Positions 1-64,000 of a stretch of 64,000 bases of DNA are shown here, piece by piece. Below the pieces are notes generated by a model. It saw nothing but the letters and a program-made list of their open reading frames with translations. It was not told the origin of the DNA and did not search any database. The stretch comes from Candidatus Poribacteria bacterium (GTDB lineage Bacteria; Poribacteria; WGA-4E; WGA-3G). A program made the translations under genes and the position numbers. Within the stretch, counting starts at the first letter, position 1, and each line of letters opens with the position of its first letter. The stretch covers positions 1,728,001-1,792,000 of the forward strand of contig CBDANF010000003.1 in assembly GCA_965197475.1 (NCBI GenBank), in the 5' to 3' direction.

Positions 1-887
1 CAAGTCGGAGAGAAATTCTAAAAGTGCTGAGAGGTGTATTCTCCTTTAAATCAAAAGATCCCTTATATCAACTTGCTGTCTTTGGATTGATGTTTGGATT
101 AGCATTTATATTAATATTCTGGTATTTCGCGGGATTATCGCCGTGGGTTGCGCTCGGATATTTCGGCATTTATTTGGTGTTGTGCATTGGAATGACGCGC
201 ATGCGTGCAGAACTTGGTCCTCCGACACACGAGTTGCACAGAGTGCATCCAGACCGAATTATGCTGCTATTTTTGGGTAGTCGTCCATTAGGCGCACAGA
301 ACTTGACGAATACAACGCTGCTATCGTGGCTTGCTTATGGGTATCGTTGCCATCCAATGCCGCATCAGTTAGAGGCGTTTAAAATAGGTAAGTACTTCCG
401 TCTCCGTGAAAATCGGTTGGTTATTGCATTGATAGTCGCCTCAATCGTTGGTGCTGTCATTTCTATTGTCGGGCATGTGGCACTCTATTATGAATTCCGG
501 TTTGCACGCTGGGGAGTCGGTGAGTTTAACCGCTTGCAAAACTGGATTACCGCCCCGCGTGCACCGAACCTCTCTGCTATCCAACACATGGGGTTTGGCT
601 TCCTTTTAACCGGTGTGTTGACGGTTCTCAAACGGCAGTTTTTGTGGTGGCCGTTCTATCCTGTGGGATATGCCGTGGGCAATGGTTGGGCAATCGGATG
701 GATGTGGTTCTCAATTTTCTTAGGGTGGCTCTTCAAGAGATTGCTTTTCACAGGGGGCGGTGTGCGTGCTTACCGCAGGGCGTTACCTCTGTTTTTAGGG
801 CTTATCTTCGGCCAATTCCTTGCAGGAAGCCTATGGAGTTTGTTAGGCGTGCTGTTCAACAAAAACATGTACACCCTTTTCCCATAA
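1..887 (+). CDS. DUF6785/DUF6784-type polytopic membrane protein, 5'-truncated by window edge
   Basis: Frame is open from the window start. Hydrophobic helices and a C-terminal F.WWPF.PVGY...GW..K...GG...YRR..P.F.GLI.G pattern are shared with 19718-21685. Confidence 0.75.
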   Translation, partial: SRREILKVLRGVFSFKSKDPLYQLAVFGLMFGLAFILIFWYFAGLSPWVALGYFGIYLVLCIGMTRMRAELGPPTHELHRVHPDRIMLLFLGSRPLGAQNLTNTTLLSWLAYGYRCHPMPHQLEAFKIGKYFRLRENRLVIALIVASIVGAVISIVGHVALYYEFRFARWGVGEFNRLQNWITAPRAPNLSAIQHMGFGFLLTGVLTVLKRQFLWWPFYPVGYAVGNGWAIGWMWFSIFLGWLFKRLLFTGGGVRAYRRALPLFLGLIFGQFLAGSLWSLLGVLFNKNMYTLFP

Positions 888-891
888 GAGC

Positions 892-1236
892 TTAAAAGTC
901 TTCCAACGCCTCAGCTTCGGAGGCATATACGCCAATACTTTGCGTTAACCCAATGGTATTAAAAATAGTTCGCACCTGCATAGCTGGATGTGCAATTCGC
1001 AACGATTGTCCTTTATCCCGTGTTTTCCAAAGCAATTTGATGATCGTGCCAAACCCGCTACTCGTGATGAAACTTTGTCGATCAAAGTTGAGCAGCAATT
1101 TCGTTGCTTCCTGAACTCCGTTGTCAGCATAAGCATCATTAACAGCATCCTCAGATTCATTAGTTAAGTACCCTGTAATGTCAAATATTGCCACGTCGCC
1201 TTCGTGTCGGATAGAAATTTGCGGTTGTGCTCTCAC
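892..1236 (-). CDS. STAS-domain anti-sigma factor antagonist
   Basis: 114 aa; LLLNF...FITSSGFG..I phosphorylation-site motif; ends in SEAEAL. RBS GAGGAGG upstream. Confidence 0.85.
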   Translation of the reverse strand: MRAQPQISIRHEGDVAIFDITGYLTNESEDAVNDAYADNGVQEATKLLLNFDRQSFITSSGFGTIIKLLWKTRDKGQSLRIAHPAMQVRTIFNTIGLTQSIGVYASEAEALEDF

Positions 1237-1299
1237 ATTTTCCTCCTCAAGATTAAATCCTTAAATCATTAGTATCCTGAATTCGTTATAAAAGTATCG

Positions 1300-2244
1300 T
1301 CAATCTTCAGTGAAAGTGCGTTGGGGCGGCGTGTGTTTTGGTTGCTCACGCACTATAGTCTTGTCGTCAAGATGAAGCCAAGTTTCAAATTGACGCGTCC
1401 CTTCTCTTAATTCAATCACTCGTGTCCCGCGCGGAAAACCATCTTTGCCATAGGTGTTGTAACCCGTTGCTCTACCGTAGCAGAGGCGAATCCCGTGCAA
1501 ATCGCCCCAGAAATCGTTAATATGATCATGCCCAACGAAGGTCCCTATAACATCCCCAGCTTCGTGCAGAGCAGCAAAAAAACCGGTATTGATTCGAGGC
1601 GCGCAAATATCCTCATATTTTACACCGTAGCAGGTGTGAAAATCCCATACTTCGTGATATTCAGGAATTGGGATGTGGAAAAACGCGAGCGCGGGTAGTG
1701 GATATCCTGCCGATGCAGTATAATTTGCAGATTCACTGAGAAACCACTCTATTTGGGCTCGCTTGATCCAGTCGTAGCCACCAATTTCTGTTTGGGCATA
1801 ACTACCAGAATCAATAAAATAGAGCAGTGCGGCAGAACCAATTTTTTCTGAACTTTGAACTGTTAAAACATAATTTCCAACCCCCGGAATCTCTGCCGGT
1901 CCCGGTTCCGCAAGCGACAAATCACTTTCCTGCATGACTGCCATCAATTCGTGGCGATTTGCTGTGCCTTCATCATCATGATTGCCGAAAACTGCTGTCC
2001 AAGGTGTGCCACACCGTTCCAAAATCTGGACAATCTGTTGAAGTGATTTAACAGCATCATGACACCCCGCCCCCGCCAAGATATCGCCAGTCAACACGAT
2101 TAAATCGGGTGATTCTGATCGTGCTATACTTTCCATCAAAGCCGCAGATTTCTGGTCAGCAGGTTCACCGTTGTGCCAATGGATATCGGTGAACTGGACA
2201 ATCTTAAAACAACCGTCCTCGCGAAATCTTAATTCAATTTTCAT
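1300..2244 (-). CDS. Calcineurin-like metallophosphoesterase (Dcr2/PAP-like)
   Basis: FKIVQFTDIH, LTGD, FGNHD, FFHIP and GHDHIND motifs. Confidence 0.9.
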   Translation of the reverse strand: MKIELRFREDGCFKIVQFTDIHWHNGEPADQKSAALMESIARSESPDLIVLTGDILAGAGCHDAVKSLQQIVQILERCGTPWTAVFGNHDDEGTANRHELMAVMQESDLSLAEPGPAEIPGVGNYVLTVQSSEKIGSAALLYFIDSGSYAQTEIGGYDWIKRAQIEWFLSESANYTASAGYPLPALAFFHIPIPEYHEVWDFHTCYGVKYEDICAPRINTGFFAALHEAGDVIGTFVGHDHINDFWGDLHGIRLCYGRATGYNTYGKDGFPRGTRVIELREGTRQFETWLHLDDKTIVREQPKHTPPQRTFTED

Positions 2245-3099
2245 TTTCTATAATTTTCCTCCCGCGTAACTATAAACATAATTCCGAAAAAATGCAAGCA
2301 AATTCTACGATATCTTATTATTCATAAATATGTAATACTCGACTCAAATTGTGATTCGGAATATGCCGTTACAATTTGGGGTCACCTCTATAGAGACACC
2401 ACACCTAAAAAGGATAGTAAAACGTATCATAATTTTTTTTTGATTGCGCAGTATGAGAGACTGTACTTCCGCACTTCTTGTAGGAAGGTTTTGTAAGCCA
2501 GATGCTGCCGCTTCACCACTTAATCAGATAATAAATTGGTCTTTTTCTGAAAAAATTAGCGTAATTTACAACTAACACAATCGATTTATACAATTCGGTT
2601 TAAGGAAAATGAGAATGTGATATATTGTCCTAAAATTTGGTAACAGATACAAAAAAGAAGCGTTAATCTTAAACCAAAACAACGTGTTTTTCATAATCGT
2701 TGTAATTGTGCAATGCGATTAAGTTTGAATACCGACCCAAGTTTGCAGTAACGTGAGATCTGTCGGTATTTAGCAAAAAATGCGTTTTAGGAATGCAATA
2801 TACACATATTTTGCATGATTGCATTTCTGTAGATTAGCTAAAACCAGTAACAGTAAGAGTTTTCTGATTGGAACTTGAATTGTTATGTCTTGCGTAAGCC
2901 GGAGATCCTCAACGTGACAACTGTTTTAGACATATCAGGTTTTGTTAGCACTTGAGGAAAGACTGACTTATAGGTTTTGACATCCACACAGGATAAAGCC
3001 AATATGAAGGAAGTAAAACGCACACTTTATATTGTGCATCCCACAAGGGAAATCTTAGGTTCCAAAAAGCAGGAAACTTACCATATCAGGTGATTAATT

Positions 3100-3453
3100 A
3101 TGCAAAAAGCACTTCTCATAATCTGTGTCTATTTCATTGTGTTTGTGTTTCTGGGAATCTTATGGTATTACCCAGTGATGCCATTTCTCTTTTATAACAC
3201 ACTTGCAGATTCTGTAATGAAGGAACGGATGGAAGGGGATTTGATTGAATTCTATGGGATTGTTCACGAAACCCACCAGCTTGCAAGTAAAGGGGTAGCT
3301 GTCACAGCCCGAGAAAAAGTTGTTTTGGTTCTCACTCCTCTGGGTGATTACGGATTAGTGATATGGCCTATAGTTGGTCTTCTCTGGGGCTTGTGGCGTG
3401 GGATGTCTCATCTGCTTCGATCACGAAAATTGAATCCTGTCTCTCACTCATAA
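3100..3453 (+). CDS. Hypothetical membrane protein (2 TM)
   Basis: RBS AGGTG upstream, two hydrophobic segments, followed by a terminator. Confidence 0.6.
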   Translation: MQKALLIICVYFIVFVFLGILWYYPVMPFLFYNTLADSVMKERMEGDLIEFYGIVHETHQLASKGVAVTAREKVVLVLTPLGDYGLVIWPIVGLLWGLWRGMSHLLRSRKLNPVSHS

Positions 3454-3473
3454 TAAATTGGCTTAGAAACCAT

Positions 3474-3513
3474 AAACAGGCGGGAACCTTATTACCCGCC
3501 TGTTTTTATTTTT
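3474..3513 (+). terminator. Rho-independent terminator
   Basis: AAACAGGCGGG/CCCGCCTGTTT stem followed by a T tract, 20 nt after the stop at 3453. Confidence 0.75.
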
Positions 3514-3653
3514 ACTGCCATCCCAAGTCTTTTTGCTTGCCTTCCCTTACAGGCAATGGTATAATTAAAAAAGTTTGCGATAATTAGATCCATTTTGAAG
3601 AGCTAACAGACTATAACTAAACCTAACCACCGGGGTGAAAGAATCTAACTATT

Positions 3654-4601
3654 ATGATCAATTTTGATTATCTTGCTAAAGGGCTCTACGCAATGGCGCG
3701 TGCTCACCATGTTAACACTATGGCGGGACACCTTGGTGCTGCTATCGTTGCGGGATGTCTTATTACAGAAAATCATCCGAACCTTGACGAAAAGGTCTAC
3801 GCGGGAATCAAGGCGGAATTGGATCGTATCGTCTACGGTGAATCGGTTTTTAGTCCGGGAGAAAACGCTGCTATTTCAGTAAATGAGATGTTTACTCCAC
3901 TACCTAAGACACCGTCGAAAGAGAACTTGATTGATGGTATTGCCCAAGCACTGACACATAACATCAATCAGACTCGGCAATCCGGGCACAATGTTATTTT
4001 CGCCGCAATTGCGATCCGCGCACTTAAACGTCATCCTGAGTTTGCCACCCCTGCTATTACTGATGGCATCCGAAAACTGATTGCGGGATTCAACGATGTA
4101 ACACCTGGTACCGCCTATTACGGAAAGGAGAAAGGGCGCATTGATGGGCGTAAAGTCATGTTGCCTGAGGAGGGTACTTTCCCACCCTACAGTGATTTAC
4201 AGACAATGGCAACAGTCGTGCTGGATACATTGATTCAGCATGCTTCGGAACGTCGGCAAGGATACGGTGGACTCTGGCATGTCATCAATCATGCTGCAGC
4301 ACTCTCTGAGTTAGCAGAATACGGCTATCAAGAACTTGCCATTATAGGTTTGGCAGCACATCACCAACACATGCAGTTATGGAAAACATTGCCAAATGTA
4401 ACGGATGAACTTGGCGCGGAAACACCAACAAAGGACGATCCGCGTCAACCAGTTTACTGGCAGTCTAACGATCTCCGCCGTGATCGAGCCCGACTTACAC
4501 ATCGCATCAAGACGTTTTATGGGTTTGACACCTTGGTCGAATTGGTCGAGGACAAAGCAAAACGCGAACAAGGCTATGATAGATTACGATACCTGATGTA
4601 G
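3654..4601 (+). CDS. Hypothetical His-rich helical protein
   Basis: 315 aa ORF at the head of the pyrK-bioB run; motifs MAGHLGA, SGHNVIF, LWHVINH. Family not recognised. Confidence 0.7.
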   Translation: MINFDYLAKGLYAMARAHHVNTMAGHLGAAIVAGCLITENHPNLDEKVYAGIKAELDRIVYGESVFSPGENAAISVNEMFTPLPKTPSKENLIDGIAQALTHNINQTRQSGHNVIFAAIAIRALKRHPEFATPAITDGIRKLIAGFNDVTPGTAYYGKEKGRIDGRKVMLPEEGTFPPYSDLQTMATVVLDTLIQHASERRQGYGGLWHVINHAAALSELAEYGYQELAIIGLAAHHQHMQLWKTLPNVTDELGAETPTKDDPRQPVYWQSNDLRRDRARLTHRIKTFYGFDTLVELVEDKAKREQGYDRLRYLM

Positions 4602-4615
4602 CAGATGTAGCATCC

Positions 4616-5431
4616 ATGCAGAATAAGGATCCTATTAACAAATTTGACATTCACACCACTATCCTCTCAAACGAGAAAGTAGCGGAGGATCATTATCTGT
4701 TGCGTTGTGAGTGTTCTGAGATTGCACAGCATGCACAGCCAGGGCAATTTATTCATGTCCTGATTTCGAACGGGACAGGACTTTTACTCCGCCGACCGTT
4801 TACAATCTATACGGTTGATGATAGAGAAATAACTATGCTCTATCAGATCATCGGTGAGGGAACACAGCGATTGTCAGAGATGCAGAAAGGGGCATCGCTG
4901 CATGTAATGGGACCACTCGGAAATACGTTTGAGATCGCCGACAATCCTGAACCAGCAATCTTAGTTGGTGGAGGTGCAGGTATCGCGTCTTTGATGCTGC
5001 TTGCTGTTGCGTTGCGCGCACAAGGTATACAGACGATCGGATTGGTTGGCGCACAACATCAGGGGCGACTGTTGAGCGTTAATGATTTGAAAGCAATAGG
5101 CGTTGCGGTACATATTGCCACCGATGACGGAAGTGTGGGACATCACGGTTTTGTTACCGACATTCTGACAGACATGCTCCGAAAAAATGACTTACAACGT
5201 CCAACAATCTACGCCTGTGGACCACACGGAATGCTTGCTGCTGTCTCGAAGATTACAACAGAATTTGAAGTCCCGACTCAAGTTGCTATGGAGAATCGGA
5301 TGGGATGTGCATTGGGTGTGTGTCTTGGATGTGTTTGTCCCGTTCGTATTGATGCAAATCGGATTGAATACCAACGTGTCTGCACCGAAGGCCCCGTCTT
5401 TAATGCAACAGATATTGCATGGGAAATTTAG
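4616..5431 (+). CDS. pyrK: Dihydroorotate dehydrogenase electron transfer subunit
   Basis: PGQF, LRRPF, GPLGN, VGGGAG, YACGP and the MGCALGVCLGC...RVCTEGPVF 2Fe-2S motif. Confidence 0.92.
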   Translation: MQNKDPINKFDIHTTILSNEKVAEDHYLLRCECSEIAQHAQPGQFIHVLISNGTGLLLRRPFTIYTVDDREITMLYQIIGEGTQRLSEMQKGASLHVMGPLGNTFEIADNPEPAILVGGGAGIASLMLLAVALRAQGIQTIGLVGAQHQGRLLSVNDLKAIGVAVHIATDDGSVGHHGFVTDILTDMLRKNDLQRPTIYACGPHGMLAAVSKITTEFEVPTQVAMENRMGCALGVCLGCVCPVRIDANRIEYQRVCTEGPVFNATDIAWEI

Positions 5432-5454
5432 CAAATAAAGTTAAAACAGACAAA

Positions 5455-6561
5455 ATGAATCCTACATTTTATAGCGAATTAACATCAACAAGTCTTGACG
5501 GTGAACTGATTTCAGATGCTTGTTGTGAAAAGATATTATCCGCCTCAGAAGTAGAATTGCTTCCACTATTGGATGCTGCATATCAAGTTCGCAAAACATA
5601 TTTTCAGAACAGAGTCCAACTGCATATCCTCAATAACGCGCAGAACGGCAATTGCCCAGAGGATTGCCATTACTGCGTGCAAGCAAAAACTGCAACGACA
5701 GATATTGATACCTATTCTTTGAAACCGATGTCTGAAGTTCTCGCTGAGGCAGAACGTGCATATCAATCTGGCGCGTATCGCTACTGCATAGTAATGAGTG
5801 GACGGGGACCAAGTCCTAAACGTGTCTCACAACTGGCGGAATTAATCCAATCAGTAAAAGCACGATACCCGATTGAGGTGTGTCTATCTGTCGGATTGAT
5901 TGATGAACCTGCTGCGCGCACTTTGAAAGACGCAGGACTCGACAGATTGAACCACAATCTCAATACCTCGGAATCCCATTATCCAAAAATATGTAGCACA
6001 CATACATATCAGGATAGAATGGATACATTACATGCTGCACAAGCGGTTGGACTTGCCTGCTGCTCAGGTGTGATTGTTGGGATGGGTGAAGAAAACGAGG
6101 ATTTAATCAGAGTTGCTAAGGAACTGCGTAGATTGGAGGTAGCCTCAATTCCTGTCAACTTTTTCCTGCCGATAGATGGCACGCAATTGTCGGAATTTGT
6201 TATGGAAACTCCGCTGGATGTGACTACTATTTTGACACCAGACTACTGCCTGCGTGTGTTATGTTTGTTCCGATTACTAAACCCACAGGCAGAGATCCGA
6301 GTAGCTGCAGGCAGAGAACACCATCTACGGAGCATGGAGGTCATGGCACTCTATCCTGCGAATTCGATGTTCTTAGAGGGTTACCTTAACGCAACAGGGA
6401 AAGAAGCATCACGTACACTACAGATGCTACAAGATGCGGGTTTTACTGTTGAAACAAATGGGGAAATCTCGGATTATTTGCAGCAATCACCGACTGAGCA
6501 GGAAGGTGTGCTTCTCAAAGAGTTGCAAGTGCTTCGTCCGCGAATGGAATCCAACACATAA
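5455..6561 (+). CDS. bioB: Biotin synthase (radical SAM)
   Basis: CPEDCHYC, NHNLNTS, CSGVIVGMGE, SIPVNF and IRVAAGRE motifs. Start could alternatively be 5419. Confidence 0.93.
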   Translation: MNPTFYSELTSTSLDGELISDACCEKILSASEVELLPLLDAAYQVRKTYFQNRVQLHILNNAQNGNCPEDCHYCVQAKTATTDIDTYSLKPMSEVLAEAERAYQSGAYRYCIVMSGRGPSPKRVSQLAELIQSVKARYPIEVCLSVGLIDEPAARTLKDAGLDRLNHNLNTSESHYPKICSTHTYQDRMDTLHAAQAVGLACCSGVIVGMGEENEDLIRVAKELRRLEVASIPVNFFLPIDGTQLSEFVMETPLDVTTILTPDYCLRVLCLFRLLNPQAEIRVAAGREHHLRSMEVMALYPANSMFLEGYLNATGKEASRTLQMLQDAGFTVETNGEISDYLQQSPTEQEGVLLKELQVLRPRMESNT

Positions 6562-6591
6562 TGTTAGCGGTAGATATTGTTGGTACAACAC

Positions 6592-7563
6592 CTAATAGCA
6601 GTCGCAGCTTTCTTCCTTAAGATCCAAAGATAGTTGAAGGGTTTGGGGTGCCGTCGCAACGACTCCTCCATTAGTTTTGATTTTTTCAAAGTCAATATGT
6701 CGCATGTCTTCTGGAATAACAAAGGACGACTTTAACACTTCCCAGTCTTTGTCAACAATCGTGATGATTTCTTCGCGATAAAAACTTACCCATACGTCCC
6801 CAATTTTAGAGTTTGGTGATTCTTGCGCTAACTTCCGTTGTGTGATTTCTACATATTGGGGATCAATGTCTATCCCTATAACGTGTCTTCCTAATCTTGC
6901 AGCAGCGACAGCTGTTGTGCCAGTCCCCATAAACGGGTCAAGGATCACGTCGCCTTCGTCTGTGCTCATCAAAAGCAGACGTTCTAAAAGATGTACTGGG
7001 AGTTGACAGGGGTGCGGGTCTCTATGTTTATTATGGCGAATACGGTGTATATCCGACCAGACATCAGGGACAAGAGGTCCAAAAGGATGTAATATTTTTT
7101 TCTTTCCACCGTAGTCTTTTAACAAGTATCCACATTTCCGACATCGCTTATGTGGATAACGAATTTCATAGAATTTGTTTTCACGTTGATTCTTTGCATA
7201 AAACAAAATGCCATAGTGTGAAGGCTGCAAGGTTTTACCCATAGGTGCTGTTGGTGCGTCCCATGCAATCCAGTGGCGAAAATCTGCAACTTCGTTGAGG
7301 AAACCCGAATAGTAGGTTAGCCACTTAGGGATATTGTGCAAGAAGATGGATCCGCTTGGTTTTGTTATTCTCACCATTTCAAGGATCCATTGTTTACACC
7401 AATTGAGATAATCGTCTGTCCCTTTCTCGTCTTTGTAAGTACCGTACTTCTTTTTGAGGTTAAAAGGTGGGTCGGCAAATGTCACATCAATACTGCCTGA
7501 AGGAATTTGTTGCATAATCTCTATACAATCGCCGTGAATGATTTGATTGATAAAATTTTCCAT
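6592..7563 (-). CDS. Site-specific DNA methyltransferase (N4-C/N6-A, beta class)
   Basis: Catalytic DPPF motif precedes the HPCQLP and ILDPFMGTGTT SAM-binding motif. Confidence 0.9.
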   Translation of the reverse strand: MENFINQIIHGDCIEIMQQIPSGSIDVTFADPPFNLKKKYGTYKDEKGTDDYLNWCKQWILEMVRITKPSGSIFLHNIPKWLTYYSGFLNEVADFRHWIAWDAPTAPMGKTLQPSHYGILFYAKNQRENKFYEIRYPHKRCRKCGYLLKDYGGKKKILHPFGPLVPDVWSDIHRIRHNKHRDPHPCQLPVHLLERLLLMSTDEGDVILDPFMGTGTTAVAAARLGRHVIGIDIDPQYVEITQRKLAQESPNSKIGDVWVSFYREEIITIVDKDWEVLKSSFVIPEDMRHIDFEKIKTNGGVVATAPQTLQLSLDLKEESCDCY

Positions 7564-7688
7564 GTTGATATTGCTCGACGTGCTTGAAACACTTCAAAGT
7601 TTATCGAAAATTTAGTAGAATTATATGTAGCAATCCGATAGCGCAAAGACTCCGATCAGAGGATCAGGACTGAAATCCCTAAAAACAG

Positions 7689-7907
7689 TTATGCACCCGC
7701 CGTTTCAATCTTGCAAGGGATCTTACTAAGAATCAGTTTCTCCATTTCAACTTTGCTGCTGGCATTATCAATGTCAATACCAACAAGCCTGCCATCTGCA
7801 TCATAATCAATAAGGATACCTTCTGAGATTTCTAAACTCTCTACGCTGGGTTGTTCGGACAAAGTGATATACAGTGAGTCGGTTTCTGGATAGTAGTTGA
7901 GTTTCAT
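7689..7907 (-). CDS. DUF2283 domain protein
   Basis: MKLNYYPETDSLYI...EISEGILIDYDADGRLVGIDI pattern. Confidence 0.85.
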   Translation of the reverse strand: MKLNYYPETDSLYITLSEQPSVESLEISEGILIDYDADGRLVGIDIDNASSKVEMEKLILSKIPCKIETAGA

Positions 7908-7925
7908 GGCTTCAATTTCCAATCA

Positions 7926-9215
7926 TCATCCAATCTGCTTCAAACCGCCCATATACGGTTGCAGCACCGCAGGCACACGCACTGTGCCATCCGGATTCTG
8001 ATATGTTTCAAGAAGCGCAATAACAACGCGCGGCAGTGCCGTGCCAGACGCATTGAGTGTGTGAATAAACTCTGGCTTTGCACCAACTTCTGGACGGTAT
8101 CTGATATTTGCGCGGCGTGCTTGGAATGCCTCAAAGTTGCTACAAGAAGAAACCTCTAAAAACCTTTCCCCTGCTGGTGCCCAAACTTCAATATCATAGC
8201 ATTTTGCGGCGGCAAAAGAGAGTTCAACCGTGCAGTGCTGCACAACGCGATAAGGCAGACCGAGTGCCTGCAAAACGCTCTCTGCATTTGCCAAAAGCGA
8301 TTCGTGTTCCATGTATGAATTTTCTGGTGTGGTAAACTTTACCATTTCCACCTTGTCAAACTGATGGATACGTTGTAGGCCGCGTGTATCCTTTCCATAC
8401 GCACCCGCCTCTCGACGGAAACAAGGTGTGTAGGCAGTATAATAGATAGGCAACTCTTCAGCGGACAATATCTCACCAGCGAAAAGGTTCGTCACAGGAA
8501 CTTCGGCAGTCGGAATCAGAAACAGATCGCTATCAGGATTTTCTTCATCTCTGTCGCACCGATACATATCCGCCTCTAATTTTGGGATTTGACCTGTTCC
8601 TGTCATTGTGGAACGGTTCGCAAGGAACGGAGGAGAAATTTCGGTGTAGCCGTGTTGGATAGTGTGTAGATCAAGCATGAACTGGATCAAAGCACGTTCC
8701 AATCTTGCTCCCAATCCCTTGAAAACGACAAAGTTGCTACCTGCTACCTTTGCACCTCGCTGAAAATCAACAATATCTAACTCTTCTGTGATCTCCCAAT
8801 GCGGTTTTAGTTCAAAGTCGGAACTCGGCAGCTTACCCCATGTTTTGATTTCAATGTTATCCGCTTCACTTGTGCCGAAAGGTGTACTTGCCTCAGGCAT
8901 GTTCGGAATCGTCAAACAGATGGTGTCTATCTCAGTTTTAAGGTCGTTAGCCTCTGCGTTACGCTCCTTGATTTCCTGGGAGAGTTTCCGCATCTCCGCA
9001 ATAGTTTCTGTTGCGTCCTGCTTTTCCTTTTTCAATTGGGCAATTTGTTGTGAAACCTGATTCTGATGCGCCTGCAGAGTCTGTGTGTGAGTCAAATTCT
9101 CACGCCAGCGCGTATCCGATTCAATCAGTTTGTCTAAATCTGCATCAGTCTGGCGATCTGCTAACATCTTGCGAACGTCATCGGCATTTTCTCTAATAAA
9201 TTTGAGGTCAAGCAC
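7926..9215 (-). CDS. serS: Serine--tRNA ligase
   Basis: MLDLKFIREN, LIPTAEVP, FRREAG, RIHQFDKVEMV, EVSSCSN and HTLNASG motifs. Confidence 0.97.
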   Translation of the reverse strand: MLDLKFIRENADDVRKMLADRQTDADLDKLIESDTRWRENLTHTQTLQAHQNQVSQQIAQLKKEKQDATETIAEMRKLSQEIKERNAEANDLKTEIDTICLTIPNMPEASTPFGTSEADNIEIKTWGKLPSSDFELKPHWEITEELDIVDFQRGAKVAGSNFVVFKGLGARLERALIQFMLDLHTIQHGYTEISPPFLANRSTMTGTGQIPKLEADMYRCDRDEENPDSDLFLIPTAEVPVTNLFAGEILSAEELPIYYTAYTPCFRREAGAYGKDTRGLQRIHQFDKVEMVKFTTPENSYMEHESLLANAESVLQALGLPYRVVQHCTVELSFAAAKCYDIEVWAPAGERFLEVSSCSNFEAFQARRANIRYRPEVGAKPEFIHTLNASGTALPRVVIALLETYQNPDGTVRVPAVLQPYMGGLKQIG

Positions 9216-9346
9216 GGTAATTCTGCTCCTCTATTATAAGGTGTTGTTTGTAGACACATATTCAGAAGTGAGATTCGTAGCGTGGTTGTAACGAAAAAAC
9301 CACAGCATTGCTTGACACAACCTGTGGCTAATTCTTCAATTATAAA

Positions 9347-9422
9347 CGGGCCCGACGGGACTTGAACCCGCGACCTCCTGCGTGACAGGCAGGCGCGCTA
9401 AACCAAACTGCGCCACGAGCCC
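9347..9422 (-). tRNA. tRNA-Asp(GTC)
   Basis: Reverse complement GGGCTCGTGGCGCAGTTTGGTTTAGCGCGCCTGCCTGTCACGCAGGAGGTCGCGGGTTCAAGTCCCGTCGGGCCCG folds as a cloverleaf with anticodon GTC; CCA not encoded. Confidence 0.95.
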
Positions 9423-9441
9423 ATAAGATACCTCTAACAAG

Positions 9442-9515
9442 TAGGCGGGACAGGACTTGAACCTGTGACCTACAGCTTGTAAGGCTGTCGCTCTAGCCAC
9501 CTGAGCTACCCGCCC
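9442..9515 (-). tRNA. tRNA-Val(TAC)
   Basis: Reverse complement GGGCGGGTAGCTCAGGTGGCTAGAGCGACAGCCTTACAAGCTGTAGGTCACAGGTTCAAGTCCTGTCCCGCCTA; anticodon arm ACAGC-CTTACAA-GCTGT. Confidence 0.95.
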
Positions 9516-9554
9516 AAAATGAGATTTTTGTATCTCATCTCAAGGACGCTATTA

Positions 9555-9583
9555 AGTATAACACATGCGCTGTTGTTTGTCAA
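9555..9583 (-). promoter_or_regulatory. Sigma-70 promoter of the tRNA-Val/tRNA-Asp operon
   Basis: TTGACA-17 nt-TATACT on the minus strand, 40 nt upstream of tRNA-Val. Confidence 0.75.
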
Positions 9584-9654
9584 GAAAATTTTATTTTTCT
9601 GAAAATACTTTTCAGAAATCGTTTGATTAATATTCTGCTTCGCTCATTCTATTG

Positions 9655-10068
9655 TCAAAGTTGGTCTTCAATCCATTCATTATCGTGGTCAGGATTATAA
9701 ATTAAGCCTTTTTTGATGTCAACACAAAGATCAAGGAGTTCCAAAATCATGTGCCCCACAAGGACAGGCGTATTCTTTGGTAAGTCTGTTACCCTTATAG
9801 TCTCCTTTCGTTCCAACACCGTAAATTCGACCGTTGAATAAATAATCCGGTCTACAATACCGTTTGCTGTCCTCGCTCGTGTCGTCCCGACAGGCATCAA
9901 ACCAAGTTGTTCAATGAGCGACTTCGGTAACGATAACCGAGTCGCTCCAGTATCAACAAGTGCATTTTCAACAGTGGCGCGCCGAACCTTTTCAGGTTTG
10001 ATAACGCCTGCGTTTGCCAAATTCAGATCTTTTAGATTGGTGAGTTCAATTTTTGTCGTATGTTTCAT
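9655..10068 (-). CDS. Clan AA (retropepsin-like) aspartic protease, AF_0612-like
   Basis: ALVDTGAT catalytic motif and PVLVG...LE.LDL motif. Confidence 0.85.
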   Translation of the reverse strand: MKHTTKIELTNLKDLNLANAGVIKPEKVRRATVENALVDTGATRLSLPKSLIEQLGLMPVGTTRARTANGIVDRIIYSTVEFTVLERKETIRVTDLPKNTPVLVGHMILELLDLCVDIKKGLIYNPDHDNEWIEDQL

Positions 10069-10200
10069 TTCAATGCCTCATAGGATGACAAAACATTTAT
10101 TTTATTGGAGTATGGTGACATAAATTGCGGAATCAGCATCTTCCTTGTCGCTTTGAACGTTTCTGCGGCCCTGAATATCCTGTTTACCATGCTGCTGTTA

Positions 10201-10614
10201 TTACCATTGCTCTTCAATCCATTCATTGTCATGATCTGGGTTATAAGTTAATCCTTTTCTGATATCAAGACAGAGGTCAAGCATTTCCAAAACCATGTGA
10301 CCCACCAGGACAGGCGCATTATTGGGCAAGTTGGTTACCTCCAGCGTTCCTGTTCGTTCAAGGACAGTAAATCGGACCTCCGAATAAATAGTCCGGTCTG
10401 CGATACCATTTGAGGTCATAGCTCTCGTCGTTCCAACGGGAGTCAACCCGAGTTGTTCAATAAGCGACTTCGGTAACGACAACCGAGTCGCCCCAGTATC
10501 AACAAGTGCATTTTCAACAGTGGCGCGCCGAACCTCTTTGGGTTTGATAACGTCTGCCTCTGCCAAAAATTGATCTTTTCGATTCACGAGTTCAATTTTA
10601 GTTGTATGTCTCAT
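10201..10614 (-). CDS. Clan AA aspartic protease, tandem paralog
   Basis: ALVDTGAT motif; closely similar to 9655-10068. Start MRHTTK has RBS AAGGTG. Confidence 0.85.
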   Translation of the reverse strand: MRHTTKIELVNRKDQFLAEADVIKPKEVRRATVENALVDTGATRLSLPKSLIEQLGLTPVGTTRAMTSNGIADRTIYSEVRFTVLERTGTLEVTNLPNNAPVLVGHMVLEMLDLCLDIRKGLTYNPDHDNEWIEEQW

Positions 10615-10791
10615 TTTCGACACCTTATTGGCTACCAAAAACAGTTGGCTTGTGTGTCTATGTTATGTTTTCTCCAAAAAATTTACACATCGCATATTTT
10701 AGAATCTGTTTATAAGCGTATCACAAAGGAAGAGGGATGTCAAGTTTTTTGAAAAGAAAAGGGGTGTAAATATTTTGTCAATTATGCGGAT

Positions 10792-10974
10792 TGTCTGAAC
10801 CAGGATTCTCAAGATTATAGGATTTCCAGGATTGTTGACGGTATAAATGTTTCTGAAACAGACAAGCAGATAGGAACTTCAAAACCTTTTGAAATGCTCT
10901 GGAGAATAAGCAGTTATCATTGAAGACACGATAATCCTGAAAATCTGTCCATCTTGTAAATCCTGGTTCAGACA
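10792..10974. mobile_element. MITE-like element, family TGTCTGAACCAGGATT
   Basis: 16-bp perfect terminal inverted repeat TGTCTGAACCAGGATT/AATCCTGGTTCAGACA with internal AGGATT/AATC subrepeats. A related copy lies at 53757-53880. Confidence 0.6.
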
Positions 10975-10987
10975 GCAGCAGAAAACC

Positions 10988-13288
10988 TTACTTCCTTATC
11001 AACATCTTCCGCGTCGCAGTAAAATCCCCTGCTTTTAATGTATAGAAATACACACCACTGGCGACAGACTCACCAACTTCGTTCTTCCCATCCCAATGTG
11101 CCGCACGACTCTTGCCTTGATAGATACCGACAGACTTATGACCCAACGCCAAGGTGCGTACCACTGTGCCATCTACAGCATAGATAGTCACCTTCACATC
11201 TGCAGACTCTGCTAACTGATACGGTATCCACGTTTCTGGGTTGAATGGGTTTGGATAGTTCGGTAATAAGGATGTCTTTTTCGGGGTTAACGCTGCCAAA
11301 AGTTGTTGTAGAAAGAGAATTCCGCGCTGCGAGGTTGCATCTGTCAAGTTTAGCTGCTGTGCTTGGGATAGCCACTGCTGTACCTCTTCCCTTGTCGGAG
11401 CGATATCCATATTTTGACTTAACACCGCTGGCGCGGCTGCACCTCCACCTATCACACCAGCAACTTGAACCAGGTCCACGATGTTAACAACGTCATCTTC
11501 GTTAACATCTGCCGGATTACCTCCTTCCGGGACTTCTTGATTGAAACTTGATGCAACAAGAACTAAATCTGAAATGTTTACAACCCCATCCCTATTCACA
11601 TCTCCAAAAATCGGTTCAACTACCGATGCACTTTCAAAGGTAGGAATATAACGTAGTCCATCTGTGCCAATAAAGTGTCCTGAGACGCTCACAGTTGAGG
11701 CTTTGACATAGCGAACTTTAAACGTTCCAGTGAAAAGTGTACCGTCACCGTTGCCAACCCCGCCAGCAAGATAGTCTCCCCCGCTGCTTGAGATACGTTC
11801 AAGTGCTGTCCCATCGTAATCCCAAGTAAGGCGATAGTCTTTCACGTTTTGCCCACCGGCAATGTCAACGTTGAAAATGAGTTGTTGGTGACGAGCGGGT
11901 GACAACACTGAAGATGGCGTAACACTAACAACTGCGGATGAAGGAACCGGTGGTGGTTCAACTATCTTGCCGCCGCCGACCAAATGACTCAAACGGTTGC
12001 CGTCGCTGTCTGTGAGGATAACGTTAGAAAGATTGAGGTTTGATTCTTTCACATCAACAACTTCAAATGTGATGGTGGCGAGAATACCGTCACCGCTGCG
12101 GTCATTAGCGAAATTAGTAGCACCAAGCGTTACGTTATTATTCTCTACAATTGGTTGCACGAAATACGACCCTTCTGTTAGGTAATCGCCGTTAATGCTT
12201 GAAACATAACGGATCGCAGTGTGATCAAATTCTAAAGTAAGTTGGTATCCGCCTACCGTTTCCCCTTCAGTAATGTTTATGTTAATAGAAAACTCTTCAC
12301 CAATAACTGGTGACACTACGGGATTAGGTGTGATGCTAACCTTAGCGGGATACTTCCACAGTCGGATTGTGTTATCATCGCTTCCACTTGCGAATGTTTT
12401 TCCATCCGGACTAAAGGCAACGCTGTTGACATCATCCCTATGCTCTGTGAGTGTGCCCAGATGTTCACCTGTCTCAACATCCCACAAACGGATGGTATTG
12501 TCAGCACTTCCACTCACAAGTGTGTTTCCAATCGAGTTAAAGGAAATGCTCCAGATAACATTCTTATGCCCAATGAGGGTGTGCTTGATAGTACCTGCTG
12601 CAACATCCCACAAACGGATAGTACCGTTAGTACTGCTACTAGCAAGCGTTGCGCCATCAGGACTAAACACGACACTCCAGACATCACCTGTATGCTCTGG
12701 AAGGGTGTGATTGAGAACGCCTGTTGCAACATCCCACAGGCGGATGGTATTGTCCAAACTCCCACTTGCGAGTGTCTGTCCATCCGGACTGAACGCTACA
12801 CTATACACACCCCCCGTATGCCCTCTGAGCGTGTGCAGCGCTGCTCCCGTTGCCACATCCCACAGGCGGATTGTCCTGTCCGAACTCCCACTTGCGAGTG
12901 TCTGTCCATCCGGACTGAACGCAATGCTTAAGACACCCCCCGTATGCCCTCTGAGCGTGTGCAGTGCTGCTCCCGTTGCCACATCCCACAGGCGGATGGT
13001 CCTGTCCGAACTCCCACTTGCGAGTGTCTGTCCATCCGGACTGAAGGCTACACTCCAGACATTACTAGTATGCCCTCTAAGTGTTCGTAGGTGCGTTCCT
13101 GTCTCCACATCCCACAAGCGGATGGTCCTGTCCGAACTCCCACTTGCGAGTGTTTTTCCATCTGGACTGAACGCTACACTATACACATAACCCGTATGCC
13201 CTTTAAGGACGGTGGATGGAATATATTGGGCAAAGGTGTTTAGGGAAAACACGGTTAAAAGAATGAGTATCGTCAAAGTTGTTTTCAT
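10988..13288 (-). CDS. Secreted WD40-repeat protein with cohesin-like, dockerin and FlgD/T9SS-like C-terminal domains
   Basis: Signal peptide; 7 GHT...SVAFSPDG..LASGS.D.TIRLWD repeats; dockerin GDVNRDGVVNISDLVLVA; C-terminal LLPNYPNPFNPETWIPYQL...GVYFYTL..GDFTATRKMLIRK. Confidence 0.9.
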   Translation of the reverse strand: MKTTLTILILLTVFSLNTFAQYIPSTVLKGHTGYVYSVAFSPDGKTLASGSSDRTIRLWDVETGTHLRTLRGHTSNVWSVAFSPDGQTLASGSSDRTIRLWDVATGAALHTLRGHTGGVLSIAFSPDGQTLASGSSDRTIRLWDVATGAALHTLRGHTGGVYSVAFSPDGQTLASGSLDNTIRLWDVATGVLNHTLPEHTGDVWSVVFSPDGATLASSSTNGTIRLWDVAAGTIKHTLIGHKNVIWSISFNSIGNTLVSGSADNTIRLWDVETGEHLGTLTEHRDDVNSVAFSPDGKTFASGSDDNTIRLWKYPAKVSITPNPVVSPVIGEEFSININITEGETVGGYQLTLEFDHTAIRYVSSINGDYLTEGSYFVQPIVENNNVTLGATNFANDRSGDGILATITFEVVDVKESNLNLSNVILTDSDGNRLSHLVGGGKIVEPPPVPSSAVVSVTPSSVLSPARHQQLIFNVDIAGGQNVKDYRLTWDYDGTALERISSSGGDYLAGGVGNGDGTLFTGTFKVRYVKASTVSVSGHFIGTDGLRYIPTFESASVVEPIFGDVNRDGVVNISDLVLVASSFNQEVPEGGNPADVNEDDVVNIVDLVQVAGVIGGGAAAPAVLSQNMDIAPTREEVQQWLSQAQQLNLTDATSQRGILFLQQLLAALTPKKTSLLPNYPNPFNPETWIPYQLAESADVKVTIYAVDGTVVRTLALGHKSVGIYQGKSRAAHWDGKNEVGESVASGVYFYTLKAGDFTATRKMLIRK
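12725..13205 (-). repeat. 126-bp tandem repeats encoding near-identical WD40 blades
   Basis: CCCACTTGCGAGTGT recurs at 12761, 12887, ~13013 and ~13139 (period 126). Confidence 0.85.
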
Positions 13289-13380
13289 AGTAAAATTCTC
13301 CTTTTGGTTTTATATTTCAGGTCTAACGGATTATAAGCTGCTTTTTATGGGAAGTCTATAATTAAGTAGACACATTTACT

Positions 13381-13444
13381 GTAGGAGCGATCTCCGAATC
13401 GCGACGGAGCACTTTGTTAGTCGGGAATCGGAGTTCCCTCCTAC
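13381..13444. repeat. REP-like (GTAG family) inverted doublet
   Basis: GTAGGAGCGATCTCCGAATCGCGAC ... GTCGGGAATCGGAGTTCCCTCCTAC; related copies at 40483-40547 and 46243-46267. Confidence 0.65.
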
Positions 13445-13903
13445 CATCTCTGTGAATCAACGCCAAACATGAGTGGTGCAGAATACGCGTTTGGTTTTCT
13501 GTATGATTTTGGCGGAGGCGATCTCCGAACACAATTATCACATCCACTGAATAATATCTGCAATACTATCCATATCAAGACAATTACACATCAAGACAAT
13601 TACATAATTTTTTATAAAAAAGTTAATATATGTCTTAATAAGGTTATTTTACCAAATTTTGACTCACTATGTCAATCTTAAATTTGTAGACTTTTTTGCT
13701 TGAAAAATGTACAGTGCTATCAATTTGTTGGGAAGGCTAAATGACCTTTACAATCTGCATTTTTAGTAACGAAAGATGAAGATATTTCGTTTTATGTCAT
13801 GTTTTAGATACTTTAAAAAAACAAATGAGAGTTCATATTTCCGCATATTATTAGGGGAGTTTGCGGACTACGTCATAATAAAACATGCGGAGGAGTAAAA
13901 TTC

Positions 13904-15313
13904 ATGAAACCGTGTTCTGTATGGACGGTAATTCTCTTATTTGCAGTCCTGTTTTCAGGCTGCACTACAATAACAAGTTATAATGAGTTAGCTGATAGAC
14001 ATTACGACTACACAAGCGGAGAAAAAAACACTACTCTTGATGAATGGCGGACGCTAATTTCAGAGTTTAAAAACATCATTCGCGACGATACACAAAGTGC
14101 TTTGGCAGATGATGCACAGTATGCTATCGCTTCTTGTTGGGTTTGGTGTATCAAACTTGGAGATGCAGAGGCACCGCAACACGCCATTGCAGCATTCCGA
14201 AGCCTCATCTATACCTATCCTGATTCGGAACATTTACCCCAGGCACACTTTTGGATCGCCCAGTGCTACACGATGATAGGTGATTCCGCCCGCGCAGCAC
14301 ATCATTACCAGATTGTTACAAACCGATATGCGGATGCAGATATCGCAGCAGAAGCGCAGTTGGCGTTAGGTCGCACTTATGCACAGCAGGGATACGACAG
14401 ACGTGCAGAAACGGTATACGTTGACATTGTGGGATCCGCAGCGAAGAAGGAAATAGTTACCACCGCATCTGAAGAACTTAAGGGACTGAAGACACAACAG
14501 AACCAGACGACACCATCCGATGAAACACCCTCTCAACCGAAAGTCCAACCTGATCCAGAGACGTTAACACCTGGATCCTTGACACGTGAATTTGGATTAA
14601 CTGCCAAGACGATTGTTATAGACGCTGGACACGGCGGGAAAGATCCAGGGGGAGGCAGCGCGGGAAATCTCATAGAAAAACCTATTGTGCTTAGCATTTC
14701 AAAAAAAATCGGGGCAATTTTAACTGCAAAAGGCTATACTGTTCTGCTAACACGAGATACTGATCGCTTTATTCCGTTGAAGGAGCGAACAGCGTTTGCT
14801 ACGAAACATAAAGCGGATCTGTTTCTGAGCATTCATGCAAATGCAAGTGGAGATTCGAGAGCCAACGGTATTGAAACCTACTATTTAGATGTAGCGAGTA
14901 CGGATAAAAACGCTGAAATCATCGCTGCACGAGAAAATGCAAACTCCGGTTACAGTATCCAAGAATTGGAATCACTTTTAAAAGGATTGATAGTAGAGAG
15001 TAAAAGTAAAGATAGCCGTCGATTGGCAAAACATGTGCAGCAGGAATTGGTTGCAGCAACAGGTGCAGCAGATCGTGGAGTTAAACACGCTCGTTTTGTG
15101 GTGCTTATCGGAACGCGTGTTCCCGCTATCCTGATTGAAACGGGATTCGTAACGAATCAGACAGAAGGGAAAAAACTCACATCGGCTGCTTATCAACAGA
15201 AGTTAGCTAATGCTATCGTTCGAGGCGTTGAAAAGTTTTTAGGGAATGCTGGGCAAATCAGCCAAGATAATTCTGATCAACCCAACAAATATTTGGCAAC
15301 AACAGAACGTTAG
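13904..15313 (+). CDS. N-acetylmuramoyl-L-alanine amidase (Amidase_3) lipoprotein with N-terminal TPR/BamD-like region
   Basis: Lipobox FSGC; TPR-like helices; IVIDAGHGGKDPG, FLSIHANA and PAILIETGF motifs. Confidence 0.9.
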   Translation: MKPCSVWTVILLFAVLFSGCTTITSYNELADRHYDYTSGEKNTTLDEWRTLISEFKNIIRDDTQSALADDAQYAIASCWVWCIKLGDAEAPQHAIAAFRSLIYTYPDSEHLPQAHFWIAQCYTMIGDSARAAHHYQIVTNRYADADIAAEAQLALGRTYAQQGYDRRAETVYVDIVGSAAKKEIVTTASEELKGLKTQQNQTTPSDETPSQPKVQPDPETLTPGSLTREFGLTAKTIVIDAGHGGKDPGGGSAGNLIEKPIVLSISKKIGAILTAKGYTVLLTRDTDRFIPLKERTAFATKHKADLFLSIHANASGDSRANGIETYYLDVASTDKNAEIIAARENANSGYSIQELESLLKGLIVESKSKDSRRLAKHVQQELVAATGAADRGVKHARFVVLIGTRVPAILIETGFVTNQTEGKKLTSAAYQQKLANAIVRGVEKFLGNAGQISQDNSDQPNKYLATTER

Positions 15314-15366
15314 GTAAACGGATATGGATGTGAAACCGGCAAACCATTTGCTGAGGAAACCCGGTT

Positions 15367-17403
15367 ATGTTTTTTAATGTCTTTCATCGGAAAAAATTAT
15401 GGTTTAGGACCTTTCCCACAGATATCATATTTATCCTCGTGTTAGTTCTCGTCTGCTGTACCGGAGAGTTAACCAACACTGCTGCACAACAGACAGATCT
15501 TGCCATCCTCTTACCATCAACAGCGTCTGGTATAGCAGAGGCAGATGTAAACTATGCCCGTTCTGTCAGTAAACGGTTCGTCCGCATGCTGAATAGCATC
15601 GGTTTTTCTGCTGACGAATTGAAGGAGGAATCTGCCCACACTGTTCCTCGTTTACAAGCCACATCTTCCAATCCGTATCGTTTGATTATCCTACCTTTGA
15701 ACCCAAAAATACGACCAGAAACCGCCACCATTCTGAAAGACTTTGTCGCACGCGGTGGAAAACTATTTGTGACCTATAACCTTGCCGATGAAGTGGGGTT
15801 ACTTCTGAATTTACACAGTAAAAAGTGGCTCCGCGCGGAAGTCCCCGGTCAGTTTTCTTCTGTTCAATTTGACACATCTGAGATATTAGGAGTCCCGACA
15901 TCTGTTCGACAGATATCGTGGAATATCACGGTGGCAGAATCGACAAACGCACAAACAAAAGTTATCGGACACTGGCACAATGCCAGGGGCGAATCCACTG
16001 GGTATCCCGCGTTTTTCGTAGGCGAGGCAGGCGCGTTTTTCAGTCACGTTTTCCTTCCTGATGATATCCAAACCAAAACGCAACTCTTTGCCGCACTTCT
16101 CGGACATCTGGTCCCCGAATTTCAGCATGCAATCGCAAAACGCGAATTGGATGCAACAACCGTTGGACACATAAATGACCTTGATACTTTAACGAAATTT
16201 GTAGCGTATGGTGGGGTTTCAGAAGCAAAGGAAGCATTGCAATCAGGTAAAACCTTGACAACTCAAGCGCGAACTAAATATACTCAGAAGGATTATCATG
16301 CATCTATGACAGCAGCTCGTGCAAGTAGAGAGACACTTTCAAAAGCATATTTTCTCTCCCATCTCAGCGATGAGACGGAAGGACGTGCCTTGTGGAATCA
16401 TTCTGGGCTTGGCGCATATCCCGGTGACTGGGAACGTTCCGCTAAGGAATTAGCTGCTGCTGGCATCAATATGATTCTTCCAAATATGGCATGGGGTGGT
16501 GTGGCACATTACGATAGCAGTGTGTTGCCACATAGTAAGACCTTTGAGCAATACGGTGACCAAATTGCACAATGCGTGAAAGCCTCACATAAGCACAAGT
16601 TGCAGGTTCATGTATGGAAGATAACGTGGAATTTGGAAGGTGCCCCAAAAGAGTTTGTGGAAGAACTCCGGGCTGCGGGACGAACTCAGGTCTCTGCTAC
16701 CGGCAACCCTCTCAATTGGCTCTGCCCTTCGCATCCAGAAAACGTCAAGTTGGAATTGAGTAGTATCATGGAAATTGTGCGGAACTACGATGTTGATGGA
16801 ATCCACCTTGATTATATCCGTTATCCGGGAAGTCATGCCTGCTATTGCCAAGAGTGCCGTAAAAGGTTCATGCTCGCGACAAGACAACATATTAAGGAAT
16901 GGCCCGCACCTGTACTGCCTGGTTCGGGACAACACCGGAAAGCATATACCGAATGGCGCGCGCAACAGATCACCCGCTTAGTACGTTTAATCCACAAACG
17001 TGCACGTGAGATAAAACCTGATATCAAGGTTTCCGCCGCTGTTTTTGGCAGCTATCCCTCATGTGTCACCTCTATTGGACAGGATTGGATTGCCTGGGCA
17101 AAAGCAGGTTATGTTGACTTCGTTTGCCCGATGAACTATACTGAAAATACCAAATATTTCACTGACCTGTTAGAGAAGCAGCTTGCCTTTATGCCAAAAG
17201 GCGTGGCGATTTATCCTGGTATCGGTGCCACTGCTTCTAATTCACTCCTTACACCTGATGCCGTGATTGGTCAGATTCACCTTGCACGGTTCTTAGGTGC
17301 TTCCGGCTGGACAATCTTCAACTATTCAGTCAATATCTCAGATACCATCCTTCCTGCTATCCAAATGGGAGTCGGTAAGCGAAAAGCCGAACCTCCACAT
17401 TGA
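15367..17403 (+). CDS. Glycoside hydrolase-like GHL10 family protein
   Basis: EGRALW, LQVHVW, WLCPSHP, YDVDGIHLDYIRYP, IGQDW..W...GYVDFVCPMNY motifs. Confidence 0.82.
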   Translation: MFFNVFHRKKLWFRTFPTDIIFILVLVLVCCTGELTNTAAQQTDLAILLPSTASGIAEADVNYARSVSKRFVRMLNSIGFSADELKEESAHTVPRLQATSSNPYRLIILPLNPKIRPETATILKDFVARGGKLFVTYNLADEVGLLLNLHSKKWLRAEVPGQFSSVQFDTSEILGVPTSVRQISWNITVAESTNAQTKVIGHWHNARGESTGYPAFFVGEAGAFFSHVFLPDDIQTKTQLFAALLGHLVPEFQHAIAKRELDATTVGHINDLDTLTKFVAYGGVSEAKEALQSGKTLTTQARTKYTQKDYHASMTAARASRETLSKAYFLSHLSDETEGRALWNHSGLGAYPGDWERSAKELAAAGINMILPNMAWGGVAHYDSSVLPHSKTFEQYGDQIAQCVKASHKHKLQVHVWKITWNLEGAPKEFVEELRAAGRTQVSATGNPLNWLCPSHPENVKLELSSIMEIVRNYDVDGIHLDYIRYPGSHACYCQECRKRFMLATRQHIKEWPAPVLPGSGQHRKAYTEWRAQQITRLVRLIHKRAREIKPDIKVSAAVFGSYPSCVTSIGQDWIAWAKAGYVDFVCPMNYTENTKYFTDLLEKQLAFMPKGVAIYPGIGATASNSLLTPDAVIGQIHLARFLGASGWTIFNYSVNISDTILPAIQMGVGKRKAEPPH

Positions 17404-17504
17404 TTCTGTTCATGCTTGTTCTCTTATAATTATTGGCATTACTATAACCATTTTGCAATGCGGTTAGGTTTGACTACGTTCAACTCAGATCATCTAAAAT
17501 CTAC

Positions 17505-17533
17505 TTGACCGTTGCTGAAAAATTGTGTAAACT
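17505..17533 (+). promoter_or_regulatory. Sigma-70 promoter of the TA-like pair
   Basis: TTGACC-17 nt-TAAACT just upstream of 17547. Confidence 0.5.
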
Positions 17534-17546
17534 ATAGAAAGTTGAG

Positions 17547-17849
17547 GTGTATATGTGGCACGTTACCGATAAATGGGGTAACCGCATTGAGTTGACAGAT
17601 GAAAGATGGCATCACATCCTTGAAAATCATTGGGAATTGAGACACTATCTTAATGAGGTGCTTTTAACTGTCCGAACTGGTAGAAGAAAACAGGCACCGA
17701 TGGATCCTTATAAATACACATATTATAAGGATTTTGATAACCTTCCTCACAATTATACTTGCATTGTTGTTATTGTTAAATTGATTCGGAACAACTTCAT
17801 TATAACTGCATATCCTATAAGAAAAAGGAACTCAGATGAATCACGATAA
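17547..17849 (+). CDS. Putative RelE/BrnT-like toxin
   Basis: IELTDERWHHILENH and FIITAY motifs; basic protein overlapping a DUF2283 gene. Start may be 17553. Confidence 0.6.
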   Translation: MYMWHVTDKWGNRIELTDERWHHILENHWELRHYLNEVLLTVRTGRRKQAPMDPYKYTYYKDFDNLPHNYTCIVVIVKLIRNNFIITAYPIRKRNSDESR

Positions 17850-18090
17850 AGATGGGCTTAAAATTGTCTATGATCAGGAAGCTGATGTGCTTTATGTGAC
17901 ACGAGGCCAACCCGAATATACCGACTATGTTGAATACGCTGATGATTTGATTCTGCGGTTTCACCCTGAGACGAAACAACTTGTGGGATTCACTCTTGTT
18001 GATTTTTCGAAACATTTTGCTAAAAAAGACTCGGACATCGCGCTGCCCTTCGGCGTTGATTTTCAGATGCATGGAGAGCTACCCACTTGA
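17836..18090 (+). CDS. DUF2283 domain protein (putative antitoxin)
   Basis: YDQEADVLYV...DDLILRFHPETKQLVGFTLVDF; acidic protein. Confidence 0.8.
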   Translation: MNHDKDGLKIVYDQEADVLYVTRGQPEYTDYVEYADDLILRFHPETKQLVGFTLVDFSKHFAKKDSDIALPFGVDFQMHGELPT

Positions 18091-18126
18091 AACACAGATT
18101 ATCAGTAAAAAGGAGATTATTGCAGC

Positions 18127-19596
18127 ATGGCTCAAAAACCAAATATCCTATTTCTCCAGAGTGATGAACACAGTCCACACGCTATCGGGTGTGAAGGCAA
18201 CGATATTGTACAAACACCGAATCTTGATCGGCTTGCGGAATCTGGCACTTACTTTGATGGGGCATACTGCCAATTCCCACTTTGCACACCTTCACGGATG
18301 TGTATGCTGACAGGAAAATACGCACATCGATGCTCCGCTTGGAATAACGGTTCTATCCTGTTTCCTGAACATCTCACGATACCAGCACATTTCGCAGGAC
18401 ACGGCTACGCTACAGCACTCGTCGGAAAAATGCACTTTGGCGGTAAAGAACAGCACAACGGTTTTCAATCGCGTCCTTATGGCGATCTGCGCGGACGTGC
18501 CGGACATCAACGTGACCCTTTGCGAGGAGGTTCCGGTAACCGCACACGCACGCAAGACGCTGGCATCACAGAAATCCCATCGAGCCTTCTGCAAGAACGG
18601 GTAATCAACGAAGAAACGATTGAATACTTAAGGTCTCAACCTGCTGATCAACCGTGGTTCCTCCTGGCAAGTTATAGTCGTCCTCACTTCCCACTCACTG
18701 CCCCTAAGAGACTTTTCGACAAATACTATCCCGATAATGTGGACATGCCGAATATCCCACCGGGGCATTTGGAACAGACACACCGTTATGCGAAAGGGCT
18801 ACGGAAGAACTTCAATACAGCAGCTATTCCGGAGGAAGAGGCACGGAAGGCACGTGCGGCATACTATGCATGCTGCGAATTTTTGGATGAATGTATCGGT
18901 GATTTACTGACGATCTTGGAGCGCGACGGTCTGTTAGAGAATACAATTATCGTTTACACCACCGACCACGGTGAAATGGCTGGCGAGCATGGACAATGGT
19001 GGAAATCCAGTTATTATGAAGCAGCAGCACGAGTTCCACTTATTATACACGACAGACGATCAGAAGACACCTTCAGCAGACGCGTCAATTTGCCTGTTGA
19101 ATTAAACGACCTATTTCCGACTTTATGCGCAAGAGCAGGTATCCCAATTCCAAATGGTTTGGACGGATCGGATCTGTCAAACCTGATGTCAGGAAATACT
19201 GATGGCTGGCGCAATACTGCCATCAGTGAATACTGGGCAAACCAAACAACCGGACCGATGCGTATGTTGAGAGTGCCCCGCTATAAATATGTCGCTTTCC
19301 CTGAAGACGAATCCATCTTGTTTGATTTGGAAAATGACCCTGACGAATTTGAGAATATTGCAGGAAAGTCTGAAAAGAGCGAATTGGAAGCATCCTTGCA
19401 TGAACAACTGATGGCAGGGTTCTCATGGGAATCTGTCGAAAATCAGAAAAACGCTGATAAAGAACGCAGTAAAGATTGGGCAGCACCGTGGAGCGGCGGC
19501 ACCCCGAATCAATATACGTTACCGGATGGCAGAATTGTTGACGCAGAACTCTGTCTCTATAACCCTGTCCTTCGTGATGAGACCGATGAAAATTAA
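18127..19596 (+). CDS. Sulfatase (choline-sulfatase-like)
   Basis: KPNILFLQSDEH, CTPSR formylglycine motif, GKMHF, RPHFP, TDHGEM. Confidence 0.92.
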   Translation: MAQKPNILFLQSDEHSPHAIGCEGNDIVQTPNLDRLAESGTYFDGAYCQFPLCTPSRMCMLTGKYAHRCSAWNNGSILFPEHLTIPAHFAGHGYATALVGKMHFGGKEQHNGFQSRPYGDLRGRAGHQRDPLRGGSGNRTRTQDAGITEIPSSLLQERVINEETIEYLRSQPADQPWFLLASYSRPHFPLTAPKRLFDKYYPDNVDMPNIPPGHLEQTHRYAKGLRKNFNTAAIPEEEARKARAAYYACCEFLDECIGDLLTILERDGLLENTIIVYTTDHGEMAGEHGQWWKSSYYEAAARVPLIIHDRRSEDTFSRRVNLPVELNDLFPTLCARAGIPIPNGLDGSDLSNLMSGNTDGWRNTAISEYWANQTTGPMRMLRVPRYKYVAFPEDESILFDLENDPDEFENIAGKSEKSELEASLHEQLMAGFSWESVENQKNADKERSKDWAAPWSGGTPNQYTLPDGRIVDAELCLYNPVLRDETDEN

Positions 19597-19717
19597 GAAA
19601 AATAGTTAAGTGGGCGGTGTGTAGCACGGTGAGAAGAATCAGCTTCGCACCGCGCCAGGCGGTTCAATCTATATTGAAATGTTTTGAACCGAATATCCAT
19701 CGTAGGGAAACTTCAAT

Positions 19718-21685
19718 ATGCCTCGCCGCCCAAAAATCCGTTTCTCTGCTATCTTTGTAGGACTGCTTTTAGTTGGGGGAATTTGTGCAATCACCCCCTA
19801 CAATAACTATTTTATAGAGAATTCAAGAATTGCGGGTAACCACCTACCTGTAGGTTCAATCTTTGGGCTGCTTCTGCTTGTGTTCGTTGTCAATCTACCC
19901 TTACGTCTGTTGACGCGAAGCAGCCGCTTTTCCTTATCATCACTTGAATTAGCAGTTATCTGGATGATGTTGATTGTTGCTGTCGGTATCCCTTCAATGG
20001 GATTGCTGCAATTTCTGCTTCCTTGTCTTGCGGCACTCCGTTATTTCACCACCCCCGAAAACGATTGGGCAGAGACACTCCAACCGCACATCCCAGAATG
20101 GTTAGTCGTCACGGATACGCAAGCTGTCACAGATTTCTATGAAGGACTTTCACCGGGCGGGAGCGTCCCGTGGTCACCTTGGATCAAGCCGCTGCTTATC
20201 TGGGGACTTTTTGTCCTCGTCTTCTATTTTACAACGATTTGCCTCGCCACAATCCTCCGCAAACAGTGGATAGAACGCGAACGATTCTCATTTCCCTTAG
20301 TCCAGATTCCGGTTCAGCTGGCAGCGCAACCCGAAAGTGGAACGCTTCTCAACGCCTTTTTCAAAAATAAATTATTATGGGTAGGCATGGCTTTGCCGGT
20401 GTTAATACACTTTCTCAACGGACTGCACGCTCATTTTCCTACAGTGCCAGAGATCCCATTGATTTATAACATTCACCGCGCTTTTACCGAGAAACCGTGG
20501 CACACAATCGGTTGGTGGCCAGCGATGAACATCGCTATCTACTTTTCGGTTATCGGCGTGGCGGCATTGCTAACGCTTGAAGTGTCGTTTAGCCTCTGGT
20601 TTTTCTTCCTCTTTTTTAAACTGCAATACATCATCATGAATGCCACTGGGGTCGGCATCGGACCTTGGGTGAGTTGTAGCCGTCAAGTAATGGGAGGGTA
20701 TCTGATCTTTGTTCCTGCTGTTTTCTGGGGTGGACGGGAACATATCGCAACGATTTTTAGGAAAACGTTCGGCATGCACAAGAAACAAGCGAGCACATCA
20801 GGAGATAGAGGTTTGATAGACGATTCCGATGAACCGCTGCCGTATCGTTTAGCACTACTCGGATTTTTAGTCGGATTTATTACCCTTGTTGCGTTCCTTG
20901 TGATTGCGGGTATAACCACTTGGGTTGCACTTGTCACACTCTTCTCAATCTTTATCACCTCTGTAGTGTTATCATGGATGGTGGTAAACGGTGGGTTGTT
21001 ACTTGTGCAAGCTCCTTTCTTCCCGTCAGATTACATTAATTTTACACTCGGATCGGAGGCAATGGGGCAAAAAAGTCTCGCCGTTCTTAGTTTTCAACGT
21101 ACTTTTCTGCGAGATTGGGGAGAATTCATGATGCCGAACTTCCTGCACAGTTTTAAGGCAGCCGACGAAGTTCAACTTGTCCGCCGCCGAATCGTGCCGA
21201 TTCTTGGTATTTCAATCGTTGTTGCTATCCTTGTTTCTGTTTATGCCTCGTTGACGCTTGTCTATGACAAAGGCGCGCTATTTTTACAGAATTGGCCCTT
21301 TGTCAATGCCCCGCGTGGCTATTTCAACAAGATGAACAAACTCATCCAATTTCCTGTTGAAACAAAGTGGGATGAAGTATACAGTATGATTGCGGGGGCA
21401 GGTTTTACCGGCTTTATGCTATGGATGCGCCAAAGTTTTGTCTGGTGGTCACTGCATCCGCTCGGATACCTTTTAGGGGCTACCTATCCTTCGTTTCACT
21501 TATGGTCGTCCATTCTCATCGGATGGTTCATTAAATACATTACGCTTAAGTTTGGCGGTCCATTAATGTATCGGCGGATCCGTCCAGCCGCATTTGGCTT
21601 AATTTTTGGTGAATATGTCATGGTAGGTATCTGGATGGTGGTCGGATTTTTCAGTGGCATAGGTTATCATGCCCTACCCCGTTAA
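19718..21685 (+). CDS. DUF6785/DUF6784-type polytopic membrane protein
   Basis: 655 aa with many TM segments; RKQWIERERFSFPL and WWSLHPLGY motifs; paralog of 1-887. Confidence 0.75.
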   Translation: MPRRPKIRFSAIFVGLLLVGGICAITPYNNYFIENSRIAGNHLPVGSIFGLLLLVFVVNLPLRLLTRSSRFSLSSLELAVIWMMLIVAVGIPSMGLLQFLLPCLAALRYFTTPENDWAETLQPHIPEWLVVTDTQAVTDFYEGLSPGGSVPWSPWIKPLLIWGLFVLVFYFTTICLATILRKQWIERERFSFPLVQIPVQLAAQPESGTLLNAFFKNKLLWVGMALPVLIHFLNGLHAHFPTVPEIPLIYNIHRAFTEKPWHTIGWWPAMNIAIYFSVIGVAALLTLEVSFSLWFFFLFFKLQYIIMNATGVGIGPWVSCSRQVMGGYLIFVPAVFWGGREHIATIFRKTFGMHKKQASTSGDRGLIDDSDEPLPYRLALLGFLVGFITLVAFLVIAGITTWVALVTLFSIFITSVVLSWMVVNGGLLLVQAPFFPSDYINFTLGSEAMGQKSLAVLSFQRTFLRDWGEFMMPNFLHSFKAADEVQLVRRRIVPILGISIVVAILVSVYASLTLVYDKGALFLQNWPFVNAPRGYFNKMNKLIQFPVETKWDEVYSMIAGAGFTGFMLWMRQSFVWWSLHPLGYLLGATYPSFHLWSSILIGWFIKYITLKFGGPLMYRRIRPAAFGLIFGEYVMVGIWMVVGFFSGIGYHALPR

Positions 21686-21755
21686 TGTATTGTTACCAGA
21701 GAATCATCTTGCGGGAGGGTTCTAAGCCCGATTTGCATTATTTAGGAATAATATC

Positions 21756-22961
21756 ATGCAGACCAACGATAATATTTTAGCGTCACAATGGAAAACACGC
21801 GCTAAAACCCGCCACGCTGTAGCAGGTATCCGCACATGGCACGTCAATCTGAACCCGCGGGCAATGCCGTCACTCGGTTTTGCAAAGGGTGAAATGCCAG
21901 GGCAAACTACACCCAAAAATGCCCATGTTGATTGGCGCGGCCCCTTCGCAGCACAAGCAGGCGCGTTAATCGTAGAAGTTACCACCGATAAAGGATTAAA
22001 GGGATACGGACTCGGCGGCGGTGGACTTGCGGGTGCGATGATTATTGACAAACATCTTCAACACTTCGTCCACGGACGCGACCCACTTGATGTGGAAGAA
22101 ATTTGGGAACATCTCTATCACATTACCTCAATTTATGGACGACGAGGGCTTGTTATTTATGCGCTAAGCGGTATAGAGCTTGCTCTCGTTGACCTATGTG
22201 GTAAGATAGTTGACGCACCTGTCTATAGCCTTTTCACTGACACACCGCGCCTTCAGATTCTCGCGTATGCAACCGGTGCCGATGTCGGTTATTATGCAGA
22301 AAACGGATTCACCGCATGCAAGATTCCCCTCCGAAACGGACTTGCAGAAGGTGAAGATGGCTTCGCTGAAAATCTTGAGATGATACACATCGCACGCGAT
22401 ACTATCGGTATTGATGTGGAACTTATGACAGACATCTACCTACGTTGGGATGTGGACTATACCCTCCGTTTTGCACAGGCAGCAAAAGACGTTAACCTCA
22501 AATGGATTGAAGAACCGATACCACTTGACGATTATGCTGGCATGGCACAGTTAGTGCAAGAGATAGATCCAACGTGGATTGTCTCAGGTGAACACGAATT
22601 TACCCGATACGGATTTCGTGAGTTATTACGATGGAAGGCTGCAGACATGATTCAGCCGGATGTTAGTTGGGCGGGTGGTTTTACAGAATGTCTTCGTATC
22701 GCTCAGGAAGCTGCGGTACTCGGTATCCCGACATGGCTCCATCAAGCAGGCACACCGTGGGGGTTGCATCTTACTGCATGTTTGCCAATGCCGTGCATGG
22801 CGGAGACGTTCGGTCCCTCCCGCAATGGTGTCGAAAATGAACTTTACCGCCGTTTACGTCCTTCCCCTCACGACGGTTTTTTCATGCTCAATGATGCGCC
22901 AGGTTTTGGTGTGGATATTGATGAGGCGTTGCTGGAGGCGTATACAGTTGATCGTATATAG
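21756..22961 (+). CDS. Mandelate racemase/enolase superfamily (L-rhamnonate dehydratase-like)
   Basis: ALSGIELAL.DL.GK, WIEEP, GEHEFTRYGF, IQPDV.W.GG.TE, PGFGVDID motifs. Confidence 0.85.
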   Translation: MQTNDNILASQWKTRAKTRHAVAGIRTWHVNLNPRAMPSLGFAKGEMPGQTTPKNAHVDWRGPFAAQAGALIVEVTTDKGLKGYGLGGGGLAGAMIIDKHLQHFVHGRDPLDVEEIWEHLYHITSIYGRRGLVIYALSGIELALVDLCGKIVDAPVYSLFTDTPRLQILAYATGADVGYYAENGFTACKIPLRNGLAEGEDGFAENLEMIHIARDTIGIDVELMTDIYLRWDVDYTLRFAQAAKDVNLKWIEEPIPLDDYAGMAQLVQEIDPTWIVSGEHEFTRYGFRELLRWKAADMIQPDVSWAGGFTECLRIAQEAAVLGIPTWLHQAGTPWGLHLTACLPMPCMAETFGPSRNGVENELYRRLRPSPHDGFFMLNDAPGFGVDIDEALLEAYTVDRI

Positions 22962-22984
22962 GTTAAAGAGTGGACATTGCCAGA

Positions 22985-23563
22985 TTAGTTGATCGCGGCA
23001 GATTTAAGGTGCTTCCATCCCTCAATAAGTAAGGAAATACCGCGAATTAGACATGCTACGACAGTGGCTGTGGCGAGTATTAACCCGCCTTGCTTGATGG
23101 TAAGGTTTTCGGGAGCATAAAGGTGCATCCATGCAAGGTAAAGAAAAGTAAGCATTTTCATAGTCCCGTAGACAGCACGACTGATACGAGACCGCATGAG
23201 CGCGTGCGCGAGTCTACTTTTCGGTGGAGTTATGTAGTGTTGCAAGTTGTCTGTTAATATCCCACGTGTCATGACAACGAGGGGAATCCATAAGGGAAGA
23301 TATCCTGCCACAGTGAAGTAAACCCAGAAGACGATCTCGATAATTCTGTCTGCTCCTGTGTCAAGGATTGCGCCGAACTCGGATGTTTCGTTTCGTATGC
23401 GTGCCACAAAACCGTCAACCGCATCCAGCGTGAATATAAGCGCAATTGTTGCAATGCAGGCGATGTCTAAGTAGGGATGTTCTCCAAACATTGCAATGAC
23501 AAAAAAGGTTAAGAAAATGCGACAGAGGGTTATAGTGTTTGCTATCATGCCGGGTTTCGTCAC
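22985..23563 (-). CDS. CDP-alcohol phosphatidyltransferase family protein
   Basis: ANTITLCR and DAVDGFVAR...TSEFGAILDTGADR signature; overlaps the stop of the upstream STT3-like gene by 4 nt. Confidence 0.9.
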   Translation of the reverse strand: MTKPGMIANTITLCRIFLTFFVIAMFGEHPYLDIACIATIALIFTLDAVDGFVARIRNETSEFGAILDTGADRIIEIVFWVYFTVAGYLPLWIPLVVMTRGILTDNLQHYITPPKSRLAHALMRSRISRAVYGTMKMLTFLYLAWMHLYAPENLTIKQGGLILATATVVACLIRGISLLIEGWKHLKSAAIN

Positions 23564-25227
23564 TTTTTCGGCACTGCTGTTTCAAGATATTTCTCGTCTG
23601 TTTCTATATCGGGTGGGTATTGAATTTCCCAGAGTTTGATATGTGATGCGGCGAAGTCCGTTTTAGGAAACACGGGTTTAAAGCCTCTGTATCCAAAGGG
23701 GTTTTTATTTAGAAGGGAGTCATGTGGGTCGTCAGGTGTGACAAGGATGTGTGTCGCCTCGTGTGTTTTGAGGTATTCAAGTGCTTCGCGTTCGGTTTTG
23801 GCGTGGTGAACATGTTGATTGTAGAGGTATATCCAGTTCGGTAGATAATGGTCTTGATCGATGAGGGTTTTAACGTCAGCAAGCACGTTGAGTTGGCTAC
23901 CGAACCGCCAATGTGCGGCGACAACACCGTCTTTTAGATTGGTTTTGATCCATGCAAATGTATCGTTGAGTATGCCATGTCCGGGAATAGCGGTGCGCAT
24001 CTGTGTCGCAGCATAAAGTGAGAATCGGGCGTGTCCGCCTATTGGTGCCCAAAAGAGGATGAGGGCGAGTGCGATGGCTGCTGCAATTTTATTGGTTTGT
24101 GTGTTGTTAAGGAAATTTTCGACTGTCTCTGCAAGCATCTTGATGCCGAGTGCAGTAAAGATAAAGACACTACCGTATCTGCCCGTCCAAAAACTAAAAT
24201 AGGTGTTCTTGAGTTCAGAAACGGTGTGCATGAGTGGGGTGTTCATTAAGATTGTTGTTGTCTCAAAGTTTTTGAGTTGTGTGAAAAGGTAACCGAGTCC
24301 GATAGCGAGCATTAAGACTGTCAATCCGAGTGAAAGTTTTCGACTGTGGCTTTTTAACGTCTCTGCTGTCTGAGGGATTGTAATAAGCAACTGCCGTAAT
24401 GCACGGATTACCAAAATCGCTATCGGTGGCACAAGCACAAAGGTAGTCAAGTGTTCAGCAAAGCCCACGCCACTGCGATATGCAGGCGCGATGATGTAAA
24501 GCATAGGCACAAATGAACACACCCAAAGCAGGTAATACCATAAATCTGTTTCGCTTTCTGAAGTAAGAAACCGCCATATCTCTATTGTGTAAATGATGAG
24601 AAGGAATGCACCAAAGCCTTCCCAGGATAGTCCGCCGAGAAGCGTAAAGAAGCCACTAATAAGTGTTAAAACGGTCCGCTTACGTGAGTTTTGCGTTTGC
24701 AACGCGATCAAATAAAAAATGATGGCACTGATAGCGAGTAAAAGACACCAGCAGTCTCTATCACCGAAACCGACGGTGCTGCGCCCAATGGTGCCGGGCA
24801 GCGTTGCAATCAGGATGCCCGTGGTATTCGCCACGAACGCACCGAATGTGCTATAAAGGAAAAAACAGAGAACGCCTAACCCCAGCACAAAACAGACAGT
24901 CGGCATGTAGATACAAACATGATAGAGGGATACGTCTTTGAAAAAAAGATGTGCCACTTTATAGGTATAAGCAAGCATATAAGAATAGAGTGGTAACAAC
25001 AACCCGTTATCTCTACCAATCGGCATCCATCGGTGCATATCGCGGGGAGGTAGTTTTCCCTGTTGGACGATAGTGTTTGCCTGCCAATAGTAGAAGTATC
25101 CATCATTTTCAAGGAACTGTCCATCAGGGAGGGTTTCCGCGCTTTGAATGCGTATCCAAAAGGCGAGAAAGAGAATGCTGCTGAACAGGAGGAGCGAGAC
25201 GAGGTGTTTGAAAAGTGGGGTTTTCAT
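23560..25227 (-). CDS. STT3/AglB/PglB-like oligosaccharyltransferase homolog (GT-C fold)
   Basis: FLENDGYFYY, GFGDRD (DxD), TVSE (TIXE-like), AHWRFG (WWDYG position) and DQDH occur in the canonical order, with multiple TM segments. Confidence 0.75.
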   Translation of the reverse strand: MKTPLFKHLVSLLLFSSILFLAFWIRIQSAETLPDGQFLENDGYFYYWQANTIVQQGKLPPRDMHRWMPIGRDNGLLLPLYSYMLAYTYKVAHLFFKDVSLYHVCIYMPTVCFVLGLGVLCFFLYSTFGAFVANTTGILIATLPGTIGRSTVGFGDRDCWCLLLAISAIIFYLIALQTQNSRKRTVLTLISGFFTLLGGLSWEGFGAFLLIIYTIEIWRFLTSESETDLWYYLLWVCSFVPMLYIIAPAYRSGVGFAEHLTTFVLVPPIAILVIRALRQLLITIPQTAETLKSHSRKLSLGLTVLMLAIGLGYLFTQLKNFETTTILMNTPLMHTVSELKNTYFSFWTGRYGSVFIFTALGIKMLAETVENFLNNTQTNKIAAAIALALILFWAPIGGHARFSLYAATQMRTAIPGHGILNDTFAWIKTNLKDGVVAAHWRFGSQLNVLADVKTLIDQDHYLPNWIYLYNQHVHHAKTEREALEYLKTHEATHILVTPDDPHDSLLNKNPFGYRGFKPVFPKTDFAASHIKLWEIQYPPDIETDEKYLETAVPKK

Positions 25228-25299
25228 AAAAAACTATAAAGAAGGGAACCGGTTGTGACACCAGTTCCCCACTTATGCGTTAATACGCAAGTGTAAGGT

Positions 25300-26730
25300 T
25301 TAACGATATAGATCCGAATGATAGTCGCGAAGAGTTGTCAAACGTTCTCCCGAACAGATACCACGTTGCATGAGATAATTCTGACATTTCGTGAAAAGTT
25401 CACCACAAGGTTCCGTTATCGCCGTGCCATCAGCACGCCTGCCTATGATTATACTACGGATGCACGTATAGGTCGCACACGCAGTGTCTAAAATGCAGAT
25501 CGGATTGATACATGCTGTGGCGGTCGTGGTACAACCACCATTGGGTGGGGGTGTGTTGCATCCACCATTGGGTGGGGGCGTGTTACAGCCGCCGTTTGAA
25601 GGGGGCGTGTTACAGCCGCCGTTTGAAGGGGGCGTGCCGCCGCCGTTCTGACCACCTAACGCAAGATAGTTGCTGGTGCCTTGCCCCATACCAACGCCAC
25701 CACCATCGCCAGATTGTGAGCCGCTGCCATTGGGGTAGTTGTGCAGGTGAATACACTTAAAATAGCCATTAGGATCCGCATCGCAATCGATGGTGGAGCC
25801 GTTGATGGTAAGTGAAGCAGGGCAGGGCCCCGATACCCATTCTTCATGCCCATTCGGTGTGCAAGGTTTAAAATATATCCCACAAGCAATACAAGGGAAA
25901 GCAGGTCTATGTCTCAATTCTTCCGGTTGACAACTCCAATACGGATCACCGCACCCCTTGTAAGTGCCATCGTCCTCTGGACAGGTTTTACAATGATTGT
26001 TTGCTGTTGGCACAATCTCCGTGCAGCTTTCATGTGCACACGTTATAACTGGGGTATCGCTATAGGTGACAGTCCACGACGCATCTATCTGTTTTGTGAT
26101 GGGCGTTCGGGACCCTTCCCGCCAGTCTCCTCCAAATCGGATAGCAACCGGTGTTTTGCTCAGACTCAGTTGAAAGGTTGCATCCTGCTCCGTGAGGATT
26201 GCCGGCTTCGGGACGATGGTAGATGTCACATTCTTTTCGTGCGTGCCGGGATAAAACCTGCTTGTTTCGACAGGCGCATTTATATCGCCAGAACTGTAAC
26301 CGGCTTTGACACGGTAGCACGGGAAGACAACCTTTTGAAACCACTCTACTTCTTTGTTTTCTTCCGTCTGATACCACGGGACATAACCGAAGGTATACCA
26401 TCTTTTGCCCCAGTCACCAACCTTTCGAACGGTAGACGCGCCTTCGCTAAACGTAAATTCAATGTTTCCAAATCCTGTAGCGAAGATACTGGCGTAGTAG
26501 GAGGCATGCGTTGGTGGTTTTTGGGGTTCCCATGAACCTCCCACCAACTCGCCAGATTGATCTACCTTTCGTGTCAAATGATAAGAACTGCCACTTGCAG
26601 GACTTACAGAGTAGTCCGTTCCTGTTGTTATTAAGAACTCAACATCAGCACTCTCTGACACAGGGACTAAGATCAATGGTAGTGCCATTATGAACATAAA
26701 CGTAATTGTAACATAAAAATTAAGTCTCAT
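25300..26730 (-). CDS. Cassette 6 protein B (type I head): secreted Cys/His-rich protein
   Basis: RBS GGAGGA before MRLNF; signal peptide; 4x TPPxNGGC repeats; conserved Cys-rich tail. Confidence 0.85.
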   Translation of the reverse strand: MRLNFYVTITFMFIMALPLILVPVSESADVEFLITTGTDYSVSPASGSSYHLTRKVDQSGELVGGSWEPQKPPTHASYYASIFATGFGNIEFTFSEGASTVRKVGDWGKRWYTFGYVPWYQTEENKEVEWFQKVVFPCYRVKAGYSSGDINAPVETSRFYPGTHEKNVTSTIVPKPAILTEQDATFQLSLSKTPVAIRFGGDWREGSRTPITKQIDASWTVTYSDTPVITCAHESCTEIVPTANNHCKTCPEDDGTYKGCGDPYWSCQPEELRHRPAFPCIACGIYFKPCTPNGHEEWVSGPCPASLTINGSTIDCDADPNGYFKCIHLHNYPNGSGSQSGDGGGVGMGQGTSNYLALGGQNGGGTPPSNGGCNTPPSNGGCNTPPPNGGCNTPPPNGGCTTTATACINPICILDTACATYTCIRSIIIGRRADGTAITEPCGELFTKCQNYLMQRGICSGERLTTLRDYHSDLYR

Positions 26731-26731
26731 T

Positions 26732-27664
26732 CTAATATCCTCCATCAATTATAGGTATTGGGACAGGTCGATCATTCGACTGTTGTAGCGTATGTTCTAA
26801 ACCGAATTTGCGGTAGACTTCTCTTATTGCCTCTTCTCTTTTTCTATCCTTTGCCTCTCTGGAGCTCGGGTCTCCACTATAGAGTCCACCATCTATAAGC
26901 GGCACGGGCCCTTGGGCCGCTGCGATCAGCGTTTCGATTTGTGCTGAGATGCGATTCCATTCAGCAGTATCCCCTCGGCGTTGTGCTTTTGCAAGTTCTG
27001 CTTGGAACGCCTCATGCTGTTCCCACTGTTCGAGGGTGGGGGCGAACCCTACTCCATCTTTATAGAAGATAGTGACGGTATTATCATAGTGTCTTAGTGT
27101 TTCCCCGTTGTGGTTCCGCATGTGCTGCCAGTTTGCACCGATAGGGGGCGGGTCTTCTCCCCATTCTTTACGATACGCCTCTAACCTTTTCCGTTCCTCT
27201 CTATAAGTCTCATAGAAAAGTTGTTTAGTGGCATCATCCATTTTTGAGAACCTCTCAACACATTCTTCTGGCGACATTTCCAAGAAATCCAAAAACTCCT
27301 TTTCAGGATAACTCAGTTTTGAAAATACCTCTTTGAGTTGCTCTGGTGACATTTTCAACCAACTCACAGTTTCTGTCGGCTGTGTTGATTTATCCTTCGG
27401 CACTGTCCGATGCCAATGATCACCATGCCAATATCCTGTTTCCCGAGATTCGCCCGGAGGCGGTGGTCTGACACCAGGCTCAGGCGTGTTTACTTCCTGT
27501 GGTGAACCCTTTGGCTTAGGTCCGTCTTCCAAAAGTTTTTTGGTTGCATCACCTAATACCATTTCCGACTCAGTGTCAGTATCCCGCGGTATCAGTAAGA
27601 ACACACCCGCAATTCCAATCAGTAGCATGAGGATTGCAAGTCCCCATATCATCTGCTTTTTCAT
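26732..27664 (-). CDS. Cassette 6 protein A (type I): N-terminally anchored protein
   Basis: MKKQMIW TM anchor, PPPPG, WHGDHWH, GFAPT and YRKFGLEH motifs. Confidence 0.85.
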   Translation of the reverse strand: MKKQMIWGLAILMLLIGIAGVFLLIPRDTDTESEMVLGDATKKLLEDGPKPKGSPQEVNTPEPGVRPPPPGESRETGYWHGDHWHRTVPKDKSTQPTETVSWLKMSPEQLKEVFSKLSYPEKEFLDFLEMSPEECVERFSKMDDATKQLFYETYREERKRLEAYRKEWGEDPPPIGANWQHMRNHNGETLRHYDNTVTIFYKDGVGFAPTLEQWEQHEAFQAELAKAQRRGDTAEWNRISAQIETLIAAAQGPVPLIDGGLYSGDPSSREAKDRKREEAIREVYRKFGLEHTLQQSNDRPVPIPIIDGGY

Positions 27665-27692
27665 AAGGATTCTCCTTATCTTTCATTTGCCT

Positions 27693-27857
27693 TTATTTCG
27701 CTGCGTCCAGCGTGCAAGGCGGTTTGTTTTGTTCCATACAAGCGGGGATTTCTGCCTGCGTAGCATCAATCATTTTGATTGTGCCAAAGAGCAGTCCGCC
27801 ACCCATAATAACAATAAGTGCCACGGTCAGTCCTATTTTTAAAAATTTCGTTTTCAC
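27693..27857 (-). CDS. Cassette 6 small two-Cys peptide (54 aa)
   Basis: GTG start after AGGAGGT; MKTKFLKIGLTVALIVIMGGGLLFGTIKMIDATQAEIPACMEQNKPPCTLDAAK. Below the ORF-track cutoff. Confidence 0.75.
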   Translation of the reverse strand: MKTKFLKIGLTVALIVIMGGGLLFGTIKMIDATQAEIPACMEQNKPPCTLDAAK

Positions 27858-27963
27858 AAATTATACACCTCCTTTCAAAATTAGTCAAAAAGACCGACCA
27901 AACGATGACAACTGTAAATCAAAACATCAGTATGAAATACCTTTCATAATTAAAGACACAGTT

Positions 27964-28146
27964 TTAGACCGAAAAGGGTGCATACGATATAAAAAAATGA
28001 ATTTTGTCTAAAGATTTGGTAAAACTACCGCTTGCGCTCCTCACTTCGCGAAAGTTTTTCACACTATCCTGTATCCGAAAGCACAGAAAGAGAATGCTGA
28101 TGAGCAATAGGAGCGGGAGGATTTGTTTGAAAAGTGGGGTTTTCAT
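27964..28146 (-). pseudogene. 5' fragment of STT3-like gene fused to linker
   Basis: MKTPLFKQILPLLLLISILFLCFRIQ resembles the first ~27 aa of 23560-25227, then reads into linker sequence. Confidence 0.75.
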
Positions 28147-28157
28147 AATAAACTATA

Positions 28158-28193
28158 AAGTGGGGAACCGGTTGCGACACCGGTTCCCCACTT
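28158..28193. terminator. Conserved cassette hairpin (terminator-like or processing site)
   Basis: 15-bp perfect stem AAGTGGGGAACCGGT/ACCGGTTCCCCACTT; copies at ~25239, 30835, 35157 and 37876. Confidence 0.6.
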
Positions 28194-28218
28194 ATGCGTT
28201 AATACGCAAGTGTAAGGT

Positions 28219-29517
28219 TTAACGATATAGATCCGAATGATAGTCGCGAAGAGTTGTCAAACGTTCTCCCGAACAGATACCACGTTGCATGAGAAGATTC
28301 TGACATTGCGTGAAAAGTTCACCACAAGGTTCCGTTATCGCCGTGCCATCAGCACGCCTGCCTATGATTATACTACGGATGCACGTATAGGTCGCACACG
28401 CAGTGTTTCTAATGCAGATCGGGTTGATGCACGCTGTGGCGATTGTGGTACAGCCACCATTTGCCGGGGGCGTGTTACAGCCGCCGTTTGAAGGGGGCGT
28501 GCCGCCGCCGTTCTGACCACCTAACGCAAGATAGTTGCTGGTGCCTTGCCCCATGCCAACGCCGCCGCCATTGCCTTGTTGTCCACCACCATTACCTTGT
28601 TGACCGCCGCCATTGCCGCTACCACTACCGCTACTTGGGAACTGGTGGATATGCGACGGATCACACCTATAAAAACCTTTTACAGTACAATAAACATTTC
28701 CTCCATCCTGGGTGATGTTAACGGGGCAATTAACTTGCCATGCATGTGCATATGCTTCACTTGGATCAATAATGTGAATGCCGCACTCACCCCGGATTTT
28801 ATCGTTAATCGTGACGGAGTAACTTCCATTGTAAGGATCCGCATTAACGTCACGAGTGATGCCTGCCTCCCATTTCCAATATGTTGACTCCCCAATAACA
28901 AAACTGAGTGATGCGCTTGGCGTTGTACTTGCTTGTGCAGTAAGTGCCTTTTGTTTGCTTTTGTATGTCACAATACTACGTGAACGAGACTGGACAACAC
29001 CAGTAGCTGATACATTGACGGTAGTAGGACTGATTTCCTCGGCAGTCCCAATTTCGTCGGTATTATAAAGCCCGTTCATTTCTTTTATTCTAAAAGAGTA
29101 AACCTCCCTCTCTGCTTTTTTCAGGGGCTCAGAGGCCCAATTGCCAATGGGATAATCCCGTGTCTTTTTCTTAAGGGTAAAAGCAATTTCGCCGTATCCG
29201 GTGGCATTAACCATAATCGTTATGTAGTGAAAGTCTCCAGGTTTGGTAGGTTCCCAATCTTCCTCAAGAATAAGGCTACCAAAATAACTCCCTTGAGCTG
29301 CAAGGGAATAAATCACTCGTTCCCCATGGTAATTTGTTTTATTTCCTGGAGTTGATATAATTACCGGATTAGAGACGTATAATCCGTTAGAATCCATATC
29401 CGAGCGGTCTTCTGCCCAGAGTTCATTACGAATCCAGAAAAAAGAAGCATTTATGTCAATATGAAAAGCAAAAAATGTGAAAAAGATGACGCATATCCAT
29501 AGTCGCTGATTTTTCAT
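28219..29517 (-). CDS. Cassette 5 protein B (type II head)
   Basis: Signal peptide; EDRSDMDSNGLY head shared with cassette 2; 2x TPPxNGGC; conserved tail. Confidence 0.85.
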   Translation of the reverse strand: MKNQRLWICVIFFTFFAFHIDINASFFWIRNELWAEDRSDMDSNGLYVSNPVIISTPGNKTNYHGERVIYSLAAQGSYFGSLILEEDWEPTKPGDFHYITIMVNATGYGEIAFTLKKKTRDYPIGNWASEPLKKAEREVYSFRIKEMNGLYNTDEIGTAEEISPTTVNVSATGVVQSRSRSIVTYKSKQKALTAQASTTPSASLSFVIGESTYWKWEAGITRDVNADPYNGSYSVTINDKIRGECGIHIIDPSEAYAHAWQVNCPVNITQDGGNVYCTVKGFYRCDPSHIHQFPSSGSGSGNGGGQQGNGGGQQGNGGGVGMGQGTSNYLALGGQNGGGTPPSNGGCNTPPANGGCTTIATACINPICIRNTACATYTCIRSIIIGRRADGTAITEPCGELFTQCQNLLMQRGICSGERLTTLRDYHSDLYR

Positions 29518-29535
29518 AAGTAGTCTCCTTTTATT

Positions 29536-30333
29536 TTAATAGGAATGTTTTTCCTTGTAAAGTTCATATAGATGTTCAACGCCCAAGCGTTGATAGAGCT
29601 CTAAAACCGCTTTATTATCAAGTTTTATCTGATTCTCTATAGGAATTGGATCTCCATAATACCCAAAACCGGTAGGATCAGGGACCTCCCCTTGTGATGA
29701 GTCAACAAGAGTTTGAATCTCGCTTCTAATACGTTGTATCTCCGCTAAGGTATCACCGGAATATAACTCGCCATTTTTGAGATCTGATAATTTATCTTTC
29801 AAGGCTGCACGTAATTGCTTGTATTGTTGCAACTGTACAGGCATCGGTGCGAAACCTGTTTTTAAATCATAATGAGACACGACAACTGTATTTCTATAAT
29901 GCCGAACGACGTTTCCGTGATTATCACGAAAGTGTTGATATGAACCGTCTGGCGATGGGTCTTCTCCCCATTTAGCTCTATATTCCGCGAGTTGCTGCTC
30001 CCGGAGTGCTTTGACCCTTGCCTTAATTTCTGCTTCAGAAAGTTCAGGCAGTGTTTGCAGAGTTGTAGCGGTATCCGCGGGTGCCGCATGCGGTTCTTCG
30101 TGCCAAACACCATCGTGCCAGTGTCCGTTAGGTGATACACCGGGCGGTGGTGGTTTGCCCGCTTCTTGTGCAGACACCTGTTGCTTTGGTCCGTCCTCCA
30201 AAAGTTTTTTGGTTGCCTCACCTAATACCAGTTTCGACTCAGTGTCGGTATCCTGCGGCATCAGTAAGAAAACACCAGCAATTCCAATCAGTAGCATGAG
30301 GATTGCAAGTCCCCATATCATCTGCTTTTTCAT
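29536..30333 (-). CDS. Cassette 5 protein A (type II)
   Basis: MKKQMIW anchor; GHWHDGVWHEEPH; KWGEDPSPDGSYQHFRDNHG shared with cassette 2. Confidence 0.85.
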   Translation of the reverse strand: MKKQMIWGLAILMLLIGIAGVFLLMPQDTDTESKLVLGEATKKLLEDGPKQQVSAQEAGKPPPPGVSPNGHWHDGVWHEEPHAAPADTATTLQTLPELSEAEIKARVKALREQQLAEYRAKWGEDPSPDGSYQHFRDNHGNVVRHYRNTVVVSHYDLKTGFAPMPVQLQQYKQLRAALKDKLSDLKNGELYSGDTLAEIQRIRSEIQTLVDSSQGEVPDPTGFGYYGDPIPIENQIKLDNKAVLELYQRLGVEHLYELYKEKHSY

Positions 30334-30361
30334 AAGGATTCTCCTTATCTTTCATTTGCCT

Positions 30362-30529
30362 TTATTTCGCTGCGTCCAGCGTGCAAGGCGTTTTGTTTTG
30401 TTCCATACAAGCGGGGATTCCTGCCTGCGTAGCATCAATCATTTTGATTGTGCCAAAGAACAGCCCTCCACCCATAAAAACAATCAGTGCCGTGGTCAGT
30501 CCTATCTTTCGCCACCGTTGCTTTTTCAC
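30362..30529 (-). CDS. Cassette 5 small two-Cys peptide (55 aa, variant b)
   Basis: GTG start after AGGATG; MKKQRWRKIGLTTALIVFMGGGLFFG...IPACMEQNKTPCTLDAAK. Confidence 0.75.
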   Translation of the reverse strand: MKKQRWRKIGLTTALIVFMGGGLFFGTIKMIDATQAGIPACMEQNKTPCTLDAAK

Positions 30530-30634
30530 AATTATATACATCCTTTCAAAATTAGTCAAAAAGACCGACCAAACGATGACAACTGTAAATCAAAACATCA
30601 GTATGAAATACCTTTCATAATTAAAGACACAGTT

Positions 30635-30823
30635 TTAGACCGAAAAGTGTGCATACGATATAAAAAAATGAATTTTGTCTAAAGATTTGGTAAAACTACC
30701 GCTTGCGCTCCTCACTTCGCGAAAGTTTTTCACACTATCCTGTATCCGTATCCAAAAGGCGAGAAATAGGATACTGATGAGCAATAGGAGCGGGAGGATT
30801 TGTTTGAAAAGCGGGGTTTTCAT
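30635..30823 (-). pseudogene. 5' fragment of STT3-like gene fused to linker
   Basis: MKTPLFKQILPLLLLISILFLAFWIRIQ followed by linker-derived DSVKNF. Confidence 0.75.
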
Positions 30824-30895
30824 AATAAACTATAAAGTGGGGAACCGGTTGCGACACCGGTTCCCCACTTATGCGTTAATACGCAAGTGTAAGGT

Positions 30896-32326
30896 TTAAC
30901 GATATAGATCCGAATGATAGTCGCGAAGAGTTGTCAAACGTTCTCCTGAACAGATACCACGTTGCATGAGAAGATTCTGACATTGCGTGAAAAGTTCACC
31001 ACAAGGTTCCGTTATCGCCGTGCCATCAGCACGCCTGCCTATGATTATACTACGGATGCACGTATAGGTCGCACACGCAGTGTTTCTAATGCAGATCGGG
31101 TTGATGCACGCTGTGGCGATTGTGGTACAGCCACCATTTGCCGGGGGTGTGGTGCAGCCACCATTTGCCGGGGGTGTGGTGCAGCCACCATTTGCCGGGG
31201 GCGTGTTACAGCCGCCGTTTGAAGGGGGCGTGCCGCCGCCGTTCTGACCACCTAACGCAAGATAGTTGCTGGTGCCTTGCCCCATACCAACGCCACCACC
31301 ATCGCCAGATTGTGAGCCGCTGCCATTGGGATAGTTGTGCAGGTGAATACACTTAAAATAGCCATTAGGATCCGCATCGCAATCGATGGTGGAGCCGTTG
31401 ATGGTAAGTGAAGCAGGGCAGGACCCCGATACCCATTCTTCATGTCCTTCTGGGGTGCACGGTTTAAAATCTATCCCACAGATTACACAAGGCCAAGATT
31501 TATGACGGGACGCATCTGGTTGACATGTCCCGTAAGAATCGCCACATCCTTTTGGTGTGCCGTTTACATTACAAGGTACATAGTGCTGCTCCGCTGTTTG
31601 AACTATCTCGGTGCACGCATTATGCTTACAAGAAATCACATTCGTATCACTATAAGTGACATTCCATTGAGCATTTATCTGCCTTGGAATGGGACTACGG
31701 GAGTCCATACGCCAACCTGAACCAAGTCGGAGTGCTGCACTCGGTGATTTACCGATCGTGATTTGGTATGTGCTTGAAATACCAACCAGCACTGCAGGCT
31801 TCGGGACCATGGTAGACGTTACATTCTTTACATGCGGTGTGCCTGTATAAATACGACTTGTGTCTACAGGTGCCGTTATGTCGCCAGGGTGATGTCCTGC
31901 TTCAATACGCCAGCAAGGAAAAACTATTGGTTGAGACCATTCTACTTCTTTATTTTCTTCCGTTTCATACCATGTTGTCAAACCAAGGGTCAATGCACTA
32001 TTGCCCCAGTCACCCACTTTTTTTGTGTGTGACGAACCTTCGCTAAATGTAAAAGCAATCTTACCTAACCCTGACGCGATGATGCTTGCCGTGTAAAAGG
32101 CACGATCGGGAGGTTTAGTCGGATTGTATGTTCCTCCGACAAGTGCTCCGTATTGATCTATTTTACGGGTTAAGTGATAATTGGTGCCACTTGCTGGCGA
32201 CACAGAGTAATCTGTTCCCCATGTTGTGAAGTATTCTGTCTCGTGAGGCATTGCATGAACATGAACTGCTGTAATAAAAAAGAGTGTAAAACTGAGTGTT
32301 ATCGCAACATAAAAATATCTTCTCAT
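30896..32326 (-). CDS. Cassette 4 protein B (type I head)
   Basis: GTDYSVSPASG head shared with cassette 6; 4x TPPxNGGC; conserved tail. Confidence 0.85.
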   Translation of the reverse strand: MRRYFYVAITLSFTLFFITAVHVHAMPHETEYFTTWGTDYSVSPASGTNYHLTRKIDQYGALVGGTYNPTKPPDRAFYTASIIASGLGKIAFTFSEGSSHTKKVGDWGNSALTLGLTTWYETEENKEVEWSQPIVFPCWRIEAGHHPGDITAPVDTSRIYTGTPHVKNVTSTMVPKPAVLVGISSTYQITIGKSPSAALRLGSGWRMDSRSPIPRQINAQWNVTYSDTNVISCKHNACTEIVQTAEQHYVPCNVNGTPKGCGDSYGTCQPDASRHKSWPCVICGIDFKPCTPEGHEEWVSGSCPASLTINGSTIDCDADPNGYFKCIHLHNYPNGSGSQSGDGGGVGMGQGTSNYLALGGQNGGGTPPSNGGCNTPPANGGCTTPPANGGCTTPPANGGCTTIATACINPICIRNTACATYTCIRSIIIGRRADGTAITEPCGELFTQCQNLLMQRGICSGERLTTLRDYHSDLYR

Positions 32327-32356
32327 TCTAAAATCCTCCTTGTTTTGGTATAGGTT

Positions 32357-33163
32357 CTATTCTACTACTTCAGGTATAATATCAGATTGGTAAAGTCTCT
32401 TTAGACGATGTTCTAAACCGAATTTACGGTAGACTTCTCTAATTGCTTCTTCTCGTTGTCTATGTGCTTCCTCCTCAGAAATAGGATCACCACTATAGAG
32501 AGTGCCCGTTATTACAGGAGCAGGACCCCGGGATTTTGCTATTAACACCTTGAGTTCCGCTAATATCCGATCATATTCTGCAGTGTCACCACTACGCCTG
32601 GCTTCAACAAGTTTTCTTTGTAAAATTTCGTGTTGTTCCCATTGTTCTGGTGTTGGTGCAAACCCATCATTGACAACTTTATAGAAGGTGGTGGTACTAT
32701 TATCGTAGTGTTTTATTACTTCTCCGTTGTCATTACGCATATGCTCCCAGTTGGCACCGATGAGTGGGGGATCAACCCCCCATTCCTTACGATATGCTTC
32801 TATTTCTTCTGGCGAGCGGGGTTGCCCAATCAATTCCGGCATCGGCACGAATTCGGGGAGGGTGTCATCCATCCTGTGTGTCGTGTCCGGTGTGCCTTTA
32901 TTATCAGGCGAATCGTTTTTATGCCAATGCCCCTCGTGCCAATATCCCATTTCTTTGGTTTCACCGGGCGGCGGCGGCCTATTAGCATCCGTCAGGGCCG
33001 GATCATTGTGTTGCTTTTGACGATCTTCCAAAAGTTTTTTGGTTGCCTCACCTAATACCATTTCCGACTCAGTGTCGGTGTCCTGCGGTATCAGTAAGAA
33101 CACACCAGCAATTCCAATCAGTAGCATGAGGATTGCAAGTCCCCATATCATCTGCTTTTTCAT
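32357..33163 (-). CDS. Cassette 4 protein A (type I)
   Basis: MKKQMIW anchor; WHEGHWH; EAYRKEWG.DPP.IGANW.HMRN shared with cassette 6. Confidence 0.85.
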   Translation of the reverse strand: MKKQMIWGLAILMLLIGIAGVFLLIPQDTDTESEMVLGEATKKLLEDRQKQHNDPALTDANRPPPPGETKEMGYWHEGHWHKNDSPDNKGTPDTTHRMDDTLPEFVPMPELIGQPRSPEEIEAYRKEWGVDPPLIGANWEHMRNDNGEVIKHYDNSTTTFYKVVNDGFAPTPEQWEQHEILQRKLVEARRSGDTAEYDRILAELKVLIAKSRGPAPVITGTLYSGDPISEEEAHRQREEAIREVYRKFGLEHRLKRLYQSDIIPEVVE

Positions 33164-33191
33164 AAGGATTCTCCTTATCTTTCATTTGCCT

Positions 33192-33311
33192 TTATTTCGC
33201 CGTGTCCAGCGAGCAAGGCATTTTGTTTTGTTCCATACAAGCGGGGTTTTCTGTCTGTGTAGCATCAATCATTTTGATTGTGCCAAAGAGCAGTCCGCCA
33301 CCCATAATAAC
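33192..33311 (-). pseudogene. 5'-truncated small peptide of cassette 4
   Basis: Only (VI)MGGGLLFG...NPACMEQNKMPCSLDTAK remains; homology stops at the TIR at 33312. Confidence 0.7.
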
Positions 33312-33324
33312 CAGGACTTACGCA
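33312..33324. mobile_element. Isolated MITE/IS terminal inverted repeat CAGGACTTACGCA
   Basis: Identical to the 13-bp TIR of the MITE at 41490-41611; lies exactly at the cassette breakpoint. Confidence 0.7.
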
Positions 33325-33437
33325 ATAATCTACAATTATGTTATACTGTTCTATTATGACTACATTTACACTTTCTAAAAAGAAGCACCACTTATTTTCT
33401 GATTATTGTCAATTTTTGTTAGCGAGTTTCACTAATT

Positions 33438-33767
33438 TTACACAAACCTATTTTGCAAACTATACGGAGAAACCGATCGATTGTCGTTTGCTATCCTGAC
33501 AGGGGCGAACTTGCATTCTGCAAAACCGAGACCTTTGACACCCGCCTCAAGAATAACATTAATCTCCCGATCATCTGTAGACCATTCTTCATTGCCTTCC
33601 TGATCTGTGTATTTGGTCATTACATTCTGATAACTTCTTGAATCGGAAGTAGACCCGATCGTAGGATCTGAGGTAAAACCTATTTCAGCGATTGCATGGT
33701 AAATAAAACAGGCAAAGATTCCAAGAACAAGGCACCCGATTAGCAAAAGGTTTCTATACGTTTTCAT
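33438..33767 (-). pseudogene. Cassette 3 protein B, 3'-truncated (type III head)
   Basis: Occupies the B position with RBS AAGGAG and a signal peptide, but has only 109 aa and no Cys-rich tail. Confidence 0.7.
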
Positions 33768-33802
33768 TAAAAACTCCTTGGGAATGTGTATTCTCTTTAT
33801 TG

Positions 33803-34663
33803 TTATCTATATTTTTCGGGGATGAGGTAATCAAACCCCGCTTTTCTATATTCTGCGTAAAGCACTTCTTTTTGTATCCGCATTGCGCGCTGGAGGAGCG
33901 CATCTGCGTGTGCATCTGTTGTTGTTGGGTGAGATAGAGAAACAACAAGATCAGGGATATTTCTATAGCATGCCTGACGGAACGCCTTGAGTTCAGCATT
34001 GATACGTTCCGCTTCAGCAGTCTGTCCCCATCCGTGCGCTTGGGTATACTCACGTTGCATTTCTTTATAACGTTCGTATTCTTCGCGTGTGGGTGCGAAT
34101 CCGATTTCGGTTACAACCCTAAAATAGGGTTCATAGTCTTTGTGTAAAATAGGATTACCGTTTTCATCCAGATCTAGCAACCCCTTTGTGTCTCGGAGAC
34201 GAATAGAGTATCCGGAGGGTGTATCTAGAAATCCGAAATTGTTCAGATCCTGAACCCGGACATTTATTCGTTCTTCTAGAGAAAGTTTCGTCCAGGCTTC
34301 AGGTAAAGTGCCGAAGGATTTCTGGAAAGGGATGTGACGGTCAGGATACGGTTCGTTTGATTGAGGTGCCGTCGGGAGCTCAACAGATGTCTTTCCCGGA
34401 ACGGTTCTGTGCCAACGGTCACCGTCCCAATGTCCTGTTTCGTGGGTTTCACCGGGTGGGGGTGGTCTGATACCAGGCTCAGGCGTGTTTGCTTCCTGCG
34501 GCGAGCCTTTTGGATTAGGTCCGTTCTCCAAAAGCTTTTTGGTTGCCTCACCTAATACCATTTCCGACTCAGTATCAGTATCCCGCGGTATCAGTAAGAA
34601 CACACCAGCAATTCCAATCAGTAGCATGAGGATTGCAAGTCCCCATATCATCTGCTTTTTCAT
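33803..34663 (-). CDS. Cassette 3 protein A (type III)
   Basis: MKKQMIW anchor; GHWDGDRWH; GFAPT; YRKAGFDYL. Confidence 0.85.
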   Translation of the reverse strand: MKKQMIWGLAILMLLIGIAGVFLLIPRDTDTESEMVLGEATKKLLENGPNPKGSPQEANTPEPGIRPPPPGETHETGHWDGDRWHRTVPGKTSVELPTAPQSNEPYPDRHIPFQKSFGTLPEAWTKLSLEERINVRVQDLNNFGFLDTPSGYSIRLRDTKGLLDLDENGNPILHKDYEPYFRVVTEIGFAPTREEYERYKEMQREYTQAHGWGQTAEAERINAELKAFRQACYRNIPDLVVSLSHPTTTDAHADALLQRAMRIQKEVLYAEYRKAGFDYLIPEKYR

Positions 34664-34691
34664 AAGGATTCTCCTTATCTTTCATTTGCCT

Positions 34692-34856
34692 TTATTTCAC
34701 TGCGTCCAGCGTGCAAGGCGTTTTGTTTTGTTCCATACAAGCGGGGATTTCTGCCTGCGTAGCATCAATCATCTTGATTGTGCCAAAGAGCAGTCCGCCA
34801 CCCATAATAACAATAAGTGCCACGGTCAGTCCTATTTTTAAAAATTTCGTTTTCAC
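34692..34856 (-). CDS. Cassette 3 small two-Cys peptide (54 aa, variant a)
   Basis: GTG after AGGAGGT; near-identical to 27693-27857. Confidence 0.75.
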   Translation of the reverse strand: MKTKFLKIGLTVALIVIMGGGLLFGTIKMIDATQAEIPACMEQNKTPCTLDAVK

Positions 34857-34962
34857 AAATTATACACCTCCTTTCAAAATTAGTCAAAAAGACCGACCAA
34901 ACGATGACAACTGTAAATCAAAACATCAGTATGAAATACCTTTCATAATTAAAGACACAGTT

Positions 34963-35145
34963 TTAGACCGAAAAGGGTGCATACGATATAAAAAAATGAA
35001 TTTTGTCTAAAGATTTGGTAAAACCACCGCTTGCGCTCCTCACTTCGCGAAAGTTTTTCACACTATCCTGTATCCAAAAGGCGAGAAAGAGAATGCTGCT
35101 GAACAGGAGGAGCGAGACGAGATGTTTGAAAAGTGGGGTTTTCAT
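34963..35145 (-). pseudogene. 5' fragment of STT3-like gene fused to linker
   Basis: MKTPLFKHLVSLLLFSSILFLAFWI is identical to the start of the full-length gene. Confidence 0.78.
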
Positions 35146-35216
35146 AAAAAACTATAAAGAGGGGAACCGGTACTATAACCGGTTCCCTCTTATGTGTTAA
35201 TACGCAGGTGTAAGGT

Positions 35217-36593
35217 TTAATAAAATTCATCCGAATGGTAGTCATAAGCAGTTGTCTTACGTTCTCCTGAACAGATACCACGTTGCATGAGATAATTCTG
35301 ACATTTCGTGAAGAGTTCACCACAAGGTTCCGTTATCACCGTGCCATCAGCACGCCTGCCTATGATTATACTACGGATGCACGTATAGGTCGCACACGCA
35401 GTGTCTAAAATGCAGATCGGATTGATACATGCTGTGGCGGTCGTGGTACAACCACCATTGGGTGGGGGTGTGTTGCATCCACCATTGGGTGGGGGCGTGT
35501 TACAGCCGCCGTTTGAAGGGGGCGTGTTACAGCCGCCGTTTGAAGGGGGCGTGCCGCCGCCGTTCTGACCACCTAACGCAAGATAGTTGCTGGTGCCTTG
35601 CCCCATGCCAACGCCGCCGCCATTGCCCTGTTGTCCACCACCATCGCCTTGTTGACCGTCGCCATTGCCGCTACCACTACCGCTACTTGGGAACTGGTGG
35701 ATATGCGACGGATCACACCTATAAAAACCTTTTACAGTACAATAAACATTTCCTCCATCCTGGGTGATGTTAACGGGGCAATTAACTTGCCATGCATGTG
35801 CATATGCTTCACTTGGATCAATAATGTGAATGCCGCACTCACCCCGGATTTTATCGTTAATCGTGACGGAGTAACTTCCATTGTAAGGATCCGCATCAAC
35901 GTCACGAGGTATACCTGCCTCCCATTTCCAATATGATGACTCTCCAATAATGAAGCCAATTCCCGCGCCTGAGCTCCCCGCTTGCGCAGTTATTGCGCTC
36001 TGTTCGCTTCCGTATGTCACAATTCTCCGAGATTGTGTCGTGGCTTTACCTGTAGCATATATAGAAACAGTCGTAGGACTAATCTGAGCGGCATCATAAG
36101 CAGGTAGGTTGGGATTAACAACGCCATTAGGTTTTTTTCTACGGAAGGTGTAAACTTCACGTTCCGCTTTTTGTATCGGTTCTGAAGTCCAATGACCGAT
36201 GGAAAAATCCTCTGTCTCTCCGTTGAGCGTAAAAGCAACTTCGCCGTACCCGGTAGCACTGATGGATATCTTTAGGTAGTGATAGTTTTCGGGCTTGTAA
36301 GGTGTCCACGATTCCGAAAGTATAAAAGATACCGGAAGGTTGGGATCGGTGATGGTTCGTTCTCCATGCATATTCAAACCATTCATAGGAGTTGTCTGAA
36401 TTACCGGTTTAGAAGCGTATAAACCACTCGATTCCATATCTGCACGATTTTCTTCCCACCATAGCCGTGCTTCCCATGATTCAATGAAGTCAGGCGGCAT
36501 ATAATAGAGCATGCGGGCTAACGCGGTTGTGCTAATGCAAAAAACTAAAAACACTAAACAGCAAAGAAGAATCATATACTGTTTGTTTTTCAT
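35217..36593 (-). CDS. Cassette 2 protein B (type II head)
   Basis: Likely start MKNKQY (RBS AGGAGA at 36601-36606); EENRADMESSGLY head; 4x TPPxNGGC; conserved tail. Confidence 0.85.
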   Translation of the reverse strand: MKNKQYMILLCCLVFLVFCISTTALARMLYYMPPDFIESWEARLWWEENRADMESSGLYASKPVIQTTPMNGLNMHGERTITDPNLPVSFILSESWTPYKPENYHYLKISISATGYGEVAFTLNGETEDFSIGHWTSEPIQKAEREVYTFRRKKPNGVVNPNLPAYDAAQISPTTVSIYATGKATTQSRRIVTYGSEQSAITAQAGSSGAGIGFIIGESSYWKWEAGIPRDVDADPYNGSYSVTINDKIRGECGIHIIDPSEAYAHAWQVNCPVNITQDGGNVYCTVKGFYRCDPSHIHQFPSSGSGSGNGDGQQGDGGGQQGNGGGVGMGQGTSNYLALGGQNGGGTPPSNGGCNTPPSNGGCNTPPPNGGCNTPPPNGGCTTTATACINPICILDTACATYTCIRSIIIGRRADGTVITEPCGELFTKCQNYLMQRGICSGERKTTAYDYHSDEFY

Positions 36594-36606
36594 GAGTCTA
36601 TCTCCT

Positions 36607-37374
36607 TTAGTAACTACGTTCCCCGTAGAGTTCGTAGAGGTGTTCAACGCCCATGTGCTGATAGAAAGATTGTAACGCTTCGTTATGAAGATTTCTCTCC
36701 TGCTCTCCAGAAATTGGGTCTCCATAATATCTAAAACCAACAGGATCTGGGATTTCACCTTGGGCAGCGTTAACAAGTGATCGAATCTCGTCGTCAAGAC
36801 GTTGCATCTCCGAGATGTTTTCTTTTGATGCAGCGTCTTTCATGGCGGCACGTAGTTGCTTGTAGCGTTTCAATTCTGCGGGTGTCGGTGCAAAATCTAC
36901 TTTTAGATCGTAGCGGGATACAGCAATCGTTCCTCTATAATGCCGATGGACATTTCCGTGATTATCACGAAAGTGTTGATATGAACCGTCTGGCGATGGG
37001 TCTTCTCCCCATTTATCTCGATATTCCGCGAGTTGCTGCTCCCGGAGTGCTTTGACCCTTGCCTTAATTTCTGCTTCAGAAAGTTTAGATAGTGTTTGCG
37101 GAGCTGTGGTGGTATCCGCGGGTGCCGCATGCGGTTCTTCGTGCCAAACGCCATCGTGCCAGTGTCCGTTAGGTGATGCACCGGGCGGTGGTGGTTTGCC
37201 CGCTTCTTGTGCAGACACCTGTTGCTTTGGTCCGTCCTCCAAAGGTTTTTTGGTTGCCTCACCTAATACCAGTTTCGACTCAGTGTCGGTATCCTGCGGC
37301 ATCAGTAAGAAAACACCAGCAATTCCAATCAGTAGCATGAGGATTGCAAGTCCCCATATCATCTGCTTTTTCAT
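36607..37374 (-). CDS. Cassette 2 protein A (type II)
   Basis: Near-identical to cassette 5 protein A over the N-terminal ~140 aa. Confidence 0.85.
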   Translation of the reverse strand: MKKQMIWGLAILMLLIGIAGVFLLMPQDTDTESKLVLGEATKKPLEDGPKQQVSAQEAGKPPPPGASPNGHWHDGVWHEEPHAAPADTTTAPQTLSKLSEAEIKARVKALREQQLAEYRDKWGEDPSPDGSYQHFRDNHGNVHRHYRGTIAVSRYDLKVDFAPTPAELKRYKQLRAAMKDAASKENISEMQRLDDEIRSLVNAAQGEIPDPVGFRYYGDPISGEQERNLHNEALQSFYQHMGVEHLYELYGERSY

Positions 37375-37402
37375 AAGGATTCTCCTTATCTTTCATTTGC
37401 CT

Positions 37403-37570
37403 TTATTTCGCTGCGTCCAGCGTGCAAGGCGTTTTGTTTTGTTCCATACAAGCGGGGATTCCTGCCTGCGTAGCATCAATCATTTTGATTGTGCCAAAGA
37501 ACAGCCCTCCACCCATAAAAACAATCAGTGCCGTGGTCAGTCCTATCTTTCGCCACCGTTGCTTTTTCAC
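37403..37570 (-). CDS. Cassette 2 small two-Cys peptide (55 aa, variant b)
   Basis: Same protein as 30362-30529. Confidence 0.75.
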   Translation of the reverse strand: MKKQRWRKIGLTTALIVFMGGGLFFGTIKMIDATQAGIPACMEQNKTPCTLDAAK

Positions 37571-37675
37571 AATTATATACATCCTTTCAAAATTAGTCAA
37601 AAAGACCGACCAAACGATGACAACTGTAAATCAAAACATCAGTATGAAATACCTTTCATAATTAAAGACACAGTT

Positions 37676-37864
37676 TTAGACCGAAAAGTGTGCATACGAT
37701 ATAAAAAAATGAATTTTGTCTAAAGATTTGGTAAAACTACCGCTTGCGCTCCTCACTTCGCGAAAGTTTTTCACACTATCCTGTATCCGTATCCAAAAGG
37801 CGAGAAATAGGATACTGATGAGCAATAGGAGCGGGAGGATTTGTTTGAAAAGCGGGGTTTTCAT
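37676..37864 (-). pseudogene. 5' fragment of STT3-like gene fused to linker
   Basis: Same translation as 30635-30823. Confidence 0.75.
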
Positions 37865-37936
37865 AATAAACTATAAAGAGGGGAACCGGTTGCGACACCG
37901 GTTCCCCACTTATGCGTTAATACGCAGGTGTAAGGT

Positions 37937-39301
37937 TTAACGATATAGATCCGAATGATAGTCGCGAAGAGTTGTCAAACGTTCTCCCGAACAGATACCA
38001 CGTTGCATGAGAAGATTCTGACATTTCGTGAAAAGTTCACCACAAGGTCTTGTCACCCACGAACCATCATTTCTCTGGCTTACTTTTATCCTACGGATGC
38101 ACGTATAGGTCGCACACGCAGTGTCTAAAATGCAGATCGGATTGATACATGCTGTGGCGGTCGTGGTGCAACCACCATTTGATGGAGGTGTGCCACCGCC
38201 ACCATTACCCGCGTTCGCTTCAAGCGCATCGGTACACTCACTGCAAGTGCCACTAATTCTCGCGCAGGTCGCGCAGGTTCCACCACCATTGCCGGGGTTC
38301 TGCCCTATGCCACCACCATTGCCTTGTTGACCGCCACCATTGCCTTGTTGCGATCCACTACCAAATTGGTGCGTGTGATACACGCACTGGTAAAACCATT
38401 CCACAGTGCAAGTAAAACCGTTTTCATCTGTTTTGGAGCAACTTTCTTCAAAAACATGATTACCGGGATGCTTAAAACACGGATATGTATCCAGACATCC
38501 GTAGCATACGGTGTAATGCTCGTGGAGGTCATCCCGTAATGTAGACTTGCATATCCAGCATTGCAACTCTTCTGCATAGGACCAGCTCCCCGATTTGCTA
38601 GTGCTATCATGGGCACTAAATGTCCACATATCATCTGAAATCTCCGTTGTTATTGATCTTCCATTAGATAGTGTGACTGTGTGAGAGATACCTGGTTCAA
38701 AGCCAACAGACACTGTAGACTCTGAACCGTATTCCGTTGAGACAGTCACCGAGGAGGTGCCTTTCCATCTGACATTAGCGATTCTGACAGTCCCTGCCCC
38801 CGACCATGTGCCGCCTTTTTTCTCTGGAACATAAGCCCATCGCGACCAATAAAAAACAGCTGAGTCCGATTCGGCATAAGCTGTTCCATCTTCAATACCA
38901 TCATTTACGTTGATGTTTACACCCCAAGATCCGATCTCAGCGACGCGAGAAGCTCCGTTATAGTCAACCAGTGGTTCACCATTGATTGTCGCGGAATCAA
39001 TGGTGAACTGCGCCTCACCATACCCGTATAATGCGGCATTAAGCCTTACCTCTGCAATGCTAGGCATTAGTCCCGGAGTTCTTGTTACGGCATGTTCTCC
39101 ACCATAACTACATGGCGTAGACGTCGCTGCAAAATCTGGTATGCAATGGTATGCATACGTATAGTTTTCTGCCATGTTAGAGTCAACGAAACAGGGAGTA
39201 CCACTGTCATCAAAATTCAAAGTCGTTCTTCCACCGAATGAACTTTGTGGTAATATGAAAAAAATACTAAGCGTTATTGTCAAAAATAGTTTATTAAACA
39301 T
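37937..39301 (-). CDS. Cassette 1 protein B (type IV head)
   Basis: Signal peptide, unique head, Cys/His-rich middle (CWIC, CYGC, CATC), 1x TPPSNGGC and conserved tail. Start 39301 or 39307. Confidence 0.85.
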   Translation of the reverse strand: MFNKLFLTITLSIFFILPQSSFGGRTTLNFDDSGTPCFVDSNMAENYTYAYHCIPDFAATSTPCSYGGEHAVTRTPGLMPSIAEVRLNAALYGYGEAQFTIDSATINGEPLVDYNGASRVAEIGSWGVNINVNDGIEDGTAYAESDSAVFYWSRWAYVPEKKGGTWSGAGTVRIANVRWKGTSSVTVSTEYGSESTVSVGFEPGISHTVTLSNGRSITTEISDDMWTFSAHDSTSKSGSWSYAEELQCWICKSTLRDDLHEHYTVCYGCLDTYPCFKHPGNHVFEESCSKTDENGFTCTVEWFYQCVYHTHQFGSGSQQGNGGGQQGNGGGIGQNPGNGGGTCATCARISGTCSECTDALEANAGNGGGGTPPSNGGCTTTATACINPICILDTACATYTCIRRIKVSQRNDGSWVTRPCGELFTKCQNLLMQRGICSGERLTTLRDYHSDLYR

Positions 39302-39315
39302 TATCAAATCTCCTT

Positions 39316-40203
39316 TTAGTCTTCGACGATTTCGAGTTCCTGACCATCAATTATAATTGTCCGGGGTTCTGGACGAAGCAAATGCTCTAATCCCATATGT
39401 CTATAGGCTGCACGTAGGATTGGTTTCCTTTTTTCTGCAAGCGAATGTTCAAATGCTTCTGTTCCATATTCACTTGGATCTGCCTTCCCGAATGTAGAAA
39501 AGCTTGGAAGTTTACCCTGCGCGTCAGCAGTAAGGGAATCAATCTCTGCGGAAAGTTGCTGTATGAGGTTCATATCGTTGTCACGCTTTGCTTCCTTTAA
39601 CTTGCGTTGCAGTTCTTGGTACCGCTCATATTGTTGAAGCGTTGGCGCAAAGCCGGTATGCGTAGTTATCCAATATTGCGTGGAATCCGCCTCCATATTT
39701 ATCAAAAAAGGAGCACCGTTATCTAAGACAATTTCTTTATCATCTATCAAGAGATAGTCATAACCTTTAGGTGGAGGTTCTATCCCGAGAGAGAGATAAC
39801 GACGTATCCGCCTCAGATCGGCTCTTTGCTTACTGTTAACAGGAATAGGTTCACCATTCGAACCTATAGAACCATCCCAATACTTGCTGAGTTCAGTTTC
39901 GTTCAAGGGTTGTTCCCGTGGTGTCTGACCATCATTCGGTTTTCTGGAATGCCAGTGGTCACCGTGCCAATATCCTGTTTCTTTTGTTTCGCCAGGGGGC
40001 GGTGGTCTGACACCAGGCTCAGGCGTGTTTACTTCCTGTGGTGAACCCTTTGGCTTAGGTCCGTCTTCCAAAAGTTTTTTGGTTGCATCACCTAATACCA
40101 TTTCCGACTCAGTGTCAGTATCCCGCGGTATCAGTAAGAACACACCCGCAATTCCAATCAGTAGCATGAGGATTGCAAGTCCCCATATCATGTGCTTTTT
40201 CAT
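39316..40203 (-). CDS. Cassette 1 protein A (type IV)
   Basis: MKKHMIW anchor; WHGDHWH; GFAPT; YRHMGLEHL. Confidence 0.85.
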   Translation of the reverse strand: MKKHMIWGLAILMLLIGIAGVFLLIPRDTDTESEMVLGDATKKLLEDGPKPKGSPQEVNTPEPGVRPPPPGETKETGYWHGDHWHSRKPNDGQTPREQPLNETELSKYWDGSIGSNGEPIPVNSKQRADLRRIRRYLSLGIEPPPKGYDYLLIDDKEIVLDNGAPFLINMEADSTQYWITTHTGFAPTLQQYERYQELQRKLKEAKRDNDMNLIQQLSAEIDSLTADAQGKLPSFSTFGKADPSEYGTEAFEHSLAEKRKPILRAAYRHMGLEHLLRPEPRTIIIDGQELEIVED

Positions 40204-40231
40204 AAGGATTCTCCTTATCTTTCATTTGCCT

Positions 40232-40396
40232 TTATTTCGCTGCGTCCAGCGTGCAAGGCGGTTTGTTTTGTTCCATACAAGCGGGGATTTCTGCCTGCGT
40301 AGCATCAATCATCTTGATTGTGCCAAACAGCAGTCCGCCACCCATAATAACAATAAGTGCCACGGTCAGTCCTATTTTTAAAAATTTCGTTTTCAC
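40232..40396 (-). CDS. Cassette 1 small two-Cys peptide (54 aa, variant a)
   Basis: GTG after GGAAGGAGGT; near-identical to 27693-27857. Confidence 0.75.
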   Translation of the reverse strand: MKTKFLKIGLTVALIVIMGGGLLFGTIKMIDATQAEIPACMEQNKPPCTLDAAK

Positions 40397-40482
40397 ATTA
40401 TACACCTCCTTCCAAAATTTATCAACTAAAACTAAACAAATGGCAGGGTTGTTTAGTTTTAAGTTTGTTCATTTAGTCGAAA

Positions 40483-40547
40483 GTCGCGACCGGGAGGTCG
40501 CTCCTACAGCATAAAATAGGAAGTCGTAATTCGGAAGTCGCTTCTAC
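40483..40547. repeat. REP-like (GTAG family) pair
   Basis: GTCGCGACCGGGAGGTCGCTCCTAC and the degenerate GTCGTAATTCGGAAGTCGCTTCTAC. Confidence 0.6.
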
Positions 40548-40555
40548 AGAATAAA

Positions 40556-41203
40556 TCACGTTTGTTTTCCAAGAAGTGATTGAATTATCTCGCTGCCTAC
40601 CATATCGGTGTAATCGTCAGGGTATTTGGCTTTGAGCAGAGCTTTCAACTCTTTTCTACCCCGATTCAACTGAACCTTAACATTACCCTCTTTGATCTTC
40701 AACTGCTTAGCAATTTCTTTGTACGGCATACCTGTGGCACGTAACAGTATTGCATCCTTCTGCGTTTGCGGAAACTGCTCCATCAAACGGCGAACGATTT
40801 CCATATATTCGTTGTGAATCGTGATGCGTTCAGGTTCCAGATACGCAGATGCGGATTTAACATCTGTTTCCACAAATTCGTCTTCAGAAACGCCACCAGC
40901 GGGTTCATAGGACTCACGTTTTTTCTGATTTTCAAACCATCCTGCCTTTTTTCTGTTCGCGATGGTGAACAGCCAAGAATTGAACCTTTCAGGTTTCCGA
41001 ATTGTGCGTATGTTTTCCATCGCTGCAAGGAGCGTATCTTGGACGAGGTCTGCCACATCCTCCGGGTTTCCGATACCTCCATTGTAGAAAAATTGGGCAA
41101 GTCTGCGTCCACATTCTGAACAGAGGGTATCCCATGCTGCTTTGTTACCGGATTGGTAAGATTGGACAAGTTCTGCATCACGCTTAACTGTCTTAAGCTT
41201 CAC
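40556..41203 (-). CDS. ECF RNA polymerase sigma factor (sigma-70 family)
   Basis: Region 2 (DLVQDT...FNSWLFTIA.R) and region 4 (GMPYKEIAKQLKIKEGNVKVQLNRGRKELK). Confidence 0.92.
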   Translation of the reverse strand: MKLKTVKRDAELVQSYQSGNKAAWDTLCSECGRRLAQFFYNGGIGNPEDVADLVQDTLLAAMENIRTIRKPERFNSWLFTIANRKKAGWFENQKKRESYEPAGGVSEDEFVETDVKSASAYLEPERITIHNEYMEIVRRLMEQFPQTQKDAILLRATGMPYKEIAKQLKIKEGNVKVQLNRGRKELKALLKAKYPDDYTDMVGSEIIQSLLGKQT

Positions 41204-41240
41204 CCGATTCGCCTTTTTGGTCTACGGATAACAATTTATG

Positions 41241-41424
41241 TGTAGAAATTGGGAGAAATGTTACATGTTTTGCTCCCAATTGAACCAAATTCCTGCATAA
41301 AATGCGTAAACTCATGCATTTTATGCGTTTGTATAGTAGGTGCAGAAATCGGGTCAAAAAGTTACAAGTATTTTATTCAACAAAATCCGCCTCGTTCCAA
41401 CTACAGAAATTAGGAAACTTTAAC
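41241..41424 (-). promoter_or_regulatory. Repeated putative ECF promoter/operator motifs
   Basis: Minus strand TGTAACATTTCTCCCAATTTCTACA (41241-41265), TGTAACTTTTTGACCCGATTTCTGCA (41341-41366) and a weaker GTTAAAGTTTCCTAATTTCTGTAG (41401-41424). Confidence 0.45.
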
Positions 41425-41489
41425 TTTTTGCAAGCGTTATATATTTTGTAAAAAACAAGGGTTTCATGAAGCATTTTTCTTAACATACA

Positions 41490-41611
41490 CAGGACTTACG
41501 CAGCTGGTTCACAAGTCCCCTTGATAAGGGGGATTTAGGGGGTTAAAATACCGAAATAACGACTTTTTAAGTCCAATATTTCCTTTTTCTACTCAATTTG
41601 CGTAAGTCCTG
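41490..41611. mobile_element. MITE, 122 bp, 13-bp TIR, 5-bp target site duplication
   Basis: CAGGACTTACGCA...TGCGTAAGTCCTG flanked on both sides by ATACA; internal CCCCTTGATAAGGGG hairpin. Confidence 0.85.
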
Positions 41612-41706
41612 ATACATATCAATGTATTTCCAAAAAAATATAACACTGCTCCTACCAAAAAACAGAAACTAAAGCAAACGACTCTCTTGACCGGAGATGC
41701 TTCTGA

Positions 41707-42945
41707 ATGAACCCGAATCAGAAAATTCAAAAACTGACCTTGCTTCTCAATAAACATCATGAATATCGCGAAACCTGCTTGAACCTCATCGCCTCAGAGA
41801 ATACGCCATCACCGTTAGTAGAAGAACTTTTTGACGAAAAGTTGGCACGGCGATACGGAAATTATTCTGGAATTGATCTTTATCAGCGGAACTACAAAGG
41901 CAACCGCCATATTGCTGAAATAGAGGCGTGGACGCAGGAATTAGCAAAAGAATTGTTTAATGCAGCGTTCGTCGATTTCCGTCCGCTCTCTGGAAACGTC
42001 GCAGGAATTGCAGCGACATTCGCGCTGGCAAAACGAACTGATATCGCATTAGAGGTAGATGACGGTCATCGTTATGCTCATAAACTTGCTTCGTCACCAC
42101 TCAAGATAGATTTGCAGTCAATTCCGATTCCATGGGATGGCCTTCGATCAAACATTGATCTCCCTGCAACGCTTGTACTGATTGAGCAACATAAACCGAA
42201 AATCGTCCACATCGGCTCTGGGATATTTCTCTTTCCGCAACCTATTGCGGAGCTAAAAAGCGCGATGCGTCAAGCAAATCCTGAGTCATATCTCATTTAT
42301 GACGCTGCACATGTAATCGGACTCATCGCCGGTGGGCGGTTTCAGTCGCCACTTGCAGAAGGCGCGGATGTTATTATCTCCAGCACACACAAAACCCTCG
42401 CGGGGCCGCAAGGCGGCATGATCTTAACCAACAATAAATCTATTGCAGAACGAATTGGGCAAACGCTCTATCCGTTGCTGATGAGCAATCATCACCTAAG
42501 TCGGTTGCCAGCATTAGCAGGGACATTTGTGGAGTGGATGGTATGTGGTCCGGCACATGCCGATGCGATTGTGGTGAATGCAAAGGCTTTGGGACAGGCA
42601 TTATCGGATCGTGACGTGCCGATGCTCGCTGCTGAACTTGGATTCACGGAAACGCATACATTGATACCAATAGTGGACGCTTTTGGGGATGGAAGCGAAT
42701 TAGCAAATCAATTAGAAGCGTGCCATATTATTGCGGGTGCTGCGAGGCTACCTCCTGAAGTCGGCACCTCTGGATTGCGTCTTGGTGTGCAAGAGGTTAC
42801 CCGATGGGGAATGACACCAGAGGATGCACCGGAAATCGCAGATTGTATCGTTGACGCGCTTTCTGGACAATTACCTGATACAGTCAAACCCAAAGTTGCA
42901 CAATTGGCACAGCGTTTTAATACGATCCAGTTTACGGTAAAATAA
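41707..42945 (+). CDS. glyA: Serine hydroxymethyltransferase-family PLP enzyme (divergent)
   Basis: LNLIASEN, YDAAHV.GLIAGG, SSTHKTLAGPQGG (PLP lysine), SGLRLGVQEVTR. Folate-site motifs are atypical. Confidence 0.65.
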   Translation: MNPNQKIQKLTLLLNKHHEYRETCLNLIASENTPSPLVEELFDEKLARRYGNYSGIDLYQRNYKGNRHIAEIEAWTQELAKELFNAAFVDFRPLSGNVAGIAATFALAKRTDIALEVDDGHRYAHKLASSPLKIDLQSIPIPWDGLRSNIDLPATLVLIEQHKPKIVHIGSGIFLFPQPIAELKSAMRQANPESYLIYDAAHVIGLIAGGRFQSPLAEGADVIISSTHKTLAGPQGGMILTNNKSIAERIGQTLYPLLMSNHHLSRLPALAGTFVEWMVCGPAHADAIVVNAKALGQALSDRDVPMLAAELGFTETHTLIPIVDAFGDGSELANQLEACHIIAGAARLPPEVGTSGLRLGVQEVTRWGMTPEDAPEIADCIVDALSGQLPDTVKPKVAQLAQRFNTIQFTVK

Positions 42946-43110
42946 AAGGTAATAAGGATTCAACATAACGACAAATTTTTGTAACGTTTTAGATTATTAT
43001 AACGTTAATTTATTATAGCACTAATGTTTTATAGTTGTATAGGTTGTCATTAACATTTTAGGTGATGTTAATGTATTTTTAATCAGTAAATAGCAAAAAG
43101 GAATAAAATT

Positions 43111-44847
43111 ATGCAAAACCAAGCACCCGGTTGGGTGAAAGTTGCCGAATTAAGTGAGGTGCCTGAGGGAAAACCAAAGGCAATTCAGATGGGAGAGGGT
43201 CGTAGCCTTGCCCTCTTTAACGTTGATGGGAAAATATATGCGACCGATAATCAGTGTCCGCACATGGGTTACCCGTTAACACGAGGCACGGTACGAAACG
43301 GCATCCTGACATGTGATTGGCATCGCCGCAGTTTTGATTTAGACGGTGGTGGCTGTTTTCATGTCGAATGTGATGACTTACGTACCTTTCCCGTAGATAT
43401 CCGAGGCAGTGAGATTTGGGTTGAACCGGGCGATATGACCTACCGCCGCGCAGAAGAACATAAGCAGCTGCTCCGAGAAGGTCTTTTAAGCGAAGACAGA
43501 TGGACAATGTCCAAAGCAATTGCGCTGTTACTAAAAGGTGGCGTGCCAGAAGAAGAGGTTATGGGTTCAATTCTGGAACACGTCGCCCGACACATTCCTA
43601 CCGCTCACGGGTCAGAAGGTGGTGGTGATGTCTCTAAACTCATCAATGGACTCAAAGTCGGACGCAGGTACGAAGGTGAGGATCGTCTCATCGCGGTTAC
43701 AACCGCTGCATGCTCTGCTTCAGGAGAAGCATCCCAACGACTCGAAGTTGTACCATTGCCTGAGCCTGTCACCTGGGAAAAGATAAGTCGATGGATTCGT
43801 ATTTTCTCTTACGAAGGACAAGCCGGACGCATTGAGCGATGCTTGTATACAGCATATCATAAAGGGGATGCAGATAAATTGCGTCCTTTACTGTTTGAAT
43901 GTGCTGTTGAACCCAATTTTATTGATAATCCACAAATCCCGCTTTATGTTAGTTACCTTTCTGAAGTGGTTGACGAATTTGGGTGGGACCGAACTGCGGA
44001 TTTATTCTTCTATCTCGGTGCAGACCTCGTTGGGCATCATCCCGCGGATCCAGAACGGTACCGTAGAGACGCAATCAATCTTTTGAAAGAGATGCTGCCT
44101 ACCATTGAAAGTGCCGCTTTAGAACGAACCAATAAATTTGACGAAGATGCTTTTGTTGAAGCTCTTACCAGTGTCAATCTCCAACGCTCATTTGAGGAAG
44201 TACAAGCAGTCTTAGTAGATGGTGTAAAGTTAGACAAAGTCATTACATCACTTGTCTTGCTTGCAGCGGATAGGATGGCGAACACACCTGTGAATGTAGA
44301 TGCGGGTTGGTGGAACTTGACAATGGAACTCAACCTTGCGTCATCCTTACGAAGCGCAAAACAGATGGGAGGAAATCTTGTCGCAGCGAAAGGGCTTTTC
44401 CACGTTGCGTGGCAAATCTTCGCAGACCGCTGGATAAATATCTCCTCACGACCTCTCAGCGAACCGTTGAGTGAAGAAAAACTGGATGTGGCGAATCAAG
44501 ACGAAGGTATCAAGCACATTATTGGGACGATTGAGTCACTTAACGTACAAGATGTGGGACCACAGGTGCTTGGCTATCTAAATGCTGGCTATTCTGCTGA
44601 ACGGCTGATTGAAGAGATCGGACATTCAGTGCTTTGGGATGATACGGGAAGTGAAGTGCTGCCGACATTACGCACCGTATTTGAAGAATGGAAGCACGCG
44701 GAAGGACATCCCGCACAACCGCAACTGCTGGTTGGTTTGGCACGTTACGTCACAGATATCCGATCGAACACCGATAACAAATCTGCGGCTACCACAGCGA
44801 TGCGTTTTGCTGAAGGCAAAACAACAATTGAGGTCTTTGAGGAGTAA
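43111..44847 (+). CDS. Rieske (2Fe-2S) domain protein with long helical C-terminal region
   Basis: N-terminal CPHMGYPL...CDWH followed by GGCFHVECDD. Confidence 0.85.
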   Translation: MQNQAPGWVKVAELSEVPEGKPKAIQMGEGRSLALFNVDGKIYATDNQCPHMGYPLTRGTVRNGILTCDWHRRSFDLDGGGCFHVECDDLRTFPVDIRGSEIWVEPGDMTYRRAEEHKQLLREGLLSEDRWTMSKAIALLLKGGVPEEEVMGSILEHVARHIPTAHGSEGGGDVSKLINGLKVGRRYEGEDRLIAVTTAACSASGEASQRLEVVPLPEPVTWEKISRWIRIFSYEGQAGRIERCLYTAYHKGDADKLRPLLFECAVEPNFIDNPQIPLYVSYLSEVVDEFGWDRTADLFFYLGADLVGHHPADPERYRRDAINLLKEMLPTIESAALERTNKFDEDAFVEALTSVNLQRSFEEVQAVLVDGVKLDKVITSLVLLAADRMANTPVNVDAGWWNLTMELNLASSLRSAKQMGGNLVAAKGLFHVAWQIFADRWINISSRPLSEPLSEEKLDVANQDEGIKHIIGTIESLNVQDVGPQVLGYLNAGYSAERLIEEIGHSVLWDDTGSEVLPTLRTVFEEWKHAEGHPAQPQLLVGLARYVTDIRSNTDNKSAATTAMRFAEGKTTIEVFEE

Positions 44848-44853
44848 TCTCTA

Positions 44854-46140
44854 ATGAGCCAAAATGCTTGGCACTTGCCACGTGTAGAGTATATTGAAGC
44901 GGTAAATAAAAGGGATGCGAATCGAGTCAAATCCTTGTTAGTAGATAACGAGGAACTTCTTGAGTTCATTGATGAACCTTGGTTCGTCTTTGATTCTCCT
45001 GCAGTTGTGTTTGCCGCTTCAATGGTTGATCGTCCGCTCGTAGAGGTGCTGCTTGATGCCGGGGCAGACATCAACGCTAAGAGTTCTTGGTGGGCAGGTG
45101 AAACTACTGCGCTGCAGCACGCAGCAGGTGCAATGCTCGGATACAACAGGGAATTGGCTGAGTATCTAATTGAACGCGGCGCAACGATTGACGCGCATGC
45201 TGCAGCTGGCTTAGATATGGTTGAAACGCTTGAGGCGTTGATTCGTGAAAATCCGGATGTTGTCAACGCACCGGGATGCGATAGCATGTCCCCGCTCCAT
45301 TTCGCAGCAACACCTCGAATAGCTGAACTGCTCCTCAAGCACGGCGCGGATATAAATCTTCGCGACCGTGATCATTGGGGAACTGCAGCGCAATGGACGA
45401 TGCGAAGACGACCTGAAGTGTGCCGATACCTACTTGAACAGGGTGCCGAAGCAGATGTTGTTCTCTATTGTGCTATGGGTGACGTTGAACGGGCAAGGAC
45501 GGAGTTAAAAAATCCTGAATTACTAAATCTTAGGATAAATATGAGAGCACCTGAAGGCTATATTATTCCATCGCCTAAGTCGTCAAAGGTTAACGATGAC
45601 CAAACAGAGGTCGTTCCCGGTGGACATGTTTATGTTTATCAGATTGGACCTACCATGCCGCTACTTGAGATAGCACTTCAGTCTAAGCAGCCAGCAATCG
45701 TTGATCTACTCATTGACTTAGGTTATGAGATCAACTTACGAGATTGGTATGTGCTGGTGGGTCAGGGACCAAACCGGTTTGATGCGTTGGTGAAAAGATT
45801 TCTTGCCAAAGGCCGGGATATTAACGCGCTTCAAAAGCATCGGCGTGGTATGTGGACACCGCTACATTGGCTCGCACAACGTGGTTTGACTAACGGCATC
45901 GCTTGTTTATTGGCAAACGGTGCTGACCCGAATGTGACCGATGACAAAGGACAAACACCGCTACACTTCATTGCACAGAAGGGTGTTGGCAAAAACCAAG
46001 TACAGTTGTTGGTTGAACACGGTGCTGATCTTAATGTCCGTGATGATGCCGGACACACGCCACTTGATTACGCCAAGAAAGCGAACAAAAAGTCAGTTTT
46101 AACATTTCTGACTGAATTTGCAGAGAAACGCAGTAGTTAA
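44854..46140 (+). CDS. Ankyrin repeat protein
   Basis: LLDAGADINAK, SPLHFAA, TPLHWLA, GQTPLHFIA, GHTPLDYA repeats. Confidence 0.9.
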   Translation: MSQNAWHLPRVEYIEAVNKRDANRVKSLLVDNEELLEFIDEPWFVFDSPAVVFAASMVDRPLVEVLLDAGADINAKSSWWAGETTALQHAAGAMLGYNRELAEYLIERGATIDAHAAAGLDMVETLEALIRENPDVVNAPGCDSMSPLHFAATPRIAELLLKHGADINLRDRDHWGTAAQWTMRRRPEVCRYLLEQGAEADVVLYCAMGDVERARTELKNPELLNLRINMRAPEGYIIPSPKSSKVNDDQTEVVPGGHVYVYQIGPTMPLLEIALQSKQPAIVDLLIDLGYEINLRDWYVLVGQGPNRFDALVKRFLAKGRDINALQKHRRGMWTPLHWLAQRGLTNGIACLLANGADPNVTDDKGQTPLHFIAQKGVGKNQVQLLVEHGADLNVRDDAGHTPLDYAKKANKKSVLTFLTEFAEKRSS

Positions 46141-46242
46141 TTTAACTTTTTTCGGTAAGAGCAAATGTCTCTTACCTTTGATATGATAGAAGGGTTATTT
46201 AGTTCTTCATAGTTTCGATCACGTGTTCAGTGCCACTCTTCT

Positions 46243-46267
46243 GTAGGAGCGACCTCCTGGTCGCGAC
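46243..46267. repeat. REP-like (GTAG family)
   Basis: GTAGGAGCGACCTCCTGGTCGCGAC, reverse-complement match to 40483-40507. Confidence 0.65.
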
Positions 46268-46330
46268 TTTCAGACCGAATTGTGCAAAAAACCGAAACTA
46301 AATAACCCAAAATATAATAGGAGATGAAAA

Positions 46331-48079
46331 GTGTTAGCAGAAAATGGAAATTTCGTCAAAGTTGCTGCCCGCAACGATATAGCAGAGGGAAAACCGAGGG
46401 CAGTCAGAGTTGAAGGACATAGTATTGCCCTCTTTGAACATGAAGGTGCTGTTTACGCAACAGATAACCAATGTCCACACATGGGATATCCGCTAATAAG
46501 AGGACATGTCAAAAGAGGCGTTTTGTCGTGCGACTGGCACGGTTGGAGTTATGACATGGAAGGTGGCGGGTGCTTCACCGGTGGTTGTGATGACCTCGCC
46601 ACATTTCCCGTTGATGTACGGAATGGTGATATCTATGTGGATATCGGGAGTGGTGGAAAAAAACGGGATGATGCACATTTTCTCTTGCTGAAAGAGGGAT
46701 TATTTTCGCGTGATAGTTGGACACTTTCTAAAGCTATTGCCATTATGTTAGCGAAAGGCGTTCCAGAAGAAGAGACGTTGGAGATAATGGTTAAGCACAT
46801 GGTGCGGCATATTACGACAGCTCAAGGATTTCGCAGCGGCGGCGGACGTGTCGCAACGCTGATGCACGGAATTAAGGTCGCACACATGTATGAAGCGGAG
46901 GACCGTCTTATTCCGCTGATGATGGCGGCGACGCATGCGGCTGGTGGACACAGTGATCGTCCTGACCGCCAACCCCTTCCACCGCCTATTGACTGGGAAA
47001 AACTTGAAAACTGGATTAGAGTGTTCACTGTCGATAAAGAGTGGGAAGGTATCGAAAAATGTCTTATCACAGCAAGACAGTTGGGCGGACATGAAGACAA
47101 ATTCATCCCGCTTTTCTTGGATTGTGCGTCCCAATGGTTCTTTCTCAGCAGCTCCAGAAACCTTATTGATCTGGCACTTCTGGCTGAATTACTTGAAAAA
47201 TGGGGATGGGAGTTGACTGGGGAGTTAGTGTGCAACCTCGGCGCAAAGATACTTGGACAAGGCCGTGGCAGACCCGGTGAACGTCTTCGTGAAGCTATCC
47301 AAAAACTGGAAGAAATTGAGCATATCTTTGATGACCTTCCGCAGGAAAAATCGCCTGATGCAGACGTTGGCTTTGACGAAGATCAATTTTCTGCTGATCT
47401 GGTCAGTGGAGATATAGACACAATTTTTGATGCTATAACGAAAGTGCTCACCGCGGGTGTTCCCATTGACACAATTGCAACAACCATGGTCATGACCGCT
47501 GCTGATAGGATGGCAAGAACACCGGTTAACATGAGTCCCGGTTGGTGGGATTTACAAGAAGAGATGGAATTAGGGGCCAACATCAGAAAAGTGCTCCGTT
47601 TCGGTGGCACCAAAGTTGCCGCGAAGGCACTCTACCATTGTGGATGGCGATTTTTCAGTAACCGATGGCTAAACATACGACATCAACCGATTACAGAGCC
47701 GAGAACGTCTTCAACACCAAAAAACCTTGATGAAGATACAGCACTTGATGCAATTATAGATAGCATTGAATCTGTTCGCGTCCAAGAAATTGGAAGGCGC
47801 ACCCGTGAATATCTGAATGCTGGCTGTTCCGCGGAACGGTTGATGCTTGAAATGGGACAAAGTATCCTCAAGGATGATAGAGGAGACAATCTTCTCAGCT
47901 CGATTCACATTGTAGATAGAGAGTGGCATTACTGTGAGAAACATCCCGCAAGAAATCAACTGATAGTTGGGTTAGCACGATGGGCAACGGATATTCGCAG
48001 AAATGCAGGGAACGATTCTGCTGTGCAAACTGCACACCGTTTTGCAAAAGGTGAAACCGCTACGGAACTTTACGAGTAG
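46331..48079 (+). CDS. Rieske (2Fe-2S) domain protein, paralog of 43111-44847
   Basis: CPHMGYPL...CDWH; shares WT.SKAIA, AADRMA.TPVN and VGLAR..TDIR motifs. Confidence 0.85.
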   Translation: MLAENGNFVKVAARNDIAEGKPRAVRVEGHSIALFEHEGAVYATDNQCPHMGYPLIRGHVKRGVLSCDWHGWSYDMEGGGCFTGGCDDLATFPVDVRNGDIYVDIGSGGKKRDDAHFLLLKEGLFSRDSWTLSKAIAIMLAKGVPEEETLEIMVKHMVRHITTAQGFRSGGGRVATLMHGIKVAHMYEAEDRLIPLMMAATHAAGGHSDRPDRQPLPPPIDWEKLENWIRVFTVDKEWEGIEKCLITARQLGGHEDKFIPLFLDCASQWFFLSSSRNLIDLALLAELLEKWGWELTGELVCNLGAKILGQGRGRPGERLREAIQKLEEIEHIFDDLPQEKSPDADVGFDEDQFSADLVSGDIDTIFDAITKVLTAGVPIDTIATTMVMTAADRMARTPVNMSPGWWDLQEEMELGANIRKVLRFGGTKVAAKALYHCGWRFFSNRWLNIRHQPITEPRTSSTPKNLDEDTALDAIIDSIESVRVQEIGRRTREYLNAGCSAERLMLEMGQSILKDDRGDNLLSSIHIVDREWHYCEKHPARNQLIVGLARWATDIRRNAGNDSAVQTAHRFAKGETATELYE

Positions 48080-48096
48080 CACAATTGATCACTATT

Positions 48097-48460
48097 GTAG
48101 GGCGAGGTTAGTACCTTTGCCCTACTTTTTTATAGTTAGGTACAAATGCGTAGACACCACTGGTAGGCGCGCTTTGTAAGCGCGCCGTGTTGTGTATAGT
48201 CCATAAGTTGGGTTTCGCCTCTGCTCTACCCGTAGGTGTCAATTTAGCCCACTTGTTTCTATACACCTTTCGCCCGTTGGGCAAAGACATCTGTTTACCA
48301 CGTCTCTATACACCTTCCGCACCTCCGGTGCTGCTACCATCCCGTCAGGGAATCAACACCAATAGGTATACTTGAAAAGACGTAGTAGCCCCAGCGGGGC
48401 GACAGGTGTATAGAGAAAACAGCATTGTCCCATACAAAAGCACCAGCGGTGCGACAGGTG
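48097..48460. repeat. Cluster of REP-like palindromes
   Basis: GTAGGGCGAGG..CCTTTGCCCTAC, GTAGGCGCGCTTTGTAAGCGCGCC, two TCTATACACCTT and two AGC.CCAGCGG.GCGACAGGTG copies. Confidence 0.55.
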
Positions 48461-48553
48461 CAGCAAGTGTGTTAATAAATCGGGCTTACAAAGCCCTCCC
48501 ACAAGAAAGATTAGACACTAATTGAAACCTATGAATTAAATTAACGTTATCAA

Positions 48554-49579
48554 ATGAAAAAAATCGTTCTACTTATTCTTTTTAGCTTATTATCCGTGTC
48601 AGTTCACGGTGCATCGTTGGAGTCCGCTTTTCAACTCGGCGAAAAACAGCAGCCACGACTTGACAGATTGCTCCCTGATGTTGCACAATATATGGCTTTT
48701 AACAAGGAGAGCACTAAACTAATTGCCAAAGGGATGGGTGGAACCGTAGTAGAGTGGGATATTCAGTCACGCCAAAAGCGAGAGGTAAGCAACATTCAAG
48801 CAAAGCGGTTGTTTGTTTATGCTGCCGAAGCCAATCAACTTTTAATTCAGAAAGAGGATGATGTCACTATTCTCAATCTCAAAAGTGGCGATGAAACACA
48901 GGTAACAAAGGGACAATATGAAAGTGGAAGTCTCTCGACGGATGGCACCTTAGCAGTATTGTCAAAAGGCGACAAAGAATTTGAGTTTTGGCAGCTCGCT
49001 GATGTAAGTTCAAAGACAGTAAAGACCTTTCAGACAACTTTACCCGTTAGGAATGGACTCACAATTTCTAATGATGGTAAGTTGATTGCGGCTGCCGAAG
49101 GCACATATCGAGATGGTGAAGGACATCGCACAATTATTGAAATTTGGGATGCAGACGATGAAAAGCATCCTATGCGTGTTTTCAACACCGGTGAAGTTCT
49201 TGGGATGTGGAATCTGATATTTTCACATGACGAAAAAATGCTCGCTGTTGACACGCAACTCAACGCTAAATCTGGAATCCGCGTATGGGATGTAAAAACA
49301 GGCGCACAACTCCTCAATAAATCCGGGTTTGAAGCATACTGGACACGCGCCCTCGCTTTCGCACCTAATAAAAAATCAAATTCTATAGAATATCTTGCCT
49401 CCGGAGACGAAAAGGGCAATCTCCGTGTATGGGAAATTCCTGGTAGTGAATCGACAATTTGGGTAAACTATTCAACTGGTATTCAAGCATTAGCCTTTTC
49501 ACCCAACGGTGAATATTTGGCAGTTGCGTTGTGGGATGCCACAATTCAGGTTTTAAGGTGGAAAATAAATGAACAATAA
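48554..49579 (+). CDS. Secreted WD40/beta-propeller protein
   Basis: Signal peptide; IRVWDVKTG, ALAFAP, LASGD..GNLRVWE, ALAFSPNG motifs. Confidence 0.82.
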   Translation: MKKIVLLILFSLLSVSVHGASLESAFQLGEKQQPRLDRLLPDVAQYMAFNKESTKLIAKGMGGTVVEWDIQSRQKREVSNIQAKRLFVYAAEANQLLIQKEDDVTILNLKSGDETQVTKGQYESGSLSTDGTLAVLSKGDKEFEFWQLADVSSKTVKTFQTTLPVRNGLTISNDGKLIAAAEGTYRDGEGHRTIIEIWDADDEKHPMRVFNTGEVLGMWNLIFSHDEKMLAVDTQLNAKSGIRVWDVKTGAQLLNKSGFEAYWTRALAFAPNKKSNSIEYLASGDEKGNLRVWEIPGSESTIWVNYSTGIQALAFSPNGEYLAVALWDATIQVLRWKINEQ

Positions 49580-50075
49580 TAATGAATCTTACACAGATGA
49601 CAAGGGACGCACCCGATGGCGCGTCAACGATGAAATTTCTGATAGACTACTTGAACTTCATACCTTCCTGATTATTTCAGACTACCCAGAAGACCATGCA
49701 GCGCGATATCCTCGTTTAGCACATTCTATCTCGCGTTTTCCAAAATCTGTGGCGGACCTCGTTGATCAAGGACGGTTACAAGAAGAAATTGGCGGGGTTG
49801 GCGAAATAGTCTCAACCATCATCACTGAATATCTACAAACTGGAACGTGCTCAAAAATAAAGGACTACGCAGGCGACATTCCACAGACAGTTGCTGAACT
49901 TGTTCTTGTTCCTGGACTTGGCGCAAAAACAATAAAGCGGTTATATGAAGAGATCGAGATTGATAGTCTTGCTTCCCTCCGAACAGCAATTGATGAGGGC
50001 AAACTCAAAGGTTTCAAAGGTATCGGTAAGAAAACGTTAGATAAAATTGAGGAACACCTCGATGCAAATTTGTAA
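49569..50075 (+). CDS. Helix-hairpin-helix protein resembling the N-terminal part of DNA polymerase X
   Basis: IGGVGE, VPGLGAKT and FKGIGKKT HhH motifs; no polymerase or PHP domain. Confidence 0.8.
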   Translation: MNNNNESYTDDKGRTRWRVNDEISDRLLELHTFLIISDYPEDHAARYPRLAHSISRFPKSVADLVDQGRLQEEIGGVGEIVSTIITEYLQTGTCSKIKDYAGDIPQTVAELVLVPGLGAKTIKRLYEEIEIDSLASLRTAIDEGKLKGFKGIGKKTLDKIEEHLDANL

Positions 50076-50104
50076 CAGGTGTTTCAGTAAAACGGCCGTA
50101 AATT

Positions 50105-50330
50105 ATGGCGAATTCACGAACAACCGGTGAAATGGTTGATGGTAAAAAACATGGGTATTGGATTACCTATTATGAAAATGGAATAAAACGTAGCCAGGGT
50201 CGCTACATTCATGGAAAAAAGATGGCATTTGGATTCAATACTACAAAAATGGCAGCAAGGCAACTGAAGCCTGCTTCTCTGATGATAAGTTGAAGGAAAT
50301 TATATATCCTTCCAGTGAAAATGAGAAAAT
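50105..50330 (+). pseudogene. Frameshifted MORN/YwqK-like gene remnant
   Basis: Matches the 53254 gene until a 1-nt deletion in the A run at ~50215-50220; homology continues in another frame (DGIWIQYYKNG). Confidence 0.75.
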
Positions 50331-50972
50331 GGAAATTTCAGCATGAGAAGAACTACTCCAAATTCAGAGCCATTCGATTGTGGGCAAACGTTCTTGTAGG
50401 AGGGTTTGTAAATCCCATTTCAAACCATAGCAGTGATTGAGCCTTCAGACCTAACCTAACCTAACCTAACCTACGCTCAGTTAAAACTAAGTACTACAAC
50501 TAATGGAGTCTTGTATAAACAGGGTGAGGTAGGAAACCACACCCTGTGAACCAATAACTTACATGCTAAATTCACGCCCATTGGTTTCGTGATGCTCTAT
50601 TCAACTCACGTGCAATCATGATGAAACATAAATATGCAATCCTTTTTGTTAGGCGAGTCTTATAAGAACGCGAATTGGCGGTATATCATTAATTGCAAAA
50701 TCTTTACATAATTGGAAAATTATGTAAAGATTTATCCGAAAAAGTGCTTGAATTTGCGAATTTTATTAATTTTTTTACAACTAACGTTCGGTTTTGACTC
50801 GAAACCGACTATAATATAAGAGGGTATTAATTATCGTTCGCAAATTGTTTTTATTATAATGTGAGTTCTATAAATGTCGTAAGTTGGGTGAACAATGCGA
50901 AACCAATCTACGATTACACTTGAATACTATTATTGATCTCACGTGAATTATAAATATGTAAGGAGAAAATTA

Positions 50973-51416
50973 ATGATAAGAAACGATCTGGACAAAAAGC
51001 CTAATATGTTTGAAGGTGATACGTGGACTCAAGTACAATCGCGCGGTGCACTCCCGATCCTTATTAAGTACGCAGAGGCACACAAAACTCTCAATTTCAA
51101 AGAATTAGCAAACGCCCTTGGTCTTGAAAGTTATATCTACGCGCTTAATATGATACCTGTGTGTCAGTGTATACGGACAACACTTTATGAGTTAGAATCA
51201 AGCAAAGAATGGCAGCATGACGCAATACCGAATATTACGAGTATTATCATTAAGTCAACGGGTGAACCCGCGTCATTTATTACTGATGAACTCAGAAAGG
51301 TTTTGAAAAGAGAACCGACGGAAGAGGACTATCAGGAAGAATATAAAGCAAGTTTCCATTACAAAAAGTGGGATGCTGTTCTTGACGCATTGGGACTTCA
51401 GACATTTTTTCAATAA
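50973..51416 (+). CDS. Hypothetical protein (possible winged helix)
   Basis: RBS AAGGAG before MIRNDL; LNFKELANALG helix-turn-helix-like segment. Confidence 0.6.
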   Translation: MIRNDLDKKPNMFEGDTWTQVQSRGALPILIKYAEAHKTLNFKELANALGLESYIYALNMIPVCQCIRTTLYELESSKEWQHDAIPNITSIIIKSTGEPASFITDELRKVLKREPTEEDYQEEYKASFHYKKWDAVLDALGLQTFFQ

Positions 51417-51421
51417 TTATA

Positions 51422-51450
51422 TTGACAATTCAAATATGTTATAGTAAAAT
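51422..51450 (+). promoter_or_regulatory. Sigma-70 promoter
   Basis: TTGACA-17 nt-TAAAAT. Confidence 0.55.
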
Positions 51451-51737
51451 AATAATGTATTGATGACTCATTGTGAGTCATCTAACGATTTTTCACAATG
51501 AGTCATTTAATGTTTAGACAAGGTCATCATTGACAGTGCTAACCTTGTCAAACCGAAGAATAGTTTGCTATCCCTCGTCATTTTAATAATATCATGTTTT
51601 TAAACGATTGTCAATACTATATTAATATTGACGGATTAAAATTAAATATGATATATTTCTTTGCTCAAGGGGTGGCAGCTATTCCTCATATCTATAAGAT
51701 AGATATAATATCTGTCTTATAATTGGAGGAATATAAA

Positions 51738-52454
51738 ATGAGAAGGATTAGATTTATAGGTTCCCGAACTATAAACTGTATTTTGATTTTCACATTATTT
51801 TTAATGATTGTATCCTGCAACCGAGATAATCCAGATAGTATAGTTGGTAATTCTGAATTGGATTTACAGAGTAAAGACATAGAATTAGAAACTATACCTT
51901 ATTCTGATATAGACTTACCAGAAATAAATATAGACGGAAAATTAATTGATCCTAAATATGATCCAGACGGAAATATAATTAATGAAAAATATTATCCGAA
52001 AGGAAAATTAATTTCGCCATATGGGAAATACGAATTAAGTTCTGGTAAATATAAAATGAAGGTAAGCGAAGCGTTAATATGTCCTGCTGATGACAAATAT
52101 ATTTATTTTCACAGCAGAATACGTGCTAATAAATGGAGGAATGAGTTTTGGATAGACACTAACCCACGTGAGAACGGACCTCATCCTTTTCCTTATTCTC
52201 GTTTTGAAGACGGACCTTATTATGAAGATCCTTGTAAAGTTCGTATTTATTTAGATCCGTCGATTGATAGTAATGTGGTAAAATATACTACATTTGGAAC
52301 ACTTCTAACAGAGTATAATTTTAAAGTGATTATAGAAATAATCGGAGAGGGTGAGTTAGATAATCCTTGTATGACTATTGATAATCCAAATACAGATAGA
52401 TCGCATACAATAGCCGGTTCATATATAGGGCGTCTAATAAGTATATTTGAATAA
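51738..52454 (+). CDS. Hypothetical lipoprotein (AT-rich)
   Basis: RBS GGAGGA; lipobox-like IVSC; markedly low GC. Confidence 0.7.
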   Translation: MRRIRFIGSRTINCILIFTLFLMIVSCNRDNPDSIVGNSELDLQSKDIELETIPYSDIDLPEINIDGKLIDPKYDPDGNIINEKYYPKGKLISPYGKYELSSGKYKMKVSEALICPADDKYIYFHSRIRANKWRNEFWIDTNPRENGPHPFPYSRFEDGPYYEDPCKVRIYLDPSIDSNVVKYTTFGTLLTEYNFKVIIEIIGEGELDNPCMTIDNPNTDRSHTIAGSYIGRLISIFE

Positions 52455-52573
52455 ATAGAGTAATATTTTTAGCATAATAAAATTGCATTAATTGCTTGCA
52501 ATTTTGTTATGCTAAAATTTCAAATTGCGAAATTATCAGAAAAATGCAAAATCCCAAAACTACTTATTGCGAA

Positions 52574-52726
52574 ATGAAAAGTAAAGAAGCACTTGGTGAA
52601 AGTTTAATTGCAGCAGCAAAACGTGACGATATGGCGCAAGTTCGTGAACTTGTGAATAACGGAGCTGATCCCAACTACAGCTGGATTCCCCCGTTCATGT
52701 GGGCATATTTTGGAGGGAACGTATGA
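52574..52726 (+). pseudogene. Single ankyrin-repeat fragment
   Basis: LIAAAKRDD..QVRELVNNGADPNY; ends overlapping the next gene. Confidence 0.45.
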
Positions 52727-53199
52727 CAAAGAACACCGATGAACTGACCAACGATGAAATCGCACAGAAACTGATGGAACTCCATACTATTCTCATTGTC
52801 GCTGACTACCCGGAAGACCACGCGGCGCGCTACCCTCGTTTAGCGTATACAATTTCTCGCATGGAGGAATCTGTGGCGGAACTGGCATCTCGAGGAAAGT
52901 TACAAGAGGCGGTGCCGGGTGTTGGAGATATAGTCTCAACCATCATCACTGAATATGTTGAAACTGGAACGTGCTCGAAATTACAAGAGTACGCAAGTGA
53001 TGTCCCGCAGACAATTACTGAACTCATACCTATCCCCGGGCTCGGTCCTAAAACAATTAAACTTCTGTATCAGGAGGTAGGAATTGACAGTCTCCTATCA
53101 CTTCAAACAGCAATTGATGAAGGTAAGCTAAAAGGGATCAAAGGTATCGGTAAGAAGACGATAGAAAAATTTGAGGAATACCTTGATGAAAATTTGTAA
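52723..53199 (+). CDS. Helix-hairpin-helix protein, paralog of 49569-50075
   Basis: RBS GGAGG before MTKNTD; DYPEDHAARYPRLA and HhH motifs shared with the first copy. Confidence 0.8.
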   Translation: MTKNTDELTNDEIAQKLMELHTILIVADYPEDHAARYPRLAYTISRMEESVAELASRGKLQEAVPGVGDIVSTIITEYVETGTCSKLQEYASDVPQTITELIPIPGLGPKTIKLLYQEVGIDSLLSLQTAIDEGKLKGIKGIGKKTIEKFEEYLDENL

Positions 53200-53253
53200 T
53201 AGGTATTCCTAAGAAAACGGGCAAACATTTCTACTCTGCACAAGAGGTGAATT

Positions 53254-53733
53254 ATGGCAAATACACGAGATACTGGTGAAATGGTTGATGATAAAAAGCA
53301 TGGGTATTGGATCACCTATTACGCGAGTGGATTAAAGCGTAGCGAAGGAAACTTCGTCCATGGTAAAAAGGATGGGAAATGGATTCTATACCACAAGAAT
53401 GGGAACATTTCCAGCGTAGCCTACTTTCGTGATGATAAGTACGAAGGCGAGTATATATGCTATCATGAGAATGGAAATCGCAAATGGGGTGGTCCCTACA
53501 AAAAACATGATGGCAGCTCCTCCGATGGTAGAAAAGAAGGTGTCTGGCTTTGTTGGGAGGAAGATGGCGAGAATGTCTGGCGGATCATCACGTATAAAAA
53601 AGGTGGTGCCGCGCAAAACCGGATGAACATCCGTTCGGTGAATGCCACGGTTGCGGCGAAGGCAGACGTTCTACCTGGGGCGATAATTGCCCACGATGCG
53701 GCACAGAACTTGATTAACACTAACAATTTGTAA
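53254..53733 (+). CDS. MORN-variant repeat (YwqK-like) protein, probably frameshifted near the 3' end
   Basis: KKHGYWITYY..G, GKKDGKW..YH.NG and GRKEGVW repeats; a Zn-ribbon continues in the -1 frame to a stop at 53717. Confidence 0.75.
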   Translation: MANTRDTGEMVDDKKHGYWITYYASGLKRSEGNFVHGKKDGKWILYHKNGNISSVAYFRDDKYEGEYICYHENGNRKWGGPYKKHDGSSSDGRKEGVWLCWEEDGENVWRIITYKKGGAAQNRMNIRSVNATVAAKADVLPGAIIAHDAAQNLINTNNL

Positions 53734-53756
53734 ACCCGATATTATCAGATTCCTTT

Positions 53757-53880
53757 TGTCTGAACCAAGATTTTCGAATCAACACCGAATGCGCGTGTAG
53801 CATTCAACGGGATTAGTCTTATCCTGTGCAATGCCAGCAAATCTTGGAAATATATAAATCTTGTTAATCCTGGCTCAGAC
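53757..53880. mobile_element. Degenerate MITE-like element, family of 10792-10974
   Basis: TGTCTGAACCAAGATT ... AATCCTGGCTCAGAC ends. Confidence 0.5.
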
Positions 53881-54037
53881 TATCCTTCAATCCTCCGTTC
53901 TTCTATCCTTCCATCCGCAGCACATTTCCAATGTCTAACACCTCCCCCCACATCCAATAATTGGCAAAAGCAAGCCGATTCTTTCCCCGAAAATTGATAA
54001 ATGAAAGCCGAATGTTACAGAGAAACGCTATCTATAT

Positions 54038-54066
54038 TTGACAAAAATCAGTCAAAAGCGTATAAT
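54038..54066 (+). promoter_or_regulatory. Consensus sigma-70 promoter of the rhodanese-pterin operon
   Basis: TTGACA-17 nt-TATAAT. Confidence 0.8.
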
Positions 54067-54173
54067 ATAAATAGAATTTAGCATGAAGACATAAATTCGA
54101 AATTTAGCCGCGTATGGCATAAATTTCTTTTAAAATTCCCGGATAGGTACCGGTAACAGGAGGCAAGATAAAT

Positions 54174-55022
54174 ATGGCTGATTACGCAAATCCTGATGTT
54201 TTGGTAAGTACGGAGTGGGTTGCCGAACACGGCAGTGATGCTGGCATCCGCCTACTTGAAGTTGATGTTGACACCTCAGCTTATGCAGAAGGGCATATCG
54301 CTGGGGCAGTCGGTTTAAATTGGCAGACACAGTTGTGCGACCAAGTGCGACGTGATATCCTCACGAAAGATCAATTTGAGGCACTCTGCAACGACAGCGG
54401 CATCGCTAACGATACCACTGTTATTTTTTATGGTGATAATAACAATTGGTTCGCCACGTACGCATTGTGGCAATTCCGCTACTACGGACACGATGAGAGT
54501 CTTCTCAAAGTTATGAACGGTGGTCGTCAAAAATGGATCTATGAAGGTAGAGAACTCGTCAAAGATGTTCCTTCTTATTCTGCGACTGGATATCAGGCGA
54601 AATTCCCCGATGACAACGTCCGCGCAGCAAAAGACAACATTTTACCCACACTGGAGCAAGGTGTTATTAATCTCGTTGATGTCCGTTCACCTGCAGAGTT
54701 TTCGGGTGAAGTGATCGCACCGCCAGGCATGAACGAAACTGCACAACGGGGTGGACATATCCCAGGAGCAGCGAATATCCCGTGGGCAACTGCGGTGGCA
54801 GAAGACGGCACTTTCAAATCTCATGACGAATTGGAATCCATCTACGGTGGTGCAGGCGTTGATGCCAATAAAGAGACCATCGCTTACTGCCGAATTGGTG
54901 AACGCTCATCGCACACGTGGTTTGCGTTGAAGTATCTACTCGGTTATGAGAAGGTGCGCAACTATGATGGCAGTTGGACAGAATGGGGCAATCTGGTCGG
55001 TGCACCCATTGCACGTGATTAA
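54174..55022 (+). CDS. Two-domain thiosulfate sulfurtransferase (rhodanese, CysA/SseA-like)
   Basis: GHIAGA, GGHIPGA, YCRIGERSS active site and YDGSWTEW signature. Confidence 0.93.
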   Translation: MADYANPDVLVSTEWVAEHGSDAGIRLLEVDVDTSAYAEGHIAGAVGLNWQTQLCDQVRRDILTKDQFEALCNDSGIANDTTVIFYGDNNNWFATYALWQFRYYGHDESLLKVMNGGRQKWIYEGRELVKDVPSYSATGYQAKFPDDNVRAAKDNILPTLEQGVINLVDVRSPAEFSGEVIAPPGMNETAQRGGHIPGAANIPWATAVAEDGTFKSHDELESIYGGAGVDANKETIAYCRIGERSSHTWFALKYLLGYEKVRNYDGSWTEWGNLVGAPIARD

Positions 55023-55040
55023 ACATGAAAATGGGGCGAT

Positions 55041-55373
55041 ATGGAAGTCGCCCCAAATTCCTTGCAATATGCGAAAGATCGAATTATGAGATTTGTTTCT
55101 GCTCATGCGATTGCCTGTATGACACGACAAGATGTGGCACGATTGCTCAAGCGATTTCAAGAAGAAGCAAGCGACGATGTCAGCAACATCCGTATTCTAT
55201 GCGATACGTTATCGGGTAGGATGGTTTGTGAATGGGAGGCACTCGACCGCTTAACACTTATTGAGTGGTTGAAAAAGTGCAACGTGCAGTTGCGTAGCAC
55301 AGGTGAATGGGTCATGGCGGTTCAATACGAATCGGTTGATGGTGAACTCAAAGTAGTGACACAAACACATTAG
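55041..55373 (+). CDS. Small hypothetical protein (DUF4242-like)
   Basis: In-operon ORF; MRFVSAH...GRMVCEWEA pattern. Start may be 55086. Confidence 0.55.
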   Translation: MEVAPNSLQYAKDRIMRFVSAHAIACMTRQDVARLLKRFQEEASDDVSNIRILCDTLSGRMVCEWEALDRLTLIEWLKKCNVQLRSTGEWVMAVQYESVDGELKVVTQTH

Positions 55374-56243
55374 GTGTTTTCTGATAAAGCACCGCATTTC
55401 GAAAAACCGATGTACTACCTAACACGGCAGACAGCCTTTGAGGCATCTCATTACAATCGGATTCCCGAATTGAGCAATGCTGAGAACTTTGAACTGTTCG
55501 GTGCCGCAGCGAATCCAAATAGCCACGGACACAACTACGTGCTTGAAGTGATGGTCAAAGGGGACGTAGATGCCAATGACGGGATGGTCATCAATTTAAC
55601 GACTTTAGATGCGTTGTTGAAAACGGAAGTGCTTGCGAATTATGACCATAAGCACTTGAATAGACAACACCCAGTTTTTGCGAAGAACCCGCACCTACAG
55701 CCGACCTGTGAAAACATCACGATTGAAATTTGGCAACGGCTTGTTCCTTCTCTTCCAAATGGACTATTGCATCGGGTTCGACTTTATGAAAATTCAAAGC
55801 GTTTTGCTGACTATTACGGAGACGGTTTGATGGTTTATCTCACGAAAGTCTATGAGTTCAGTGCAGCGCATCGCTTACATAGCCACGCGCTTAGTGATGA
55901 GGAAAATCGAGACATCTTCGGGAAATGTAACAATCCTGCTGGGCATGGACATAACTACATCCTTGAAGTCACCGTAAAGGGTGACGTAGAGGCAAAAACT
56001 GGACTGGTTGCAGGTTTAAATCTGCTTGACGAAGTGGTTGAGAAACAGATTTATACGCGTTTTGATTACAAACATCTAAATCTTGATACGCCGGAATTTG
56101 AAACCCTCAATCCGACATCTGAAAACTTTGTGAAAGTGCTTTGGGATGTTTTGGAACCGAATTTACGACCGGTGGTTTTACACCGTCTTCGTTTGCGAGA
56201 AACACCCAAAAATCATTTCGATTACTATGGAGAACTCTCTTAA
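55374..56243 (+). CDS. Tandem-domain 6-pyruvoyl-tetrahydropterin synthase (PTPS/QueD family)
   Basis: Two T-fold domains, each with F.A.H, HGHNY.LEV.VKG, DHKHLN/DYKHLN and PT.EN motifs. Confidence 0.9.
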   Translation: MFSDKAPHFEKPMYYLTRQTAFEASHYNRIPELSNAENFELFGAAANPNSHGHNYVLEVMVKGDVDANDGMVINLTTLDALLKTEVLANYDHKHLNRQHPVFAKNPHLQPTCENITIEIWQRLVPSLPNGLLHRVRLYENSKRFADYYGDGLMVYLTKVYEFSAAHRLHSHALSDEENRDIFGKCNNPAGHGHNYILEVTVKGDVEAKTGLVAGLNLLDEVVEKQIYTRFDYKHLNLDTPEFETLNPTSENFVKVLWDVLEPNLRPVVLHRLRLRETPKNHFDYYGELS

Positions 56244-56246
56244 TTT

Positions 56247-56855
56247 ATGAACGTTGAACAGGAAAGTGAAGCTGATCACAAGCATGAATTGCAAGATCAG
56301 ACAGCGAATTTAGAATCTCTTTATACACAGATTCTCGAAAATATGGGGGAAGACCCAAGCCGTCAAGGTTTGATGAGAACACCACTTCGCGCCGCTAAAG
56401 CATTAGAGTTTTTGACGAGTGGTTACCATCAGGATATTGATAGGATATTAAATAAAGCTCTCTTTGACGAAGATAACGACGACATGGTCATTGTCAAAGA
56501 TATTGAATTTTATAGTCTCTGTGAGCATCACATTCTACCGTTTTGGGGCAAGTGCCATGTCGGTTATCTTCCACAAAAACGGATTATCGGTCTAAGCAAA
56601 ATTCCGAGAATTGTGGACATGTTTGCACGGCGTTTGCAGGTTCAGGAACGCTTAACACGCGAAATTGCCGAAGTACTGCAAGCAGCTTTGGACCCGACAG
56701 GCATTGGGGTCGTAATGGAGGCCCAACACATGTGCATGATGGCGCGTGGCGTAGAAAAGCAAGCCTCAAAGATGACAACAAATGCTATGCGTGGCACATT
56801 TCGGGAAGATAGTTCAACGCGTGCTGAGTTTCTTAGATGTATCCAGGTTTCCTAA
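56247..56855 (+). CDS. folE: GTP cyclohydrolase I
   Basis: SLCEHHILPF, GLSKIPR, RRLQVQERLT and HMCMMARGV motifs. Confidence 0.96.
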   Translation: MNVEQESEADHKHELQDQTANLESLYTQILENMGEDPSRQGLMRTPLRAAKALEFLTSGYHQDIDRILNKALFDEDNDDMVIVKDIEFYSLCEHHILPFWGKCHVGYLPQKRIIGLSKIPRIVDMFARRLQVQERLTREIAEVLQAALDPTGIGVVMEAQHMCMMARGVEKQASKMTTNAMRGTFREDSSTRAEFLRCIQVS

Positions 56856-56919
56856 AAGTAACCCAAGTTGCTACTAACAAGTTTTCGACGTTTCAAGGGT
56901 TTTTACAGATTCTTCTCCA

Positions 56920-57075
56920 CCCCGTAGGGGTGATGTGTCTATAGAAAACGGCATATTTAAGCAACTGCACCCTGTAGGGGTGCTATGTCTATAGATAGGT
57001 GGCAACTTGGGTTAAAAGTAGTTGCACACACCATGTGCCGTAATAAAAGTAGTAGGCACACACCGTGTGCCGTAC
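56920..57075. repeat. REP-like direct repeats and palindromes
   Basis: Two copies of GTAGGGGTG.T.TGTCTATAGA and two of GCACACACC.TGTGCCGTA. Confidence 0.55.
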
Positions 57076-57094
57076 ACCTATTTCTATATAAAAC

Positions 57095-57850
57095 ATGCCA
57101 ATGCCAAACAGTATCAACGATCTACAGACGAATAATCTCAAAGGAAAAGTTGCCGTTGTCACCGGTGCATCAAAAGGAATCGGTAAAGCAATAGCCGTTG
57201 CCTTGGTGGATGCAGGCGCAAAGGTAGTCTTGGCTGCGCGCACGCGTCAGACTGTGGAACAGGTCGCAGCGGACCTAAGAGAAGCAGGAGCCGACGCGCT
57301 TGCTGTCCCGTCTGATGTCACAGATGTTGACGCTGTGCAAAACCTCATCCAACGGACATTGGATACCTATCAGAATCTGGATATTTTGATAAACAGTGCG
57401 GGAAACGGTATATTTGGAACCGTTGCCGATTTCGACCCGTCAGATTGGGATAGCGTCATCAATTCCAATTTGAAAGGGGTCTACCTCTGTGCCAAATACG
57501 CACTTCCGCACCTATTAGCACAAGAAGGTGGAGGACAAATTATTAACGTGCTTTCTATTGCGGCGAAGGTTGCTTTTCCCGCTTCCGGTGCATATTGTGC
57601 AGCAAAAGCAGGGGCACTTGCCCTAACAAAAGTATTGGCTGCTGAAGTGCGAGACCAAAACATTCGGGTGACAGCAGTCCTACCCGGTTCCGTTGAGACA
57701 CCGTTTTGGAATGATATTCCACAGCATCCCGATTTTGAAAAGATGCTTAAACCTGAACATGTTGCAAACGCGGTTCTATCCGTATGCCAACAACCGATTG
57801 GAATGGTTACCGAAGAAATTGTTGTGATGCCACCGCTTGGGATTCTGTAA
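57095..57850 (+). CDS. SDR oxidoreductase, probable sepiapterin reductase
   Basis: TGASKGIG, NSAG and YCAAK motifs; follows PTPS-folE. Confidence 0.8.
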   Translation: MPMPNSINDLQTNNLKGKVAVVTGASKGIGKAIAVALVDAGAKVVLAARTRQTVEQVAADLREAGADALAVPSDVTDVDAVQNLIQRTLDTYQNLDILINSAGNGIFGTVADFDPSDWDSVINSNLKGVYLCAKYALPHLLAQEGGGQIINVLSIAAKVAFPASGAYCAAKAGALALTKVLAAEVRDQNIRVTAVLPGSVETPFWNDIPQHPDFEKMLKPEHVANAVLSVCQQPIGMVTEEIVVMPPLGIL

Positions 57851-57878
57851 GAAAGGGTTGTATCTGTCCACATAACGG

Positions 57879-59210
57879 TTAGGTATTGAATCTGCCGAGT
57901 CGCCGCCGAATACGAATTTTTCGGATGCCGCGTGTATCAGCATCTAAAATAGTGATGACTGCATCTCCGAGTTCTAATTCTGTACCAGTTTCTGGAATAG
58001 TACCAGTGCGTTCAAGAATATAGCCAGCGACATTTTCATAATCCCCTTGCGGAATTGAAAGCCCAAAATGTTCTTCCAATATACGAACTTCGGTTCTACC
58101 GTCACATTCAAGAATGTCAGGAGCAATTAAACGGATGAAATCCGTGTCATCACGCTCATCAGCAAATTCACCAACAATTTCTTCAATAAGGTCTTCAACG
58201 GTCACGAGACCAACAACACCTCTGTATTCATCAACAGCGAATACCATCGTATGTTGTGTATTCTGAATCTCTTTGAGGAGTGCGTTAATATTTTTTGATT
58301 CAGGAACAAAGTGCAAGTTTGTCCGGATAAACGGTTCGACCGTTTCAGGTCGGTTTTCTGCATAGATAACGTCTAAAAGGTTGACAATTCCAATAATGTT
58401 GTAAATGCGCTCATTGTAAACTGGAATCCGAGAATAGCCTGAATCAGCGGCAATTTGTAAAAAATCTTCACATGTAGTTGTTTTTTGAATTGCAACGATA
58501 TCAACAAGCGGCACCATAACCTGTGTCACGGTGCGGTTTTGGAAGTTGAGTAGACGGTGAATCATCCGCCGCTGTTCTGTCAGAAGGTTACCTGATCTTT
58601 CACCCATAGTTGCGAGTAATCGCAACTCTTCATGTTGCGCATCAAGACTGGGTGGAGTTGCCCCTCTATCTATGAGTCTGATAAGAAATTTTGTCACAGA
58701 TTGCACAAAATAAATAAGCGGGGCTAAGACAAATTCAGATAACCGCAAGATATAAGCATAACGCAGGGCAAGGATATCTGCCTTAACACGGAAAATTGTT
58801 TTCGGCAAGATTTCACCGAAAATGAGTAGCAAGACGGTTATATATATAATAGTGATTGCCCCTCGTAGCTCATCTGTAAAGTTTGGCAATAATTTTTCAG
58901 TCAATTGGACTCCAAATAGTGAAATCAAGACATTGGCGAGATTCGTTCCTACCAAGGTGAGTGCGAGCATCCTATCGGGGGATTCAACTAAACGGTGAAT
59001 AATTTTTGCCTTTGAATCCTGAGATTCAACAAGTTGGTTAATTCGGATTTTGTTGACTGAGACGAGGGCAGTTTCTGAACCGGAGTAGAAGGCGGAGAGG
59101 ATAAGGCAGACAAGGACCGCAAATACAAATGAACCGATCAGTATAGGTATCGCAAGACTTGTTCCGCTTCCAGCACCGATTAAAATGAGGGATAATAGAA
59201 GGAGTTTCAA
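57879..59210 (-). CDS. Hemolysin-family CNNM/CBS/CorC protein
   Basis: SAFYSGSETAL, FGEILPK, GYSRIPVY and VDEY.G..GLVT.EDL.EEIVGE motifs. Confidence 0.92.
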   Translation of the reverse strand: MKLLLLSLILIGAGSGTSLAIPILIGSFVFAVLVCLILSAFYSGSETALVSVNKIRINQLVESQDSKAKIIHRLVESPDRMLALTLVGTNLANVLISLFGVQLTEKLLPNFTDELRGAITIIYITVLLLIFGEILPKTIFRVKADILALRYAYILRLSEFVLAPLIYFVQSVTKFLIRLIDRGATPPSLDAQHEELRLLATMGERSGNLLTEQRRMIHRLLNFQNRTVTQVMVPLVDIVAIQKTTTCEDFLQIAADSGYSRIPVYNERIYNIIGIVNLLDVIYAENRPETVEPFIRTNLHFVPESKNINALLKEIQNTQHTMVFAVDEYRGVVGLVTVEDLIEEIVGEFADERDDTDFIRLIAPDILECDGRTEVRILEEHFGLSIPQGDYENVAGYILERTGTIPETGTELELGDAVITILDADTRGIRKIRIRRRLGRFNT

Positions 59211-59225
59211 TAGTAACAGCCCCGG

Positions 59226-60569
59226 TTATATTTCGATATCAGATGTTTCGGGTGTGGGCACTCGCATAAACAAACCCGTGATTAGATTGCCTTCTGTTGC
59301 GGTAATCTCAAATTCTATACCGTTTTCGTCAACTTGAGATTCACCGGCAGATGGAATGTGTCCAAAGAGCCCGACAGCGTAACCACCGATAGTATCGGCA
59401 TCATCTTTTTGGAGTTTAAGTTCGAATTGCTGGTTGAGTTCGCGAATGCTCATGCGTCCTGACATTTCAAGCACCAACGGGTCATCTGAATGTTTGATAT
59501 ATTCAGGTGGAGAATCGTCCTTATCATGTTCATCAACGATATCACCGACCACCTGCTCAACGATATCTTCAGTCGTAACAATGCCGGAAATGCCGCCATA
59601 TTCATCACGGAGAATTGCTATTTTAGTTTTTTCGCGTTTCAGTTGGAGTAACAGGATTCCGATTTTACGGGTTTCGAGTACTAAAACAGGGTCGCGAATT
59701 AGCGGCGCGTTAGCGGGAACTTCTGCAATTTGCTCTCGTTTTTCTAAAAATTCATCAATCGTAAGCAAATTAATCTCTGTATTACGCCACTGTACGAGAT
59801 CTTTGACATAGAAGATGCCACAAATTTTATCAATCTGTTCACGGTAGACGGGAATGCGTGAGAACCCAGATTCTTTTGCCTGTGTTAAGGTCTCTTGGAT
59901 AGTATTTGATGTAGGTACTGCAATAACTTCGGTTCTGGGCACCATAATTTCTTTTGCCTCAATGTCTCGCAATTGAAGGATATTGCCCACAATTTCCCGC
60001 TCATCGGGTGGAAGTGCTTCCTCGTGGTAAGTTTTGAAAATTTCTTGTAAATCTGTCGTAGTAAGTTTTTCTGAAGGTGGCAGCTGTCCACCAAATATTG
60101 GGACAAGGAAATCAATGATTTTACGTAGAAGGGCGCGTAAAGGAGAAATGACAACAGAAAATACCCATAACGGTGGGGCAGTTATTTTGGCAAAGGACTC
60201 TGCATGCTTAATAGCGTATGTTTTCGGTGTCATCTCGCCAAAGATAAGCATAAGGAGCACACTAAGTGCTGTAGCAATGATAAATTGGATAACTGGGGGG
60301 GATTGCTGAAGCACTCGCGACACAAGTTTTAGCATCAGTATCGCGAAGGTGACATTAACCAGATTGTTACCGAGTAGGACAGTAATAAACAACCGGCGTG
60401 GGTTGTCAACAAAATTGACAACTGCCGATGCACTTCCCCGTTTGAAACGTATCTTTTCGATCTGGACTCGCGTTAATGCACATAAAGCCGTCTCAGAACT
60501 GGAGAAAAAACCGGAAAGGATGAGTAAACCTACTAATCCAATCAGATAAGGTAGTAATGGAACTTCCAT
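59226..60569 (-). CDS. Hemolysin-family CNNM/CBS/CorC protein
   Basis: SGFFSSSETAL, FGEMTPK, MVPRTE, FSRIPVY and DEYGG.SGIVT.EDIVE motifs. Confidence 0.92.
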   Translation of the reverse strand: MEVPLLPYLIGLVGLLILSGFFSSSETALCALTRVQIEKIRFKRGSASAVVNFVDNPRRLFITVLLGNNLVNVTFAILMLKLVSRVLQQSPPVIQFIIATALSVLLMLIFGEMTPKTYAIKHAESFAKITAPPLWVFSVVISPLRALLRKIIDFLVPIFGGQLPPSEKLTTTDLQEIFKTYHEEALPPDEREIVGNILQLRDIEAKEIMVPRTEVIAVPTSNTIQETLTQAKESGFSRIPVYREQIDKICGIFYVKDLVQWRNTEINLLTIDEFLEKREQIAEVPANAPLIRDPVLVLETRKIGILLLQLKREKTKIAILRDEYGGISGIVTTEDIVEQVVGDIVDEHDKDDSPPEYIKHSDDPLVLEMSGRMSIRELNQQFELKLQKDDADTIGGYAVGLFGHIPSAGESQVDENGIEFEITATEGNLITGLFMRVPTPETSDIEI

Positions 60570-60794
60570 TCGTTTTTGTGGACGATGTTTAATGAGGTGT
60601 TCGTCCGGGGTATCTAATCTCAGTTTCTGGTGTTAAAATATAACGTGTTTACTATTGTTATAACGTGGTTTAGTATTAATTATAACATGTTAACACATTA
60701 AACGCAAAAAAAATAGCAGCCCAGCAAATTCCGATGAATACTCACACGCAATTCTACTGCCAAGCAGTACTTAATCAATAGAAAACCAGACAAA

Positions 60795-61448
60795 ATGAGG
60801 CAGTCAATGACAAAATTAGAACAGATGCAACGTATTGAGGCATCCGGTATTGTCGCTATAATTCGTGCCAACAGATCAGATGAACTGATTGAAGCGGCAG
60901 CGGCTATTCAAACTGGGGGTGTTGATGTTATTGAAATAACGATGACAACACCAAAGGCGTTACGGGTAATTAGCGAAGTATCAGCACGTTTAGGCAATGC
61001 GGTCTTAATTGGGGTCGGTTCGGTTCTCGACGCGGAGACAGCTCGTGCAGCGATGCTCGCTGGTGCTGAATTTGTCGTCAGCCCCGTTACGAAACCAGAC
61101 GTGATTGAAATTTGCAACCGGTACGGCAAAGTCGTTATACCGGGGGCATTCACACCTACAGAGATTTTGACAGCATGGGAAACAGGTGCGGATTATGTGA
61201 AAGTTTTTCCTTCAAGTGGGGTCGGTTCTTCCTACATCAAGGATATAAAAGCCCCTCTTCCGCAGATTCCACTTATTCCGACCGGTGGCATCAATGCCGA
61301 AAATGCCGCTGAGTTTATTAAGGCTGGTGCATCCGCATTAGGGGTTGGAAGTTCCCTTGTTAGTAACTCTCTCATTGAATCTGGGGATTTCGCGACACTC
61401 ACGGAAAGGGCGAAGAATTTGATCGATGCTGTCAAATCCGCCAGATGA
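60795..61448 (+). CDS. eda: KDPG/KHG aldolase
   Basis: IVAIIR, IEIT, GAEFVVSP, PG.FTPTEI, KVFP and PTGGI motifs. Confidence 0.9.
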   Translation: MRQSMTKLEQMQRIEASGIVAIIRANRSDELIEAAAAIQTGGVDVIEITMTTPKALRVISEVSARLGNAVLIGVGSVLDAETARAAMLAGAEFVVSPVTKPDVIEICNRYGKVVIPGAFTPTEILTAWETGADYVKVFPSSGVGSSYIKDIKAPLPQIPLIPTGGINAENAAEFIKAGASALGVGSSLVSNSLIESGDFATLTERAKNLIDAVKSAR

Positions 61449-61495
61449 TTGATAAACCAAAGTGATGCTGCAAACGTCTCATATTAGTAATTAGT

Positions 61496-61535
61496 TTCGC
61501 CCATGCCTATACGTTTTCGCCCATGCCTATACGTT
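61496..61535. repeat. Perfect 20-bp tandem duplication
   Basis: TTCGCCCATGCCTATACGTT x2. Confidence 0.85.
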
Positions 61536-61594
61536 CCACTTTCGCGATCAATTTCTACGGTATTAAATAAGATGATTACCAAAACCGATATACG

Positions 61595-61648
61595 AAGGGT
61601 AGACGACAGTTCTTCTTGATGGTTTAAGGGTAGACGACAGTTCTTCTT
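61595..61648. repeat. 23-bp direct repeat with 8-bp spacer
   Basis: AAGGGTAGACGACAGTTCTTCTT at 61595 and 61626. Confidence 0.85.
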
Positions 61649-61795
61649 AGAACTCAAATTTATTCTACATGATCAAATTAATAATCGTTTTTACGTTGAC
61701 AGTTGCTGCTATTTTTGCTAATTTCTTTATAATGCAAGAAAAATGAGCACACAGTAGTTTGTTAAACACAAGATATAGCCTAGCGAAAAACCGTT

Positions 61796-63781
61796 ATGAA
61801 GATTAACGAATTGATATTAGGTAAATATAGGTTGCTTGAGTACCTTAGTTCAGGTAGCTTTTCGTCTGTTTTTCGCGCGCGCGAAGAGATGACGAATCGT
61901 ATTGTTGCAATCAAAGCACTCTCCAAAGATGCTTATCCGGCGGATAGAACGCGCTATCTTTTCACCGAACTTCGAGCAATGTCAAATATATGGGGACATC
62001 CCAATATTGTCTCAATCCATACTGTTGAGCCAGGCAAGGACAACTATCTCGCATGGATAGTTATGGAATATATTGAAGGTGCTAACCTGCATCAACTCGT
62101 TCAATACGGCGATTTAACCTTAAACGATGTCCTCAATATCGGTTTAGGTATATGCAACGGTTTAAAAACTGCACATGCCCACAATATCTTGCACCGTGAT
62201 ATTAAACCACAAAATATATTACTCACTCCTGAAAAAGAGGCGAAAATAGCAGATTTCGGTATCGCCCGTATTTTTGGTGAGACAACAGAATTTGCCGTAA
62301 CTATGACCGGTACCCGACGCTACATGGCACCAGAACAACATTATGGGGCTTATGACTATCGGGCAGATCTGTACGCTACAGGTTTAGCCCTTTATGAGGC
62401 ACTCACAAAACAATTTCCATTTTCTGGTGAAGCTGATGAAATTGATAGAAAGAAAGCCTCAGCTGAAATAGAGAACATTGAAAAATGCCCAGAGGAATTC
62501 CGAAATTTTGCACTAAAAGCACTCCATAGAGATGTTGATAAACGTTACCAAACAGCATCTGAAATGTACGAGGAACTCGACCGAATTCGCCGTTGGCAGT
62601 ACGAACAGCAAGCCTCTATCTTTATTGCAGAAAGTGCGAATTCACCCGCAACTGAATTGGCAAGTGCTCTTGAACGTTGCCGAAAAACCTTCCGATTACA
62701 AATTGATACTGCCGAGCAAATCAACCAAAACCTTTTCTTTGAAATGCGTAGCAAAGCCGAAAAAGAAAATAGTGAAAGACTTAAGATCCGACTCAAGCAA
62801 CACTACAACGAAGCTTTTGAATACGCGCAGAACGGTGCTATAGATGAAACACTTCAAGAACTTCATAAGGCACACAACCTCTGTTTGCAGGATGCTGAAC
62901 TCGTTGCGCAAGCTGACTCACTTTTCAAGGAAATGAAAACACTTGTCCCAGCTTCAGATGCACCGACAATTCAAACAATTACCGAATTAATTGAGAAGTT
63001 ATCAGAGACAGAAAAATCAATTCTTCTGGACGAGTTAACCTTGACGGAAGAACAAGTTGACTCGGAAGAACAGGTTGATCGGGAAGTTTACCATGAAGAA
63101 TTGGATACGCCGCTTGTACCCAAAACCCAAACGCAATCCGAAAGCAATTATCGCGTCTTAATAGAAGAAGCCCCTCCTGAATTTTTATTGGATAAAGTCC
63201 ACGAAGATATTCAATATCCGCATGAAGAAGAAGCAGCCTACATCTATCAACAAGCACAAATTTTTACCCAACAAGGAAATATGCGCAGATGTCTTACGCA
63301 ATATAAGACACTCGGTGCTTTTTACCACAAACATGCTAAACGGTTTATTAGAATGGACGAGGTGGAACTCGTAGCGAATTGTTATACACGCGCACGATTT
63401 GCTTATGCAGCCGCGAAAAAGCCACGAGACGCAAAGAAAAACGCAAGAAACGGTGCCGTGTATTATGTTCATCTGGCACGGCAACTGGAAATGCAGCGCG
63501 CATGGACGGAGTCTGGCAAGTCATACATCCTCGCTGCAGACAATTATCGTTATGCCCAGCTTAGTCTGGAAGTGGAAAAGTGCGAATCTTCGGCTACTGT
63601 TTGCTATTTCAATGCTGCTGAAAGCGCACATCTTATTGGTGATCTCCAAACTGCTTACGATTATTATATGCGAATTTTAACAATCGGTGAGAAATTGCAA
63701 AATCCGCCAAGAGCAGTAATTGAGGCACAAAAATTACTTGGCGAAATTCATGATTCAAGTATAGGGAAAGTGCATGTTTGA
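61796..63781 (+). CDS. Hanks-type Ser/Thr protein kinase with C-terminal helical/TPR-like region
   Basis: VAIK, HPNIV, HRDIKPQN, DFGIA and YMAPEQ motifs; no TM segment. Confidence 0.92.
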   Translation: MKINELILGKYRLLEYLSSGSFSSVFRAREEMTNRIVAIKALSKDAYPADRTRYLFTELRAMSNIWGHPNIVSIHTVEPGKDNYLAWIVMEYIEGANLHQLVQYGDLTLNDVLNIGLGICNGLKTAHAHNILHRDIKPQNILLTPEKEAKIADFGIARIFGETTEFAVTMTGTRRYMAPEQHYGAYDYRADLYATGLALYEALTKQFPFSGEADEIDRKKASAEIENIEKCPEEFRNFALKALHRDVDKRYQTASEMYEELDRIRRWQYEQQASIFIAESANSPATELASALERCRKTFRLQIDTAEQINQNLFFEMRSKAEKENSERLKIRLKQHYNEAFEYAQNGAIDETLQELHKAHNLCLQDAELVAQADSLFKEMKTLVPASDAPTIQTITELIEKLSETEKSILLDELTLTEEQVDSEEQVDREVYHEELDTPLVPKTQTQSESNYRVLIEEAPPEFLLDKVHEDIQYPHEEEAAYIYQQAQIFTQQGNMRRCLTQYKTLGAFYHKHAKRFIRMDEVELVANCYTRARFAYAAAKKPRDAKKNARNGAVYYVHLARQLEMQRAWTESGKSYILAADNYRYAQLSLEVEKCESSATVCYFNAAESAHLIGDLQTAYDYYMRILTIGEKLQNPPRAVIEAQKLLGEIHDSSIGKVHV

Positions 63782-63859
63782 AACTGTCCAAGCATTCGAT
63801 TTATTGAGGCAGTTCATAAATAATTACGGGTTTCATGCAATCGCACAGAACATAACGAA

Positions 63860-64000
63860 ATGTATGATCTTCTTGCTATTGGTCGCAGCTCCATAGACCT
63901 CTACTCTAATGATATAGGAAGCCCTTTTCCTGAAATCACAAGTTTTGGCGCATTTGTCGGAGGGTGTCCCACTAATATAAGTGTTGGCACACGCCGTCTT
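63860..64000 (+). CDS. iolC: 5-dehydro-2-deoxygluconokinase (PfkB family), 3'-truncated by window edge
   Basis: MYDLLAIGRSSIDLYSNDIG...SF.AFVGGCPTNISVGTRRL is a typical IolC N-terminus. Confidence 0.75.
   Translation, partial: MYDLLAIGRSSIDLYSNDIGSPFPEITSFGAFVGGCPTNISVGTRRL

Follow-up and report, generated by a model that had tools for sequence, protein, structure and literature searches.

A six-cassette tandem array of membrane-peptide, anchored-protein and secreted-protein genes upstream of an STT3-like gene in a Candidatus Poribacteria genome

A pilin gene followed by the gene of a dedicated glycosyltransferase is the layout of pilA-tfpO and pilA-tfpW in Pseudomonas aeruginosa. The orphan toxin-immunity arrays of CDI and Rhs systems carry constant stretches around a variable region that extends across the two genes of a cognate pair, and silent cassettes underlie antigenic variation at pilE/pilS of Neisseria and vlsE of Borrelia. 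The rpoE-rseA-rseB order is sigma factor, anchored protein and secreted binder, with RseB binding RseA. The locus described here shares features with each of these systems. It lies in a 64,000-nucleotide stretch of DNA (the window) from a Candidatus Poribacteria metagenome-assembled genome (MAG), and its host is a sponge-symbiont-type bacterium. Our preferred reading, held at about even confidence, is that a Poribacteria-specific envelope operon was amplified to a tandem array of six cassettes with variant A-B protein pairs and a B tail modified by an STT3-like enzyme.

The locus spans 22985-41203 and lies on the minus strand, where an ECF sigma gene is followed by six cassettes, then by an STT3-like gene and finally by the gene of a CDP-alcohol phosphotransferase. 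One cassette consists of a small membrane peptide, an anchored protein A, a secreted protein B, a hairpin and a copy of the STT3 start; after cassette 6 the real STT3 takes the place of the 5' copy. Each named part lies at the coordinates and in the common minus orientation given by an earlier note on this DNA. The count of six in that note holds for the A genes, but there are five intact peptides plus a 5'-truncated pep4, five intact B genes plus a truncated head (33438-33767), five hairpins (after B1, B2, B4, B5 and B6, the last preceding the real STT3) and only four STT3 5' copies (junctions 1-2, 2-3, 4-5 and 5-6).

The ECF-type sigma factor (40556-41203, 215 aa) matches Sigma70_r4_2 (E = 2.3e-13), Sigma70_r2 (E = 4.9e-09) and TIGR02937 (E = 2.6e-21). 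The sigma-pep1 intergenic region (40406-40555) contains REP-like palindromic elements, among them a 31-nt element at 40480-40510, and only its last ~45 nt are common to the cassette spacers in the junction alignment. Short matches to the REP-like element lie at 29 other places in the genome (30 including its own place). In the contig comparison, depth at 40480-40510 is very high and loose ends are numerous, in unrelated runs too. Pep1 (40232-40405), defined by its ORF, transmembrane segment and motif, is a single-pass membrane peptide with a two-Cys tail; its true start is likely MKTKF, a few codons inside the called ORF. A1 (39316-40203, 295 aa; ORF plus alignment) is N-terminally anchored, and B1 (37937-39307, 456 aa) is a secreted Cys/Gly-rich protein with one NGGC unit. 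Junction 1-2 (37601-37936) holds a hairpin (37880-37907), an STT3 5' copy ORF (37676-37864) and a spacer at about 37601-37790. Cassette 2 encodes pep2 (37403-37600), A2 (36607-37374, 255 aa) and B2 (35217-36593), whose start is placed at MKNKQY, as the called ORF, which begins at an upstream TTG, extends to 36797, into A2. Junction 2-3 (34888-35216, with hairpin 35162-35187, 5' copy ORF 34963-35145 and spacer) leads to pep3 (34692-34856) and A3 (33803-34663, 286 aa). Downstream of the damaged region are A4 (32357-33163, 268 aa) and B4 (30896-32326, 476 aa, four NGGC units), then junction 4-5 (30560-30895; hairpin 30835-30870, 5' copy ORF 30635-30823, spacer), pep5 (30362-30559), A5 (29536-30333, 265 aa) and B5 (28219-29517, 432 aa, two NGGC units). 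Junction 5-6 (27889-28218; hairpin 28158-28193, 5' copy ORF 27964-28146, spacer) precedes pep6 (27693-27857), A6 (26732-27664, 310 aa) and B6 (25300-26730, 476 aa from MRLNF, four NGGC units). Pep2, pep3, pep5 and pep6 are ORF calls. A last hairpin (25243-25270) separates B6 from the real STT3 start.

Constant blocks of ~1.1 kb at 84-100% identity, made up of B tail, hairpin, STT3 start, spacer, peptide and A N-terminus, bracket variable cores of A body and B head at 46-74%. Self-BLAST, a repeat finder and block alignment agree on this arrangement, which the earlier note had drawn. Identity is 97.9-100% in the spacer, 91-99% in the A N-terminus and 84-99.6% in the B tail, and falls to 46-74% in the A body and 53-66% in the B head; these block identities support the proposal of a diversified set of anchored and secreted proteins whose flanks are constant. 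The breakpoint between GGATACAGG and ATAGTGTG is identical at 4/4 internal junctions, where about codon 27 of STT3 is fused to the ~190-nt sequence upstream of the peptide gene. Because all four junctions share this one breakpoint, the array stems from a single founding duplication that was then amplified.

Flanks and cores differ in age and history. Synonymous divergence (dS) is low in the flanks, at 0-0.25 for the A N-terminus and 0.03-0.38 for the B tail; the cores are saturated or exceed 1.2, save for A2-A5 at 0.47 (the A2 body is 74% identical to A5 in nucleotides). Core dN/dS is 0.2-0.5 and therefore gives no sign of diversifying selection; the cores are old, divergent and under purifying selection. 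Cassettes group as (1,6) and (2,5) by their A N-termini, as (4,5) by their B tails, and as (2,5) and (4,6) by their heads, the B4 head being closest to that of B6. B4 and B5 have tails 99.6% identical and heads 54% identical. The conflict between flank and core groupings shows recombination between cassettes, and this contrast in B4/B5, together with low flank dS versus saturated cores, upholds the earlier proposal that it is homologous. The ~1.1-kb constant blocks have thus continued to exchange through homologous recombination or gene conversion. Variable cores between constant flanks and recombining cassettes are shared with pilE/pilS and vlsE, but the array has no single expression site and all its cassettes have start codons and ribosome-binding sites. 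The flanking genes scanned include no invertase, reverse transcriptase or recombinase. The likeness to antigenic variation drawn earlier is not borne out, as every cassette is complete with its own ribosome-binding site and no feature resembles switching.

Cassettes 3 and 4 are damaged, as had been noted. The B3 head (33438-33767, about the first 99 codons genuine) is truncated at 33470/33471 and aligns to the start of a full-length protein on another metagenome contig (P0006, 510 aa). Next to it lies a 159-nt insertion sequence end (33312-33470), five other copies of which (98.7-99.4% identical) run into a DDE_Tnp_1 transposase gene. The pep4 remnant (33192-33311, lower boundary estimated) lacks start, spacer and leader, and the constant block begins only at 33311. 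An insertion sequence has thus destroyed the cassette 3/4 boundary. This broken cassette, the large deletion in the terminal STT3 and the tandem A or pep-A repeats found in other genomes fit a recent segmental amplification that has no particular function and is now decaying. We consider that improbable, since B is intact in 5/6 cassettes and A in 6/6, the cores diverged anciently with a dN/dS unlike that of a recent neutral duplication, and RNA contigs match several cassettes. These RNA contigs, 13 on the array at 95% identity or more, come from a sponge metatranscriptome and are possibly derived from DNA in the library.

The array could also be a product of assembly, in which single-cassette alleles of co-existing strains were joined in tandem by the assembler. 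The MAG has about 7% contamination, and none of the reads or short-read contigs compared spans a constant block; because no contig crosses one, the order and number of the cassettes are those given by the assembly. Word depth of the cores lies below that of the flanks in both DNA runs (X3 cores 17.8-51.5, flanks 57-80), and alternative forms occur in the contig comparison in the sigma region and at 33470, past which X1 and X6 contigs continue in other forms. It may be that not all cells carry all cassettes. Against a joining of alleles, the junction alignment and the B-to-STT3 sequences of relatives show an STT3-start/spacer fusion at each internal junction that a single-cassette locus would lack, the insertion sequence remnant links cassettes 3 and 4, summed core depths are about 2-3 times flank depth rather than equal to it, and the array sits in a 4.17-Mb contig of a 3-contig assembly. 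For every unique core, an exactly matching short-read contig exists in two samples from a single study, which may itself be the source of the assembly. An artefact is the least probable of the explanations weighed here.

Neither Pfam nor NCBIfam has a family that matches the peptide, A or B, and fold, family and atlas searches returned no match that assigns a function to any of them. Nearly all relatives of these proteins belong to one poribacterial family. A is found in 79/176 genomes of the phylum and 74/111 genomes of family f1. B is found in 50/176 of the phylum's genomes, and a set of 1.84 billion proteins contains 69 representative clusters of it. A and B are adjacent in 15 of the 20 related loci fetched, and pep-A-B triads occur elsewhere in the same genome. 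The transmembrane segment and the GGGLLFGTIKMIDATQ motif of the peptide are kept in six paralogs of the genome and in relatives. In the fold search that had been called for, the A6 model (pLDDT 81) has no PDB match at E <= 0.001; the B6 model is poor (pLDDT 51).

Complex modeling of A6 98-300 with B6 25-330 gave a median score of 0.75, against 0.37 for the best control. The median-score mark is reached by 58/80 solved complexes and 2/110 mismatched pairs, counts that are only rough because the modeling relied on the analyst's own alignments. Contact agreement between the runs is at least 40%, partner pLDDT in the complex is 51-67, one of the three runs scored only 0.39, and the modeled interface joins A 257-267 to B 125-134. 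The A body probably binds the B head, pairing the anchored with the secreted protein. Such pairing also suits polymorphic effector-immunity pairs stacked for strain competition, in which B would be secreted as a toxin or bacteriocin-like effector and A would be its anchored periplasmic immunity protein. As in toxin-immunity modules, the variable stretch crosses a gene boundary, from the last part of one gene into the first part of its neighbor; several old, divergent pairs stand in tandem under purifying selection, and cassette content seemingly differs among co-occurring strains. CDI/Rhs arrays likewise have tandem cassettes, a constant-flanked two-gene variable region and recombination through the constant parts. 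However, their cassettes are promoterless fragments and those here are complete gene sets, no toxin or immunity family in Pfam or NCBIfam matches A or B, and B has a variable N-terminal head and a constant tail, the reverse of known polymorphic toxins. The A anchor module is moreover family-wide and used also by TPR-like proteins, and the glycosyltransferase link is left unexplained. Effector-immunity pairs are an unlikely explanation, if one to be kept in mind.

The sigma gene suggests a signaling module, in which the peptide and/or A would be unconventional anti-sigma sensors and B an A-binding periplasmic modulator like RseB on RseA. The order of sigma gene, single-pass membrane protein and predicted secreted binder matches rpoE-rseA-rseB, sigma orthologs (57-60% identical; within the genome itself the closest paralog reaches 31% identity) head two of eight related pep-A-B-STT3 loci (L090 and L093), and a TGTAAC-containing region is conserved upstream of sigma in all three loci that have it. 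But A begins directly with a membrane helix and the cytoplasmic part of the peptide is only 7-20 residues, which leaves no room for an anti-sigma domain; 6/8 related loci lack the sigma gene; no TGTAAC-type element is visible by eye in the spacer sequences inspected; and it is hard to see why one sigma factor would have six sensors. We regard such a module as improbable. Of the ECF-peptide-A-B-STT3 synteny sought in relatives, the peptide-A-B-STT3 part is present in 8/8 and sigma in only 2/8.

The preferred envelope-operon reading draws on the STT3 link, which is found in relatives as well. Single peptide-A-B units stand before all eight closest STT3 genes in relatives, B being directly upstream of STT3 in 8/8 closest non-self matches (at least 65% identity) and likewise in a ninth locus (L094). 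This recalls pilA-tfpO and pilA-tfpW, where an envelope-substrate gene lies directly upstream of a membrane glycosyltransferase for its C-terminal part and the pairing is kept across relatives; different here are the STT3-like enzyme, the non-pilin substrate, the membrane peptide and anchored partner, and the sixfold substrate unit. NGGC is invariant in the eight aligned STT3-adjacent B proteins, present in the B genes of L090-L093 and absent from 5/5 B-like paralogs of the same genome that are not beside STT3. Strict-motif DNA matches outside the genome are beside STT3 in 4/4 cases, and the reversed-pattern control gave 0. The unit differs from the N-x-S/T sequon. A hairpin separates B and STT3 in every locus, relatives having different hairpins at the same place, so the two need not be co-expressed. 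A GT2 gene follows STT3 in 2/8 related loci.

The STT3-like gene (23560-25227, 555 aa) belongs with the STT3/AglB/PglB oligosaccharyltransferases (PF02516, E = 2.1e-17). It retains the GT-C membrane domain, the acidic EL1 residue, DRD and T-V-x-E-L, and on these residues the enzyme looks catalytic. Its C-terminal domain aligns to yeast STT3 (2lgz) around the WWDYG site but has HWRFG there; WWDYG and the DK/MI motifs are described as forming the pocket for the sequon Ser/Thr (PMC8342417). The STT3 family is greatly expanded in Poribacteria, with a hypervariable motif at the WWDYG position. By alignment with four orthologs of 663-695 aa, the window copy has an in-frame internal deletion of 109 residues (about four membrane helices) at about 24159/24160, bridged by an X1 contig spanning 23977-24878, and STT3 is gutted in a second related locus too. 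Because of the deletion and HWRFG, the enzyme is not a canonical oligosaccharyltransferase, and this strain's copy may be disabled. The idea of a dedicated oligosaccharyltransferase for the cassette proteins is thereby weakened, and it is doubtful that the terminal copy glycosylates anything in this strain. The CDP-alcohol phosphotransferase gene (22985-23563, 192 aa; PF01066, E = 2.4e-18) overlaps the STT3 stop by 4 nt with its start, but it is no constant partner: it was found beside 0/9 related loci, of which L094 and L090 were covered by little or no sequence downstream of STT3. A 66% identical paralog adjoins a pseudogenised STT3 paralog at C3:2522036-2524700.

These findings support the earlier interpretation in part. 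In the ancestral layout of the envelope operon, a membrane peptide, an anchored periplasmic A, a secreted B and a hairpin would have preceded a non-canonical STT3-like glycosyltransferase. Each core would encode a cognate A-B pair; in the periplasm, the A body would grip its own B head through a strand added to a beta-sheet. The STT3-like enzyme would modify the constant B tail at the invariant P-x-x-N-G-G-C-T-T units, and the hairpin would hold its expression below that of the structural genes. Cognate pairs on constant flanks would thus equip one cell with several A-B variants built on a shared chassis, which might serve surface display, matrix formation or competition.

The genome that holds the window (G000; 5.70 Mb in three contigs, 92.7% complete, 7.0% contamination) carries the array on the minus strand at 22985-41203 in the order proposed by the earlier note: an ECF sigma gene, six cassettes, an STT3-like gene and a CDP-alcohol phosphotransferase gene that is translationally coupled to the STT3-like gene. 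The phosphotransferase matches PF01066 (E 2.4e-18). CDP-alcohol phosphatidyltransferases share the signature D-x2-D-G-x2-A-R...G-x3-D-x3-D, which is present in the translation as DAVDGFVAR, eight further residues and GAILDTGAD. Genes for a sulfatase, a glycoside-hydrolase-like protein and ankyrin, WD40 and Rieske proteins flank the array, and none of the neighboring genes encodes a recombinase, invertase or reverse transcriptase. The GC content of positions 50001-52000 is 0.34 versus approximately 0.44 in the rest of the window.

A full cassette consists of four elements: a peptide, the anchored protein A, the secreted protein B and a hairpin. The 54-65-residue peptide has a single membrane helix and carries two Cys in its tail. 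In protein A, the N-terminal membrane helix is followed by a proline-rich linker, a G-x-W-H-x-x-x-W-H hairpin and a body of approximately 200 residues. Protein B starts with a signal peptide, a beta-rich head, a Cys/His-rich middle and Gly/Asn/Gln-rich linkers and terminates with one to four 9-residue T-P-P-x-N-G-G-C-x units, encoded by 27-nt tandem repeats, and a Cys-rich tail. The strong hairpin is followed by T-rich sequence. Complete peptide, A and B ORFs with GGAGG-type leaders are found in five of the six cassettes, unlike silent-cassette antigenic variation, in which promoterless partial cassettes accompany one expression locus. The cassette leader was rejected as a dispersed element; sequences within five mismatches of it occur only at the five array copies.

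Comparison of the cassettes confirms that constant flanks bracket a variable core, with nucleotide identities of 84-100% in the flanks versus 46-74% in the cores. The A N-terminus (91-99%) and B tail (84-99.6%) are highly similar, and the A bodies (46-56%, A2-A5 74%) and B heads (53-57%, B2-B5 64%, B4-B6 66%) are not. The block identities are strongly mosaic across cassettes. B4 and B5 have tails that are 99.6% identical and heads that are 54% identical; B heads pair B4 with B6 and B2 with B5, and A N-termini pair cassette 1 with 6 and 2 with 5. These conflicting groupings bear out the proposal that the array is reshuffled by homologous recombination. With a synonymous divergence of 0-0.38, the constant coding blocks are young through exchange rather than through protein-level constraint. 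Cores are saturated or above 1.2, except for A2-A5 at 0.47, and have a dN/dS of 0.2-0.5. By these sequence measures the cores are ancient, purifying selection acts on them and they are not hypermutated. The dN/dS values speak against, and the damage to cassettes 3 and 4 described below speaks for, neutral decay of the array, which we rank third of four rival explanations.

Self-comparison and junction alignment give the same internal junction order: the B stop codon, approximately 30 nt, the hairpin, 15 nt and the first 25-27 STT3 codons, followed by a sharp break, a spacer of approximately 190 nt, the GGAGG leader and the peptide start. The STT3/spacer breakpoint is identical in four of four internal junctions and therefore all copies derive from one founding duplication. 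The four spacer copies are 97.9-100% identical and confined to the array, except for a 62-nt match upstream of a paralogous peptide gene; cassette 1 has only the last ~45 nt in common. The STT3-start/spacer joint has no exact match in the metagenome_contigs or genome_contigs collections. Minus-strand ORFs that fuse the STT3 start to the spacer (27964-28146, 30635-30823, 34963-35145 and 37676-37864) encode 60-62 residues with one hydrophobic helix, match no family and are probably by-products.

The 109-residue ORF at 33438-33767 is the head of the B3 gene; over approximately its first 99 residues it matches the beginning of P0006, a full-length protein of 510 residues from another metagenome contig. 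The B3 head abuts a 159-nt insertion-sequence end at 33470, which has five other genomic copies (98.7-99.4% identity), each running into a DDE transposase gene. The constant block resumes at 33311 inside the pep4 peptide gene. An insertion sequence followed by a deletion therefore damaged cassette 3/4 and removed the rest of B3, the hairpin, the STT3 copy, the spacer and the start of pep4. Short-read contigs from sequencing runs X1 and X6 continue past 33470 in other forms, one of them joined to B1-like sequence, and intact B3 variants therefore exist in the population.

An assembly artefact is the lowest ranked rival. Exact contigs for five of five unique cores come from two DNA samples of the same study, and no contig in the searched reads and contigs spans a repeat. 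Core word depths were below flank word depths in both DNA samples. In a sponge metatranscriptome, 13 contigs map to the array at 95% identity or higher, and the eight listed cover B heads and tails, A4 and the pep3 region. DNA carry-over may be the source of these contigs. Missing RNA cover in places and the depth differences between cores are taken as hints only. In the second sample (run X3), the sequence departs from that of the window over 40441-41253: the sigma gene has 28 differences in approximately 690 positions, and 31 other letters stand in place of the sigma-pep1 intergenic stretch 40442-40564. Strains therefore differ at the head of the locus as well. A palindromic REP-like element of 31 nt lies at 40480-40510, has 29 short matches elsewhere in the genome and appears at very high depth with many different flanks in unrelated runs.

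The second-ranked rival is that the array is a sigma signaling module. The ECF sigma has regions 2 and 4 in Pfam and NCBIfam, as do ECF sigma factors that work with an anti-sigma, but the cytoplasmic anti-sigma domain of such pairs is missing: the same databases return no anti-sigma family match downstream of sigma, and only 7-20 residues in the peptide and none in A precede the membrane helix. Sigma-70-like hexamers with 11 of 12 matches at five cassette starts were rejected as promoters because they share sequence with the GGAGG ribosome-binding site, stop 0-3 nt short of the start codon and keep this position in relatives. No ECF-type promoter was recognized by eye in the printed spacer sequences. 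A non-coding region of ~170 nt upstream of sigma is conserved in three loci (window 41204-41400, L090 ~2000-2180 and L093 ~2700-2869); within it, TGTAAC and then GATTTCTGCACCTACTATAC form a candidate ECF promoter that would be autoregulated.

The peptide, A and B match no Pfam or NCBIfam family, and the B-like paralogs and multi-repeat relatives have no Pfam match. A search with B6 recovered 12 proteins among 5.8 billion, five of them from the window itself; A6 recovered 29. With a B profile, 69 clusters were recovered from 1.84 billion representatives; the same protein gave one confirmed relative in genome_contigs, from Poribacteria MAG G107, and none in metagenome_contigs when searched as a profile. 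Within the phylum, A is present in 79 and B in 50 of 176 genomes, and nearly all occurrences are in the poribacterial family f1 (74/111 and 48/111, respectively). A and B are adjacent in 15 of 20 related loci picked from the best matches, and the peptide gene was located in five related loci by tblastn and in three more by eye. The window's genome has further peptide-A-B triads, two of them in tandem on contig C2. Long-form peptide paralogs of 153-158 residues have two extra membrane helices, giving a three-helix form (G000:C2:1190412-1190888, 1194025-1194501 and 610907-611368; C3:2830957-2831433), and the array contains the short form only. Proteins whose bodies differ from that of A also carry its N-terminal module (anchor, P-P-P-x-G-E, G-x-W-x-G-x-x-W-H), at G000:C3:583890-587084 and at C2:609579-610874, 1211109-1212428 and 1456647-1457723. 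Some of these carry TPR-like sequence, and a related protein has weak TPR matches below the Pfam cut-off.

The STT3-like gene matches PF02516 over residues 11-302 (E 2.1e-17; 64 bits versus a cut-off of 24.5) and scores 61 bits against TIGR04154, for which the cut-off is 450. Alignment with paralogs, one of which has the canonical WWDYG, shows conservation of the catalytic motifs N-D-G-Y, G-D-R-D and T-V-S-E-L; the EL1 Asp, DRD and T-V-x-E-L are retained. A passage of PMC8342417 names the acidic oligosaccharyltransferase motifs as two DXD-type motifs and TIXE/SVSE and states that WWDYG helps form the Ser/Thr pocket. The window's enzyme has HWRFG at the position of WWDYG in yeast STT3 (2lgz, E 0.0025) and in the canonical paralog at C3:322883-325807, and x-W-R-F-G is found in six of six B-linked STT3 genes examined. 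A PDB sequence search with a single STT3 ortholog returned nothing; only the profile reached yeast STT3. The membrane domain is incomplete: aligned with four orthologs (69-81% identity), it lacks 109 residues in frame, and one short-read contig bridges the deletion junction. The earlier assignment as an STT3-like oligosaccharyltransferase thus holds for the GT-C profile and acidic motifs shared with STT3/AglB/PglB, but not for WWDYG or a complete membrane domain.

STT3-like genes have expanded strongly in family f1 into a large set of paralogs, with matches in 92 of 112 genomes at E ≤ 1e-60 and up to 10 matches each. Among 28 aligned sequences, 20 of them hand-picked from more than 300 matches, the WWDYG equivalent has 20 variants of the form x-W-x-x-G; positions 1 and 3 are hypervariable, and the sequence on either side is highly conserved. 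Paralogs include G000:C3:322883-325807, 339942-342455 and 531350-533809, C2:1054352-1056121 and loci L105-L124, and only one in the window's genome has the canonical WWDYG. The closest paralog (G000:C3:2522036-2524700) is a pseudogene with three stops (TGA, TAG and TAA), followed by a 66% identical CDP-alcohol phosphotransferase paralog.

A B gene lies directly upstream of STT3 in eight of eight non-self matches of at least 65% identity (L052-L055 and L090-L093), and a ninth, truncated STT3 at L094 also has a B gene in this position. L094 (G071:C1:2111123-2114148) is a B(NGGC)-STT3 locus that matches only at STT3 residues 1-275 and 479-548, making it another internally gutted copy. The expected synteny in relatives stands for B and STT3, and the other partners of STT3 vary: a sigma ortholog (57-60% identical) heads two of the eight loci, and none of the relatives examined has more than one STT3-linked cassette, with one extra A gene in L092. 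A GT2 gene overlaps the STT3 stop codon in two of eight loci, and a CDP-alcohol phosphotransferase beside STT3 was found only in the window's genome. The Poribacteria papers found on oligosaccharyltransferase or N-glycosylation describe no such loci in their titles and abstracts, and none was found on STT3. N-G-G-C is invariant within P-x-x-N-G-G-C-T-T in eight aligned STT3-adjacent B proteins and is present in the B genes of L090-L093. It is absent from five of five B-like paralogs in the window's genome that do not adjoin an STT3, and four of four matches to the strict pattern outside this genome adjoin one. Synteny with B and the invariant NGGC are the two observations that bear on transfer of a lipid-linked glycan to an acceptor Asn, and from them we infer that the STT3-like enzyme may modify B.

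The A6 model has a pLDDT of 81 (body >90) and an alpha/beta domain. Foldseek comparison with the PDB gave no match at E ≤ 0.001 (best E 0.7). The B6 model (pLDDT 51) is too poor for a fold search, and the ESM Atlas gave no usable match for A6 or the B6 head. A complex model of A6 98-300 with B6 25-330, the cognate pair only, had a median score of 0.75 compared to 0.37 for the best control. Of 80 solved complexes, 58 reach a score of 0.75, as do 2 of 110 mismatched pairs; these counts hold only roughly here because the alignments were our own. At least 40% of contacts agree between runs, the partner pLDDT is 51-67, and one run scored 0.39. In the predicted interface, A strand 257-267 pairs with B strand 125-134. 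The modeling supports A6-B6 binding as a prediction. Such pairing would also fit the highest ranked rival, that A and B are effector-immunity pairs. Polymorphic toxin-immunity arrays have a recognizable toxin domain and an immunity gene, whereas a Pfam/NCBIfam scan that covered four A genes (A1, A3 and A6 among them) and three B genes recognized neither domain type.

The evolutionary account of a founding duplication, amplification, flank exchange, ancient cores and insertion-sequence damage is well supported. In the functional account that we infer, A and B would dock as cognate pairs, the STT3-like enzyme would modify the B tail and the hairpin would tune enzyme expression; the two accounts taken together have an even chance of being right. 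A broader reading is improbable. In it, the large STT3 family of Poribacteria would consist of substrate-dedicated protein glycosyltransferases with re-tuned x-W-x-x-G acceptor pockets; the x-W-R-F-G clade would modify non-canonical P-x-x-N-G-G-C-T-T units in B tails using a lipid-linked donor from the neighboring GT2 or CDP-alcohol phosphotransferase; and the array would supply a sponge symbiont with a set of variant envelope proteins that are glycosylated and docked to their partners.

There are precedents for envelope proteins encoded by tandem multigene families that recombine. This array is built from three protein families without known relatives in an uncultivated sponge-symbiont phylum, and its gene order is conserved with an STT3-like enzyme in which the motif that defines the classical N-glycosylation sequon is missing. 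If A-B pairing and tail modification are false, the array still clearly illustrates how flanks evolve in concert around ancient cores. If they are true, it would provide a concrete enzyme and substrate with which to study what bacterial STT3 paralogs do when their pockets are altered, natural cognate pairs for specificity studies and a candidate surface repertoire relevant to life in sponges.

Follow-up and report, generated by a model that had tools for sequence, protein, structure and literature searches.

Mosaic B genes in a six-copy tandem array of three-gene units from a sponge-symbiont-type bacterium point to homologous recombination between shared unit ends

Among paralogous bacterial surface-protein genes, concerted evolution through gene conversion is known from the opa genes of Neisseria and from the bab and sab outer-membrane protein genes of Helicobacter pylori. 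In cassette antigenic variation (Neisseria pilE/pilS, Borrelia vlsE and Anaplasma msp2), one expression site is accompanied by promoterless, truncated silent cassettes. Polymorphic toxins have a conserved N-terminal part, a variable C-terminal toxin domain and an immunity gene downstream. Genes for STT3-family enzymes and polyprenyl-phosphate sugar transferases are found beside the gene for their substrate, as with archaeal AglB and AglJ and the S-layer glycoprotein; PglB is the bacterial counterpart. Gene conversion among tandem paralogues is a textbook process, which acts here on an undescribed locus.

The window, the whole stretch of 64,000 nucleotides that was analysed, comes from a sponge-symbiont-type bacterium and carries six tandem copies of a three-gene unit (S, A and B) on the minus strand. 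The unit has no family assignment, with neither A nor B giving a family match in Pfam or NCBIfam. Each copy runs from a promoter-like site through the small membrane ORF S, A and B to a terminator-like hairpin. The array is headed by a gene (40556..41203, minus strand) that encodes sigma-70 regions 2 and 4 only, as in an ECF-type sigma factor (Pfam Sigma70_r4_2, 2.3e-13, and Sigma70_r2, 4.9e-09; NCBIfam TIGR02937, 2.6e-21, 75.9 bits where the cut-off is 42.9). An STT3-like GT-C glycosyltransferase gene (23560..25227, minus strand) closes the array. The position of the sigma gene is kept in the genome of a relative, G017, whose single-copy locus contains, in order, the sigma gene, S, A, B, the STT3-like gene and an AglJ-like GT2 gene.

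Promoter-like sites with an 11/12 match lie upstream of five of the six units, and five B ORFs are intact. Cassette 1 (37937..40425) has its promoter-like site at 40425..40397, S1 at 40405..40232, A1 at 40203..39316 and B1 (head III, mosaic tail) at 39307..37937. In cassette 2 (35217..37600) the corresponding features are at 37600..37572, about 37570..37403 and 37374..36607, followed by B2 at 36593..35217 (head II, tail X, with the last 13 residues distinct). Cassette 3 (33438..34887; promoter-like site 34887..34859, S3 about 34856..34692, A3 34663..33803) contains the only truncated B gene, a remnant at 33767..33438 with just the first 99 codons; the deletion begins at 33471. Cassette 4 (30896..33317) has a 5′-truncated S4 (33317..33192) without a promoter-like site, followed by A4 (33163..32357) and B4 (32326..30896; head I, tail Y). 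Cassette 5 (28219..30559) comprises a promoter-like site at 30559..30531, S5 at about 30529..30362, A5 at 30333..29536 and B5 at 29517..28219 (head II, tail Y). The last unit, cassette 6 (25300..27888), has its promoter-like site at 27888..27860, S6 at about 27857..27693, A6 at 27664..26732 and B6 (head I, tail X; protein P0001, 476 aa) at 26730..25300. Terminator-like hairpins follow B6 (25243..25270, minus strand; also seen in the alignment), B5 (28158..28193), B4 (30835..30870), B2 (35162..35187) and B1 (37880..37907).

The opening ~76 nt of the STT3-like gene recur after B5 (28071..28146, minus strand; recognised by alignment, repeat families D2/D3 and BLAST ends at 25152/28071), and again after B4 (about 30748..30823), B2 (about 35070..35144) and B1 (about 37789..37864). 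This copy 3′ of each B marks the duplicated unit. A 236-nt inter-cassette spacer (family D5) is present in four copies that are 95-98% alike (27859..28094, minus strand, and 30530..30765, 34858..35093 and 37571..37806). A whole-genome search found these four full copies, all in the array, and two 60-nt pieces elsewhere.

B proteins have Thr/Pro/Asn-rich repeats and signal-peptide-like starts, and the heads, with N-termini that we judged by eye to be hydrophobic, look exported; the structure model of B (pLDDT 36) was unusable. We predict that the cell exports B and that the neighbouring enzyme may glycosylate it. A may be the type-specific partner of B, and all of the cassettes are probably expressed. 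The neighbouring enzyme has an STT3 membrane domain (Pfam PF02516, 2.1e-17, 64.2 bits where the cut-off is 24.5) and falls short of the full-length model (NCBIfam TIGR04154, 61 bits where the cut-off is 450). Its translation does not contain the string WWDYG, the motif of the STT3/PglB/AglB soluble domain. Because about 106 residues present in the G017 orthologue are missing, the STT3-like protein of the window may be non-working. The AglJ-like GT2 of G017 matched TIGR04182 (1.3e-44), but with 152.8 bits against a cut-off of 325.

The sequence-only reading had proposed that the B genes show all four combinations of two head and two tail types, and this was confirmed: B6 is I/X, B4 is I/Y, B5 is II/Y and B2 is II/X. 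The motifs also proved to be as described, with ILDTAC/TKCQNYL and TPPP repeats in tail X, and IRNTAC/TQCQNLL and TPPA repeats in tail Y. In a nucleotide alignment of the four genes, the last 111 head columns contained 62 sites that supported the split (B2,B5|B4,B6) and none that supported another. The tail coding columns contained 15 sites for (B2,B6|B4,B5), none for the head split and 2 singletons, and another 10 sites in the 3′ flank grouped the genes by tail type. Between head and tail lie 143 columns, of which 89 are invariant and 54 are gapped solely because B5 has two rather than four 27-nt repeats. Head-type and tail-type sites were never interleaved, and B4 and B5 were identical over the 190 tail columns compared. 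The switch had been placed at the shared GGGVGMGQGTSNYLALGGQNGGG block, and indeed the head-type sites end before this block and the tail-type sites begin after it. In B6 the last head-type site is at 25690 and the first tail-type site at 25546, leaving an exchange interval without an informative site at 25547..25689 (minus strand); the equivalent intervals are 31143..31285 in B4, 28466..28554 in B5 and 35464..35606 in B2.

A single tree could not fit the sites of the head end and the tail together. In addition to these discordant site patterns, a PHI-type test found that none of 2000 permutations of site order gave a value as low (clustered) as that observed, and the Hudson-Kaplan Rm called for at least 4 recombination events among the four B genes and at least 5 when B1 was added. 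Heads of the same type had been described as diverged at the N-terminus and nearly identical just before the block, which the identity profiles bore out: identity between B2 and B5 rises from 0.56-0.75 to 0.95-1.00 at about 35936, and that between B4 and B6 from 0.54-0.66 to 0.98-1.00 at about 31450. Tail X of B2 differs from that of B6 at its end, where the last 13 residues and the terminator represent a third type; 13 B2 singletons fall in the final 65 gene columns and further ones in the 3′ flank. The B1 tail is also mosaic: it opens with an X-like ILDTAC, is diverged in the middle and ends in a mixed motif, TKCQN plus LL.

One explanation is that two or more strains, each with uniform tails, were merged during assembly, with haplotype switches by the assembler or polisher inside near-identical modules, such that the combinations occur on no single chromosome. 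Stretches identical between units reach 550 nt and more, and the tail order of X-like, X, (deleted), Y, Y and X would require one or two switches only. The contamination estimate of the genome is 6.97%, so strain mixing is possible. The run data, k-mer contigs of three public runs from one study that break at shared modules, matched every core without a mismatch and ended at the shared modules; the linkage of heads to tails comes from one assembly. Variant forms were present in these data, since contigs of runs X1 and X2 diverge from the window at 33470/33471, one contig continues B3 past 33470, where the window has the deletion, and one contains a joint of 31175 to 38163 that is short-sided (21-22 nt). 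However, the head- and tail-specific sites are about 90-145 nt apart, a distance that one read from any platform easily spans; X and Y, each with two occurrences, form clean haplotypes; and mis-polishing is expected to blur rather than sort 15 linked sites. Moreover, a 510-aa protein from another assembly, P0007, is a recombinant too, in which repeats of type X precede a core of type Y and an end like that of B2. With P0007 set against B2, B4/B5 and B6, all four pairings of a tail core with a tail end are represented over about 60 codons, indicating that recombination in the B family is real, whatever the detailed structure of this array. We therefore regard an assembly artefact as quite unlikely. 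The B3 remnant shares 98 of 99 residues with the N-terminus of P0007, and a cluster representative from another assembly, P0024, is likewise recombinant, being A2-like through residue 143 and A5-like from residue 148.

Mosaicism extends beyond the B genes and beyond one switch point. The patchwork includes the 5′ module, consisting of the promoter-like site, ORF S and the first 200-400 nt of A, and on the 3′ side the last part of each head, the tail, the terminator and the STT3-like start copy. Non-coding sequence is homogenised as well, with 98-100% identity between units 2 and 5 across spacer, promoter, S and A start (about 750 nt). Synonymous divergence jumps within genes, with pS being 0.44-0.92 (saturated) in the cores versus 0.00-0.04 in the adjoining flanks; residues 236-315 of B2 and B5 contain no synonymous difference over about 50 synonymous sites. 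The core of B2 shares 79% identity with P0010 from another assembly versus 52% with B5, and B6 is 69% identical to P0003/P0004 from other assemblies versus 56% to B4; B4 is 66% identical to P0005, also from another assembly. In contrast, tails within the window are 77-100% alike, versus 57-63% to the tail of P0010. Saturated cores beside unchanged flanks, with heads nearer to other assemblies and tails nearer to one another within the genome, argue for gene conversion among old paralogues rather than recent duplication. The earlier proposal of recombination or gene conversion between cassettes instead of simple duplication is thus supported by both the discordant sites and the drop in pS within genes. 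Its qualifier "recent" holds for homogenisation of the flanks but not for the heads, which are old paralogues with closer relatives in other assemblies and, from these comparisons, are older than this genome.

The conserved ends could instead be dedicated recombination handles for programmed variation, with frequent switching of heads and tails as in the cassette antigenic variation of pathogens. The modular design with its sharp borders would fit, as would the exported appearance of the heads, the population variants that the runs contain at B3 (and perhaps in the tail of B1), and the restriction of the six-unit expansion to this genome among the 159 searched of the order. However, five of the six units have a promoter-like site of their own and the five intact B genes a terminator of their own, which does not leave one expression site drawing on silent copies, and we noticed neither a recombinase gene nor a reverse transcriptase gene in the array. 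The cores are under purifying selection (omega mostly 0.1-0.7), and the tract ends vary by pair (about 35936, 31450 and 38206 on the 3′ side; about 37000, 40030 and 33070 on the 5′ side), which fits homologous rather than site-specific recombination. Programmed variation is consequently very unlikely. Simple duplication without recombination, in which purifying selection alone keeps tails and 5′ ends alike while heads diverge fast, is hardly credible: the tail protein is conserved across genomes (44 invariant columns in an alignment of six tails, including that of G017), but protein-level selection would leave synonymous differences in the flanks, the spacers, terminators and a non-functional gene fragment stay 95-100% alike beyond the reach of selection, head and tail sites give incompatible groupings, and head omega below 1 is not that of fast adaptive divergence.

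The reading that we consider likely is that the tandem array derives from one amplified S-A-B unit, the shared ends of which were overwritten patchwise by general homologous recombination. According to this model, a single unit between the ECF sigma and STT3-like genes would have been amplified into the six-copy array. Each unit would be its own transcription unit, with a sigma-70-like promoter, S, a membrane-anchored A, a secreted cysteine-rich B and a terminator. The middle of the unit, comprising the 3′ part of A and most of the B head, would be an old, type-specific core. The 5′ end (promoter, S and A start) would be common to the units, as would the 3′ end, which consists of the head end, a linker rich in glycine, the TPPxNGGC repeats (27 nt each) and the Cys-rich tail, with the terminator and the copy of the STT3-like start behind it. 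Homologous recombination between these shared ends, presumably RecA-type conversion and not a site-specific process, would overwrite them patchwise, including by non-reciprocal gene conversion, and unequal crossing-over would alter repeat number and may have removed most of B3. Where a tract has one of its ends within the invariant block that encodes GMGQGTSNYLALGGQNGGGTPPSNGGC, head and tail would be uncoupled, giving rise to the four combinations.

The three-gene unit is very rare among known sequences. A search of 5.8 billion clustered proteins with B gave 13 matches, five of which were the window's own, and a search of 1.84 billion representatives gave 15 matches; the only named sources among the matches were those of two A relatives, both 'Candidatus Poribacteria' hypothetical proteins. 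In the genomes of two further relatives (G078 and G013), an A-sized ORF is followed by an ORF bearing a B tail and then by an STT3-like gene, with a single B copy in each; neither the sigma gene nor S was confirmed at these two loci.

Should B proteins turn out to be glycoproteins of the cell surface, the array would be a rare instance of an uncultured symbiont with its own built-in set of surface variants. It is also conceivable, although rather unlikely, that this is a combinatorial surface-protein locus of a sponge-symbiont lineage in which exported B, an orphan family possibly glycosylated by a non-canonical STT3-like enzyme, is joined by a type-matched membrane partner A, and in which the conserved modules (promoter, S and A start; linker and tail) act as recombination handles so that populations continually re-assort heads, partners and tails, losing or regaining cassettes such as B3. 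Such a locus would vary what the cell displays to its host or to phages. Old cores with young flanks make this a clean natural setting in which to measure the lengths of conversion tracts. There are also two warnings for annotation, namely that whole-gene identity misdates such paralogues and that short-read assemblies of this locus are untrustworthy.

Among the described systems, polymorphic toxins and Rhs-type orphan cassettes resemble the array in their tandem related genes, modular recombination at a conserved junction and small partner gene per unit. That reading fails, as B is variable N-terminally and conserved C-terminally and its partner gene is upstream; Pfam and NCBIfam gave no toxin or immunity family match in the array. 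Resemblances to the AglB/AglJ and PglB systems are the STT3-like gene after B in 4/4 genomes that have the B tail, the AglJ-like GT2 of G017, and the Thr/Pro/Asn-rich repeats and signal-peptide-like starts of B. In contrast to those systems, scores here are far under the NCBIfam cut-offs, the WWDYG string is missing and the enzyme lacks about 106 residues of its G017 orthologue, and glycosylation of B is hypothetical. Cassette antigenic variation shares with the locus an array of related cassettes in which segmental gene conversion yields new combinations in an exported protein (export here being predicted), although a system of expression site and silent cassettes is contradicted by the promoter-like sites of five of the six units and the terminators of the five intact B genes. 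The locus also resembles opa, bab and sab, which are likewise complete, individually promoted paralogues, with ends homogenised within the genome and distinct variable parts, and also form mosaic genes with discordant segment trees and variable tract ends. Unlike those genes, the B genes belong to a tight tandem array of three-gene units and to an undescribed protein family, no phase-variation repeats were seen in the array, and the partner gene A is likewise converted at its 5′ end.

The array consists of six tandem units on the minus strand, bordered on one side by an ECF sigma gene (41203..40556) and on the other by an STT3-like glycosyltransferase gene (25227..23560). Each unit is built from three genes, S, A and B, which we number by unit. 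A sigma-70-like promoter-like match (TTGACT/TTGATA-17-TATAAT, 11/12) is found upstream of units 1, 2, 3, 5 and 6. Gene A codes for 255-310 aa with a membrane helix at the N-terminus, and gene B for 432-476 aa with a hydrophobic N-terminus that resembles a signal peptide. Within the unit, B is followed by a strong hairpin and then T's, every B is followed by a copy of about 76 nt of the start of the STT3-like gene, and a 236-nt spacer forms the last part. Unit 3 departs from this layout in that its B gene is reduced to the first 99 codons (33438-33767, minus strand, with the deletion at 33470). The deletion extends into unit 4, taking out the promoter-like site of that unit and the start of S4. 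Gene S, an addition to the A/B scheme of the sequence-only reading, is a small ORF of about 55 codons that encodes a single hydrophobic helix with two cysteines near its end; one such ORF lies upstream of every A gene on the minus strand (S1 to S6 at 40232-40405, 37403-37570, 34692-34856, 33192-33317, 30362-30529 and 27693-27857). Between the sigma gene and S1 we also observed two copies of an element of about 30 nt (TGTAGGAGCGAC...) at 40479-40513 and 40525-40555. Contig depth at this site was about 260-350 as compared with values of about 7-60 in its surroundings, and the loose contig ends there were numerous and varied; the element has the appearance of a short repeat scattered through the source genome or related ones.

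The sequence-only reading held that the B genes combine two N-terminal types (heads I and II) with two C-terminal types (tails X and Y) in all four ways, and protein alignment bore this out. Head I is carried by B4 and B6 and head II by B2 and B5, whereas tail X (TPPP repeats, ILDTAC, TKCQNYL) is carried by B2 and B6 and tail Y (TPPA repeats, IRNTAC, TQCQNLL) by B4 and B5. At the nucleotide level, all 62 informative sites in the final 111 aligned columns of the head paired B2 with B5 and B4 with B6. No informative site occurred in the 143 columns that follow; 89 were invariant and 54 were gapped, the gaps arising because B5 has two 27-nt repeats rather than four. In the coding part of the tail the pairing was reversed, as all 15 informative sites paired B2 with B6 and B4 with B5, and B4 and B5 were identical across 190 tail columns. 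Ten further sites in the 3′ flank kept the tail grouping. Farther out, where the copied STT3 fragment ends, five sites returned to the head-type grouping, with B5 switching partner, indicating that the 3′ flank is also a patchwork. No single tree fitted all of the sites, since those of the head and those of the tail were mutually incompatible. In a permutation test of compatibility between neighboring sites, none of 2000 shuffles gave a value as low as that observed, and the four-gamete bound required at least four events with four genes and at least five when B1 was added.

Merging of strains during assembly could also produce such combinations. The head-tail linkage is that of the assembly, and the contamination estimate for the genome is 6.97%. 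The region is present as k-mer contigs in three public sequencing runs of one study (X1, X2 and X3). Contigs without mismatches spanned every core, the type-specific middle of a unit (25797-27488, 28815-29941, 31393-33056, 35867-36982 and 38357-40027), and all run contigs stopped at the shared modules, short of the head-tail junctions. However, the head-type and tail-type sites are only about 90-145 nt apart and tails X and Y are clean haplotypes; for these reasons we consider an assembly artefact improbable. Two other features of the runs bear on variation in the sampled population. In X1 and X2, contigs continued beyond 33470 with other sequence that extends B3; judged from these contigs, a continuing B3 is a credible population variant, and the intact form probably coexists in the sampled population. 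In X2 and X3, a joint from 31175 to 38163 would connect the beginning of a Y-type tail to the linker of B1 (sides of 21-22 nt, with 19 nt shared). This joint is at most a hint that another strain has an alternative B1 tail, and it may instead be a repeat artefact.

Sliding comparisons of same-type units showed that identity changes in steps without gradients. Units 2 and 5 were 98-100% identical for about 750 nt, from the spacer through the promoter and S into the beginning of A. Their identity dropped to 0.34-0.75 for the remainder of A and for two thirds of the head of B, and returned to 0.95-1.00 at about 35936. Units 4 and 6 followed the same pattern with a step at about 31450, whereas units 1 and 6 had only both ends in common. 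Thus the earlier description of same-type heads as diverged and then nearly identical before the common block stands, with the addition of these two abrupt steps. By the Nei-Gojobori method, pS in the cores (the 3′ part of A plus most of the B head) was 0.44-0.92 and mostly saturated, with omega mostly 0.1-0.7, whereas in the flanks next to these cores, within the same genes, pS was 0.00-0.04. From these values we conclude that the heads are old paralogues under purifying selection and that the flanks were made alike recently. Synonymous divergence and the discordant site patterns together support recombination or gene conversion between cassettes rather than simple duplication, as had been proposed, although the proposal needs correction in that the cores are ancient and only the flanks recent. 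Two plus-strand ORFs of identical length (223 aa) overlap 5′ modules in antisense, that of unit 5 at 30011-30682 and that of unit 2 at 37052-37723; most likely they are not genes and are similar only through the homogenized underlying DNA.

Comparison with the few related proteins from other assemblies gave a consistent picture. The B2 core was 79% identical to P0010 versus 52% to B5, B6 was 69% identical to P0003 and P0004 versus 56% to B4, and B4 was 66% identical to P0005. Conversely, the five tails of the window were 77-100% alike mutually versus 57-63% when compared with the P0010 tail. Heads nearer to proteins of other assemblies and tails nearest to those within the genome are characteristic of concerted evolution through gene conversion. 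P0007, encoded on a contig from a different assembly, represents B3 in its intact form, and its first 99 residues match the remnant at 98 positions. Its tail combines X-type repeats and a Y-type core with an end type otherwise found only in B2, such that, when P0007 is compared with B2, B4/B5 and B6, every pairing of tail core with tail end (four in all) is seen in a stretch of about 60 codons. P0024, a cluster representative, resembles A2 up to residue 143 and A5 from residue 148 onward. Elsewhere in the family the same heads carry very different tails or none. The stand-alone head I proteins P0003, P0004, P0005 and P0043 (327-362 aa) end just past a C-x-H-x-H-N-F-P motif and lack both the linker repeats and a tail. 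In P0013 and P0046, a linker of this kind leads into another type of Cys-rich tail. The glycine-rich linker is thus a general joint of the family. A tail-profile scan of JGI metagenomes gave 223 pattern matches, none of which was confirmed.

The B-tail profile matched 4 of the 159 genomes of the order, among which only the source genome had more than one copy; its five copies are all inside the window. One relative, G017, carries one set only, arranged as sigma, S, A, B, STT3-like, AglJ-like GT2 and methyltransferase, with S (70 aa) at L010 8627..8839. In two other single-copy genomes, G078 and G013, an A-sized ORF precedes an ORF with a B tail and then an STT3-like gene, whereas neither a sigma gene nor S was confirmed in these two. 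The copy of the STT3 start behind each B shows that amplification took in the stretch from the spacer to a point just within the STT3-like gene. The STT3-like protein of the window (23560-25227) has 555 aa, as compared with 663-681 aa for the orthologues in G017, G078 and G013. By BLASTP, about 106 residues containing several predicted membrane helices are absent in frame relative to G017 357-462, so the enzyme may be impaired in the source genome.

Neither A nor B matched any Pfam or NCBIfam model. B had 13 matches in 5.8 billion clustered proteins, five being the window's own, and 15 in 1.84 billion representatives; A had 29, and those with names were only hypothetical proteins of Candidatus Poribacteria. 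The predicted structure of B6 (16-row alignment) had a mean pLDDT of 36 and for that reason was dropped as a structure-search query; the ESM Atlas held no usable look-alike of B6, and the best match of the B profile to PDB sequences (E of 0.075) was not credible. The A6 model was fair (mean pLDDT 77), but Foldseek found nothing in the PDB at E ≤ 0.001, and the best VIA-align wide match (Z of 7.5) was a helical hairpin only, inside the stated background of the tool. Complex prediction with the A6 ectodomain (residues 64-300) and the B6 head (residues 24-336) gave a median of 0.53 (0.53, 0.00, 0.62; partner pLDDT at least 35, run agreement at least 0%), with 0.00 as the best of three controls. 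Of 157 solved complexes 116 attained this mark, as did 2 of 215 mismatches, and scores of 0.60 or under included 18 of the 157 solved complexes plus both passing mismatches. We set this nominally weak support aside as evidence of A-B pairing. The signal-peptide-like starts, the many cysteines, the constant GT-C enzyme neighborhood and the polyprenyl-phosphate sugar transferase in G017 suggest that B would be an exported protein, perhaps glycosylated, and A a partner anchored in the membrane, with a variable C-terminal domain that stays together with the B head in the unconverted core.

WD40, ankyrin and sulfatase proteins are also encoded in the window. Genes for these and for a Ser/Thr kinase flank the array (10988-13288, 44854-46140, 48554-49579, 18127-19596 and 61796-63781). 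Sponge-associated Poribacteria are often reported to carry such genes, and their presence here is consistent with the source names of the A homologues (Candidatus Poribacteria). The window also holds two paralogue pairs, DUF6785/DUF6784 proteins (24-887 and 19718-21685) and Rieske-domain proteins of about 580 aa (43111-44847 and 46331-48079), the latter with an ankyrin gene between them.

Literature searches yielded nothing on this locus: papers linking Poribacteria with gene conversion were unrelated, as judged from titles and the opening lines of abstracts, and no paper linked Poribacteria with STT3. Classical antigenic variation relies on an expression site and silent cassettes, a design that we rejected for this array, since promoter-like sites and terminators belong to the units themselves. 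A polymorphic toxin array was likewise rejected, since its polarity is opposite to that of B and no toxin family was matched in the array. Among the scanned subset of ORFs, no diversity-generating retroelement or invertase gene was noticed. The mechanism itself is familiar, namely gene conversion together with unequal crossing-over between tandem paralogues, and at this locus it acts on an undescribed, lineage-restricted gene family.
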